Below are positions 1 through 64,000 of a DNA stretch of 64,000 nt, one piece after another. Made by a program: the position numbers and the translations under genes. Origin of the DNA: Moniliella sp. 'wahieum' (lineage: Eukaryota). The stretch is taken from contig RSEE01000029.1 of the NCBI GenBank assembly GCA_003971905.1, forward strand, positions 496,001 through 560,000, in the 5' to 3' direction. Below the pieces are notes generated by a model that was not told the DNA's origin, did not search any database, and worked only from the letters and a program-made list of their open reading frames with translations. Position 1 is the stretch's first letter. Every line of letters starts with the position of its first letter.

Positions 1-343
1 TTCGGCGGATGCGCGGGGGGTGGAGGAGACGTTCCGTGCGAGTCGGGTGTGAAGCTTGAAGCTTGAAGCTTGAAGGTGATAGCAGGATGCATGAAACGTG
101 AAACGTGAAGAAGGTAACAGAGGGCTTGGTCGACTCGACAGAGACCGTATCAACTGCCTCGCCAGAGGGGTAGGGGGTAGGGGGAGGAATCTACACCTGT
201 GTAGAGGTAGGAGCGCAAGGTGGACTATAGGTTTATGTTGTGCCATGCCTACCCCCATCGACCGCATCCTTCCACGCGCCCGTACCGGTTACCGACTCTT
301 TCTTTACACTATCCAATTCAATTTAACCCTTGGCACAAAGGAT

Positions 344-463
344 GACAGGTGCAATCTCCCTAGCCAAGGGGAATGGACAGGTGCGATCTCCCTAGCCAAT
401 GTGACTGGACAAGGTACAATCTCGCTAGCAAATGTGACTGGACAAGTGCATCTCGCTAACCAA
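344..463. repeat. ~32-33 bp minisatellite, about 3.7 copies (GACAGGTGCAATCTCCCTAGCCAATGTGACTG-like)
   Basis: Units start at about 344, 376, 408 and 441; lies just downstream of the Zn2Cys6 gene. Confidence 0.85.
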
Positions 464-502
464 GACCGCTACCGCGTACCGGCACTCCCGTCCCCTTATA
501 CC

Positions 503-644
503 TCACGTGTGTCGCGGGGGGTTGTGGTGGGAGGCCGAACCAGCCGAACCGGGCGCTTGGTGATAGAGTGTAAACCCACGAGGCTTTGCACGAGGGTTGG
601 GCGTACGCTTAGCCTCCGACGGAGACAGGGACTTAGACGGAGAC

Positions 645-727
<83 letters not shown>

Positions 728-3700
728 CGGATCGTTAAGGCCAGGACTGGGCACCGACGGAGACGGGGTCCTCCTTGATCCTGATCCCTCGTTCTCGTTC
801 TCGTTCTCGTTCTCGGTTGTTCCTGTTTGTGGTGTAGGAGATGGAGGGTACGGAGCAGGAAGGACGTTTGGGTAGGAGACACGTCGCGCAGGAAGGATGT
901 TTGGGTAGGAAGCACGTCGCGCATCGTTCCGTATCTCCTTGGACTCTGCAACGGGAGAGGTAGGTCCATCCTCGTGCCCGGGGGCAAGGTAAGGTGCGCG
1001 GGGAGGAGCAGAGGGGCCAGGATCAAGATCACGGTCAGGACCAAAGTCAGGATCAAGGGCGGTAGGACTAAGCTCCTGCTGCTCCGGACGCTTCTCGGGC
1101 TCGACCTCGGGGTGGATGAGGTCCGAGGAGAGGGTAACGTCCGTGTGTGCCTGTTCCTGGGCAAGGGCAGGAGCAGGAGCAGGGGGTGCTGTTTGAGCAA
1201 CAGGTGTTGTAAGTGAGCATGAGCTGGTCGAGTCGGACAGCAAAATGGTCGGTATCGTGCGCAGCATCGGCACATTGAGTCAAGGCGGAAATGATACCTC
1301 GTACCTCATCGTTTCTTCCCCCTCCTACCAGGCGCGCACCGGCATGGAAAAAGCCCGCGCGCATCAAGCCCGGGTCCACTTGTAGGTACCGTTGGGCGGC
1401 CATGGTTTGGGCCACCATCGCGATGCGTCCGGCCAACTCGATGGCAGCACGACGGATGAGCGCACGCAGTTCGTCCGCCCGTTCGCTCTGCTCGGGCACA
1501 GCGAGAGGATTTAGGCCAGCAGGACCGGACGCTAAGCCCGTCGGACCTGGCGCGTTGGACCCAGCGTGTCGCCCGCCACGGCGATCCCATGTTCGTTCAC
1601 TACGCAGCTCAACGCGATCCAGGTAGCGGCATAGACCACTTCGATAAAGCACGCTTGGAACACGGTGGTCAAATCCCAGGACGAGGGCCAAGCTGGGGGC
1701 ACGCCTACGGCGGCCAAGTGAGCCGCTTTCCATCCATGTACCGCCGCGACGGCCGTTTCGAGCGCACTGAGTTGGACACCTTGCTTCATTGCGCGAGGGG
1801 ACCAAATGGTAGTGTAGAGCGTAGCGCGTACCTCGGCCAAATCCAGCACGGCCGCCACCCAGGCACCCCAGCGTCGAACGGCAGGTAAATCGGTAGGTAC
1901 GGGTGCGGGGGAAGGGGCGGAGGCTAAATCGGTCCAGACGACACCCGGGACAGGTGGGGCAAGTACATTGTAATCTTCTCTTCGAATCGCAGGGGCGGTG
2001 CGGAACATCAGGCCATCGACCGTATCGACCAACAGGCAGTGCCACCAGCACAGAACGGCCATTGCGTGTCGTGTGGCGGGTAGGCGATCGACAACATGAG
2101 CTTGGTGGAGACCCAAGGTGTGCAAGTGTTCAATCGAGGCGAGGAGAAAGGTACGTGTGTATCCATCGACGTGAGCCGACACAGCGCGCGTGACGCCGCC
2201 GTTCGTTCAGCGACCAAGCCCTGTCCGTCGCCGGGACTCAGGACCAACTGGTCGCGGGGTACGTCGATTGCGTCCCAGGAACGAGTGCGCCATTGCGGGG
2301 TATAAATGTGCATCAAGAGGCACGCCGCTGCGTGTTCCGGGGTGGCAACGACCAACGCACGACGAAGGTCAAACAGTGCCACCGTCCGAGCATGGAGCCA
2401 ATGGACAATCCGGCTGGCCCCGGCCCGCCGAAGGCGAAAGAGATCAGCTTGGGTAGGCGTCAACGTCTCCCTCGTTCTTTCAGTCGGGTATGCTCGGCGC
2501 GGAGAAACGTGGCGCACTCCTTCCGGTCCGAGTCGAGCAACGGCGCATCGGAAAAGCGAGCGCCCCAGAGAAGCACAATGGCCATCAACGCGTCCGCCTT
2601 GCCCTCGGAACTAGAACGGAAAATGCGTTCGAGCTCGGCCCGACTAAACAGCGGCCAATGCGGGTGGACGTTGGCAAAGAAACTATCAATCGCAGCATTG
2701 GCAATCTCGTGCTTGACCCGCGCCGAGGACAGGAAACTGGCCAAGCCAGGGGATAGTTCAGGGAGGTGCAGCAAAAGCGGAACGGCCGCAGCGGCACTGG
2801 GCCCAACAGCGGGCCAGTCGATCGAACCTTGGTGTTCGCCATGGTGGTGTCTAGGCCGGTCAGGCAGCGGAGACCAATCCTCTGCACCACTATCATGGTC
2901 CTGGGGGGCCAAGGGGGAGGGAGGGGTGCTAAAGAGGTAGTCGACCAGCTGACTGAATCGGTGCTCGTTGGCCTCCACTTGTGCGGGGCGACAGAGGCCG
3001 GAGAGAGGGGAGGAGAGGGGAATGGACGCGTCTCCTTTGGGCCGGAGGGGTCGGGGAATGCCTTGAACCTAACGGCAAAGGCAACGACGAGAGAGAGGGA
3101 GAGGTAGAGGTAGAGGTTGTGGGCAGGGCAGCTGTCTGAGCAGGCGGGGAGGCTGTGCCTCCCCTTCTACTGGCCTCTGCCGGGCTAGCAGGCTCTGGCC
3201 CGGGACCACGCGATGCACTACCGGACCGAGGAAGTTTGGCAGGTTTGCTGGAAGGACGACGAGACACGTTAGTTTGGGACATACAACATGAGCTAGGGAA
3301 GTGGTGTGGTGACAACGGGGTATGGTTCCTACCACAGCCAACGTACATGCAGGGGATCCGTCGTGCTGAACAAAGTGTACACTTGGCTTTACCCGGGGTA
3401 CGACAGCAGCGCACCTTGCGCCGCCGACAAGCATCGCACGCCGAGTTTTGTTTGCGAGCTGTCTGAGTGGGAACAGACGGTTCACGAACGGCGCGGCCGG
3501 GGGGCAGCTCGGAACCGAAAGATGGAGGTTCAACAGAAGCAGAAGCGGGAGGAGCAGGAGCAGGAGTGGGAGCAGAAGCCGGAGCCGGAGCAGGAGCCGG
3601 AGTAGCAGTAGCAGCAGCAGCAGCAGCAGCAGCAGCAGGGGGTGCATAAGAGCCTGTGTTCACTCCAGTGGGCCGGGGTGGGCCAGGGGCATCGAATTGG

Positions 3701-4427
3701 GTGGGCCGGGAGGCGGGGCTGGAGGGACGGGTAGGGGCTAGGATAAGAGGGAGGGTAATCGTAATCGTAGGCTTGCCGTACGTGCTCATGCTCATGGCTG
3801 CCGAGGGGGCGTGGGGCGAGTGGGCCGGGGGACCGGGGCATAGTCGTACTGGTACGCTTCGTACCGGTCGGGTGGGGGGTGGCCGTCGTAGATATCGTGG
3901 ACGGACCGCTTGCGCAGGTACGGATGGGAGGTCGGAGGGGGTGCGGGCGCCGGATGACCGGGTACGGGCAGACGAGAATGATAGTAAGCGCCCTCGACGG
4001 CGTCCCACTGCAAGGGGTAGGCATAGCTGTCGTGTGGCTCGTCGTTCCAGGGTCGGTGGTGGTGGGGGTGGTGAGAGGAGGGGGGAGGGGGATAGTACGG
4101 GGCGGAAGGGGGGTCCGCGCGCGGATGCGAGTGCGAGTGCGGGTGCGGGTGTGCAGGAGCGGCAGCAGAGGTAGCAGAGGTAGCAGAGGTAGCGGCCATG
4201 TGCGCCCCGGACGGGGCGGATAACAGTGCGGAAGAAGCAGGGTCGGTGCGGCCGGGGGGCGGAAGGTCGCCGTCGGGGTAAGGATGATGGTATTGGTAGG
4301 CAGGGTGCCAGCGCCCGCTCGGCGCTGGAGGAGCGGTGTTTGGGGTGGGGGGGTATGGGTAAGCATGTTGAGTGGGGTCCCAGCTGCGGCGGGGTGGGTG
4401 CGATGGGGGCTGGGGGCTGTGGTCCAT
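503..4427 (-). CDS. Zn(II)2Cys6 fungal transcription factor (multi-exon, broken by indels)
   Basis: CDACRRRKVRCCRTPGKAKCTLCSARRIPC binuclear cluster (~3345-3440); middle homology region AIDSFFANVHPHWPLF (2460-2978 ORF); Pro/His-rich N-terminus from the ATG at 4427; low-complexity C-terminus. Both ends approximate. Confidence 0.85.
644..726. repeat. (GAGAGT)n microsatellite, read as (His-Ser)n in the C-terminus of the transcription factor
   Basis: Directly visible; the 503..1273 ORF reads SHSHSH... Confidence 0.9.
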
Positions 4428-7400
4428 GGTGCGGGGGGGGGGGACGGGCGGCGGCAATGGAAAGAAATGGAGAGGGAGATGGACAGAGGGATGGGATGAG
4501 AGGGATGGGATGGGATGCAAAAGGGAAGCGAATGGGATGGGATGGGATGGGGCGACTAGGCGGAAGGCTGGCGCATAGGCGAGCGGTGGATTGGGGCAGA
4601 GTGGGGCGGAGTGGGGCGGAGTGACGGAGTCAGAGTGGTGTCGAGGCAGAAGAAGAGGGCTTGGGCTGCTCGGCTGGGGGAAGAAGGTGGGCCGTCCAAC
4701 AGAGACAGGGAAGCTCGCTTGAGGCACTAGGTCTTAGGGGTTGGGTGAGGTCAAGTTAGGCCGTAGGCCGTACGGCAGTAGAAGGGTGCCTTGTGCCACC
4801 GCTCTGCAAGCCCAGAGAGCAGTACGCCACGGTGTCTCTCACTCCTCAGAACTCAGATCTCAGATATCACCCCTCTCACACATCCAAGCTCTTCCCCGAT
4901 CGGCCCTCGGGCATCATCTAAACTATCATCACCCATCCCACGTGGCACACAGTGGCTGGCGCCCGCCCCATCGAGTACGCCTATATTATCGACCCTAGTA
5001 GTACACTCAGGCCTGAAGGAGACAGGACGCACTCAATACGCACAGGGTTGCTATTAGCTGGTTACTAGTTACTGTGGTGGTACTAGAGTGCTAGCTGCTC
5101 ACCATGACGTGCATGATGAGTGACGATAATGAATCAGGCCGTGCGGCAGCCCGCCACACGCTGCCGCACGGAGGGAGAGTTGGACGTTGATCGTGACGGA
5201 GTGATCAAGAATCGGAGGTGTGGGCTGGAGAGATGGAAAGGGCCCTCGGTGCCGGGAGCTTGGTCGGAGCTAATTTAGCGCTTAGCGCTTGTTTCGCACC
5301 TGGAATTGCAGCGTTCCCCCATTCAAAATGGTCCCTTGGAAAGCTTGAAGTTTGATGGAGCAAGGGAGCGTGGAGCCACACTACGCCAGGCCATGCCTGC
5401 GCCCGCTAGGCCCTGTTAGGGCTGGGATCTAAAAGATCAATAGGGCGGCCCCTCCGATCGGGCCGTCCGTCGACACAGCAGGGACGTCGATCTCCAGCCT
5501 TCTCCAGCCGCTCCAGGGAAGCAATCACATGTCACACCCATCACCAGGGACTTGTGCCTGTCACATGTCAGTGCACCCGTGCCCCCCCAGCCGTATGTGC
5601 CCTCCTGAGAGTTCAACGTTGTACATTTTACGTTACGCGTTGCGCGTTACGCGTTACCGCGTTACCGGTTACCGGTTACCCAATTTCCCGTTGAATTTCT
5701 TGCAAGCATCTGGCATCCCAGCACAGACAACTCCAGGGCCTGTCCAGGCTCCACTCCCCCCTCGCCACTCCCCCCCGCCACTCGCCACTCGCCACTCGTC
5801 ACACCGCCACAATGCATCGCTCTCGTGCGCTCTCCAGTCTCCGCTTTCGCTTCCGTATCGCCGCACGGCCCCACCGCCACCCGCTCTGTGGCAGAAAAAA
5901 GGGTCACATGGGGTCACAAGGGTCGTCGGTGCCACGGGTGTCACCGGTCACCGGTCACCCATCATCGATCTCCACGACCCAGGGGGCCCAGAGGACTCGT
6001 ACGCAGTACGCAGGGCTCAGTACGTCAGTACGTCCAACGAACCGTCAGTACGTCAGTACTGAGACTCAGTACGCAATACCAGTACTTGCATTTGTACACA
6101 ACCCTCTCCTCAGTACATGCCCAGTGCCCAATCCTCAAAAAGAAGAGTACTGGAACCTACTCAACGTACTCAACGTAACGTTCAATTGAATAATGAACGC
6201 CACCCGAGACCCTCCCCTTCCCTTCGGCAGCGCCTTCCGCTGCCCTGGAGGAGCGGAAGAAGCCTCTCGTCGGCAAGGCAGACCGACTGGTACGTATACT
6301 CTGCCCGCAGCAAGTCCTCAGGCCTTCGCTCCTCCAGCACCTCCACAACCTCCAGCACCTCCACAACCTCCAGCACCCCATCCTTCACCATGGCCGATGG
6401 GCGCATCCAGCTGCACACGGGTGCTTAGCCAAAGCCTGCCTACACGCCAAGCGTTTACTAGCTTGTAGCAAAGCTTAATAGCGCTTACTGGATCATATAC
6501 TGGTGCCCGCAGCGGGCACAGTGCTGTGTGGTGCGGGGGACCGTCGGCACCTGGACCTGCCTGGACCCGTGCGCCGGTGCACGGGCCGTGGCGCCCGGGC
6601 CCAGACCCCTCCAGCGACCCTGTAACGGCGAACCGGAAAACGTTAAAACTTGTTCCGCCGTACGACGTTGACGAGATTCAGCAGTTCACACCATTAAACG
6701 TTAACCCTCCGTTTGTTAACCCTCCGTCAACAGCCTGTATACATTTCTACTACGGTCCGATAACTCAACACTCAACGTTCAACGACCCAAAGTCCAGCGC
6801 CCAATAACGTCCAAAACGTTCGACTAGGGGAACGCACAACGCGGTGTGCTGCCAATTTCCAACCGAGAGCTCCGTTTGAATGTATTTTGAACGTGTGTCC
6901 AACGCAAACCGCCGAGATGGTGGTTGCGGCACACACAAAAGGGCGTACCGCGCAGCGCGTAAGCGCTGCTCAGCTTGAAGCTTGATCGAGGATCCGAGTC
7001 TGAAGAGGACGTCGGGTGCTTCAGCGCTTGGGTTATCCATTGTGAAGCTTGAACCCTCCTCAGCACCTTTGGACCTTATATTAGCGTTGCACACGAAGCG
7101 CGTCAGCTGAGATGTTGCGTCGGTTTTTTTCCCTTGTGGAAACATGTGCAAGCGCAAGTGTCGGTTAGCGGCTGTAGTGGACTATGCTCCGTTGGTGCAT
7201 GATGTATGATGTGTGATGAATGGTGTTTTCTGGATCCTTGGATCCTTTTGGGCTTGCAGCTTTAAATTTGAGCGCACATTTAAGGTTTGCCCGAATCACG
7301 GATTCAGACAGGGTGTGCATGGGTGCTTTTAGGCCTTAGTCTGCCTTCGTTCAGCGCTCAGCTCAGCCAAGCGTAGCCTTTGTAGGCCTTATTTGTAGCC

Positions 7401-7829
7401 TAGGGCGTTTTTAGGGTTCTACGATCCTAATATCTCAACCCAGATCTCGAGCTTCTCAACACGCCAAAAAATCTTATGATCGTGATCCCATTGTGTATCT
7501 GCATTTTGCCGTTTACCAATCCCAAGCACAAATCTATTTCCTACGTGCGAATTGCTCTGTTGGACCCCTCACGCTGAGGCCCAGGCTCAGGGCTTCAGGG
7601 TCCTCATGACCTCATGTTTTCACGCTCCGCGTCGGAGATCATCGATCATCGATCCTAGCACTAGCGATCTGTTTTACTGCATCAAGCTTCAAAAGCTTCA
7701 AGCTTCCAGCTTCGCATGCCCCATGCCACATGTCGCACTGGGGCGCGTCTGTGCCACAGGTAGTATACGTTCGGCCGAACAAGACCGACAACTGAGGCCG
7801 AGAGCCTACTTCTTATATACTGTTGGGCT

Positions 7830-8486
7830 TACATGTTACACAAGAGATTAAAAGTACACGGCGACCACAAGACCCGCTGGGCTTGCAGAGAGGACCTGAG
7901 GAACGTTGCAATGGAGGCGGGCAGTGTGATCCGGAGCAAGGGAAAACCCATGGTGGCCGCTCCCTGTTGCACATCAAACACGCGCACCGCCCCGTTCGCA
8001 TACCCTGTATACAGATGGTTCCCATTCGAGCTGTACTAAGCACCGATCCCACCTCGGACGACGGAGGTAGGAGATCGTGGAAGAAAACGTGTGGCTCACC
8101 TGCTGTGTGCGCCAAGAGCTCAACGCGACCATCGTCCGTGCCAGGCCAAGGGCCAGCGCAGGTGCATCAGCAGGGTTGACGTGCTGGAAGGTCGTATTGA
8201 TGGGGCGTGTGGGGGCGCGGGGGGCAGGCCTGGAGCGAGGCAGCGTACACGCACGTCTGTAAGCTCCAAGTCGCGGACAAGAGTGGGCCGTGTGGCCCGA
8301 CGCGGTAGTAAGGGCAGAGGCAGGTGGGGAAAAGAGGAGAAGACTCGTACCGGGTCCTTGCTCGTATGGGCCTTGGGGTAAGTAGCCAACAGGCTCATGT
8401 CGGTGCAACTGCAAGTAACTCGGTGTGCCTTTGATTCCCCGGCGGGACGGTCGTCGTACTTCGGGCGCCGCTGTGGACTTGACCAT
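7830..8486 (-). CDS. Possible short WD40-repeat-containing gene or gene fragment
   Basis: Minus strand at ~7965-8030 reads SNGNHLYTGYANGAVRVFDVQQG, a WD-like blade. Candidate GTACGA and GTGAGC donors are present, and the ATG at 8486 is divergent from the gene at 8899. The frame cannot be closed without assuming indels. Confidence 0.3.
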
Positions 8487-8898
8487 GTGGTAGTTGGGTT
8501 GAGGCGACGAAGATGCGGAAGAGGGGGCAGCAAGCGCAGCCCAGCAGGCAAGAAAGCAAGGAACTATCAACGCAATCGGACAGCTGGGTCTGTGTTATAG
8601 CCGCTGTGATGGGGTGGGTGTGGCACTGGGGTGGTCGACGGGCTGGGGTGGGTCATCATTTGGGGCTTCACAAAAAAAACGGCAGGCCCCGTGCCGGAGC
8701 GCCTTGGTCGGCTGGTATCGCCAACTTGAATGTTTCTCCTTTGCACGCACATCGTAAAGTACCCCACGGCCGAAAACATTGCAAAAACAACGCTGGGTTT
8801 TGCCCAGCCGCCCCGCTCCATTAGGTAAGCAGACTCGCAGCGCGTCGCGTTGGCGGCCCAGAGCAGGAGAGGGTCAACTCGCCACGCGCCACCAACCC

Positions 8899-10473
8899 AT
8901 GTCGTCCAACCCGCCCAAGTTCTGGCCCTGCGTCCGAGCGGTCTTCGCGTCGCAGCTCTGCCCATGCATCTCGCGCAGCAAGTGCGGCGGAGCGTGCACG
9001 GCTGCAGGCTTCGTTGGATCAGTTGCGAGAGGCCAATGACGCGTTGCGGTCCGAGGTGGAGCAGTTGCGCAGGGAGCAACAGCCTCCCCTTGCTGCTCCA
9101 CCAACAGGGGACGAGGTGGTATCCGACGACCAGATTGAGAAGCTTCTGTCCCAGTTGGATGACAATGCCTTGTTCGTGCCTTGCCCTGCCTTGCCTTGCC
9201 TTGCCTTTCTTGTTTTGTGAGGGCGCTGACCCTTTGGCAGGACGGCGTTGCTCTCCCACAACGACCAGGTCATGCTCCACCAACTCCTTGGTTCCGAGCC
9301 TGCGACAACCGAAGATCCCTCCATGGCATCAACAGCTGCAAAGGCATTTGCCGCCATCCCCGCTCCAGCCCTGAGCGCAGGAATTGAAGGTGTGGGCTCA
9401 GGGCTGGAAATTGACTATCGCCTGGCCACAGGAGAGGCGGATGGCGAAGGTCATGTGCTCAAGAGGAGGAAATTAAGTGAAAAGCCCAGTGAGGCCTGGA
9501 TGGAGGAATGGCTTACCGCTCGCCGGAGAAGGGGAGAAAAGTTGCTGTCGACCTTGGAAAGCTATACCGGACTCACCATTGATGCGGTACAACAGTCCCC
9601 AACCCCGAGCTCTTCCCAACAGGCCTCTTCCTCCTCCGTCTCGGTCCGCGGTACGGTTGCCCATGTTGGCCCGGTTGAAGTATCGTTTGATGTGCTTCGT
9701 TTTGGTGCTGGAACGGCGCCTCGTGTGGAGCGGTGGAAATTGGTTTGCCTACGGCTGTGCGGACAGCCATTGAGCAAGACGGCCATTTGGAAAGGTGCGC
9801 CCTTATGGCCCATGGGCTTCGACTGGTTATCCCGTGCTAACTTGTTGTTCTGATTCAGGCTTGTGAGTGAGACCAACCTACCCTCGATCTTTATGACGCT
9901 TTCCTCGCTTGTGGAGGGGGCTGCAGCGCGGCGCAAGGTGTTTGCCGCGATCCGGTCCAGGGTGCAGCTCAGCGCTCCCGATGCTCACGTGGCCAACGAT
10001 ACTGAGCTGGGGTTGGACAACGAGACACTGGATTTGACGAACGAGCAAGACGTGCAGAAGTGGTATGACCCTGCCACGGCCGAGACCTTGGTCTTGCGCA
10101 ACGCTCGGTGCGTCCATTCCCATTCTCGGACGTTGGTAGTAAACTAACACGAACACGCTAAACCTGGACAGAGGCACCGAACTTCGCTTCCACTATCGTT
10201 TGACGTTTGACTACTTTGGTCGTGGTTTACGGAGCGTGACACTGGAGCCCTGGCTTCCACCAGCTAGTATGTGTGTATTCGAGTGTGCTTGCGACCGCGC
10301 TGACCTGTTTCTCGCCAGTGCGCAATACTCAGACGGCCGAGATTCTGGGGCCTATGCCCGAGGCGTTTGCCAAACTGGCCAGGGAGAAGCCGGGGATTGA
10401 GGGGGTGCCAGACACAGCTGTTCTGGCCGACATTGTGCTCAACTTTGCGACACACTTTTTCGGGGCAACATGA
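8899..10473 (+). CDS. CENP-P/Ctf19-like inner kinetochore (CCAN) protein, multi-exon
   Basis: N-terminal coiled coil (LDQLREANDALRSEVEQLRRE), then LESYTGLTI, VSVRGTVAHVGPVEVSFDV, NLPSIFMTLSSLVEGAAARRKVFAAIRSR, ELRFHYRLTFDYFG and MPEAFAKL. This follows the order of CENP-P double-RWD motifs as I recall them. Confidence 0.55.
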
Positions 10474-10901
10474 CCGCCTGCCCAACGGCAGCTAGTACCT
10501 GGAATGGTTCATGAGTGATGGCGTGTCCCATTCGGTCGGTGCACGAGCTGGTCTCCCTCTTGTAACGTCCATTTCATTGGCAGACTTAAGAAGGCTGGGA
10601 CAGGGGAACGCCTCTTGTATACGAAAGTCAAGCAGGTCTCGGCAGGGCAGAGGGAAACGCGAAGGCTAGCTAGGGTTGTCCCCGGCCGCTATGCATTACC
10701 ATTGCCCATTAGTAATAAATGAAATGTAAGAGCACCGACACTGCCGCGGTGCCTGTGTTGGGTGCTGGGACCGGCTGGGCATTGGCAGGCTTTGTTTGGC
10801 TTTGCGATCCAACCTCCTCGCCGCTTCCTGTCGCTCTGCCCGCCATCCCCACATCCCTATCCCGCTGCCCCGACCCTAGTCCCCCCCGAACGCTGCCCGT
10901 C

Positions 10902-13251
10902 ATGCTGCGCCCCTCGATCGCCACCACGGGACGTCTGTCCCTGCGCCGCCCCCGTGTGCGCACGCACCGCTGCCGCGGCCCCCGCCTCCTCTCCACCTCG
11001 GCCCGCGCCGCGCAGGCCACCCCGGCCGACATCAAGATGGTCAAGCTCACCGTCGATGGCAAGGAGGTCGAGGTGCCACAAGGGTACGGTTTCTCTTTCA
11101 TGTTCACATTTCTCCCCCCCCCCCCCGCCTCTGCGCACCTAACCCTCCCCTTCCCGCCTGTATGCTGTTACTAACTGCCTGTGCAGGACGGCGCTGATCC
11201 AAGCGTGCGAGCAGGCCGGTGCCCAGATCCCGCGGTTCTGCTACCACGAGCGCCTCAACGTCGCTGGCAATTGCCGTATGTGTCTTGTAGAGAGCAAGGG
11301 TGCGCCCAAACCGTTGGCTTCCTGTGCGTTTCCCGCCATGCCGGGGCAGGTGATCAGCACCACCTCGGCCAAGGTCAACTCGTGGCGAGAAGGGGTGATG
11401 GAGTTCCTCTTGTCCAACCACCCGCTTGACTGTCCCATTTGCGATTGGGGTGGGGAATGTGACCTGCAGGACCAGTCGATGCGCTACGGTGCGGACCGTG
11501 GCCGGTTCCACGAAGTCAAGGGAAGCGAGCGGTTGAGGACAAGTACATGGGACCGTTGGTCAAGACGGTGATGACGCGGTGCATTCACTGTACCCGTTGT
11601 GTGCGTTTCTCCAACGAGATTGCGGGTGTGCAGGAGATGGGGACGACGGGACGAGGGAACGATTTGCAGATTGGCATGTGTGGAACAGGTGCTCAACTCG
11701 GAACTGTCGGGCAACGTGATTGATCTGTGTCCGGTGGGTGCACTGACGAGCAAACCGGTGCGTTCCATTCGCGTCCATGGGAATTGAAGAACCGGAATCG
11801 ATTGATGTGCTTGACGCGGTTGGGTCGAACATTCGTGTGGATTCGCGTGGCGTACAGGTCATGCGCGTCTTGCCGCGCACCAATGACGATGTGAACGAGG
11901 AATGGATCAATGACAAGACGCGCTTTGCTGTCGATGGTCTCAAGTACCAGCGCCTTACCGCCCCGCTCATTAAACAGGGCGACCGTTTCGTCCCAGCCAC
12001 CTGGCCCGAGGCACTAGCGTCCATTGCTGCCGGGTTGATCTCGACCCAGGCGGAGGGAAATGAGATCAAGGCGGTGGCAGGTGCTTTGGCAGACACCGAG
12101 TCGCTCGCTGCGCTCAAGGACCTAGTGAACCGTCTTGGTTCCGACAACACTGTTGTTGACCTGCCCGGCGGCGACAAGCCGAGCATCAACGGTGTCGATA
12201 TTCGTTTCCAACTACTCGTTCAACGCTGGCATTGCTGGTATTGAGGATGCGGATGTGGTTCTGTTGGTCGGAACCAGTCCGCGGCACGAAGGCACGTTGG
12301 TCAATGCCCGACTGCGCAAGGCCTTCCTCCGTCTGGGTCAGGACTTGGGCTTGGTAGGCGAGCCAGAAGACTTGACGTACGACTATGCTCATGTGGGCAC
12401 GGACGCGACGGCGCTGCAGGAGGTTCTGACGGGCTCTTCGGAGTTGCTCAAAAGTTCCAGGCGGCCAAGAAGCCCATGATCATCGTTGGCAGTGCCGTGT
12501 TGGAAACCCGGATGGCAAGCACATTCTCAGTGGCATTGCTCAGCACATTAAGGATCATCAAGACCAATTCCTCACGCCCGAGTGGAACGGATTGAGCCTG
12601 CTGCAACGCACGGCCTCCCGCAACGGTGCGAACGAGCTTGGCTTTGCTCCCTCTCCGGAAGCTGAGAAGACGGAACCCAAGTTCATTTACCTACTCAACG
12701 CAGACGACTTTGACCCTGCTTCGATCCCCGAGGAGGCATTTGTAGTGTACCAAGGCCACCACGGCGACGTGGGTGCGCAGTATGCGGACGTGGTCCTGCC
12801 CGGTGCGGCGTACACCGAGAAGAGCGTGACTACGTCAACACCGAGGGCCGCACTCAGCTTACCCGTGCCGCTGTGCCACCGCCTGGGGCGAGCCGGAGGA
12901 CTGGAAGATTGGACGGGCGCTGTCCGAGGTGCTGGGTGTAACGCTACCGTACGACAGTACGCTGGAGCTGCGGGACCGGCTGTTTGACCTGTCTCCGACG
13001 CTGGTGCGGTACGATGTTGCGGAACCACTGGTCCTGCCACGGCGCTGTTGGGTCTGGACCAGCTGATTGCCGGTGGCAGCCTGGCCGAGGCCAAGAGTGT
13101 GCCGCTGGTCAATCCGATCAAGAACTTTTACCAGACCGACCCGATCAGCCGTGCGTCGCCAACGATGGTCAAGTGCGTCAAGGCCTTTATTGAGAAACTG
13201 CCGCAGGAGCAGATTGAGGATCCGCTGCCACCCCATGCGCGTCTTGGGTAA
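10902..13251 (+). CDS. NDUFS1: NADH:ubiquinone oxidoreductase 75 kDa subunit (complex I)
   Basis: Arg-rich presequence; [77 protein letters not shown]; intron ~11083-11187; several indels. Confidence 0.97.
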
Positions 13252-14006
13252 GGCCAAGGCTGGCTGGCCCGTGGTTTGTGCCTCGCCTCTCGTGCCCCAC
13301 GGCACTCTCACGAAGCTGGTGGTACTATGTGCATTGCATGAGACTCGTGACTCGACTGGACATGGACAGCCCTCTGGCGCGGCCGCATTGGCGCGTGGGG
13401 AGGGAACGTGAGAGACACGGAGGGACGTGTGTGCGAAGGGCAGGGGGGACGGACGGGGTAGACCCTGGCGCTCTGCACAACATAGAGAGAGGGCGTGCGG
13501 GGGCAGAGGTGGAGCAGCGGCAGGCAGCGGATGGGAACGGAAGCAGGCGGCGTGCCTGGGCAGACAAAGACAGGGGGGCTGGCGGCGTAGCTGGTGGGAC
13601 GTGCGTCAAGAGCTAGCTTCGCTTCATGTGAGATCGAGAGAGGAGACTAGTAATAGTAATGATGGACCCCCAGGCGGCAGGACGCGATGCGCCATCGATA
13701 ATCGATAATCGATAACCATCGTCATCATCAATCAATGGGTTGGGGCGCGGCTGTCCATGCATGGGTTAAAGCATTAAGCACGTGCGATTCGATTCAAGTC
13801 CGTCGGCCTTCCCCCCGCACAGGGCCAGTCTCCGCGCCGTCAGCGGCTGATTTGGATTGCCAGCTAGACGTGTTGCATCCGCCAGGCCACCTCCTACTAC
13901 TTGTCGCTTCGCTTGCCGCTTGCCGCTTTGACCTTGCCGCTTTGACCTGAAAGCTTGACGCTTGCCCCCCCCCCCTCCCCTTGCCATCGCCACCGACCCG
14001 ATCAGC

Positions 14007-15585
<1,579 letters not shown>

Positions 15586-16086
15586 AGGTGTACTTCCTTA
15601 ATCGGCAGTAGATCATGCCACTCTTTGGAAGTGTCCCTTTGCCCGTGCGCTTCCACCCCATTTCCTGCCCCCGCCCCCCCGCCCCCCACATGTTTACCTC
15701 TGAACGCCTGAGCCCCTATGAGCCGCACGCTCTTGGGACTACGCCCAACCGTTCACCCGTACTCTCTTTGTGTATCCAACATTGCATCCTGTACTTTGCG
15801 CATGTATCACGTTCAACTACCATGTCGGCGCGTCCCGCGTGTATCCAACTACATGGACCCCTCCTCCCCCCCCTCCGCGCCGCCTTCGCCCAATCATCAT
15901 CACGATATCCCCATCCTACAACTAGGTAGTTAGCAACCCCACGAGTCGGCTCAAGCTATACATGTACAAAAATAGAACCATCCAATCTGTGGAGCCAGGC
16001 AAGCCAGCAACCCAAGGGCTGCCGCTTGCCACGCCACATGACAAGCCACGACGCGGCGCCAACCAACATCCGCCGGATCGAGGAGC

Positions 16087-16201
16087 ATCAGGATCAGGAT
16101 CAGGATCAGATCAGGATCAGGATCAGGATCAGATCAGATCAGGATCAGGATCAGGATCAGGATCAGGATCAGGATCAGGATCAGGATCAGGATCAGGATC
16201 A
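16087..16201. repeat. (GATCAG)n microsatellite overlapping the VPS24 3' end
   Basis: Directly visible. Confidence 0.9.
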
Positions 16202-17150
16202 CCGCGAATGAGACCTTCGAGGGCGGCTTTCATCCTCTCCATATCCTCTGGCTCCTCTGGCTCCTGCGCCAGTTCCGGGCCCTCGAGCGAGCCGAGCTCG
16301 GCAGTGGATTTAGCCTGGCCGAGCTTGCCATCGGTGATTTCGTACATGATCTTGTCCACCTCTTCGTCCGCCTCGGCTTCCAGCTCCTCCTCATCTTCCC
16401 CAGCGGACCACTTTCCAGTGTCGTCCATCATCTCCTCCAAAATACCAGCCTGAGAACGAACATCTAGCGCGTTAGTACACTGCATTGTCTTCCTGCTTTG
16501 GGGATCGGAACCAGGTCCAGATTGCAGATTGCAGAATGCAGATTGCAGGTTGCAGGTGCAGTGCGCAGTTCGCAGTTCGCAGTGTGCAGTTCTGTTCCGT
16601 CCTGGGTCCGGGCCTGTTGTGTACGACCTGTTTCTTCGCTGCTCTGGCGCGGGACGTACCTTCATCATCTCCTGGCTCATCAAGCGCATGGACTGTTGCA
16701 GCTGGGGCAAGCGGATGAGCTGGTTGGACAATTTCATCACCTCAGCCGACTTTTGCATGGCACCAGTGACTTTGAACATGGCCATTTGTTGTTGGAGCTG
16801 GAGCTGGATCGAGTTCATGCGTGCCTTACCTACGACCAGGCGTTGGCGGCGGTGGCGTGCCAAGGCAATTTCCTTGGCGAGCATGCGCGCATTCTTCACG
16901 TCGCCCTTTTTGGCGAGCCGCTTAGCTTCGGCCTTGGTCTTGGCGCTGGATTGGTCCAGGGAGCGGATTTCGCGGTCGAGCGCGCGTTGCTCCGAACGCA
17001 GTTGGGACTGCACGCCACGCACCCTCTCTGTAGCACGCGACGGGTTAGCTGGGGCTCGGGCGAGGGGGGGAGTACGCACCCTCTTGGGTAGGGCCAAAGA
17101 GGAAGCGCTGGACAGATTGCATGGCAGCAGCGCGATGCGATGGGGGGGGG
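16129..17150 (-). CDS. VPS24: ESCRT-III subunit Vps24/CHMP3 (Snf7 family)
   Basis: QLRSEQRALDREIR, AKKGDVKNARMLAKEI, KARMNSIQLQL, MSQEMMK|AGILEEM with an intron at ~16451-16659, EADEEVDKIMYEITDGKLG. First exon not resolved. Confidence 0.92.
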
Positions 17151-17573
17151 GGGGGCGGGGATGTGGGATGTGGCGGTGGCGGCGGCGGTGGGGTGGGTGG
17201 GTGGGGCTACGCCAGGCGGAGGCCAGTTGGTCGCTCTGCTGGTGGCTGCCGTCCACGTCCAAACGGTGACTATCGATTGGGCTGCAAGCTTGAATATTGA
17301 AGCTGCGTGTCGATAGCAGGGGCCACCTGTGGGTTACGAGGGTGGCGTGTCACAGCCTCATCACATCCCCAGTCCCGCCGCCGACTCACGCGCGGGCGGG
17401 TGTGACGTAATACTACGTCATGGGTGTGGCTGCGTCATGCCATTTTCATAACCTGCCGCCTCGAAGCTGCCTTTTAACTAACCCATCCACAGCTGCCCAT
17501 CGGCCCCCATCCGCCCCCATCGACCATCGCTGCCGGGCTGCTGCCACCACGCCCGCTGCCTGTGCTGCGCACG

Positions 17574-19535
17574 ATGCGCCTCTTCTTCAGGCCGGGCGCC
17601 GCCGCTGCCTGCCGCTGCCCCTGCTGCCGCCATCCGCCGCGGGCGCCTGCCCCCGCACTGCCCCGGCTCCCTCCGCACAGCCGCCGCCCCCGCCGCCGCC
17701 CCCGCCCCGCGCGCCCAAGCGGCACCGGGGCCTCCGTCTGCGATCGGCCTGGGCGTGGCGCTGGGCTTGGGGTGGCAAGCCGACCAAACGTGGAACGCAT
17801 GCACGCTCGAACGCACCATCCGCGTGCTGTACATGGGCCTGTGCTGGCTGCCGACTACAAGCTCAACTTTGATCCCGACTCGCTCCCGCGATCGAAGCGT
17901 TGCACGAGCGCAGTGCAGCGCATACTTGCCATGTGCGAGCGTAACGGGGGCTTGTACGTCAAGCTCGGTCAGGCCATTGGGAGCAACGCGGTCATCCTCC
18001 CGCCGCCGTACAAGCGCCTAGCCAAGCTGTTTGACGATGCGGAGAAAATGCCGTTTGAGACGGTGCGCAAGGTGGTGGGGCAAGAGCTAGGACGCGCATT
18101 GGAGAAGAAGTGTTTGTCGAATTTGATCGAGAACCCGTGGGTGCAGCATCGATTGCACAGGTCCACGTCGCTCGTCTGCACCCGTTGCCAGGACAGGACA
18201 AGGCCAAGTCGTCGCGGTCAAAGTGCAACGACCTGAGATTCGCAAACAAGCCAAGGCGGATCTGTGGTGCTTCCGTGTCCTGGTTCATCTGTACGAGCGA
18301 ATATTCGAACTGCCCCAGTCGCCGGCTGCGCAGTACATCAGTGACCAGATTGAAGTACGTTGGGTCCCTGTCTCCTCTTTCGTTTCACCCTTGGGGCTGG
18401 TGCATAGCCCAACTGCAACTGACCTCACTCACCTTGCCTCCTTTTTAGAAAGAGACGCGATTCGACCTCGAGGCTGCTAATGCCCGCTGGCTCGGCAGGG
18501 GGTCCAGAACAGTCCTACCCCCTTGTGCGCAACACGTGCTACGTGCCCGGGTATCCGATCAGTGGACCACGCCGCGCATGTTGGTCGAGGAGTACATTGG
18601 TGATTCGTGCAATCTGATCGATCGGGAGGCGATGGGTCGGATGGGTGTATCCAACAAAGCCGTCGCTCAAAGTGTGATGGAGGTCTTTGCGGACCAAATC
18701 TTCAGAGGGGTTTGTCCAAGCTGACGGCCATCCAGCCAACATTTTGGTCCGGCAACATCCGCACTGGCGACCACGCTGGTGGCACAGGTGGGGGCGGGGG
18801 TACGTGCCGCACCAAGTCGTGCTGATTGACCATGGGTTGTATGTCCGTCTCTCGCCGCAGTTCCGCAGGGAATACGCAGAACTTTGGCGCGCGATTTGGG
18901 AGGTGGACATTCCTGTCCTGGAGCGCATCACGACCGAGTGGGGCATGGACCCTTCCTCGGCCGATCTGTTTGCGTCGGTGACCCTGATGCGTCCCTGGAG
19001 CCGGGGGAAATCCAAAGAACCCGCCCGACCCAAGACGAGCGAACTGGAGCGCGCACGGGGGATGAAAGAGACGCTGAAATCGTTTCTGGTCAACGTGGAC
19101 CTGGTCCCAATGGAACTCATTTGTCAGTCGCGCCCTGCGCATCGTTCAAGCCAACAACCAAGCACTGGGATCGCCCGTTAACCGACTCAACTTCTGCCCG
19201 CCATGCGGCCGATGCGCTGATCCAAGAGCGCACAGCCACCCTCTGGCGCGTGCTGTTTGCCCACCTGGTTCAGAACGTCTTAGTGCCCGGTTGGCGAATG
19301 GGCACACAACCGCCAGGCGTACTTGACGTTCCATTCGTGCTGGTGCTGGGGGTGTGGCGTTCCAGGTGTCGCGAATAACGCACTGGTTCCGCTGGGTGTT
19401 TGCTCTGCCGCTCGCGTACATCGGCGCAGCGAACCCAGCCAAGCAGGGTGGATTTGAGGATGACTCGAGATCCAGATGCGGGAGCTGGCCCGCAGCGAGT
19501 TTGGGGTGGAGCTGGACGAAGACTCGTTTGTGTAA
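17574..19535 (+). CDS. ABC1/UbiB-family atypical kinase (ADCK1/Mcp2-like)
   Basis: NGGLYVKLGQ, FDREPVGAASIAQVH, VAVKVQRP, GFVQADGHPANILVR, VLIDHGLY; introns and indels. Confidence 0.9.
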
Positions 19536-20057
19536 GCGATGGCCATCGTCCCGCCGCGGTCTTTCGTCGTCCCGAACATCGCCGCCTCGACCCGGAGCGA
19601 TGCTGCTCCGGCTGTGCATGGCCATACCCATCCCGCCGCTCACCACCACCGCCTACATTGCCATCTGCGACTCTCTTTTGATCGCATCGCTTGCATTCCT
19701 GCGGCCAACATGTCATGTCATTGTCTGTGCCGTGTCCGCAGCACGCAGAAGCGACGGGTTTAAGTAGACGCGGCCGCCACCCCCGCCAACTGACAGCCCC
19801 CGTGCCACGTGCACGCAGCGCCATGCAGTGGGGTGTCTTATGTCAGCAGAGCGCGGGCCGCCCGTTCCCGCATTACCGGTTACCCACCGCTTCCGTTGGG
19901 CCAGCCCGCACGGGGCACCTGCCCAGTGTGCCGCGGCTGGGGCTCAGCCAGGCACCGCCCCCACCCCCATCCCCATCCCATCCACATCCACCCCGCGTCT
20001 TCTTCCTCTTCTTCCTCTTCTTCCTCTTCTCCCTTTCCCCCCTCACCCCCACCTCCC

Positions 20058-22105
20058 ATGGACGCCCCCCAAACGTTCGCCGTCCCCCCGTCGGCCCGCC
20101 CCCGAGCCCGCCGACACGGATCTGGCGGCGGAGATCAAGGCGCTCGTCAACAGCCCCACCGAAAAGTACCGCATTGCCTTCATCCACCCCGACCTCGGCA
20201 TTGGTGCGTGTCTTGTCTGCCTGTGTCTGCTGTGTCTGCTGTGTCCTGCCTCTTCTCGCCTGCGCGTGCTCACCACCCTCGTTTCCTTTCTCCAGGCGGC
20301 GCCGAGCGGCTCATGGTCGATGCTGCGCTCGGTCTCCAAAAGCTCGGGCACGAGGTGACCATGTACACCTCCTACCACGACCCCACCCACTTTTGAGCCC
20401 ACCCGCGACGGCACGCTGGACGTGCGCGTGGCCAAGACGTGGATTCCGCGCAGCTTTCTCGGAGCGTTTCATCTGCCACTTGCGTTGATGCAGTCGCTTT
20501 CGTTGGTGTTTCAATTGCTTGTGGCCCACTTGGCATTCAGCTACCCGGGCACGTTCCCCTTTCGCTTTGTATACGACCTGTATTCCAGTCTGTCGCCTGT
20601 CGAGGCGTACGAATGATCTTCATTGACCAGATCCCTGCTGGCATCCCCTTTCTCCGCCACCTGAGTGGCGCGAGAGGTGGTGTACTACTGTCACTTCCCC
20701 GACAAGGAGATTGGGAATAGCATTGCGCTGCAGCGCGCGCGGGACCGCGGACAGAGTGGTCCGAGTGTGCTGCGTAAGGTGTACCGCATCCCATTTGACT
20801 TTACGAGGAAATGACGACCGATTCAGCCGACAAGATTTTGGTCAACTCGGGCTTTACTCAACGTCAGTTCGTCACCAGCTTTTACCGGCTGCGTCGGCTG
20901 CCGCGCGTGCTGTACCCTGGGATTGACGTGAAGGCCTACACGGCTGCTGCGGTCGCTAAGGGCGTCGCATCTCTCTCTGTTACCAACGAGATGCAAAAGA
21001 GAATTGTCCGCCTTGCCACCACGACGGTGGGACGACCGAGTTTCCTTTCGATCAACCGGTTTGAAGCCAAGAAGAATGTGGCGTTGGCGGTGGATGCGTT
21101 TGCGATTCTGTACCGCAATGTGGAGGAGACGCAAGGCGAAAGTGAGGCACGCAAACTACGTCTGATCTTGGCTGGCGGGTACGACCATCGGGTGCAAGAC
21201 AATCTGTTGACGCTGGAGGAACTGCAAAAGCAATGCGACAAGCTGAAACTGAGCTTGTCACACTACGCTACTCGTACCAGCAAGGTGAAGTGACGCCCTT
21301 AATCGCCTTGCCCAACGACGACCAAGTGGACCATGCGCAAGTCATCTTCCTTCCCAGCTTGCCTGGACCGCTACTTCCCGCGCTCTTACGCCAGGGGGAC
21401 ATGAAAGCGCTTCTCTACACTCCGACCAACGAGCACTTTGGCATTGTGCCTGTCGAGGCTATGGCCGCTGGCCTGCCCGTCGTGGCGACCAACACGGGCG
21501 GACCAGTGGAAAGTATTGTAGATGCGACCGAGTACGTCAATTCCTTCATCGCCGCGTCGGACGACCCGTTTGAACGCATGAAAGCACTCTCGGCACGCAC
21601 GCACGTTGGTACAGGCTGCTACGCGCAGCCAACAAAGTGTTTGGGCCGCAGCGGCGCAGCAGCTACTTGACCTTCCGCCGGAACCTCGTAAGGCCATTGC
21701 TGCTGCCGGGAGCACGACGCGCTCATCTCATCTTCTCCGACGAGAGGATGACGCTTTCCCTCGACACGGTGATGCGCGAGTGCGCGGCCATGGGACGCGT
21801 ACGCGGAGATGAAGGCTTGATCCCCCTGGCAGCTACAGCATTGGTATGTCTAATCTATTCCCTCCCTTTCCCTTCCTTTCCTTTCCCTCCATTTTGTTCC
21901 GATGGGAACAGAGACGCTGACGAACACACTTCCATCACTACCATACCTACCATACCTACCACAACGATCACCACTTGACGGACTTGGGGTGCAAGTGGGT
22001 ACGATGGCCTACGCTGCCTTTTTCACCCTGGCCTTGAAGAATGGCCGGCTGGACTTTATCCCGTTTGCGCCCATGCTGCGGGAGCACTTTTTCCCTGAAG
22101 CGTAA
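20058..22105 (+). CDS. ALG2: Alpha-1,3/1,6-mannosyltransferase Alg2 (GT4)
   Basis: [59 protein letters not shown]. Confidence 0.95.
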
Positions 22106-22655
22106 CTTAGCCCGAGGCTGGCGGTGCGAACGAAATGAGTGGATAAGCTAGCTTCAAAAGGAGATGGGGGAGGGGGGGGGGGGGTTGGTGCGGAGGAGAG
22201 GAGCGGTAGAGGTAGAGGTAAAGATAAAGGTAAGGTAAAGGTAGGAGTTGAGGTAGAGGTAGTAGAAAAAAAAAAGGGGGCAACAGAGGGAAGCAAGGAA
22301 GGAAGGAAAGGAGGAAGGAAGGAAGGAGGAAGGGACCTCAAATCCGGCGCAGCCCAGCACGGCCACCGACCCACCAGGGAATTGGTCGCAAAGGGGTGGG
22401 TACGAAAGACGAGGGTGAGGTGCGGTGGTGGGGTAGGTATCGAGGCGATCCAAGCGGGAGAGATAGGCCGTTGCACAAGCCGGGAGGGGAGGGGACGGGG
22501 GTGGTGGTGATGGGGGGCACAACCCATGTCATCCCATCCCATGTCATCTCATCCCATCCCATCCCATCCCATCCCATGTCATGCCATCGCATCTCATGCA
22601 ATCGCCCCTCTGTTCCGCCCCGAGGGGCATTACAGGTTGGCATCTTCGATCGACT

Positions 22656-25600
22656 CTACCGGGTCGTAGCCGGGCAAGCGGTTCTTGTCCAAGGACGGGT
22701 CGGTGCCCGCGCTGGTAGTGGAGGAGATGAGAGGCATGAGTAGGTGCGCCGAGCGGGATGTCGGCTGGGTTCCAAAACGAGCCGGAGGAGGAGAGCCGAA
22801 GCCGAAGCGGAAGCTGAAGCTGAAGCCGTAGCTGAAGCTGAAGCCGAAACTGAACCTGAACCTGAAGCTGAAGCTGAACCTGAAGCTGAATGGCCCGGTT
22901 CGTCCGAGGAGAAAGAAGTGTCGGACCTGCGTCGGCTGCTGCGTGAACTAGCGCGTAAGGTCAAGCTAGTTCGTTTGGATTCCAATTGGACCAACGTTTG
23001 TTCGAGTTGGTGTTGGATGCGAGCGATTTGATCGGCGACGACGGCGGTACGTTTTTGGACTTCGGATTGGATGCGCTTCGTCCGTCGATGCATGGCCTTG
23101 CCCCGATCCCACATCTTCATCTAAAGTGCAAGACTCATTCTCGATACGCCAGCGTCGGCATGACCGTCGAAGGAACTACTTCCGATCGCGCCGCGTGCGG
23201 AGAGGGAGTCGGCAGACCGATGGCCTTGGCCTCGCGGTAGAGTTTCTTCCAGCCCGCCAAGGGAGGGGAAAGAAGTGTGTCCATGTTGGGACGAAGGGCC
23301 GAGGGAAGACGCTGGGGGTAGTACGTCCTGTGCGCCATCCATCAACGAGCGCATTTCCACCCATCTGTTCACGTTCAGAGCTGAGGGCGCGCATGGCTTC
23401 TTGCATCTGAGCGAGTTGGGCTTGAGCTTGTTCGCGTGCGGCCTCAGTTTCCTTCAACTGAGTTTGGAGGGCAAAAGTTGCCAGTCGCGCTGGGTGAGCG
23501 CACGAGAGAGACTAATGCTCTCCTTACGTTGTCGATCAAGCCGTGCACGTAACCCCGTAGCTTCTGGGTCAACGAGCGACCAAAGACTGAATTTCATCCA
23601 CGCGTTCCCGCCACGTTTCCGATTCAGTCAACAAAAATACCAGCCGCTTGTGCAGTCGTCCAATCCTACTCCAGCCGATCCCTCGTATCGACAAACTCAT
23701 CAATCCGCGTTCGCACCGTCACCTCTGCCTCGGTCGGCGCAGCAGGTAAGACCATCTTGTTCTTTTTGCGTGTCAAGCCAGCTTTTTCCAACACGCTACG
23801 CAACGTGCCTGATCGCGGTGCTTCACCCAACGCGCGGTCCAACGCACCAAACACCGCACACGCGTCCCACCACGTAGGCGGGGCAAGTGGGTCGGGACTG
23901 TCTTCCATTTTGCTTAGCGGACGGAACGCGCCCGAGGGAAAGGCGACAGTCAATTCTTTGCTGCGTTTGCCGGTTCCACGTTTTCATGCTTTCGGGGAAG
24001 ACGGCATAGAGATGGCGCATACGACGAGCACGCAGTGCGCCAGTGGAAGGCAGGTGCGCAGGGAATCGTTTGGCTTCAACACGGTTACGATCTAGATCGA
24101 CAATGCACACTTCGGGACCCAAGGTGAGCGAAGGCAAAATGTACGTTGCGACACCGATGAGCCAACTGCCTGGATCGGCACAGTGGAAGCGCGCGTCACG
24201 CGCATGACAGGTAAAGTGTACTGCGCCTTGCCAGCTGCGCAGCCCGACCAACGTCTCGGTCGTGACGACGGCCAAGCTGCCAAAGATTCGTACTGCGACG
24301 TGAGAGGACTTGCCGCCCGGGCTCAGGGCCACTTCGCACAGGGTCAAAATGTGGTCCAGGGCCAAGGTTTTAAACAGGGGCCAAATGGCAAAATCGCAAT
24401 TGGCTGCCAACTGGCGGGGAGCGCCTTGTTCGCCCCAACAGTTGGCAGGCGGCAGAGGAAAAGGCTGGTAGCTTGCAGTGCCATCTCACTCTCTGGACCG
24501 GGAAGCACAATGGGCCAACCGGAAGGCGGGGCGGGCTGCTCCAACAGACGCAGCATGAGCGTTGGTGCTTGTCCATCTGACGACTGTACAACAACCAGGC
24601 GAGCTTGTTGAGATCGCCAAGTAAGTTGAACAGCGGGTGGATGGAGAGGAGGCAGAGCGCATAGGGAATGTACAGTGGTGCACCATCGTCATTGCCAAGG
24701 GGGAGGAGGAAGTCTGCTTGGCCAGCTCGGTTCGAATGCTCTCTCTCCGCTGTGCATCAGCGGCCGACCAGACAGTCAAGACGACGCCATAAAAGCGCAC
24801 GGTCCGCTGGGCGGCAGTGAGGCTGCGCAACGCCTTGCCAGGCTGGCTTGGCGCTTCGATGGGTGCCTGGCAGTTGAAGAGGTGCAGACGAGCTTGAGGT
24901 TTGGGGCCAGCCATAACCTCGACTTCGCGGGTAGTAAAGACAACTTGAGTGCTTTGGCCATCAACTTGGACGTTAGCACCCGATCCGTGCCCCCGGCACC
25001 ATTGGGATCTCGATCAGCTTGGCCGCCTTGTCGGGCTCGGTGGCGGAGGTGTGGACAGAGGAGGCAGAGCACCCAAGTACTCGGGCCGCCAGAAGCGCGG
25101 GATGGCCGGGGGTGTGGCTCGTGCCCTGCACCGAGTCGGACTCGGTCATGGTCCACATCGAAGGAGGCCTTGGGTAGCTACAAGAATGGTGGTGCAACAG
25201 GCATGCCGGTCAGATCTCAGAAAGCGGAGGAGAGGATGGGAGGGGGGGGATGGGAGGGGGAGGCAGGCAGGACGTACACCAAAGATAAACGAGAGCTGGG
25301 CCAAGGTGCTGGGTTTGTGGGCGGTGGCCAGGACCTGGTTTTCGACGCGGATGCGCGCCTCGAGGCCGAGATGGGCGGGTGGGAGGGGGCGGAGGAGGGC
25401 AGGGGGCCCGAGTAGGGCGACAGGGGCTTGGCTGGGAACGCATTCACGCGGCCGAGAGGCGGAGGGGGAGGAGACGGGCACGGCCGAGGGTGGGTCGGCG
25501 GGGCGGGGGGGGGCGGGGTTGTGGGGCCGGGGATGGGGATGGGCGCTTGGATTTGGACGTGGATTTGGATTGGCAGGGGCAGGGGCGGGGGGGGCGGCGT

Positions 25601-25717
25601 GGGAGGGGCTTGTTGATGCGGGTGGAGGGGGGCTGGGCTGTGCCCTGTCGGGCTCGAGGGAGGGCACCGACGAGGCATGAGCGCCGACGACGACAAGAGC
25701 GACGGCGACGACGGCAT
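22656..25717 (-). CDS. DENN-domain protein (Rab GEF-like) with C-terminal coiled coil
   Basis: LSFIFG, FYGVVLTVWS, FAIWPLFKTLALDHILTLCEVALSP, PGSWLIGV, VCIVDLD; coiled coil and (SA)n tail; indels, ends approximate. Confidence 0.75.
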
Positions 25718-27857
25718 GGCCGGCCAGGCAGGCAGGCAGGCAGGGCGAGTGGGCTGCGGTGAATGAATATTCAATTGAATGCTGAGGCTGAAGGCAGCTT
25801 CTCGCAGGCGCAGCACCACCGCCACTCGCAGCGCCGATCAGCTGTCCATCTCAGTGGGTGACCGGTGACCTCTGCATGCACCTGCCCCCCTGCCGCCTGC
25901 CTCTGTCAGGCGCAAGCCACTGGCGCCCACTCCGCCCCACTGCTCCCACCGCCCCAGCTGTGCTCGCCTGCGCTGTGCCTGCGCCGCCTCCCCGTCCCTC
26001 AGCCATCAGCCACCCTGCATCAGACATCATCCATCATCCACCATCCACCGCACTCCTCTCGCATCCATCCTCCCGTCTCGCCCTGTGCGCCACGCGCGCT
26101 TAGTTAGCGCTACCTTGGGGCTCAGCCGCAGCCCCGCCGACCCCCCCCCCAGCGAGCGATCGACACCAAGCCAGAGCAGGCACAGGGGCGCTGTGCGTGG
26201 GTGCCAGGCACACCAGCGACACCGGCACACGTCCTGGAGCGAGCACCGAGCAACGAGCACCCTATCCCTATCGACCATCCTCTCCTCCCCCTGTTCAATT
26301 TCAAAATTCAACTTGCAAACGACGGTGGTAGTTCGCGCGTCTTCAACTTTCAAGAACGATTGAACGTTCAACACGTTGCACGCATCCCGATCCGCAGCGC
26401 TCTTCCACAACCCCATCCCACCCGCCCAAAGAAACAGAGGCGGCAAGCGAAAAGTCATACGGGCGAGAAACCGTTTACGTGTACCATTTTTCCCGCCGCA
26501 GCAAGCCAGGGTGGGCGGGAGATGCATACCCCTCCCGTGGTCCCAACCCCCCCGGCCATCAACCTCCCTGCAGAGATACAGCGAGAGATGATGTGCGTGT
26601 GCCCGCGGCCCCCCGTTCCGCCTCTGTTCCGCCCCACTGGACTCTGGTGGCGCCTCTCCAGGCAGCTTTCCCCTAATTGCATCCCACCACTTGTTGCCTG
26701 CCTTGCGCGCCCCCCACAGATTGGTGAGCGTTGATCCACCGGGTATCTGGTGTGTGGTTTGGTCAACGTCCTTCAACCCTCCTCAGGCCTGCGAGTTCCG
26801 GTTTCTCTTGATGCTGGTTTTCCTGGTCAAGCGTAGCCCCTGGTGGCGACTAGCTGCTTGATGTTCCTCTGAGGCATTGCTGGTTGGTTTAGATCGCCGC
26901 CACTACCGGTGCGATTGCATCATCCTCGCGGTCTCTGCAGAACTCCGTATCAGTCTCATCGACATCCGAGATCGAGTACTAGTCACTAGTCATAGAGAGT
27001 CTCAACTGAGGTCAGTCCTGAGGCTCAGGACCGAGGGGGTCTCCTGCGATATCTATAGTGCTCCTGCTGGACGTTCACATGATACGTACTGCGGATGCCC
27101 CCCACGTAACAGGTAACCCTTGCGCCATCGTCTTTGTCGGAGAAGAGGACAAACAAGAAGCTGGCCAGAAAAGGAAAGAAGCCGATTGCGGCCCGCTGCC
27201 GCGAGAAAAATATATAGATGGGGACGTGCGCCGCCGCACCCGCCCGCTGATCGAGGCTTCGCCCAGCGCAGAAGGTCAGCGTGCCTGGCCGCCGTCCGCC
27301 CCCACCCAGCCCGCCCACCCCTCCTTCGGCTGAAGTGGGGCGGGTGGGCAAAAGAGCGTATGCTGCCTTCATGACGTCCATGCCATAGGAATGGGTGCGA
27401 GCGTCGCCTAGCTGTGGCCCCACAGCCTCCCAAGCTCTCAAGCATCGCTTCCATCCTCTCTTCATTAGTACGTAGTATACTTAGTCGCGATCGCCTGCAT
27501 AATAATGCTTCAATTGCATCATACCCCCCTCCCCTCCACCGGAAGGCAGAAGCTTATGCCCCCATTCGCCACCGGCAGCCTCTCCAGCCCGCGTTCGCCG
27601 GTTGGCCTCTCCTCCGCTCCCCCACTGTACTGTACTCATTCCTGTTGTGGATGTAACATTGATGGGATGCGATGCGATGCGATGCATCGGCTACTGTGCT
27701 TGGCTCGGTGGGCTATAAAAGCCCATCCACCCTTCGTCCCGTCCCTACCCTGCTCCCTCACCCGCCTCCGTTTCCCACCCCTCACGCGCACCTCCTGTGT
27801 TACGACCCACCAGCCACCCCTCACACGCCCCGTACCAACTCGTATTGTCTACCCGCA

Positions 27858-30069
27858 ATGTCCTCGTCCAGCATCTCCCTCTCCATCACTTCCACCACCG
27901 CGACAGCGACGGTGAGTGAGGCGCTGAAAGCGTTGATTGCCAGCGCGCTAGCCCGGCTCAACGGCGCCGAGCTACTAGAGTCGGCTCGGGCCCAAGTGGC
28001 ACGGTACATCATCACGACGGCGGAAGCGCACCATGGTCTGTTCTGGCACTTTGTCATGGGCAGTGACTGGGTGTATGCGTCGCATGAACAAGTGCCTGCC
28101 GGTCCGCGCCGAAGGTATCCTGCACTACCATGGGGAAAACATCAAGTTCACTCTGTGGCAAACCAAATGGAACGTGCGTGCCGTCACTTCCCTCGTGAGA
28201 CCGCCACAGATCACCACCTCCACCCTCCCGTCCCACATCCAGTCCCGCCTCCTCCTCCTGATCCAGGAACTGTACAGCGTGCATGGAGCCCAAGCCTCTG
28301 CTGTCGCACCGGTCTTTCTGGCCGATAGCCTTAACGCTACATTTGGGCCCGGATGGGTCGTCGCGGTGGGTACCACGGCCGTGTCGGTCTCGGCAAGCAC
28401 GTATGCTACATTTCGTACGTTTTCTTCTTCGTCTTTGTCTTCCTTGCTTGTGGCGTAGATATCCCCTGGTGGTGCACCTCACCATGCTAATCTGTCCTGA
28501 TTGTCCAAACAGAGATTGGGAAGGACGTGTTCACCATCTGGAACGTCCCGGGCAGTCCGACGGGCCCCGAGAGTGACCAGAGCACTTCGCTCTACCTGAC
28601 AGGAACCACCTTGACCAAACCTTCCGCCTGGCACCCCGTGGTATCGCCCTTGCCTGTCCTACCGCTCAGTCCGGAGCAGCCTCGCGGGTTGGAGCAGCCT
28701 CGTGGCTTGGAGCCGCACCGTCCCGAGCCGAACCAGCAGCCTGCTCCACAGCCTAACTGGCAACCTGCTCTCCCGCCACGTGTGGGGGTAGTTGAGTTGG
28801 GCCCTCTTGAGCCCACTGTGCAGCCCGAGCCTGTGATCGTGACCCCGCACCAAGAACCTTCAGTGGTTGATGTGCCTGTTACGTTCCCGCAGCCCAACCA
28901 GCCGTCGGTGCCCGTGCCCGAGTTTAGTGGTGTGCGTAGCGAGCCCTTGGCGGCCCAGCCTAGTCCCCAGGGACATCCCTATACTGTTGCGCCTTCCCAG
29001 CAGACGATTGTTGATCTTGTGCCTCAGCCCGGGCAGCCCATTCCCGCTCCCATTCCCGCTCCCACTCTGACACCTTCCCAGTCGCGGGAGCCTGCCTCCC
29101 TACCCTCTTCCCCCGCCCCCTCTGGCCCGGAAGCCGGTGCTTCTGACCGCGCCTTCGGGCCAAGCTGTGACGCAAACGCAGCAGGCAGAATGGTCCGAGC
29201 TGCACACGTCGATCAAAAATTCTCTCGTCGTGTCAGAGGCGTCGTTGGACAAACTGCGTTCGTCAATCGTAGTGGAGCGGAGTAGTTTGGCGTCGGCCGA
29301 GCAGACGAGGGTGATCAATGTGGTGATCACTGTTCTGCTCCGTCACATCTCTGATGCCAAGTCCACCTCTTCGTCCGACTTGGAGGACCTCAAGCAAGCC
29401 ATCTCGGCGCAGCTCGATGGGTGGCAAGTGTTGGTTGGACCGTACGGCTGCCACGTGAAAAGTGATGCCAAGAACATCATTGCGTTCTGTACGTCTCTAT
29501 GTCTCTTTGTCTTTTGTATGGCGGGGTGCCATGCCATTTTGTGTCTGATACCTCCTGGGTTTCTTGTCGGGTACTAACGTTCGTGGTTGGTTGTGCGTTC
29601 GTTCTTTGTGTCGTGTAGCGATCGCGGGTACTACATCGCCCTTGTTCGTCCCTCGCGGAGTACCATCAAGGTATCTCTAACGAGTACGACAGCGAGTGGT
29701 CAGCACGTGGAGCAGACGGGGATTGTGGACCAGCTGGTGGATGGGCAGCACGCTGGGCAAATCAAAGTGGTTGCATCGGACTGGCACACTGGCAGTGACC
29801 AACTATCTGCGCGTCTCTACGGGATTATTGGGGGGGCTCTGCTTTCGTTGGAGAACGATGGTCTGTCACTGGAACAGACGGCCGAGTACGTTAGTAAACG
29901 CGCTACGGCGATTGGAACCGGACGTTGGAAGTCCCTCATCTCCGAGACGCCGTTTGGCGAGTCGATCAAGTCACTGTTTACTGCGAGTTATGTCCTCGCT
30001 TCCGCCCGCCTGGGAGCCAAGACGTTCCATGTGGTGCTCTACCAGACCGGTCCGGCGTCTCACCTGTGA
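27858..30069 (+). CDS. Orphan protein with four tandem divergent LC8/dynein-light-chain-like domains and a central Pro/Gln-rich linker
   Basis: Four helix-helix-W-strand units (cores ...GLFWHFVMG, ...GPGWVVAVG, ...DGWQVLVG, ...GRWKSLIS). Introns at 28415-28512 and 29489-29618 (GTACGT...CTAA[TC]...AG). Indels needed near 28100, 29130 and 29628. Confidence 0.65.
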
Positions 30070-31722
30070 ATAAGGTCAAAGTAGGTCAACGTACCGGATC
30101 AGCGGCACAGCACTGCGAGCATAGCACAGGCAGGAGGGCGACCGTGCATGCCGCCACTTCTCTCTTCCAAGTTCATTTCTCTATGATTCATGAGTACCCT
30201 CCCTGGCTGGGGGCTTTTGGCCCTGTACATTTTTGACGGTCCGCGTTTGCTAGATTTTTACGGCCAGCATGCAACCAACCACCGAGTACTCCCTCGTACA
30301 AGTACCATGTTTTCGCTTCTCTTATGCCGGTGTGGGGGGTAGGGAGGATGTAGTTCTCGTTAGGAAGGTGTCGTGGGGCCGTACCTATAGGTCAGCCGTC
30401 AATCACGTAGTCAATATTCAATACTCAGTGTGCAACGCGAAAGAACGAAGCACTCCGAGCGAGTCGGGAGAGCGAGCGACACAGGCGTTGGAAGAGACTG
30501 GCATAAGATCTAAGATCTAAGAGTTGAACGTGGGATGGACAGCGAGGGCGCAGGCCCGAGAAGGCCGAGAGGCTGCTAACAGGAAAGGTGCTACAGCCAT
30601 GTCAGTGGCACGTGCGCTCGTGCTGCGCCCCCAATACTTGCCCAAGCCCGATGCGTCTTGCGAAAGACCCCTCCCCCAAAAATATCCATTGCCCACTACG
30701 GCTCCACCTCGCTCTAATCGATCTAATCGCCGGCAAGCTCCGGTGAAGCTAGTGACCCAGCTTGGAGGTAGTGTCGCGAGACGTTCGCGTACGCGCGCGT
30801 ACACCCTCTGCACGCCGATCGAGCCGACGCATTCGGATCCGCTACTGTTAAGCCGTAAAACTCTTGTAGCCCCCTCAAGCGTTTACCGTGCGGCCCAGGT
30901 ACCTGAGTAACTTGAGGACTGAGTACACTGAGTGTGAGTATGCTGCGCAGCAGTGACTTGTGACTAGGGTGATTAGTGATGCATCACCTGATGGATCCAT
31001 CGTGTGAAGCTATTACCGAGCGCTACCGAATATCAAGGCGCAGTAACGACCTCCGATCTCCTTCCCTCTATTGCTAGAAGGCTGGCGTTCTAACTCCGAC
31101 TGGCTGCGGTTTTTTTTCATCCCCCAGGTTGTCGGTGGTCCGGTCACCATGTTCATCGACATAACCGAAAGGCCGAAAAGAGCGCCAACTGCGATCCGAA
31201 CTCGTTCGCACGTACAGCGTAGAATGCAGGCCTCAGGCCCTCAGGCCCTCGGGCCTCGGCCTCACTAGTCACTCGCACCGAAAATACGTAGCCTGCGCGG
31301 CGCACCTCCGACAGTGAGTACTGAGTTCCCACAACCTTGAACGTTCAAGCTTCAAGCTTCCAGGCAACTGCGAACCAATGGGGGTGTCCGGTGTGCGTGC
31401 TCTCGAGGGGGGCAATGCACCGCAGGGGCCGGAAGGGACCGGGAAGACACGTGCCCCCTGGGTGCCAACAGGTGGAGTTGCGAGTGGAGGTGGAGTACCG
31501 TGTGGACCACAGTGGAGCTGAGCGTGGAGACTCACCACATACTCACCACACTCACCGTATTTCCCACGTACGCTCCCTTGCCTGGCTCTTGAAAATTGTA
31601 CGTAACGCGGTACTGGCGTCTCACCCAGTCAAAATTCAATTCGATTATCGATTCGTACTTAGTCCTTAGTCCTTTTTAACAACGCCGCACGAGCGACAAC
31701 CACGCGGCCATTGATGCCATCA

Positions 31723-31839
31723 CAGATGGCTGCGTCAGGACCGCGCTGTTCAGAGGCTGCGTTAGGACCGCGCTGCTCAGAGGCTGCGTCAGGGCCGCAA
31801 TATTCAGAGGCTGCGTCAAGACCGCGCTGCTCAGAGGCT
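31723..31839. repeat. 27-bp minisatellite, about 4.3 copies (CAGAGGCTGCGTCAGGACCGCGCTGCT), in the lipase promoter
   Basis: Units start at 31723, 31751, 31778, 31805 and 31832. Confidence 0.9.
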
Positions 31840-31971
31840 CCGATCCGACATGCCTTGTGCTTTTCCCTGCCTCGCTAGCTGGGCCGCGGTCTTGCTATTT
31901 GAAGGGCTGCAATCGAACCGCTGCTCCACTTCTCCATCCACCCCCCCATCCCCTCCACCCCTCGCCCTACC

Positions 31972-33327
31972 ATGCGCTTCCTCTCTCTCGCCAGTCTTCT
32001 GAGCGTGGGCCTGGCCACTTGCACCTTGGCTGCGCCCTTGGGCTGGCCCGTGGAGCGGTCCAATGGGTACCCTGAGCCGTCCCAGGACCCATTCTATGCG
32101 GCCCCAAGCAACTTGAGTGCCTACAGCCGTGGGCAAATTATTCGTCGTCGTTCCATCACCTCACCTCTGGTCACTACCGCGAGCAAAGCCGAACAAATCG
32201 TGTACCGCACGACCAACACGCAAAACAAGCCCTCCTGGACCGTCTCGACGCTGTTCACTCCCTCCCAGCCTGCCGAGAACAAGGGGTTGTACGTGTGGCT
32301 TGCGTATGAGGATGCAGCGAACCTAGAGTGCGCCCCAAGCTACAGTTTGGCCGTTGGATCAGCCTTCCCAGCTTACCAAAGTACCGTGGACAACTTGACG
32401 GTGATCTCGTTGGAGTGGGCGCTGGGACGTGGGTTGTACGTCACGGTTCCGGATCATGAGGGTCCTCACTCGGGCTTCCTGTCCGGGTACGAGGAGGGCT
32501 ACGCGACACTTGATGCGGCGCGTGCATCTCTTTCGGCATTGGAGTTGGACCCCAAGACGCCTATTGCCCTGCACGGGTACAGTGGTGGTGGACATGCCAC
32601 GGTCTGGGCCGCGAACTTGGTCCCGTCGTACGGTTGGGATTTGAATGTGCTTGCCGCTGCGCATGGTGGTACGCCGATTGACATTCAGGCCACGGCGGAG
32701 ATGGATGATAACACACCCACTGCCGGATCGATCCCGTCGGCCTTGGCGGGCATCTTGGCTACGTACCCTAAGAAGTACCTCAAGGCATTTGAGAAGCACT
32801 GCAGCAAGAAGTTCCTTGATGCCTTGGCCTTTACTCAAAAGGATGGGGAATGCTCAACGGCCGACGTGGTCACGCTAGCCAACACGAGCTGGATTGGAGA
32901 GTGCCACTTTACGCCTTCGTTCTGGACCTCGCCGACAGTTAAGTACCTGGCGGACCGGGAGACGTTGTTGGCCAACAAAAGTTCCAGCGCGATTGGCGTG
33001 CCTCAGTTCCCTCGGTTCATCTACCACGGTAATGAGGACACTCGGATCCCCATCACGCCCGTCAAGTCCTATGTGCACCAACAGTGCGTTGCTGGTGGTG
33101 GACCTATCCAGTTTGGCATTCTCAATGGCTCCCACACCACGGTGGGGCTGTTGGGCACGCCGCAAGCCTTCAGCTTCCTCCAAGATGCGTTTGCGGGCAA
33201 CACGTCTACCCCCGCGTGTGGTGCGCAGGGCGATATCTTGACCCTTGCATCCCCCAACCTGGCGCAGGTTCTCGGAGCTCCGACGGCCAAGGCGCTGTTG
33301 GAGCTGGCCGAGGCATCTTCCAGCTAA
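31972..33327 (+). CDS. Secreted lipase, LIP family (CalA-like)
   Basis: Signal peptide; PSQDPFY, QIVYRTT, CAPSY, VPDHEG, GYSGG elbow, FIYHG..D, H; intact single-exon ORF of 451 aa. Confidence 0.93.
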   Translation: MRFLSLASLLSVGLATCTLAAPLGWPVERSNGYPEPSQDPFYAAPSNLSAYSRGQIIRRRSITSPLVTTASKAEQIVYRTTNTQNKPSWTVSTLFTPSQPAENKGLYVWLAYEDAANLECAPSYSLAVGSAFPAYQSTVDNLTVISLEWALGRGLYVTVPDHEGPHSGFLSGYEEGYATLDAARASLSALELDPKTPIALHGYSGGGHATVWAANLVPSYGWDLNVLAAAHGGTPIDIQATAEMDDNTPTAGSIPSALAGILATYPKKYLKAFEKHCSKKFLDALAFTQKDGECSTADVVTLANTSWIGECHFTPSFWTSPTVKYLADRETLLANKSSSAIGVPQFPRFIYHGNEDTRIPITPVKSYVHQQCVAGGGPIQFGILNGSHTTVGLLGTPQAFSFLQDAFAGNTSTPACGAQGDILTLASPNLAQVLGAPTAKALLELAEASSS

Positions 33328-34748
33328 GTTCAGGGCCACTCACCCCGTTGACACTGTGGTCTCGCTATATTTTCTTTCTCCTTATGCACACCTCTCTGCC
33401 CGTGCATGTTGCTGTGATATGATGTCTCTGGTATTGTGGGCAAATCCTAAGGAGGCATGAGTTACTCTCCCCATCAGATTCGACCAAAACCCATTCTTTA
33501 CCGCGACTACGCCTGGGACGTGATTGATGTCTCTTTTCGTTTTGTATAGTTCTCCCTTGTGTCTGAACACACTTGTCCTCCATCTCGCACTTGCGATACC
33601 GTAGAAGCCTTTGAGGAGAGATAAGACAACGAGCTACTCTTTTTATTGTCGACATGTATGTGCATGGTGACGAAGGTGGGCAGAAGGAGGAAGAGAAAGA
33701 GGGAAACCGTTATCGAGCCATGGGGTTACTCGTGCTCTGGATGATCAAGGTGACTTCGGGCCCTCTTCAGGCTAGCTTCAGGCCGAGTCTAGGAGCTCCA
33801 GTCTTGTGTCGCTTCTTCTGTTGTCGTTGCTGCGCAGCCAGATGCGGTAGTCACTACGGCGTCTGACTGATTTGGATGTGATGTGCTGTTGTAGGTGTGG
33901 TTTTGGTTGGCTACTGGCCCCCCACACTACAGTCGCCGGCGGGTCTAGCTGTGATTTGGATGTGCTCTTGTCGTTTTGGTTGGATATGCCCCCAACACTC
34001 CACTCGTCGGATGTGGGATATGGGCGCTGGCGTGGACTCGTGCGCTTGGGCACACGCTGGTGGTGGCCCCATCAGGCCCATGGGTGGTTCGAATGCATGC
34101 ATGCATGCATCGACGCTTGGGGCGTCGAGTTCAATGTTCAGTTCAACGTTCAAGCGGAAGCTGAAAGCTGCAAGCGGGAATGGGGCAAACGCGGGTCGGC
34201 GTACGTAAGCCTGCCGCGCAAACCGAGCGATCTGCAGGGGCGCAGGCAGGCAGCGCGGCAGGAGCGCCCGGAGCAGCGCGTGCGCGGGCGGGGCCAACGC
34301 CTGGCACAGCGGTGATGTCATGCATGCAGCCCATGCGGTCGATCGCAGATCATCGACCAACACGCCCAACGCTGACTGCCCACCGCTGAGGGATGGGTGA
34401 TGATCGATGCGTGGTTGCTGGCCTCCGCCCCGCGCTCGCACCACACCACTGTGCCGGCCAGTTGGGGCAGCGTGTGTGACCGGTGACCGGCTGGGCGCCC
34501 CCGCGCAACACCGCCCCCCGGCGCATCACGTGAGCACACACTGGGCGTGTGCCGCCGAGCGCACGGAGGGGCTTGCAGTTGCAGCTCTACGCTGCTGCCC
34601 TGCTGCCTGCTGCCTGCTGCCTGCTGCCTGGTGCCTGCTGGCCTGCCCGCTTCTTGTCCCCGCTTTTTGGAGCGCTCTGCTCCTGCCACCACACCACCAC
34701 CACACCACCACCACCGCCGCCGCCGCTGCCTCCCCTCCTGTGGGCGCC

Positions 34749-36261
34749 ATGGGCTTTCCCGAGCGCTATGCGCTCGACAACACCCCATCGTCCACCGTCT
34801 CCCGCGGGCAATCAACCCCGTCGTCATCTGGGTCACACGCATGCTGCTCACCCTGTGCATCTGCGGTCTCTCGCTCGCCGTCCTGGTTGTCAGCTGCCTC
34901 ACCGTCAAGGTAGGTCCCCCCCCCCGCATGCACGACCTGCGTTCCTCTTGCCCCGTCCCTCCTTGCTGACCCTCCTTGTAGTGGTACAACGACAATGATC
35001 CTATCGTCAAGCCCTCCTGGGGCTCTCTCATCTTCCTCATCATCCTCGGTGTCTGCACCCCCCTCATCTACTTTGGGTACGACGTCGCCCTCCCTCTCGC
35101 GCCCTTTGTCCATCCGGGCGACATCCTGTACTGTCTGCTCGACGTAAAGGTCGAGATTGTGCTCCAGTTCTCCATGTGTGTCTTGTGGGTATCCGGCACC
35201 TTGGCCTACTTTGAAGATCTGGGCGGCAAGGAGGCCTGTACCTTTGACTCGTACTACCACTATGCCAAGCCGAACGACTTCAACCATGTGTGTTCCCTTC
35301 GCGACTTGGTGTGGAAGTTGTCATGGGCCACGTTTGCTATCCAGGTTTTCCTCTTCTTTTTCGAAGTGCTCGCCGCTGCCTACATCTTTTTCTTTCTCGA
35401 TCAGGAGGTCCTCAACGAACCTCACTATACCTGGGGCAGGAGGGCGTACGACTTTCAAAAGGGCCGTCGTGCTTCGAAACAAGCATCACGCGCCACGCGT
35501 GCTAGTCGTACCCCTCCCCAATATGCCTACAAGGATCACCCTCCTGCTTCCTATCGCCGTGCCGCCCCATACCGCGATTCTTCGCGAGACTACGACCGGC
35601 GGGACTACGACCGGCGGGATTACGACCAGCGGGACTACGATGAGCGAGATTACGATGAGCGAGACTACGATGAGCGAGACTACGATCCTCAGGACTACGA
35701 TTCCGAGGAGTATGAGCTCGGGACTACGATCCGCAGGACGTTGAGGATGCTCATGAGCATGCTGGCTCGGTCGTGTCCCGCTCGACGACCCGGCACTCGC
35801 GTACGTCGGCCCGGCGTGGCGGCGGGTACAATGTAGGTACTCCAGCGGAGCCTACGCCATTTGAGGAGGAGATGCACGAAGCTGGACCCTATGTCGGTGA
35901 GGACGAGTGGGTTGGACGGTCGAGTTTTGCGAGCAACCGTGAACGTGGGTACGAGGACGACGCGGGTCTCCACTCGCCCGACCCCTTCGTTCCGGCTCGA
36001 GCGCGATCGCAAGCTCGTCGCGGGTCTGCCTATTCCGACCGTGGAGGCTCGCAAGCTGCCACATCGCGACGCGGGTCGTACTCGGACCTGACTTTACGCT
36101 CAGCGCCTCGTCGACAAGCTAGCGGCGCGTCTCACCGCCGGGGAGCGTCGTATGCATCGGAGCCACCTGCTGTGGACGAAGAGAGCGAGGTGGAAGATGA
36201 TTTACCTGCGCTCGGTACGCGCGGTCGACGGGCGTACCTTTCTGATTCAGATGAGGAGTGA
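34749..36261 (+). CDS. 4-TM MARVEL-like membrane protein with an RDYDx-repeat, Arg/Ser-rich tail
   Basis: Four hydrophobic segments, a Cys pair in the loop, intron ~34909-34981, and a charged tail with one indel near 35720. Confidence 0.6.
35585..35718 (+). repeat. 15-bp coding repeat (CGNGACTACGAYNNN) encoding about 8-9 copies of RDYDx
   Basis: RDYDRRDYDRRDYDQRDYDERDYDERDYDERDYDPQDYDSEEYE. Confidence 0.9.
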
Positions 36262-36897
36262 ACATGGGCCCGTTGCGTTTGCCCTCTCTCTCCTTTGTTA
36301 CCCTCTTTTTGCTCGAACCTATTCTTCTGCATTTCGCTTGTTCGTTATCGTACTTTGCATGACACGCATTTGTGTACAGCTCTTCTCGAGATAAGAAGGA
36401 GAAGGTAAATGCTAAGACGACAGACATAAGGAATCGGTCTGGTAAGAACAAGGCTAGAGGCGGTGGCACGTTAAGCGCGGAAAAGGGCTCAACAAGTAGA
36501 TGGGTTCAAGTACAGGCCTAAGCGCTCCCAGCGAGGGGGTGGCATGCATCCAACTGGTGCACCATCCCATTGTCCCTGGATGCTGAACAGTACAGAGCCT
36601 TGGGGGACAAGTGGCCTCGCTGAAATACAGTCTTTCAGGGTAAAGCCGACAATCGCGCGGCGGCCAACGATTGTTCGTTGTTGGCACCTATTAGTTTTGT
36701 CTATATGGTTTGCTTGCAACTGATGTGTGGTACTGCCCGTCCCGCCCTTGTGGGATCCATACCGTTGTCCTGGTCTCCTGAGGCGTAGAGCTGGCTGCGT
36801 ACTGTTGAGTACTCGCTGAGTTTAGCCAGGACCAGATATGGTTGAGTTGAGTATTAGAGTACGGCTGATAATGCGTTTCCGGGTACCTGTCTCCCAA

Positions 36898-36992
36898 GGC
36901 AATGTGCCCGAGCGGTTAAGGGGATTGATTCGAATGCCTTTCGAAGTATCAATTAGGCTTTGCCTGCACAGGTTCGAGTCCTGTCATTGTCG
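36898..36992 (+). tRNA. tRNA-Ser(CGA) with a 13-nt intron
   Basis: Acceptor stem GGCAATG/CATTGTC with discriminator G; D arm; anticodon stem ATTGA/TCAAT with TT-CGA-A; intron TGCCTTTCGAAGT; long variable arm AGGC-TTT-GCCT; T loop GGTTCGAGTCC; T5 terminator downstream. Confidence 0.93.
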
Positions 36993-37458
36993 ATCATTTT
37001 TGACCAATATTTTTCACGTTTCCGCTTCTCGTGTGCGTTTCTTTCACTTCTAAGCCCACATGCGACCATGGCGGGCCGCGGATGGTGACCGCAGCGTGGA
37101 TAAGGTGTCCGCGCGCTCTCTCTCTCTTGCTAGTCTGACGGGAGTGACGCGTGTTTGGATAAGATGTGTACGACACGCGGGCTCAGAGATAACCGGAGCG
37201 CCCTGGAACAGTTCTCTCACCTCAATCCGTAGTATCCATCCTGCGCCATTGGCCTCCTATTCATGATTTGGGGAGCGCGAGCTGCGGCAAACGCCGGGAT
37301 ATCTTGCTAAGTGTGGTCCAAGTGTGTTCTCTATATCCCCCGGCTTAAATTTTGGAAGTGTCAAACACATAGAATTCAGTCAGGGGATATGCTGATCAGG
37401 TGAAAGACGGGGTATGAACTGTGGTATGGTATCGGTGCCAAAGAGATGGCACATGCAT

Positions 37459-39300
37459 CTAGTCCAAGACCTTGAGTACGTCAAACCGCTCAGCGTCAAT
37501 CGCTTTGCGTACAATAGCCATCGGGTCCATCTTGGGCTTCTGGGGCTCGTCCACCTTCATTCCCTCTTCGTTCTCCTGCCCAGCATCCACCTTGGCATAA
37601 TCATCGTCTTCGGACGCAGTCTCGACCATTACCCAATCCTGGGGCGATTTACCCTCGAGAAACAGTTTGAGCATGTTGGCACTGAAGCCCGAAACAAGGG
37701 CTGTGCCATCGTCGTTGATCGTCACGGGTGCCTGCTTGTCTAGAACCGCATCGTTTCGCAAATTCCAAAAGACGAGTTGAGGTCGCTCATACCCAGCCTG
37801 GTTGTACATCTCCTCGATCTTTTCAAAATGAGTCAGAACATTGCCGTCCTCGGCTTCGTCAAACTGCATGTCGCTAAAGACAAACAGAGTCTTGGGCATG
37901 TCAGCAGCAGGCACCTTCTTTGCCGTGGCCCGGCCAAGAATGGTAGTGAACACGGCGAGAAATCAGTGTTCATGCCCCAGTCCATGTCTTGGATGGAGGC
38001 TAGCCGTTCCGTCAGATTCTTGCCCTCAATGTGGAAAAACTCGGGGTGTTCACTGAAGGTGATAGCGTGGTCATGCCATGGCTCGATGGTGACCTCAGCA
38101 AGAAGAAGCCCGAGCGCACAAGCGACATGCATAGGCTCCCCGGACATGCTCCCCGAAACATCCACCACAGCCAGTGCCGAAGGGAGTGTGCCCGCTGACT
38201 TGATGTGCTGAACAAAGGCGTCCCATTGCAGGTTGCACACCATACTCCTTAGCGGGTTTTTGCCAACAGAGCCGCGGACACGCTCAGCCTCGTCGACAAT
38301 GGTGTGGGGCTTGAGCACGGCCGCATTCACCTTGGCTTTCCCGCCAGCAACATCCATTAGATAGGTCTCAACCGCTTGGGGTCGTGCGTCATAAACGAAT
38401 CGGAATTACGCTGCATCGAGAGTGAGGGAACGGCATTGTAGTTGATCGCCCCCCATTTTTGGGCTGACATGCTGACCTCGACGACATGCAGGCGAGCGCG
38501 GAGCGGGCTGAGATACGTTCGGCGGAGATGATTGCGTGCCTTGATTAAACAAGACGGCAGGACATCCCCCTTGTCGTCTCTCTCCACCACTTGGTTGTAG
38601 AGCTTAAGTGCCACCGCATCGTACAGCCCCGTTTGCTTGTCCAAGCTCTTGTCCTGCGAAGGCATCCACTTGGCCGCTAAGCTGACTTGGCCCGACTGAG
38701 CGACCATACAGGCCAAGTCCTCGGCCAACTGGGTAGCAAACAAGTTCACTACCGCCTCCATCACGGGGGTTGGGATAGGCTTGAGGCGCATCTGAGCATA
38801 CATATCCTTATACTTGACGGTCAATTGGGAATCATAAGGGCGCACACGTCGGTGTTGATCCCGATGGCGCCTGCGCCCAAACGCGGCCTTGTTCGCCGAG
38901 GCGAGACCGTCCATTTCGACCTGGTCCTCGTCAGTCTGTCGAAACAAGGAAAGGAACGTGGCCAGGTCCCGCCAGCATCCAAACTCGGGCACCCACTTGA
39001 GTGCCGTCAGAACCGTACTGGGATGCGCTGGCCACAATGCCAGCAAAGCGTAGAGCGCCACCCGGTTGATCGCCTTGCCCTCGCGTACGTCCAATGCGTA
39101 GAAAATGAGCTTGAACGTGTCCAGGGGGACACATCCCAAGAGGCCAAAGTGAGCTTCCGGGCGAATGGACGTCGAGTGGTATCCTTCAGACCGTAGAACA
39201 AGTCCACACGGGCATCCCGGGACGAAGCCTGAGTCAGGCCGCCGTTTTCGGTGTACGTGACAGACAAGGCCTCAATGAGAGCGTTGGGTGCGGTGGTCAT
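37459..39300 (-). CDS. DUF2828-family protein (TROVE-like helical region plus vWA domain), apparently intronless
   Basis: TYTENGG..DLFY, KLIFYALDVREGK, EFGCWRDL, SLAAKWMPS, INYNAVPSLSM, MIDAS DVSGSM, DWGMNTDF, LFVFSDMQFD, LVFWNLR, LVSGFS; about 3 indels. Confidence 0.88.
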
Positions 39301-42113
39301 GGCTAGCGTGCTGTGGCTAGCAGTCGCAGTAGCAATAGCGGCGGTAGCGTTGGTGGTGGGGGACCAGGGGTCGTGGGGTGGGGGCGGATCGCGTGGGCCC
39401 AGGTTAAAATACGTGTGTGTAGCCCCTGGAGCAAGTCTGGGGCCTCTCCATAACCCAACAATCACGCGTCATGACCGATGAGTCGGTGGCTCAAATCATG
39501 AATGACTTTAATGACTCGAATGCGGGCAGAGCAGTGGTGGCAGTACCAGTGTGGCGCAGTGGCTGCCACACCGTCCCACCCGGGAACACTGTTCCCACAC
39601 CGAGGGGGACAGTCGTCGGTGCCCTGCGCCTGTGTATAAACGATCTGGTGGGGAAACACCGGGCAACGTCTTTATAGCCTCTTTTGTCGATGGCTAGCCT
39701 GCTCTGCTCCGTTCCGACGCTCACTTGGCCGATCCCTTAGTCCCTGCGGCCTCTTGTCATATGCAATGCACGTCGTATCTGCCTTCTTGGCCATTGCCCG
39801 GTACATTATATACGCAGTCTTGATTATATGATAGGCATACTAACAGGCTCAGCGCTCATTACGCATTACACAACTGTGGGGAGGAAAATGGCACGGCAAA
39901 AATGGTATACGCGGAAGCTGTTAGTTGAAGCTTAACCAGAAGTGGAGAACAGTGTCACAGTCGCCCCTGGATGCATTTGCCCTTTGTGGTTCTCTCCCAC
40001 CAGGCTGAGATCCTAATTTTGGGACTCAGATGTGAGTCATTTTATTGCCGTATGTTCTTATCGTATCCTGGTCCGGCTCACGCGGCAGTAGTTTCCTGAC
40101 TCTTGCAGGTCGCTCCTCAAAATGCCTTGCCTTTCCTCGTTCTCCTTCTACTTTCACTCGAGGCAACTATTCCTCCTCTTCTCCTTGCATTCGCAGATCT
40201 GCTCTCTGCCCCCCGCCTTTTCGTCTGCCAACTACGCGTGTCTCTCAGCTCCCGTTTTTTTTTCAGTCTGGGGCGTCTCGCTCAGTCCTCGACCTTCCCT
40301 TGGACCACCCAGTCCCTGGCGCCCCTAGTCCCACTCCTCAGTCCCATCCCCCGCTCCACAATCTCAATCAGAGCAGCGTTGTCCCCCACTGTCTTTTTTC
40401 CCATCCCCGAGTCCGAACGGCTGGAGCCATGTTACTATTGTCCCGACGAGTGCATACCTGGCAATCTTGCTACCCAAAACCGCCACTTCTGCTTGGTTTA
40501 GTACATACGCCCAGAGGCCTCTTCTTTTGTCCCTATTAGCTCTGCTCGGATCCACCATCAATGTCATCTACCAACATCCCACACGCAGCCTCGCAAGTTG
40601 GAAAGAGGGTGTACGCTTCATCAGTGTTGTGCAGGGCGCAATGCGCATCGCTTCGTCCCCAAGCTGCTGGTGCCACTCGCCCCCAATACTTCGTAGTCCC
40701 CCCCCCCCCCATACGCTAGACCTGACGAAAGGTCCACTGATGAGTGTCTGTTGTAGAGCCGAATCTAGGATCCTTCCAGGGAGAGGAAAGTGAGGAATCC
40801 TTACTGGTACAGCGCCTCTGGTCATGCAGGGTTCTTACACCAGAACGATGCCGGCCCATCAACAGCTCCAGGTGGTCGGGTGCAGCCACGCACAGGCACC
40901 ACGCTGCTGAAGGGAAAGGGGACGGGAACGAATGCGCATCCCATATACTCTCTGCTTCTTGCTTACTGTGCCAGTCCTCGTTAATCATTCCTGGCAGTAT
41001 ATCTTCATTGAATATTAACATGCAGTGCAGTGTGGAACGTGTGTTGGATGGGGGGCCTTTTGTCCTCGCGCGCCGCCTCTCGCACCATGTGAGGCGGGAG
41101 GTGTGGTACTGTGGTTACGCTGGTGGGTACAGGATGCATCCAAGGGGAGAAAAATATACGCTGCGTCTCAATTGCATCGTGTTTGAAATGTAACTCTTTC
41201 CTGGTTGCTGCAACCGGTTGCGCACCTACCCCGCGCGTCCATCGCATCGGCCGGATCCAACAGGCCTTTTTGCTGGCATGTGGCAAGCAGCCCGTGTGCA
41301 CCACACGACACATGCGTACTGGTACTGAGTACTGAGTACTGGCAATGCAACCAAGAGGGAAGATGGCTTTGGTGAAGCAGCGGGCGGGCTGGGTACTGGG
41401 TGGTCAAGGGCGAGTAGGTGTACGTCTGCTTTGAATCTCAGCTCTCGAGATGGGGGTCTGGGGTCTTGGCGCTCTTGGCGGGGGAGGGTGGAAGCAGGGG
41501 CATGCCACCAGGGCGGCGAGGGGCTAGTGACATGTGACAGCTGTGCATGGTTACGTACGTGGGCGCTGGAAAGCTAACGCTTGGAAAGGAAACAGGCAGG
41601 CTGCAGCGTTCCTGGCTGCGGGCTCCTCCCCGCTTTGGCATGGCATGTCCCCGCCGCCGCCGCACGCCCAGCGGCAACTGCGCCCTGCATGGCGCGGGTG
41701 TGAAAGACCGCCCAGGCACCGCAGAGGGGCAGTGTCGCCGCGCTGGCGGGTGGTGATCGTGATCGATTGATCGCGATCGGCACAATGCGCCTCTGGGCAC
41801 CAGCGCACTGTCCCGTGTCAGCCCTCGGGCGGCAGGGCAGCCGGCAGCTGGATCCATTTGGTAACCCCGCACATGGGCAGACGACTGGGCAGACGACTGG
41901 CGCTAGCCTCGCCGCCTCGGTTTCTCTCCTCGCACATCTCACGCTGCGTCCCGCCCGCCCCCGCGCGAAGAAAACACTGTCCCCACCCCATCTGCATCTG
42001 CATCTGCATCCCATCTGCATCCGCATCTGCATCCTCTTCTCCTTGTCTGCGTTCCCCTTCCACCTCCTCCGCTCTCTTATTTGCCTGTCCTGCCTACTCT
42101 CCTCGCCGCCGCC

Positions 42114-42527
42114 ATGGCCAACGACGCTGCGTACGACGACCGTACCACCGGCTACGACGCCCGCGAGTCCTATGGCCGCTACCAGCACGACTATGGCGTG
42201 AGCCATAGCCATTCCTACTCTCTCAGCCAGCACGGGTCACCCGCGCAACAGCAGGCACGGTTGCGCGCCCCCCCTATCTACGAGTACGGTAATGGCCGGT
42301 ACGATTACCCTACTGGTCTTGACCAGCCGCGCAGCCCGCTCGCAGACACGTACGGCTCGGATCAGGTGGCCACCGACGACGGCGCCTATGGCGCCCGTGG
42401 CAACGTTACCCCGAACCCGTACGCTTCGAGCCAGTCGAGCGTACGAGATGTTTGGGTCGCCGACGAGAAACATGGTCGGGTGCGCGACGAACGCCCCATG
42501 TTGTTTGGTGCGTTGCTTTCCTGGCTT

Positions 42528-42558
<31 letters not shown>

Positions 42559-43847
42559 TTCCCCGGGCGCATCCTCACGCTTGGCTGATGATTGCCTGTT
42601 CATCGGGGGGATGACGGATGGTCTGATCTGACGGATTGGGGAATTACTTGACTAACCTTTTTCTCCCCTGCCCTTCTCTTCTGTAGATCTATCTTTTGCT
42701 TTTTGGTGCTGGCCATCATTGGCGTTGCGTGTGGGATCATGTTGGCCGTTGTTGTGCGTATCCTATCTCCTGCCTGTGCAAGCCAGCATAACTAACCTAT
42801 ACCCTGCTTCGCTCAGTTTGTCCGTCCACCCAACGTGGGCATTGCGGGCTACACCACGCCGCACCTGTACGTGCAGGGCAAATCGTTGATGATGAACACG
42901 TCCGTGTACGCCGGGGTGTCCAACCCGAATTCAGTTAGTGCCAAGATCGAGTCGTTGGACGCAATGATTTACGAGCGGGCGGTAGCGAATCATGTGCTAG
43001 GCACGACCCACGCCTCCAACGTAAACATCAACGCTCACGCCAACAACACCATCGTCTTACCTGTCCAGTTCGAGGTTGCTTCGACGGCCAACTTTTCGTC
43101 GGACGCTCATACGCTCACTAGCATGGCGCAGAGTTGCGGCTGGGACCTGGCTAGCTTGGCGAGCGCACTGGGCGTCCCCGTTCCTTCGAACTTGCATCTG
43201 CGTGCCGCGCCTGCCGCGCTGGCTAAACGGTCTGGCGCCGTACCCCTCTCAGTTGATCTGGCTATCAAGGTCTCCGTCATGTCGCTCACCTTCCACACCC
43301 CAGTGCACAACGTATCGATCGATGTCAGCTGTCCCAGTCTGGCCGACTTGTTGGGCGGGTCGAGTGGCTCTTCCAGCTCAACCAGTTTGCCCACGTTCAG
43401 TTCACACAGCGTCATTCCCACCCCTACATCCACCTCCCGTTCGTCCCGGACCAGCGGCAGTAGCTCCACGTACGTCTCCCTGTTTCTGAGTTTTTGAGTT
43501 TTTGAGTTTTTGGGGTTTGGGGGTGCGGGGGGGGCTGGCGCTCTCATGCAGACCGATATGTATACAAGAACACTGACTGACATGTATACCCCTACAGGCC
43601 TACCCCAGTTCCCGTTCCCAGCTCCACCACGCCATCGCAATCTGCCGCGCCCACATCGCTCACTTCGCTCCCTCCCAACGTGGCCCAATCGTTCATCAGC
43701 TCGTTCATTGCCAGCAACCCTGCAGCAAGCTCGGTGGTGAGCGAAGGCGAGGGCCTGGGCGGCGCGTTGAGTGGTATATTTAGTTTCATCACCGCTGGAA
43801 GCCTTCCCATTCGCCGGGCGCTTCCGACCGCAGTGCCGATGGCGTAA
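42114..43847 (+). CDS. Type II membrane protein with LEA_2-like domain and Ser/Thr-rich tail
   Basis: Tyr-rich cytosolic N-terminus, TM exon at ~42687-42755, VRPPNVGI, VSNPN..SAKI, NINAHANNTIVLPV, C-terminal CP; last intron 43470-43597. Confidence 0.7.
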
Positions 43848-45364
43848 TTGGTGCGTATTGCGTATTGCGTATGGTGTACTGCGTATGGTGTACTGCGTAC
43901 TGCGTGCTGCGTTACCCTTGGGACGCTGCGCCGGTCGACTCTCGTTGGAGCAACGGCTTGGCTTCATACCCACGAACAAGGGAAGAAGGAAGCAAGCAAC
44001 GGCAGGTCTCATGTGACATGTGAACATGTGAACCCGCGATGCGATGGACCGAACCGTTAGCTTCCTTGTCTCGTTACCTTTTTTTCGCCGGGTGGTCTCT
44101 CTCGTTTTAGGTACCCTTTTATCATTGTCCTTTCCCCTCCTACCCTGTGCCGCTGCTTTTGAACCAGTGCTCTGTATTATGTTCGTTCTCTCTTGGCTGT
44201 GTGTGTTGGAGTGGTGGGAGTGGGTGGTGCGTATCTTTGGTTTGCAGTTGGTTTCTTATCTTGCTTGGTTTGGGCGTCTATCCCCAAGTACTGAGAGGTG
44301 CCCCTCCTTTGGGTGCGCGTCTATATCCAATCTTCACGCCCAGAACGATGTACGTTTCGGAAGTTCCCACAGTGCGGCTGATCGTGCCCAGCCACACCGA
44401 CCGTTCCCCTGGAGAAGCAGAGAAGCGCGGGTTGGGCAGACTCTTGGGCCGATATTCCATGCGGCAGATCCAACTCTGTGTTGGCTGTTCCTCGGTAGCG
44501 TAGGCTGCTACCCGTCGCACATGCATATCCGTGCTTCTGTTGAGCGTGTGTCGGCAAGGGCTTGTTGCTTGCTGCTATGCATTGCCTTGGAGACAACCGC
44601 CAGCGAGGCAGATCGAAGTGCACTGACTGGGCGTCGGCTGGATGCGGGATGGATGATGGATGATGGATGATGGATCATCGATGCAGCTGCACGTGGCACG
44701 CGTGGGCGTGCGGATCGCCCAAGCCCACCGCACCGCCGCAGCCTGCAAGCAGCGTAGCTGCCAGAGACGCATGGGGACGGGGGCAGTGTGGGGGGCGGGG
44801 CGGAATAAGAACAAAGGAGGGGCACCTGCACAGGGCGAGTGTGTGCACGGGTGAGTCCTGCGTCCCGAGTTGAGGCCTGAGGCCTGCCTGAGGCTCAGGA
44901 CTGCTGGGTGCTGGGTGGCGGCCGCATTGAATCTTCACTTTCAATGGTTGCGTCTGGCTTGGGGGCGCAGGGGGCGCAGGCGCGGCGGAAACGCAGAGCG
45001 GGTGGCTGGGTGCTGGCCCAGCACTGGCCCAGCCAACACGCCGGCGGGGCGTCGTGACGGGTGCCATCACGCGTCACGCGTCAACCGCCACACATCACCG
45101 GTAGTGGCGTGGGCGATCACGCGTGGGCTTGGGGCGGTTGAAATTCACTTGGGTTGGCCCTGGAGCAGGAGGAGGGAGGAGGGAGGAGTGGCGAGGCAGC
45201 ACTGGGCGCGTAATCATTATCACCGCTCGCCCGCACCGCCGCCCCTGGCCGCCTCCAGCTCCCGCTCCCCCTCCCGCTCCTGCTCCCGCTTCCCCCCGCC
45301 CCCCCCATCCTCCGACGGCAGCCAGGCCGGCATGGCTGCTGCTCCGCCCCACCACCGCTAACCC

Positions 45365-48300
45365 ATGGACGTCTACACCGCCTCCCCGTCCCCGGCCTTC
45401 GCCCTGCGCCACCCCTTCGACGCTGCGCCCAGCCCCGAGCCCGGCAGCCGCTTCTCGGAATTCTCCTCCACCACCGGCACCCCCGTCTCCCGCGCCAGCA
45501 GCCTCGCCTTCCAGCCCGCCTCGGCCTCCGCCTCCGCCTCGGCCTCCTTCCCCGACACGCCCCACCCGCCCTCGGACGACGACTGGGCAGAGTACACAGC
45601 CGCCGACCCCCTGGACCTCGGCCCTGCTCCGTCCCCCTCGCCCTCGTCCCCGTCCCCATGCCCGTGTCCCTGCCCCAATCCCTGCCCCAGTCCCCGCCCC
45701 GCCCCCCGCCTCCGCCTCCCCTCCCTCCACCTCCTCCGGCGCCATGGCTTTGGCTTCAGTGCCCACCGCTTCGAGCATGCCCACCGCCCTCCCCCCGACC
45801 AGCCCATGCACCTTCCCCTTCGTGCGGCTGCCAGCTTTGCCGACCCACACCCGCCTCCGGCTCCTGCCCACCCCCCTTCCGCCTCCGCCATGGCCCCCAT
45901 TGACACTGCTCACACCACACCCCATCCTCCCGCCCACCTGACCCACACGACGCCCACATCTCCTCTTGATGCGTCGCTGTCTGGCTCTGGCGCCCTTACC
46001 CCCCGCACGCCGTTTGAGCGGACTGCCACTGATCCCTTTGGTGGTCTCTTCACCCCTCCTCTCTCCGCGCATGGACCGCGCCGGCTTAGTGGGCATCGGG
46101 GAATTGGCCAGTCGTATGGCTGCTGCTCCTGGCGCGCCAGAATTTGTCCCCGACCTGCCTTTGCCCCGTGCCAAGCCTCCGCTGCCAGAGGCCCAGAACC
46201 AGGCCCAGTCTCCTCTTTGGATCCCCACGCCGGCCCCAATGAAAGCCCAGCGGTCTCAGACATCCCATGAAGAGAGTTATCCGCCACCACCTTTCACTCG
46301 CTGGCACCAGCGGGACGCTTCCGAGGGCCAGCCTGTTCAATACGCTGGTTCTACTTCGAAACGCAGCAGCATGGGCTCAGGTTTGGTATGCACTCTCCCC
46401 CCCCCATCCCTCTTCCTCACACATCGCCTCGCCCTCCCCTCGTGCGCTGGTGTTCATTTTACTGACACCATCCGATTCCAGCCACGCCACGAGACTTTGC
46501 ACATGCACACATCAAGTGTCAACACTGCCTCCTCCGGTCCCACTTCCTTCCACCAGTCTACAGCGAGCACCGATGGCCACCCGCTCCGCTATCGCAGTAT
46601 GGTTGCTGGACATACAGGTGCAGCTGGCGACCGAGCTGCCACGAGAACCCTGCCCTGCCTCAAAGTGTGGCAACCCATCCACGCACGCCTCCGGACACTT
46701 CTCACGGCCTTGACCTCGACCTGGACGTAGCCGACTTTCAAGCATCCTTCGCCACCTTCCTGCAAGATCACCAAGAGAGGGAAAAAGAACGTACGCGAAG
46801 CAGTCGTCCCCATGCTGCTCCTGCTCCTGCCCCTGTTCCTGCCCCTGCTCCTGCCCCTTCGAGCACCCTCCCTCTCCCTCCTCAGCTATTTTCTCCACCC
46901 ATGCTGGCACCTACAGTTCCCGCCCACCCAGCGGTGTGAGCGGTGTCAGCGGTGCGAGTGGGGGAAGCAATGGTCCTGACGCCCTCCTTTCCCCCTCGTT
47001 GGCTGGCACCGCATCTACCCAACTTCCCCTTCGCCCTGGAGAACACAGCAACAATTCTCGTCGGTCCATCCTCCCCACCCTTTCGCGGCTGCCGATCACA
47101 CCTACCCGATCACGCAAGACGTCGGAATCCTTTTCGCGTGAGGCTGAGGCTCGGCTGTCCGTGTCGGGGCGGCAACACCAATCGTCGGTTGCGGGATCGA
47201 CCGAGGCGGACGAGTCGGTGACATCTGCCTCGCTGGTGCATTCGAGGACGAGCATCCATTCGCGCTCTCGTTCGGGCTCGGGTCTCGGATCGCCCTCCAC
47301 TGCATCCATCCTGCTCGCCAGCGAAGCAGGCGGGAAAAAGGCAAAGCGACTGTCGGCTGTGCAGTCCCAATCTAGTTCGGGCAACCCCCTGGACTCGGGT
47401 CCCGGTAAGCCGGACCCACTGGGCTCTCCCCCCTCGCAAGCGACGTTTGTGCGTAACATGCGCCAACCCACCTACCCATATCGAGGGAGCGGTGTCGACC
47501 CCGCCGTGCCCAACGAGTTCCACTCCCCCACACCCCGACGAGAGTACGATGATCCGATGCGCTCTCCTTCGGGCCCCAAGACGGAGATGCCATCGCCGAC
47601 GCAGCCTTCGGCAAGGGCTAAGCGGACATCGACGTTGTTCGTAGCAGATGGCCTGTTTGTCCCGCCTGTTCCTCCGCTTCCTAAGGACTTTGAGTCGCGG
47701 CCTACGCCCTTGGTCCACTCGGCTTCGGTGTCGAGCTCGATTCCTGCCGCGCCCGAGGGGAGCCTCCCCCACAGTGGCGGCAGTTTCGGACCGTATTCTC
47801 CTTCGACCAGCAGGGCCTCAACGAGTTACCACCCGCCGCCTACCTCGGCGAATCTGGCGAGCCAAAAGACCCCTCCTCCTCGGCATGGAAGGGTTCGGTA
47901 GCGCTCGAGCCGGAGGGAAGTAAGTCGATGGACAGCCTTTCCAGTCGCGTTTCAGGGGCCGGCTCAGGCTCAGGATCGGGCTCAGGATCGGGCTCAACCG
48001 CGTTGCCTTCAGGTGTTGTGACGCCTCGCAGGGGAGCGAGCCGTGCCCCCCACGCTCCTACGGGCCACATGTTCAGTCCTAGCAGTTCCACTGCCCGTTC
48101 CTCGGCCGACTCGTTGTCACACCGAATGGTCGATGCGGCAGTCTCCTATGGGCTTGTCTCAACTTGTGAGCCTCCCGTCGCCTCGGATGGGAGGCAAGAC
48201 GATGCCTGTTCCCGGGGGTGCAAATGCAAGTGCAAATGCAAATGATGTGCACCCGAGTCTTCCCCCGCCAAGTCGTCGTTGGAGGTGGCACCGGCCGCTT

Positions 48301-51300
48301 CCACCCTTGCGCCCACCAACCGTCGCAGTTCGGCCGGGGATTTTTATCCTCGCTCAGTCCGGGGGGGGACAAAAATGCCGCACGTCAGAACGCTGCCAAC
48401 GTAGCTGCTCAAACCAATGGTCTAGGGACCAATGCTGCGGCTCCTGGCAGCCTAGGACCGGTTAGTGGCGCATCATCCCTCCCACCTCCCCACCTCCCAC
48501 TAAGTCCCGAGGCCGGTCGCAGTCGCGTGGCTCTTTACCCATCGGTCACAAGTTCAGCCTCGCGTCGTTGTCCCATGTCCGCTTTGATCTCCCTCGAGCG
48601 CAGACACCGGGACAAGGAACGACGCAAGTTGGAGCAACAGCAAGCACAGCAACCGGCCCCGGTCCCCGTCATCCCGGCGCCTTTTCCTCGCATGCTCTCC
48701 TCCTTCCCCCCAACAAGGTAAACTGCGTCCCTCTCAATCCAGTAGCGGCGACGAGAAAGCCAAGGAGATGGACAAGTTGCAAGAGAAAGAGAAAGAGAAG
48801 GACAGGACAAGGACAAGGAGAGCAAGTCTTTTCCTTCCGACGTGTTTCGCTCGCAGGGAGGGAGACGCCTCATGGTAAGGGACGCAGGCTATCGGTCTTG
48901 CCCATCAAGTTTTGGGCAAGGGAAAATGGCTCGGTTCTAAGTCCTCGTTCAGGCGATTCTACGTTACTCCTCTCCCTCCGCCGCCTCCATACCTTCTCGG
49001 CCGCCCAGGCTGCCTCGGAGTCTTCTCTTCGTCCAATGCCCAGGGGTAGCGACGTCCGGAGTGAGGTCGCAGGGGGAACCCAACCTCCTTCTCACCACCT
49101 CTCGCTTCTGCCTCCACCCAGGGACAGGCAGCCAACATCTCCCTTGCTACTGACTATCATGAGCGACTTGCCGTGCCTGCTGTGCCGCTGTGCCTGCTGT
49201 GCCTGGTGCCTGCTGTGCCTGCTGCGCCTGCTGTGCCTGCTGCGCCAGCCGTTCCTGGTCCCTCCCAACCCGCGGCTCACCCTGGGCTTATTGCGTCGGC
49301 TTCTACCAGCTGGGCTAGTTCGATGGGTTCGACGACACTGGCTTCCCCATGGGACACGAGTGTGTCGCAAGAATCAAGTTTTGCATCTAGTGCCCTTGAT
49401 CCAACACCAACGGAGCCAGCTCCCGCGTTCGATCGTTCTGCCACACCCAAATCGCGACGAACGCCCACCTTTTTACGTCGAGCGATGAAGCGGGCGAGCC
49501 AGGTGGATCCTGAGACGACCCGCGAGCTGGACGCAGCACGCAATGGCGCGGTCACCCCGTCCTCCCGTACTGCCCGCATTCGGAACTTGTTCCCCTCAGG
49601 TTCCACGCGGTGGAGTACCTTGCCTTTCAACGTGTCCTCTCTCCCGCCTGCGCCTGCTACGGGAACGGAGCCGTTGGAAGGGGGCAAAGGCGAGCCATGG
49701 ACTTCATCTTCGTTCGCATCCACACCTGCGTCCCAAGGCCCCTTCCGCCGGGTTAGCCTTACCCGCAATCGATCCAACTCGCGCTCGCTCAAGTCTCCCC
49801 GACAACGGACTACCACACTTCCGGGCACGGTCAAGCCCCCCAAGAACCTAGACCAGGCAGCACCACGACTCAGCGTGCATGTGCCTCCGCTCCCCGGGAC
49901 GCAAGGCAGCAGTGATCGACACAGTATGAATGGCGTAGCGAACTCTCCTCGGTTGGGTAAACTTCCTATCTCGACTTCTGAAGCGACAATGGCATTGCCG
50001 TCTCCGAAGTTGCCTCGCTCTCCTTCGCTGGCTTTGCCCGGCGCTCCTTCCCAGAACGGAGCGATGGGCGCTGTCCCACCTCATCGCCTGCCAACGGAAA
50101 CCAAATCGGGTCCTACGTTGGCTTGGCCCTCTTCCACTGCCCCCCCGCTCTCCGTCACCACTCCTCCCCGTATCCCACAAGTGAGCATCGAGACTCCAGG
50201 TCCGGATTCCAAGGTGGCCGGCACCCATCCTGCTGCTGCTCCTGATTCAAAGCGCGTATCCATCCAAGCGCCCCCTCTTGCACCCGAAGCGACTTTGGTC
50301 TCCAGCCCTCCGCAGACGTATGGGACCAAACCTTCCTCCCCTCTTCCTCCTCGGAGCACGGGGACAATTCAAGCGCCTGATCCGACCTCAGTTAACCCGC
50401 CCGATTTGCCTGTTACCGCCTCTCGCCTCCCTCCCATCATCTCCATTCTGAACGCATGTGCTAAGGCCTCTACGCCAGCAGAAACCGAGGCGGCGATGTT
50501 GCGGGTTCGGCACTTCCTTTCCCACTCTACGGAGCCTCTGTCGGCCAACGAACAAGGTATCCTTCATGGACTACTGATTCGCGAAGCAGAGATGAGTGGG
50601 AAGGAGCCTGAGTTTGAGATGGCCAAGTCCATTGAAGATCCGCCAGCTGCCTCGCAGCCTCCACATTTGGCATCTACCCTCGACTTGCCCGCGGCCTCGG
50701 CTCCCGTGCCGAAACAGTTATCGTCATTAGCAGCCAAGCCCGACGCTACGCTGGGCCAGAGCTCACTGCAGGACAAACGAGTAAGTGCCCAGTCGCAAGC
50801 CACGGTGGTAGGTCGGTCGGGTAAGCCAGGCGATTCGGGTGTGTCTTCTGCGCCGGAGCTTGCAAATGAGCCGCAGGACGCGTCCCTATCGCACCTCTAT
50901 TTCTCCAAGCCATGTCCGGGCGCGCGAAACGTCTTCTCGGCCGACGAGCGCGGAAGTAGCGCAGGGACCACGAGGACGATCGGTTGATTGGGGACGAGGA
51001 GATGAAGACGTACATTGAGCGGTACCAAGCGCGGAAGTTATCGCAAGGTGTCAAACAAGCTGATTTGGATCGTCAGTTTGAGTTTCCCGATCCGGACAAA
51101 CCCTCGCGCGAGTTTAGTGTGCGACAGGCCGAGGTTATGTTTGGCAACAGGCTGTGCGAGTACGAGCTCAAGGAGATGTACGATACGATGCGCGACAAGA
51201 AGATCTACTATGCCGGCACGACACGCAAGCACATTGCCTACTTGAAGCGACCCGAGTTCAACTATGGCTACGACGACGACCGAGGGGACTACAAGGTGGT

Positions 51301-53287
51301 GTTGCGGGACCACTTGGCGTACCGGTACGAGGTGGTGCAGACGTTAGGTCGCGGGTCGTTTGGCCAAGTGCTCAAGTGCAAAGATCACAAGACTGGCAAG
51401 TGGGTAGCCATCAAGCTGATTCGGAATAAGCAGCGGTTCCATCACCAAGCGCTGGTCGAAACGAAGATTTTGGAGCAGCTGGTGGAATGGGATCCGGAAG
51501 ACGAGTACCACGTTGTGCACATGGTCGAATCGTTTTACTTCCGCAACCACCTGTGCATCGCGATGGAACTGATGAGCATGAACTTGTACGAGTTGATCAA
51601 GTGCAACTCGTTTGCTGGTTGCTCCATCCGTCTCGTTCGCCGCTTCACTCTCCAGTCCCTCCGTGCCCTCATGCTCACCCAGAAGCATAGCGTGATCCAC
51701 TGCGACCTCAAGCCCGAGAACATCCTGCTCGTCAACCCGCGCAAGTCGGAGATCAAGGTGATTGACTTTGGTTCGTCCTGCTTTCAGGACCAGAAAGTGT
51801 ACACCTACATCCAATCTCGCTTCTATCGCTCGCCTGAGGTCATCCTCGGCATCAGCTATGGCCTGGGTACGTTCGCTTTTGTTTTTTGCCTCTCCGTTTT
51901 GGTGTTTGGTGTTTGGTGTTTTTCTTTTTTTTGATCGTTTGGATTGCTGACCTTCCTTTTGCTTGGGCGCAGAGATCGACATGTGGAGTTTGGGCTGCAT
52001 TCTAGCCGAGATGTATACGGGCTACCCACTGTTCCCTGGCGAAAACGAGCAAGAACAACTAGCGTGTATCATGGAGATCTTTGGTGTTCCACCCAAAGAC
52101 TTGGTGGACAAAGCCTCCCGTGCCTCGCTCTTCTTTGACGCCGAAGGCCGGCCACGGCACCTAGTCAACTCAAAGGGCAAGAAACGCAGGCCAGGGACCA
52201 AAACACTGCAACAGTCCATGGCCAAATGCTCCGACCACCTCTTTCTCAACTTTATTGCTCGCTGCCTCGAGTGGGACCCGGCCAACCGCCTTACGCCCAC
52301 ACAGGCTCTCGAACACCCTTGGCTCACCCACGTCTACCCGCGCTCCAGTTCCGCCAAACGCATCTCTAGTCGAAAAAAGACCCTCGCACCGGTTCCCACC
52401 TCGGCCGTTTCGGCCCCGACTACTTCGGCCCCGGCTACTTCGGTCCCGGCTACTTCTACTTCCGTCTCGGCCGCCCCGCAGCCTCACATCCTTCCTCAAC
52501 TCGACTCGATCCACCCCCACGGGCAGCTTCAGCCAAGGTGTACTGGGTTCGCTTGCTACTCATCCCTCCGGAACACTCTCCGGGACCCTTTCCGGGACAC
52601 CCTCTGGGACACCTTCTGGGGCCCACACTACCAACCAGCAGGGACCTTTGGTCGAAGCACCTCTCCCCCTCTCGGGTGCGACAGTCGCGTTGGATCCTGT
52701 AGGTACGGCCACAGGATCCAGGACCCTGCTGGACCCTACTTTGCCCTCTTGCCTGCGGCGGCGGCCCCTACGGGCTCGGCCTCAGGTTCGGGGTCGGGTT
52801 CAGGTTCAGGTTCGAAATCGGGGCCGGGATCGGGCTCGGGATCGGAATCGTCGGAGGCCGCTGCTGGTGCGGATGGTGCGGATGGGATGGATGGGCCGGG
52901 TGAGTCGGACACGTCTTTGGTCCCTACCGTCCCGTCGCTCCAGCCCGGGTTTTGGGCGACGACTTGGATGCGGTCATGGCGCTGCTCAAGAGTTTCCCCG
53001 AGCCTGGTGCGGACGCGTCGGACAAGGTGCCTGTTGATCCCCAAGGTGCTCAAGGTCCCCAAGGTGCTTCAGGTGCTCAAGGTGCTCAAGGTGCTCAAGG
53101 CACCCAAGATGCGCAAGGTTCCCAAAGCGGTACCACCACTCTCGATCCTACCTGGCCCATCCCGCTCTCCCCCCTCATTCCGCTCATCCCCCTCATCCCG
53201 TTCTTCCCACTCTCCCCACTCCTGATCTCGCCCACCCCACCAATACTTGTCCCGCTCCCGTTCTCACCCGCCTTTGACGTGGTGTGA
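45365..53287 (+). CDS. DYRK-family (class 2, Pom1/DYRK2-like) protein kinase with a very long low-complexity N-terminus
   Basis: NYGYDDDRGDY (DH box), DHLAYRYE, LGRGSFGQV, HCDLKPEN, DFGSSC, YTYIQSRFYRSPE, IDMWSLGC at 51000-52330. Upstream Ser/Pro-rich ORFs are chained by indels, so the start is uncertain. Confidence 0.9.
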
Positions 53288-53729
53288 TGTCTTGCACCAA
53301 TATCATTCGTTCTGTGATTGTGGTTGTTGTGGTTGTGGTTACCGGTTACCGGTTACCGGTTACCAGTTATGGCTGTGCTCTTGCGTGAAATTCACTGTTT
53401 TGTGTTGCTTGCCGTGACGAAGATGGCCTCTCGTACCTCCCTTGACCTCCCCCACCCCCATCGTTCGCAGGCTTGAGCCTGAGCCTCAAACCTCAGGCTG
53501 ACGCCTCATCGGCCCAGTACTCATGTCCTCAGCCAGAGTCCTCAGGCTGAGGTGAGGTCTCATGGGATCATGGGATCATGGATCATGGATCATCCGGCAA
53601 ATAGGACCCTCGGTACACCCATCCCACAAAGTTAGAACCGGGAAGCGGGAAGCCCAGCCACGCCCCACGCCGACTAAACGCCTACGTGCCAAATATCATG
53701 TTGCCGTTCACTTGGTGGGGGTACAGTCT

Positions 53730-53790
53730 GCTACAGCTACAGCTACAGCTACAGCTACAGCTACAGCTACACAGCTACGCTACAGCTACA
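53730..53790. repeat. (GCTACA)n microsatellite
   Basis: Directly visible. Confidence 0.9.
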
Positions 53791-54791
53791 GGCGCATACT
53801 GGACGGGAAGCTGGACGTGGAATGCAGTGCATTGTGTTGGGGCCAGTGACTATTATAGTGAGTGCATCGGGTGGTGTTGTTAACCCATGGTCATTTGTGG
53901 CCAAGGTCACTTCTATGCATCTCCAGCTTGAAGCTTGAAGTGACGTCGTGTGTGTGAGTGCGTGATGTTTTTTCTGACGTTTCCGACTGTATGATACCTT
54001 GGATTCGCCACCCCTTCGCACTTTGATCTCCATCGACCCCCATTTTTTGCGGCTCTTGAGCTGCTCCTAGGCGTTTAAATTGGGGCCGGGCAGTCATTTG
54101 GTTTGGATACGTGGATGAGCACAACGGCGTCGAAGGACGCTGAAGCGCCGACGCGCCGATGGAGCTGATGGATTTTGAGATCGGATGGGCAAAGGGGGTC
54201 GGACGACGGGATGGCTGGCTGGTCCCAGCGCCACGTTAGGCCGCCCTCGGTGACATGATACGGCATGTGACATCAGCGCTCAGCACGTCACGCGCGTCAG
54301 CCCAAATGTCGGCGCAGCCTGCCTCGGCATCGAGCCTGCTCAGCGCGTCAGCGACCCACGGCATTCTGGCTGGCCGAAGCCAGGCCCCATTCCCATTCCA
54401 GAGCGCAGACAGGGGAGATGGGGGCGGAATGCTGAGGTAAGTTATGCGCACCTCGCGTGGCGTTTTTAGGCGCAGCGCAGGACCTGTACCGAGGTACTGA
54501 GGTAAGCACACGGCCGGGGTGGCACGTGCGGTGCCTTCTGTCCGCTGCGTCCCTTTGGTGCGCTACGGCCGGCAACGTCCGATGGCGCGGCATGCGCGTG
54601 TCAGATGTTCGATTTGCGGCGTTCGATGTTCCATGTCGTGCGTCAGCGCGTCAGCTAACCCAGCAGCTGGCCAGCAACCAGTCCGACGGCGGGAGGTGGA
54701 CGAAGCTTCAAAACTCCATCTCCCGTGTTTCCCTTGCCACCACCACCACCCTTCCCGTCTTCCTACAACTCCCTTTGCTACACCATCCACC

Positions 54792-56031
54792 ATGTCTACT
54801 GCCGGCAAGCCCATTGAGTGCACCGCCGCCGTCACCTGGGGTCCTGGGGAAGAGGCCAAGATTGAGCAGATTACCGTGGACCCTCCCAAGGCGAACGAAG
54901 TTCGGGTCAAGGTCGAGTACACGGGTGTCTGTGAGACCGACCGATTTGGCGGGTCGGGCAAGGACCCCGAAGGCGTGTTCCCTGTTGTTCTTGGCCACGA
55001 GGGGGCTGGGATTGTCGAGTCGGTAGGGGAGAATGTGGACAATGTCAAGGTGGGCGACCATGTGATCCTTCTCTACACGGCCGAGTGCCGTGAGTGCAAG
55101 TTCTGCCGGTCGGGCAAGACCAACTTGTGCCAAGCGGTGCGTGCGACCCAAGGTCAGGGCCTGATGCCCGACCGTACCGTTCGCTTCCATGCTCAGGGTA
55201 CGTCTTGTTTGCCTTGTGCTTCCGCTCGGTCGTTAGTCCACACGTGTGCCCCTCCAGCTCCTACTGACTGTGTTGCCCTTTGTCTGACCGTTGCAGGCAA
55301 GGACATTTTCCACTTTATGGGTTGCAGTGCGTTTAGCCAGTACACGGTCGTGAGCAAGTACTCGCTCGTGGCGGTCGACCCCAAGGCTCCCATGGACAAG
55401 ATCTGCCTCCTGGGTTGTGGCGTGACCACCGGCTGGGGCGCGGCCGTCAAGACGGCCAAGGTGGAGGAAGGCAGCACGGTTGCCGTGTTTGGGATTGGCT
55501 GTGTAGGCCTGGGCGTGATTGATGGTTCGGTGTTCCAAAAGGCAGGGCGGATCATTGCAGTTGACATTAACCCCAAAAAAAGCTTGGGCCAAGAAGTTTG
55601 GCGCGACTGATTTTGTCAACTCGGCTGCGTTGCCCGAAGGCAAGACGATCACTGAGTACCTTATTGAGTTGACCGATGGCGGTCTGGACTACACGTTCGA
55701 CTGCACGGGCAATGTGCACGTGATGCGCGCTGCGCTTGAGGCTTGCCACAAGGGCTGGGGTGTGAGCACGGTCATTGGGGTTGCAGCCGCTGGCCAAGAG
55801 ATCAGCACACGGCCGTTCCAGTTGGTCACCGGCCGCAAGTGGCAGGGCAGTGCGTTTGGTGGTGTCAAGGGACGTACCGAGTTGCCAGGCATGGTAGACA
55901 AGTACCTCAATGGTCAGTTTAAGTTGGACGAGTACATTACCGACTCGACCGACATTGATCACATTAACGACTCGTTCAAGATCATGACAGGTGGAGAGTC
56001 GATCCGCTGCGTTGTGACGATGCACAAGTAA
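54792..56031 (+). CDS. SFA1: S-(hydroxymethyl)glutathione dehydrogenase / class III alcohol dehydrogenase
   Basis: [55 protein letters not shown]; intron ~55198-55296; one indel near 55580. Confidence 0.95.
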
Positions 56032-56294
56032 GTGTGCATTCATGCATCATGGTTCTTTCTTTGCCCTGCATTGCGCCCTGTATCTTTGTCGTCCTACAAG
56101 ATACCTCAATTCATCTTGCGCTATCGTATGCTATTTTCCCCCTCGGGGCCCATAGGCGCTAAGCCTCAGCCGTGGTAGAACCGGATTGGTGCAATATCTG
56201 CGGGACAGTGATGGCAGTACGGATGGAGGGGGTTGGGGTGGGGGGGCTACTAATGCGTGGGAGGGGCCGATGTGACAGCCATACGGGGGAGAAA

Positions 56295-57726
56295 TTATTG
56301 GCCCGCGCGCTCAGGTGGGGGACGAGGGGCGGAGGCTGGTACAGGCAAGCAGCAGCGGCCTTGGCAGCCGATTGCTTGACCTTGGCCACGGCGTACACCA
56401 CACCGGCTGCAAACCCCATCGCGATCGCCAGCGCATTTCCCGCGGTAGCGTGCTCGCCGAAAAAGATCATGCCCGATACGGACAGGGGCAATTTGTTCAG
56501 TGCGCCCGTCATCGAGTACGTCGTGCTGCTCGTCACACGAATGCACCAGGCCGTGGTAAAGCCAATCATCATGGCGCATGCACCGCTAAAGAGAATAGCA
56601 ATAATCATCCCCGTTCGCTTGTCCGCAGGGAAGCATGCATCAAAGTTGGCCACCGTCCAGGTCTCGACGATCCAAGAGAGAATCAAAAGAATGGGCACAG
56701 TGAGGAAGTTGTTGTAGTACATCGAGTCCCAGTCGGTAAACCCGGTGACCTTGATGCGCTTACGCATAAGGAGAACCTGTAACAAAAACAGATGCATTCC
56801 AGGGTCAGTACCGCAAGGGATCCAGAAATGAAGAGGGGCAAAAAAACGTACATAGGCCGCACTGCAGAAGCAGTTGCACGCCATCCAAATGTAGCCCAGC
56901 GAGTCATTGAGCTTGGAGGCAGGCTTGTTTTCTCCTGCCTTGGGAACTGGCGGGGTGTCCGCCCAGTACGCAATAATGGAGGAGACAATCATCAGCGCAA
57001 ATGCAGTGCTGGTCAAGGTGGTGATCTTGCCGCTAAACCAGATTTTCTCACCATAGGCAATGAGGACAATGGTCAGGTTCTTGAAAATGGTGTACACGCT
57101 CACGTTGAGGTGCTGGAGCGCCTTGGAGCCCGTGTAGATAACGGCGGCAAGCAAGAACGAAATGGGAAACCAGAGTCCCACATCGCGCTTGTTGAGCCCA
57201 CGAAGCTGGATCCATCCGACCTGACATGCAATCAGTACGAGAACGACTCCCACCACCGACTGCGACATGAGCACCACCAGGTTCAGGTTGAAGTTGGGGT
57301 CCTTGACGATGAACTGGGAGGGGGGGGGGGGAAGGGGAGTGGAACCACCCACGTTAGCAAATCGGTGACAAGCCAGAACGGAAAAGACAAAACGACACAC
57401 CTTGTTGGCGACCGTCATGGTAATGGACGAGACACAGTACGATAATGGCAGGCGCGCCTTGCCAAGCGCCGGCGTGTTTCGCACTGGGGCCGCTTCCAAC
57501 AGCACTCATGTCAACCTGCACGCGGTTGCCCTCCGACGCAGGAGGGTACTTGGTCCCATGGTGGTCAGAAAGGGAGATTCTTCCTCGTCCGTCTCCTTGC
57601 TGGCGTACTCGAGCTCGGCGGGGGACGAGTCGGGGGGGGACATGAAGGCGGAGGCGCTGCTCTGGGCAGGGGGGTTGCCCGGGGGGGCGGGTAGGCGGGC
57701 TGGGCGGTGCGTGTCGCGTCGCTCAT
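56295..57726 (-). CDS. VRG4: Golgi GDP-mannose transporter
   Basis: SYCVSSITMTVANK, YTGSKALQ, YTIFKNLTI, DSMYYNN, TSSTTYSMTGALNKLP (GALNK motif); two introns; ends approximate. Confidence 0.93.
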
Positions 57727-58296
57727 GATGGACGCGGGGTCGCGGGGTGGCGGCGGCAGAGGCAGAGGCAGAGGCGAAGGAGAGGCTGCGGCCGGCGCAA
57801 CACTCGTCTGGGGGGCGGTGGCGGCGCAGAGCAGCGCAGGCAGCAGAACCGCGCAGCGCAGGCGCATGCAGCCGCAAGCTTCAAGCCCAAGGCGGCGGCC
57901 CAGCCGGCGCAAGACACACGCAAGACACGTGCGGCCAGCGAACGCCCCCCAGCGCCAGTGTCCGCTGGGCGCGGCTCGGCGCCACCATTCCATATTCCAC
58001 TCGCATTCCGCAGCACACGCGCTCCTTATGTAATCCACTCCCTCCCGCTGGTGCAGCATGTGACGTGGAAGCAGGCCGAAGTCAGGCCTCAGGCCTGCCT
58101 CAGGCCCCTCAGGCCGCCCCTTGAGTGGTCCTGGACGAGTCATGTGCTCCGGTGGGGCTGCCACGCTGTGCGGCTCCAGGCTGCTCCAGCCCAGCACGCC
58201 CGCCCTCCCTCCCTCCCTCCCTCCCTCTGTCCTCCCGGCCTCCACCCACCACCACCACCACTCCTACCTTCTCTTCTGCCACCGTCTCCCATCGCT

Positions 58297-58940
58297 ATGA
58301 CCGCCACCACCCCTGCCCCCGCCCCGGCCGCGGCCCCTGCACCCGCCGCGGCACAAGCCCCGCCCCCGATGCTCAACCGCGACCTGGCCATCAAGAGCGT
58401 AGAGCACGCCCAGACGTATTACAACATCCTCGAGGCCATGCCAGGCCACAAAGTCCACCTCACCCGCTTTGACGATGATCTCTACCGCGACTTTCTCGAG
58501 GCCTTCCCGGAGCTCGCTCCTCCACCCAGGGCGAGGAGACTGCGGACCCCGTCAGCACCATCACTGAGTTTTCCGTCAAAAGCCCCGAGGCTCAGCCCAA
58601 GTGGCAGGCCTTGGCGGCCAAGTACGCCGACAAGAGTACGTCCCCCCCTGTGTCTTCTTTTTGGGGTTTTGTTTCCCACACGACCTCCCCCCCCCTGCTG
58701 CTCCCCCACTAATCCGGTTCTGTTTCCCGTACCAGTTTCTGGGCTGCGCGATGGCACTCTGATCCGCAACAATGTCAACCAAGAGTACACCAGACCAACA
58801 CCATGTTCCTCTGGCGCATCCAGTTCTACTGCTACGAGATTGCTCGCAACCGTCGCGGGCTGAATGACTGGATTTTCGTCAAGGAGCAGCAAAATAAGAA
58901 CAAGGTATGTACTTCTCCTCTGGACCCCCGATCCCTATGA
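58297..58940 (+). CDS. PBDC1: PBDC1/YPL225W-like (DUF757) protein
   Basis: AIKSVEHAQTYYNIL, LTRFDDDLY..F...FPEL, GTLIR, RIQFYCYEIARNRRGLNDWI. Confidence 0.88.
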
Positions 58941-61068
58941 GAACGGGCATTGGAGCGATCGGCGCCCGAGTCATCGAGCAAGTGCACAGCAGGAAAGGAG
59001 ACGGGTTGTGCCTTTCCTCTCTCTGTAGGCGCTGAACATTGAACCCTCAAAAGGGGGGCCATGCCAAAGCGCAAGGAACATCGAATGTGCGATCGGGAGC
59101 TAACTGTGGTTGCGTTTTCCAGGCCAAATCGTCTTGAAAGTCTGCCTGAACCTCTTTTTTTCCGACCCATGCATGGACAGCAATGGTATATTTCTTCTTC
59201 TGCTTCTCTGCCTATGCGCGGGCGATTTGGTGCATGGGTCGGCACGGCACCCCTCCCTGCTCGTGTGTTATGTCGGCCCCGTGGCCTGAAGAGCTGGGTC
59301 GTCAACGCGCCAGCCATGATGTCCTGCTTTTGCAGACCAAAATGACTTTTGAACAAGGCAGTCTTTTGGGTGTTTGTATGCAGTTAGCAAAAGTAACGGT
59401 GTGCGACCGTTTTGCTGTACATATAGCACAGTCGAGGTGTTGCGGCGCACTAGGGATCGATAGTCCCAGTAAGGAGGGGCGTGCAGATCAGAAGGACTCT
59501 CAGATCTCAGATCTCATAGAGATAAAGTCTACCACGTTTGCTATCAAAGCGCTAGGAACCCCCTGCCCCCACCCTATCCACCTTCGAGGGCAGCGAAGAA
59601 GAGCGGCGGAATTAACGCGTAGCGGTAATGATTAATGACATGTGGCATGTGACATGTGACATGCATAGTGAGGGATGTGGCTTTTGAAATTTGAACCGCC
59701 TGATTACTAGAAAGAGCAGGATCAGATCGATCTTCATCAAGTACCGAGGCCCTACCTAATCGAATCATCGGTAATCGACGTAAAAGATATAAGTCGATCA
59801 AGTCTTGTAGCTTGAAGCTTATAGCTTGAAGCTTGAAGCTACAAGCTGCGAGGTGCACCTTGCAAGTTCTCAAAGCGCTGGTGGCCAGAGAATTGGGTTG
59901 CGGTCAAGTCAAGCTCACAGTCTGCCTCAGAGGCTCGTGGGGAAGGTACAGATAAGCGAGAAGCAAGCGTAACGCGTAAGTTGTGCCGCACGCGGTACCT
60001 GTGTGACATGTGATGGATTGTCGCCCTATCAAGCTTCAAGCTTCAAGGTATGGGTTTATCAATCATTGATGATCGATGATGCATGATGCATTGCCGAATT
60101 ATCGAGTGCGGAGCATCCTGTAGTCGGTTCGAATATGAAATCTTTGGGCAGGTCATCGATAGCCTTGCCATGTGGTATAGCACTGTGCGGACGTGGCTGC
60201 TGCTGTGTGGCAGGCTGTGGCCTGCTGCGCCCGGCCACCCGCTCGACCCTTCTGGGAGGGCCGGTGAATATTGAATCGATGGAATCGAGTACCGAACGCA
60301 CGGAATACATACAGCGCAGTGGGAATGGAACCAAAGGTTATGATCGATGATCGATGATCTGAGTCTGACATCGATGAGATGCAAATAAATTAACCACAAC
60401 TGAGACGCAGGCACCTAAGCGCTGCGTACTGCGCGGCTGATTGCAGTCTAGTGCCTGCCCCGCTGAGTGGGCGCGCGCCCTGCTGGGGCGCTGGACTGCT
60501 GTGGTATCCAGCTGTGTTTCCCAGTGCCTCATCGGAAGATTTACGTACGAATCACCCTACCGCCCAAGGGCGTGCTAGCAGAAGAAAGTGCCCGAGGGCG
60601 AGTGCCGAGGGACTGGCATCTTGGTCAGGCCCCGTACGAGGCTTCCCGGAGTGTGTCCCTGTGCGGCGGAAGGAGGGTGGAATTGCCCGTGATACGGGGA
60701 TGCAAGGCGTGCGCCACAATCACTTCGGTGGCAGGTGGCGTTTTGTCTTCTTTGTTCCGTCGCACAGATCCAGCGCATCATGCATCGTCACCATCATCAT
60801 CATCATCATCCATCCAGCTATCAAGCTATCATTCACGTTCAGTCCCCCTAGCCTAGCAGTAGCTTGCCCGGCGACGGACGGACCAGTCGCAGCCACTGGC
60901 GGCTAGTCTCTTCGCTAGCCAATCAGTCAGCGCTGCGCCACTCAGCCGCTCAGCGTCCGTTTTCATGCATCATGCATCATGGCTGAACGTTGAACCTCCC
61001 TCAGATCTGGCCTCGACCAGCAATGGCAACATGCGCGCCTCCTGACCACCCCCCCACCATCTTGAGGT

Positions 61069-62625
61069 ATGAGCGTCATACCTCATCATCCCATCGCCGT
61101 TGCTGGCCCCAGCGCCAGCTTTGTACGGCAGGATGTCTTTCATCTCATGCTGGACTACAACATGTACGCCTCTGCCTTGCTGGGCATTGTCGCCTGGGAT
61201 TATCTTGTGACCCTCAAGGATGAGATCAACATGTACCGCCATCGCGGTCCCAAACTCATCTTGATCCCCTTCTTGACCGCTCGCTACGGCACCCTCGCGG
61301 CCGTAGTGACCAACCTAGTTCAGCTTCGCAATGGCCTGTGGCTCTCTCCCCGCGAATGCTACAACACTGGACGCAGCATTGTCTTCCTCGGCATCATTAT
61401 TACTGCAGCCACAAGCGCCATCTTTGTCCTGCGCACCTACGTCATCTGGCATCGGTCCAACTGGGTCCTGGGCGTGCTTTCCTTGTTGTGGGCGGCTCAG
61501 TTGGCTGGTACGCTAGCTGTCGGCAACGGGATCCGGCCTGCGGTGGTACCAGAGGAAGACAATATGTGCATGATGCTCATGCCACACCGCCACATCTCAT
61601 GGGTCATTTATGCAGTGAACATGATCTTCGACGCGCTCATTCTTATCTTGGCCCTCGCTGCGTTGTTGAACCCGTTCAACCCCATGATTAACAGCCACGC
61701 CGGCAGTTCCGATAATGGTGCCTTGCCTAGTCCTCAGCCTCATCGCAAGCGATCCTCAACCATTCTGTCTCGGTGGATGGGTGCGTTCCGACCGTCGCTC
61801 CAGATGCATCGAATCCAAGCTAGGTTTTTAACGGAAGGGTTTGTCTTCTTTTTTTGCGCCCTGCTGGTCAACTTGATCAACACCTTATTCCTCACCATCG
61901 GCGGTTCTTGGGCTTACGCCAATATCAACACTACCGCTGCCATCGCAGTCACTGGCATGTGTGCTGGCCGAACTGTTCTGATCAAGCTCGCCCTTGATAT
62001 TCCCACGCGAAAGTCGTCTACCACCCCACCCTGGCCTTCATCCCAGGCCACTGGTGTCTCCAACCCCGATGCCGACATGCCACACTCCCACCACTTCCCC
62101 CCAGTCCAAATTGAAACCGTCACGACGCAGACGGCCGACCAGCTCGATGGATATGAAGCCAAGTCTGGCTCCCCCCTGCCTTCAAGTGGATTGAATTCGA
62201 AACTCACACCCCTCTCGGTTGTTGATGCTTCCGATTGGGCTGTAGAGGACACTGGCAGCATCCACTCCACTGGCGAAGGAACCCCGAATTACCCCCGCTT
62301 GCGGGGCGGTTACCGCGTCCCCTCTCTCAACTCAGTGCATGCTGCAATGGCGAATGGAACGTTGGGCTTTTCGCATTCGCGAGAGGATCTGGGATCACCC
62401 CCTACAGGCGGAGAACAGGACCATCCCCTCTCTTCCCCGTCCCAACCCAATACGCATACCCCCACTCCGCCCTCCGGCAGTCCCACCCACGATGTCCATC
62501 CCCCCGAGCGTCCGACAGGAGCGGCTGCTCTCACCCCGCAGCTTTTCTCTCCGCTTGACTTTACCCCATCAAAACCCAGCGAGGATGTAGAAGTGATACG
62601 CGACCCTTTACGTCAAAGCAGTTGA
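61069..62625 (+). CDS. DUF6533-type multi-pass (GPCR-like) membrane protein
   Basis: WDYLVTLKDEI, FLTARYG, FVLRTYVIW, about 7 hydrophobic segments, Ser/Pro-rich tail; intact 518-aa ORF. Confidence 0.8.
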   Translation: MSVIPHHPIAVAGPSASFVRQDVFHLMLDYNMYASALLGIVAWDYLVTLKDEINMYRHRGPKLILIPFLTARYGTLAAVVTNLVQLRNGLWLSPRECYNTGRSIVFLGIIITAATSAIFVLRTYVIWHRSNWVLGVLSLLWAAQLAGTLAVGNGIRPAVVPEEDNMCMMLMPHRHISWVIYAVNMIFDALILILALAALLNPFNPMINSHAGSSDNGALPSPQPHRKRSSTILSRWMGAFRPSLQMHRIQARFLTEGFVFFFCALLVNLINTLFLTIGGSWAYANINTTAAIAVTGMCAGRTVLIKLALDIPTRKSSTTPPWPSSQATGVSNPDADMPHSHHFPPVQIETVTTQTADQLDGYEAKSGSPLPSSGLNSKLTPLSVVDASDWAVEDTGSIHSTGEGTPNYPRLRGGYRVPSLNSVHAAMANGTLGFSHSREDLGSPPTGGEQDHPLSSPSQPNTHTPTPPSGSPTHDVHPPERPTGAAALTPQLFSPLDFTPSKPSEDVEVIRDPLRQSS

Positions 62626-62879
62626 TCTGTTCATTATCGAGACCCTACTAATTGTTTTCTGTCCTTACTTCAACCCTCTCATGTCACTGTGCACTGCACT
62701 TCCTTGTCACATGGTGTTTTACTTTATTCATGTACCGAGTTGCCATTCGTTCTCTGTGCTGTATACAAACCCTTCTCGTCCACTTATAGTAGGAGATAAC
62801 CACGGTTCAGCCTCTAAACATGCCAGCGCCGCATTAACCAGCTGTCGATTTTTCAAGGTCGAATGATATGGATGTGAGA

Positions 62880-63554
62880 TCATACAGAAATAGGGGATCG
62901 ATACGATAGCGGATTCAATTCGTCTCGAGGCATGGCCTGGTTTCCAGGACTGAACCTACCGGGATACCACAGGCTCAGCGGCCAATGTGGTCTGGTGTTC
63001 ATCTCATTCGAGCTGTTAAACTTAAGAGATCGGCTTTGGTCCTGGGGATTGACAAAAGCCGAGACAACAGGCTGCTCCATCAACACGGGATCAACGACGT
63101 CAGCAACGCTGTCGATGGTGACCACAACCTGTGTGAAATGATAGACATGGTCTCTACCTGCTGCCACACTTTGTTGGGCGACTGGTCTCAGACCAGTGAC
63201 TAGTGACCGCAGAACTGACGATTCATTGGGAGTGTGTTGCGCACTACTACGGATCCTTCGCTTGTAGCACCCCTCGACGTACACCGGCTCCATTTCTCTG
63301 TCCTGATCGTGTTGTAGTAACTTGATTGTTACCCATTCCCCCGGCCTATTTCCATCAACTAGCCAAGTTCTTGCCCTTAGTTTGTGCACTATCATAGCGT
63401 CCCACAGACTGCTGTTCACTGTTGACACTATAGATGCGGGACTGACATCCCTACTATGAAAACAAAGGAGTAGCAGCAGTAGAACAATCGTGAGGCGTGT
63501 TGCGGAAAAGAGACTCGAAGAAAGAAGCAAAAAGGGTATAAAAGCTGGGAGCAT
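62880..63554 (-). CDS. Possible orphan protein with a hydrophobic N-terminus
   Basis: Open frame of ~224 codons from MLPAFIPFLLLSSSLF in relatively AT-rich DNA; no recognisable motif. Confidence 0.25.
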   Translation of the reverse strand: MLPAFIPFLLLSSSLFSATRLTIVLLLLLLCFHSRDVSPASIVSTVNSSLWDAMIVHKLRARTWLVDGNRPGEWVTIKLLQHDQDREMEPVYVEGCYKRRIRSSAQHTPNESSVLRSLVTGLRPVAQQSVAAGRDHVYHFTQVVVTIDSVADVVDPVLMEQPVVSAFVNPQDQSRSLKFNSSNEMNTRPHWPLSLWYPGRFSPGNQAMPRDELNPLSYRSPISV

Positions 63555-63633
63555 TAGTGCGAGGCCTGGGGATCGTTTGGAGAGGACCCAACCAAGATCT
63601 GCGTAAGTAGGGACAAAACAAAATGCGGGCCGA

Positions 63634-64000
63634 TCAGGCTTGTTCGACCTCGGAGGCAATGGACTTGCGCTCCTCCAGGTCCGACACCATTTGGTTGTCG
63701 ATGTGGGTGGCGATTTTGGAGCGTGCCCTGAGGCGAGGCCCCCAAGCAAGAAGGATAAAGGGAATTGCACCCAAGATAGTTGCAATGGCCGCCAAGATGG
63801 AAGAAGAATATTGTGGCTCCCAGCCGCCGTTGTGGGTGTGATACATCACCCACCCAAACAGCGGGAACGATCCAGCAGCCAAGTTGCGCAAAAGGGAGAC
63901 AGCGGCAATCGCACTACTGCTACTGGCCTCGTAGGCATCGCTAAGATACTCAAACGACGCAATGTAGATCAAGGCGGCGCCAAATTGGCAGAAGCCGAAT
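63634..64000 (-). CDS. MFS transporter (DHA1-like), 3' end only
   Basis: YLSDAYEASSSSAIAAVSLLRNLAAGSFPLF, IPFILLAWGPRLRARSK; runs off the window. Confidence 0.9.
   Translation of the reverse strand, partial: FGFCQFGAALIYIASFEYLSDAYEASSSSAIAAVSLLRNLAAGSFPLFGWVMYHTHNGGWEPQYSSSILAAIATILGAIPFILLAWGPRLRARSKIATHIDNQMVSDLEERKSIASEVEQA

Follow-up and report, generated by a model that had tools for sequence, protein, structure and literature searches.

A hairpin model of hAT excision footprints (Ac/Ds, Tam3, Hermes) is said to go back to Coen 1986 and Zhou 2004. Classical hAT elements make an 8-bp duplication, nTnnnnAn, and excise through a hairpin that is offset by one base. The offset centres the resulting palindrome on the complement of the element-adjacent base; the 8-bp duplication would thus add 7 bp, and the two spacers would be complementary. 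In V(D)J coding joints (RAG/Transib), P nucleotides come from an unoffset hairpin that is opened a few bases from its tip; no comparable case is known from smut-related fungi. Topoisomerase II makes staggered breaks that are filled and rejoined to give duplications of 2–4 bp, and Helitron excision in maize leaves TA-repeat footprints. Excision of hAT, Transib, RAG and MULE elements proceeds via hairpins on the flanks (PMC5499845). In fungi, the footprints of Ac/Ds contain P-nucleotide palindromes; one or two kinds of joint predominate, microhomology is frequent, and hAT footprints in C. albicans comprised 28 types among 128 events (PMC5873905). Two basidiomycete DNA transposons, hAT7 and Kyakuja, make 7-bp target-site duplications (Kojima 2025, PMC12730594).

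We analysed a 64-kb stretch of DNA from a smut-related fungus (the window), in which dozens of short 7-base repeats in non-coding DNA follow one strict rule. A literature search found no description of a period-7 T-N-A palindromic grammar, and the preliminary description of this DNA was right that no named element matches the rule.

Period-7 palindromic repeats in the window

The window contained 63 perfect primitive period-7 runs of at least 14 bp. A 6-bp cyclic palindrome was present in 29 of them, and all 29 palindromic units had the form A-NNNN-T. In 40 Markov-3 simulations of the window, period-7 runs averaged 4.2; those with a palindrome averaged 0.55 and never began with A. The preliminary description had proposed the A..T restriction together with three comparisons (with a control, by first base, and with other periods); the restriction is genuine and stronger than claimed, and all three comparisons bear it out. 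Split by first base, the same-spacer 10-mer TsA-bcc'b'-TsA occurred 71 times versus 1.6 expected, while its C-, G- and T-first analogues stayed near expectation (9, 8 and 4 versus 6.5, 5.2 and 1.4). No comparable palindrome class was found in the window at periods 5, 6, 8, 9, 10 or 11, and microsatellites of all periods were abundant. The variety of palindromes reported earlier was also real but undercounted: not 12 but 15 of the 16 A-NNNN-T hexamers were seen in arrays of length at least 10, ATATAT alone being missing.

A-first 6-bp palindromes were in excess in the window (265 versus 176 expected) and T-first ones were not (176 versus 168), and the A-first surplus approximates the number of array units. 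The palindromes were thus created de novo and did not pre-exist. A simple fold-back or template switch, one of the candidates put forward earlier, should yield perfect 10-bp palindromes, in which the spacers are complementary. This form is rare (6 versus 71 with the same spacer), which speaks against that candidate.

Arrays of at least 12 bp numbered 60 in the 64 kb and reached about 4 per kb in some spacers. None of the 60 overlapped the 6,058 Pfam-aligned bases, and only 15 lay within stop-free frames of at least 200 codons, which account for 38,690 of the window's 64,000 bases. The arrays were clustered, with 38 of the 60 inside five of the 32 2-kb bins, and the array-rich intergenic regions included upstream ones.

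Phase, polarity and templated filler

The arrays follow the formula TsAbc(c'b'TsAbc)n with fixed phase and polarity. The unit described earlier, a palindromic hexamer plus one spacer, is present but conceals the informative structure: a 5-base direct repeat, TNANN, whose copies are separated by a 2-base gap, with the two gap bases being the reverse complement of the two that end the repeat. The arrays are given below as hexamer plus spacer base; a dot marks entries given without a + or - strand.

50..75, +, AAGCTT+G, 26 bp, n=3, canonical phase 5 to 2
283..294,., ACCGGT+T, 12 bp, phase 6 to 3
4852..4865, +, AGATCT+C, 14 bp, phase 4 to 3
5061..5073, +, ACTAGT+T, 13 bp, phase 4 to 2
5275..5290,., AGCGCT+T, 16 bp, phase 5 to 6
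5525..5536, +, ACATGT+C, 12 bp, canonical phase 5 to 2
5559..5570, -, ACATGT+C, 12 bp, canonical on the minus strand (3 to 0)
5631..5680, +, compound, ACGCGT+T to ACCGGT+T, filler changing along; perfect runs 5643-5657 and 5661-5680
5940..5959, +, ACCGGT+C, 20 bp, n=2, phase 4 to 2
6772..6784, +, AACGTT+C, 13 bp, phase 5 to 3
6972..6985,., AAGCTT+G, 14 bp, phase 1 to 0
7351..7362, +, AGCGCT+C, 12 bp, canonical
7637..7654,., ATCGAT+C, 18 bp, phase 3 to 6
7682..7713,., AAGCTT+C, imperfect; perfect runs 7682-7692 and 7693-7706
7829..7840, +, ACATGT+T, 12 bp, canonical
13694..13715,., ATCGAT+A, 22 bp, phase 0 to 0
17290..17301,., AATATT+G, 12 bp, phase 4 to 1
19873..19884, +, ACCGGT+T, 12 bp, canonical
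25210..25221, +, AGATCT+C, 12 bp, canonical
25857..25870,., ACCGGT+G, 14 bp, two full odd palindromes, symmetric phase 3 to 2
26978..26992,., ACTAGT+C, 15 bp, phase 0 to 0
30411..30429, +, AATATT+C, then a unit with two symmetric base changes; one point change and two events suffice
30504..30522, +, AGATCT+A, 19 bp, n=2, canonical
31227..31273,., AGGCCT+C at 31227-31239, imperfect to 31264; ACTAGT+C at 31262-31273, canonical
31315..31326, +, AGTACT+G, 12 bp, canonical
31336..31360,., 14-bp perfect palindrome joined to an AAGCTT+C array at 31344-31360
31641..31653,., ATCGAT+T, 13 bp, phase 1 to 6
34141..34153, -, AACGTT+C, 13 bp, canonical on the minus strand
34476..34490,., ACCGGT+G, 15 bp, phase 4 to 4
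39847..39858, -, AGCGCT+C, 12 bp, canonical on the minus strand
41322..41341,., AGTACT+G, 20 bp, phase 1 to 6
41527..41539, +, ACATGT+G, 13 bp, phase 4 to 2
44010..44032,., ACATGT+G, perfect at 44010-44023, then an imperfect unit
44871..44886,., AGGCCT+G, 16 bp, phase 5 to 6
45067..45083,., ACGCGT+C, 17 bp, phase 5 to 0
53337..53364,., ACCGGT+T, 28 bp, four full units, symmetric phase 3 to 2
53925..53940,., AAGCTT+G, 16 bp, phase 1 to 2
54273..54284, +, AGCGCT+C, 12 bp, canonical
56040..56051, +, ATGCAT+C, 12 bp, canonical
57875..57886,., AAGCTT+C, 12 bp, phase 6 to 3
58082..58106,., AGGCCT+C, 15 bp, plus a partial unit past a 4-base insert
59498..59516, -, AGATCT+C, 19 bp, n=2, canonical on the minus strand
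59626..59638, -, ATTAAT+G, 13 bp
59646..59663,., ACATGT+G, 18 bp, phase 1 to 4
59683..59695, -, AAATTT+G, 13 bp
59809..59840,., AAGCTT+G, two runs, 59809-59820 and 59823-59840, with a 2-base gap
59967..59979, -, ACGCGT+A, 13 bp
60002..60013, -, ACATGT+G, 12 bp, canonical on the minus strand
60029..60047, +, AAGCTT+C, 19 bp, n=2, canonical
60068..60091,., ATCGAT+G unit to ATGCAT+G units; one repeat base changes and later fillers match the changed base
60265..60276, +, AATATT+G, 12 bp, canonical
60340..60359, +, ATCGAT+G, 20 bp, n=2, phase 4 to 2
60775..60786,., ATGCAT+C, 12 bp, phase 2 to 6
60963..60981, +, ATGCAT+C, 19 bp, n=2, canonical
60984..60995, +, AACGTT+G, 12 bp, canonical
63195..63207, -, ACTAGT+G, 13 bp, canonical on the minus strand

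The arrays listed in the preliminary description lie at or within a few bases of the coordinates it gave, except for AACGTT at 31340. This is not a same-spacer period-7 array but part of the 14-bp perfect palindrome 31336-31349, which adjoins the AAGCTT+C array; genuine AACGTT arrays are found at 6772, 34141 and 60984.

Array lengths concentrate at 7n+5. Among the 60 A-class runs of at least 12 bp, the length modulo 7 was 5 in 24 and 6 in 16, that is, 40 of 60 versus 17 expected. Nineteen of the 24 runs with remainder 5 were in the two canonical phases, where about 7 were expected. The canonical core with zero to two chance-matched bases accounts for 35 of the 60 arrays, and the other 25 are in a non-canonical phase. 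TNANN direct repeats at spacing 2 occurred 110 times, as compared with 42 for ANTNN, 25 for ANANN and 40 for TNTNN; the filler was an exact reverse complement in 84 of the 110 and had one mismatch in 16 more. Among the combinations tested, with repeat lengths of 3–7 and filler lengths of 1–5, palindromic filler was in excess only at 5+2 (132 versus 80 expected) and 4+3 (111 versus 34 expected). Canonical 12-mers with complementary first and third core bases were almost exclusively T.A (84), versus 3 for C.G, 1 for A.T and none for G.C. In the 37 arrays that could be oriented, the outer bases were weakly symmetric, with G at position 2 in 15 and C at position 6 in 16, a pattern expected of a dimeric enzyme acting on a 7-bp site. 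No conservation was seen in the flanks.

Each event thus turns an ancestral xyTsAbc, which we infer, into xyTsAbc followed by c'b'TsAbc, or does the mirror on the other strand, and lengthens the site by exactly 7 bp. The event preserves the T-N-A in the centre, and the outer two bases of one copy become the reverse complement of the outer two of the other, so that the palindrome arises de novo in each event. At 60070-60091, 30411-30429 and 5631-5680, an altered repeat base is matched by an altered filler. One substitution followed by further events explains these compensatory changes; slippage would require paired substitutions. One-base P additions showed no surplus (205 versus 209 expected), and no joint retaining both overhangs was found. 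Plain 14-bp duplications were not in excess either: TNA occurred in 9 of 34 non-palindromic units, counted by eye, with about 9 estimated by chance.

Could the arrays be ordinary heptanucleotide microsatellites, in which palindromic units expand preferentially when slipped strands fold into hairpins that escape repair? Microsatellites of every period abound in the window, arrays of 2–4 units could partly stem from growth by slippage, and the longer arrays can fold (-6.7 and -4.5 kcal/mol for arrays of 28 and 26 bases). However, most arrays consist of only 1.7 units (27 of the 37 oriented ones), and a 12-mer folds with only -0.5 kcal/mol (z = -0.7; longer arrays, z from -0.4 to -2.1). Slippage leaves the T-N-A core (84 versus 1 for A-N-T) and the compensatory changes unexplained, the A-first excess reflects creation of palindromes, and periods 5, 6, 8 and 9 show nothing similar. 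A slippage microsatellite, with its random phase, free unit and lengths spread evenly over the period, fails on the 40 of 60 lengths at 5 or 6 modulo 7 and on the 29 of 29 A-first units. Because phase and polarity are fixed, the arrays are not ordinary microsatellites. Phase and core statistics largely refute this reading, which we consider quite improbable; that plain slippage is inadequate had been said before, and we agree.

It is equally improbable that the arrays are selected cis-regulatory or chromatin elements, where a protein would read T-N-A every 7 bp, or the shape of the palindrome, in promoters. Their restriction to non-coding DNA, their concentration in a few intergenic regions that include upstream ones, and the recurrence of the rule in other genomes (see below) would all fit. 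But inserting 7 bp shifts the reading frame, and any neutral insertion process would therefore be expected to spare coding DNA. In addition, the 4-bp core is unconstrained, and the arrays mostly hold two T-N-A cores, occur in both orientations, have often decayed by one mismatch (16 of 110) and lack conserved flanks. The free core, the mostly 1.7 units and the weak hairpins likewise leave the shape-read protein or chromatin signal suggested earlier unsupported.

Recurrence of the grammar in metagenome contigs

The same grammar was about 7-fold enriched in unrelated, independently assembled metagenome contigs. Among their canonical 12-mers other than the seed unit, the T.A core occurred 38 times versus 5.2 expected, and the other three cores 13, 7 and 16 times versus 5.8, 10 and 12.4. 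The contigs carrying the rule ranged from 31 to 62% G+C, and no orthologous stretches were common to the metagenome loci. An assembly or base-calling artefact is extremely improbable: the grammar appears in many independent assemblies, coding DNA is free of arrays, and we know of no sequencing error mode that writes exact 7-bp insertions with a filler that is the reverse complement of the flank.

Proposed excision footprints and a possible endogenous activity

The reading we favour, to which we give just short of an even chance, is that each array is the scar of a donor site, an excision footprint left by a cut-and-paste DNA transposon that forms hairpins and duplicates a 7-bp target, NNTNANN. 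Two tandem copies of the presumed target duplication are found at the putative donor sites (TsAbc direct repeat, 7-bp period, lengths of 7n+5), and the junction holds a zero-loop, flank-templated palindrome, as in P nucleotides, in 84 of the 110 TNANN repeats. Among the candidates raised in the preliminary description, hairpin-type excision or repair scars are the one favoured by the anatomy, namely the zero-loop flank-templated filler, the fixed phase, the exact 7-bp gain and the compensatory changes.

Such an element would insert at the symmetric target NNTNANN and duplicate 7 bp. On excision, the transposase would leave covalently closed, unoffset hairpins on both flanks, as RAG/Transib does. 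A host nuclease would open each hairpin 2–3 bases from the tip to yield the palindromic 3' overhangs (A)bcc'b'(T) and (A)y'x'xy(T), which may be joined in full overlap, or one may be kept and the other removed. Owing to the built-in A:T and T:A end pairs, both nicks would be ligatable, and replication would fix the canonical product or its mirror. Since the product c'b'TsAbc is a perfect odd palindrome, it would be a better target, so that re-insertion and excision would add identical units and produce lengths of 7n+5. Local hopping would cluster the scars in particular intergenic regions. An alternative geometry, in which the duplication is of 5 bp (TNANN) and two P bases are added on one side, accounts for the letters just as well.

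The arrays resemble hAT footprints in several ways: both copies of the duplication are kept, the element-adjacent bases are replaced by a flank-templated palindrome, microhomology of opened hairpins favours one or two joint types, and what remains in the non-coding DNA is a short tandem duplication. They differ in being even-centred, with identical spacers and a T-N-A core, and in the dominance of one type over the heterogeneity of hAT footprints. A classical hAT footprint is rejected by the identical spacers (71 versus 6) and by T-N-A over A-N-T (84 versus 1), and odd-centred period-6 units were not in excess (48 of 473). A PIF/Harbinger or IS5-like footprint, in which a 3-bp TNA duplication encloses fixed terminal bases of the element and the repeat stops at the second TNA, is rejected as well: the 4-bp core takes 15 values, and the repeat continues two bases past the second TNA, with phase 5 to 2 in 19 arrays versus 5 to 0 in one. 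RAG/Transib joints share the even-centred, zero-loop, flank-templated palindromes, but their duplications are of 5 bp, and coding joints are highly variable and not tandem repeats. With topoisomerase II, the arrays would share an exact short tandem duplication made from a staggered enzyme break by fill-in and end joining; its duplications, in contrast, are plain copies of 2–4 bp with neither palindromic filler nor a T-N-A rule. After Helitron excision, too, a short tandem repeat stays behind where the mobile element had been, yet the unit is TA, the enzyme is of the HUH class and no flank-templated palindrome is made.

hAT7 and Kyakuja live in basidiomycete hosts and make a duplication of 7 bp, the length needed by the excision model; the superfamily of hAT7, moreover, is one in which excision passes through hairpins on the flanks. 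However, the accessible part of PMC12730594 reports them from Pucciniales and Laccaria, not Ustilaginomycotina, and states no target consensus or footprints. No copy of hAT7 or Kyakuja was found in the 64-kb window. No transposase domain was detected in the 114 scanned of the window's 190 stop-free frames of at least 130 codons, and neither the window nor the metagenome loci (588 kb) yielded a transposon, a transposase domain or a convincing inverted-repeat element with a flanking 7-bp duplication. In the literature consulted, no NNTNANN target that is duplicated over 7 bp was found documented. Several observations count against a transposon. With 60 scars in 64 kb, their density is very high, and the range of products is far narrower than in published hAT footprints, with no surplus of plain 14-bp duplications or one-base P additions and no joints that keep both overhangs. 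Moreover, 25 of the 60 arrays are off the canonical phase, and the even-centred palindrome is unlike the one-base-offset hairpin of classical hAT.

A possible, though doubtful, alternative is a transposon-independent endogenous process, in which a host enzyme would recognise T-N-A and make a staggered break whose hairpin intermediate is repaired into a 7-bp palindromic insertion. Candidate enzymes would be a domesticated hairpin-forming transposase, a type IB topoisomerase or tyrosine-recombinase-like activity cutting after T on both strands, or another nuclease. The extreme uniformity of the product, the very high density with no transposon found in 64 kb, and the same rule in contigs of such different G+C all agree with it, and the T just before the centre on both T-N-A strands would be in line with cleavage 3' of T. 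Against it, we could derive the 5-base direct repeat from a T-N-A break only if a staggered duplication of 7 (or 5) bases came first, as insertion of a transposon would supply; clustering in a few spacers fits local hopping at least as well; and we know of no enzyme of this kind.

It is unlikely, in our judgement, that the scars record an endogenous T-N-A-specific "writing" activity of fungal cells that puts in flank-templated 7-bp palindromic units, at about one site per kb and with no resident transposon. If they did, this activity would be a major source of indels and new microsatellites in the intergenic DNA of several fungal lineages.

Period-7 palindromic arrays and their elementary 12-mer

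In the window, 63 perfect primitive runs of period 7 extend over two or more units, and 29 of them contain a cyclic 6-bp palindrome, against 4.2 and 0.55, respectively, in 40 Markov-3 simulations. All 29 palindromes have the form A-NNNN-T, so the restriction to A and T ends made in the preliminary description holds. Periods of 5, 6, 8, 9, 10 and 11 gave nothing like period 7. The 10-mer TsA-bcc'b'-TsA with identical spacers (s, spacer base; b and c, repeat bases; primes, complements) was seen 71 times against 1.6 expected. This enrichment is confined to A-first 10-mers, the other three first-base classes being at background. The preliminary description had counted 12 of the 16 possible ANNNNT hexamers; 15 of the 16 occur at a length of at least 10. 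Its coordinates were correct except for AACGTT at 31340, which belongs to a perfect palindrome of 14 bp instead of a same-spacer array.

A-first hexamer palindromes numbered 265 against 176 expected, and T-first palindromes matched expectation (176 against 168). The A-first excess roughly matches the number of array units: the array palindromes are created by the event itself. Ten-base perfect palindromes numbered 74 in the window (about 62 estimated, 64,000/1,024), and TsAbcc'b'Ts'A palindromes were in slight excess (6 against 1.8 expected). Two 14-bp perfect palindromes, at 15327-15340 and 32965-32978, have their inner 12 bases in common, TGTTGGCCAACA, a match that may reflect either a recurrent binding site or coincidence.

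The repeat had been described as a hexamer plus one spacer base. Such units are present, but the wording masks the polarity of the arrays, TsAbc(c'b'TsAbc)n. Maximal runs tend to begin at the T preceding the spacer and to finish two bases inside the hexamer. Of the 60 A-class runs (A-NNNN-T palindromes plus a spacer base) that reach 12 bp or more, 24 have a length of 5 mod 7 and 16 a length of 6 mod 7; 19 of those 24 are in the canonical phase or in the phase it takes on the reverse strand. Once one or two chance-matched extra bases are allowed, 35 of the 60 runs fit and 25 do not. Oriented loci had n = 1 in 27 cases, n = 2 in 7 and n = 3 in 3. A 12-mer is thus the elementary object.

This 12-mer is a direct repeat of TNANN with a 2-base gap, and the gap is the reverse complement of the last two bases of the repeat. 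TNANN repeats at 2-base spacing carried an exact palindromic filler in 84 of 110 cases and were one mismatch off in 16 of 110. When repeats of 3-7 bases were tested with fillers of 1-5 bases, palindromic filler was in excess at two combinations only, both of which describe the 12-mer. Canonical 12-mers with a T.A core (T-N-A) numbered 84, and those with the other complementary pairs 3, 1 and 0.

The AGGCCT arrays at 44875-44899 and 58086-58110 both consist of a full unit, a 4-base partial unit and a full unit again. This shared irregularity is not accounted for by the simple model.

Setting of the arrays in the window and in metagenome contigs

The window has a G+C content of 59% (53-66% across 2-kb windows) and is composed of intron-bearing genes, with abundant microsatellites. 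Pfam identified the following products:

11.1-13.0 kb (exons): NADH dehydrogenase 78-kDa subunit (NDUFS1)
In the window: Snf7
In the window: ABC1 kinase
In the window: glycosyltransferase
In the window: DUF2828/DUF7788 protein
In the window: secreted lipase (LIP family)
In the window: protein kinase
In the window: zinc alcohol dehydrogenase
In the window: PBDC1
In the window: DUF6533 protein

The best named matches to one NDUFS1 exon come from Ceraceosorus, Tilletiaria and Testicularia (77-78% identity); identity is higher, 88-90%, with two further contigs. These identities place the host in the basidiomycetes, among the Ustilaginomycotina. A homology search with the lipase gave no taxonomic signal, the top match being only 38% identical.

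Tandem repeats of other kinds accompany the genes (259 tandem-repeat rows at a score of at least 30 in the whole window). Three stretches, at 640-727, 16087-16201 and 22794-22890, are long hexanucleotide microsatellites (about 15, 20 and 16 units) that have no relation to the 7-bp grammar. Tandem repeats of 32-33 bp occupy 347-463 and 855-923 (3.6 and 2.1 copies, 83-91% matches), in the first kb and adjoining the first 7-bp array. G or C homopolymers of about 19 bases are found at 17142-17160, 22166-22184 and 42529-42547. A 15-bp tandem repeat at 35584-35739 (about 7 copies; super-periods of 30 and 45 bp) sits within the open frame 34982-35836 and may be a coding repeat.

None of the 60 arrays overlaps the 6,058 Pfam-aligned bases, and only 15 are contained in stop-free frames of 200 codons or more, though such frames span 60% of the window. 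A 7-bp insertion is a frameshift, so exclusion from coding DNA is expected of any neutral insertion process, and the absence of arrays from coding DNA is no evidence of function. The arrays are clustered: five 2-kb bins contain 38 of the 60, with 14 between 4 and 8 kb, 7 between 30 and 32 kb and 17 between 58 and 62 kb.

We scanned metagenome contigs for one two-unit array (the seed) and recovered at least 121 loci. Analysis covered 120 loci (588 kb); L020 was left out because it is contained in L021, the one exception to an absence of orthologous pairs among these loci. Among the matches listed, non-seed canonical 12-mers with a T.A core numbered 38 against 5.2 expected in the 120 loci, and those with other cores 13 against 5.8, 7 against 10 and 16 against 12.4, an enrichment that is conditional because the loci were selected for carrying an array. 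The canonical phase is also favoured by the seed arrays: among the matches listed, 67 of 150 strand-wise records have a length of 5 or 6 mod 7. The grammar extends beyond the Moniliella genome. One 8.6-kb locus (L002, 1-8591; 44% G+C, with only two open frames that reach 120 codons) carries, besides its seed array, seven arrays of at least 12 bp (AACGTT, AGCGCT, ATCGAT and AGTACT), a density similar to that of the most array-rich spacers in the window. A fungal-type haem-thiolate peroxidase fragment was identified by Pfam in locus L009, one metagenome locus bears a eukaryotic choline kinase, and locus L075 is eukaryotic and possibly of basidiomycete origin. AAGCTT arrays are closely grouped in loci L040 (1-1061, 6 canonical sites) and L012 (1-10203, 8 sites), where they may be fragments of a dispersed or satellite repeat and not independent scars.

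Slippage, hairpins and excision as candidate sources of the arrays

Three compound arrays show the process recurring on an altered template. At 60070-60091 the final base of the repeat is altered and the later fillers match the altered base; at 30411-30429 adjacent units differ at two symmetric positions; and at 5631-5680 an ACGCGT-type unit becomes an ACCGGT type and the filler changes along with it. Each is explained by one substitution and further events, where slippage requires paired compensatory substitutions. Single-strand folds were weak (-0.5 kcal/mol for the 12-mer, -4.5 to -6.7 kcal/mol for the longest arrays; z-scores of -0.4 to -2.1), and structure-driven slippage is therefore unable to initiate an array. 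Both results bear out the earlier view that plain slippage is inadequate.

The event, on both strands, is xyTsAbc to xyTsAbc + c'b'TsAbc, or its mirror, xyTsAy'x' + xyTsAbc (x and y, upstream bases). Judging from this product, the arrays most likely stem from excision of a cut-and-paste element at NNTNANN. Such an element would duplicate 7 bp on insertion at this symmetric target and would leave through hairpins formed without offset on both flanks, each of them cut open at 2-3 bases from its tip. The palindromic 3' overhangs would then be joined in full overlap, the core supplying A:T and T:A end pairs; alternatively, one overhang would be retained and the other removed. Either route would yield exactly 14 bp, account for both orientations and make 2-base and 3-base P additions appear alike. 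Being a perfect odd palindrome, the product would be a favoured target, which would explain arrays with n = 2 or n = 3 as well as the clustering. The outer positions of the oriented arrays are weakly symmetric (G at position 2 in 15 of 37, C at position 6 in 16 of 37), which fits a dimeric enzyme.

Components of this scheme have precedents. Duplications of 7 bp are reported for the basidiomycete hAT7 and Kyakuja elements (PMC12730594), and flank hairpins for hAT, Transib, RAG and MULE excision (PMC5499845). Footprints of Ac/Ds in fungi contain P nucleotides, fall into predominant types and involve microhomology (PMC5873905). The product spectrum of published footprints is far broader than that of the arrays, however. 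Plain duplications, 1-base P additions and offset-hairpin period-6 products showed no excess in the window, and the both-overhang joint xyTsAbc c'b' y'x' xyTsAbc did not occur there (0 cases). Classical hAT geometry was rejected because the complementary spacers and odd centres that it predicts were not seen, and a PIF/Harbinger remnant model because the core varies and the repeat extends two bases beyond the second TNA.

Neither the 64-kb window nor the metagenome loci (588 kb) yielded a transposon or a transposase, and a repeat search and a 7-mer-only scan gave no convincing case of an element flanked by a 7-bp duplication. The very high density of scars also counts against a transposon. An endogenous T-N-A-specific activity may instead make the scars, but no route from a T-N-A break to the direct repeat was found that dispenses with a prior staggered duplication. 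As for the duplication itself, it may be of 5 bp with a one-sided addition, a model that fits the present data indistinguishably from the 7-bp one.

Novelty and possible meaning of the arrays

We found no description of the array rule or of its literal strings in the literature searched, a body that excludes most subscription journals. A mitochondrial 'palindromic microsatellite' (PMC7218506) is unrelated to the array grammar. Relative to known hairpin-type excision footprints, the target rule, the near-deterministic joint and the genome-wide density would be new; that the arrays are something more novel than such footprints seems unlikely.

If excision of a transposon is the true source, this fungus holds a dense, readable archive of former transposon traffic, in a stretch that is now without any transposon. 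A single cycle of insertion and excision would account for each scar, with repeated hits and local hops recorded as runs. Footprint counts from sequence alone would then gauge ancient DNA-transposon activity and target choice genome-wide. A class of heptanucleotide 'microsatellites' would arise by hairpin repair and not by slippage, and a new target rule would be defined (NNTNANN, duplicated over 7 bp), together with an almost deterministic outcome of repair. If no transposon turns up, the signature would indicate a sequence-specific mutational process of a new kind, which would bear more broadly on fungal genome evolution and promoter turnover.
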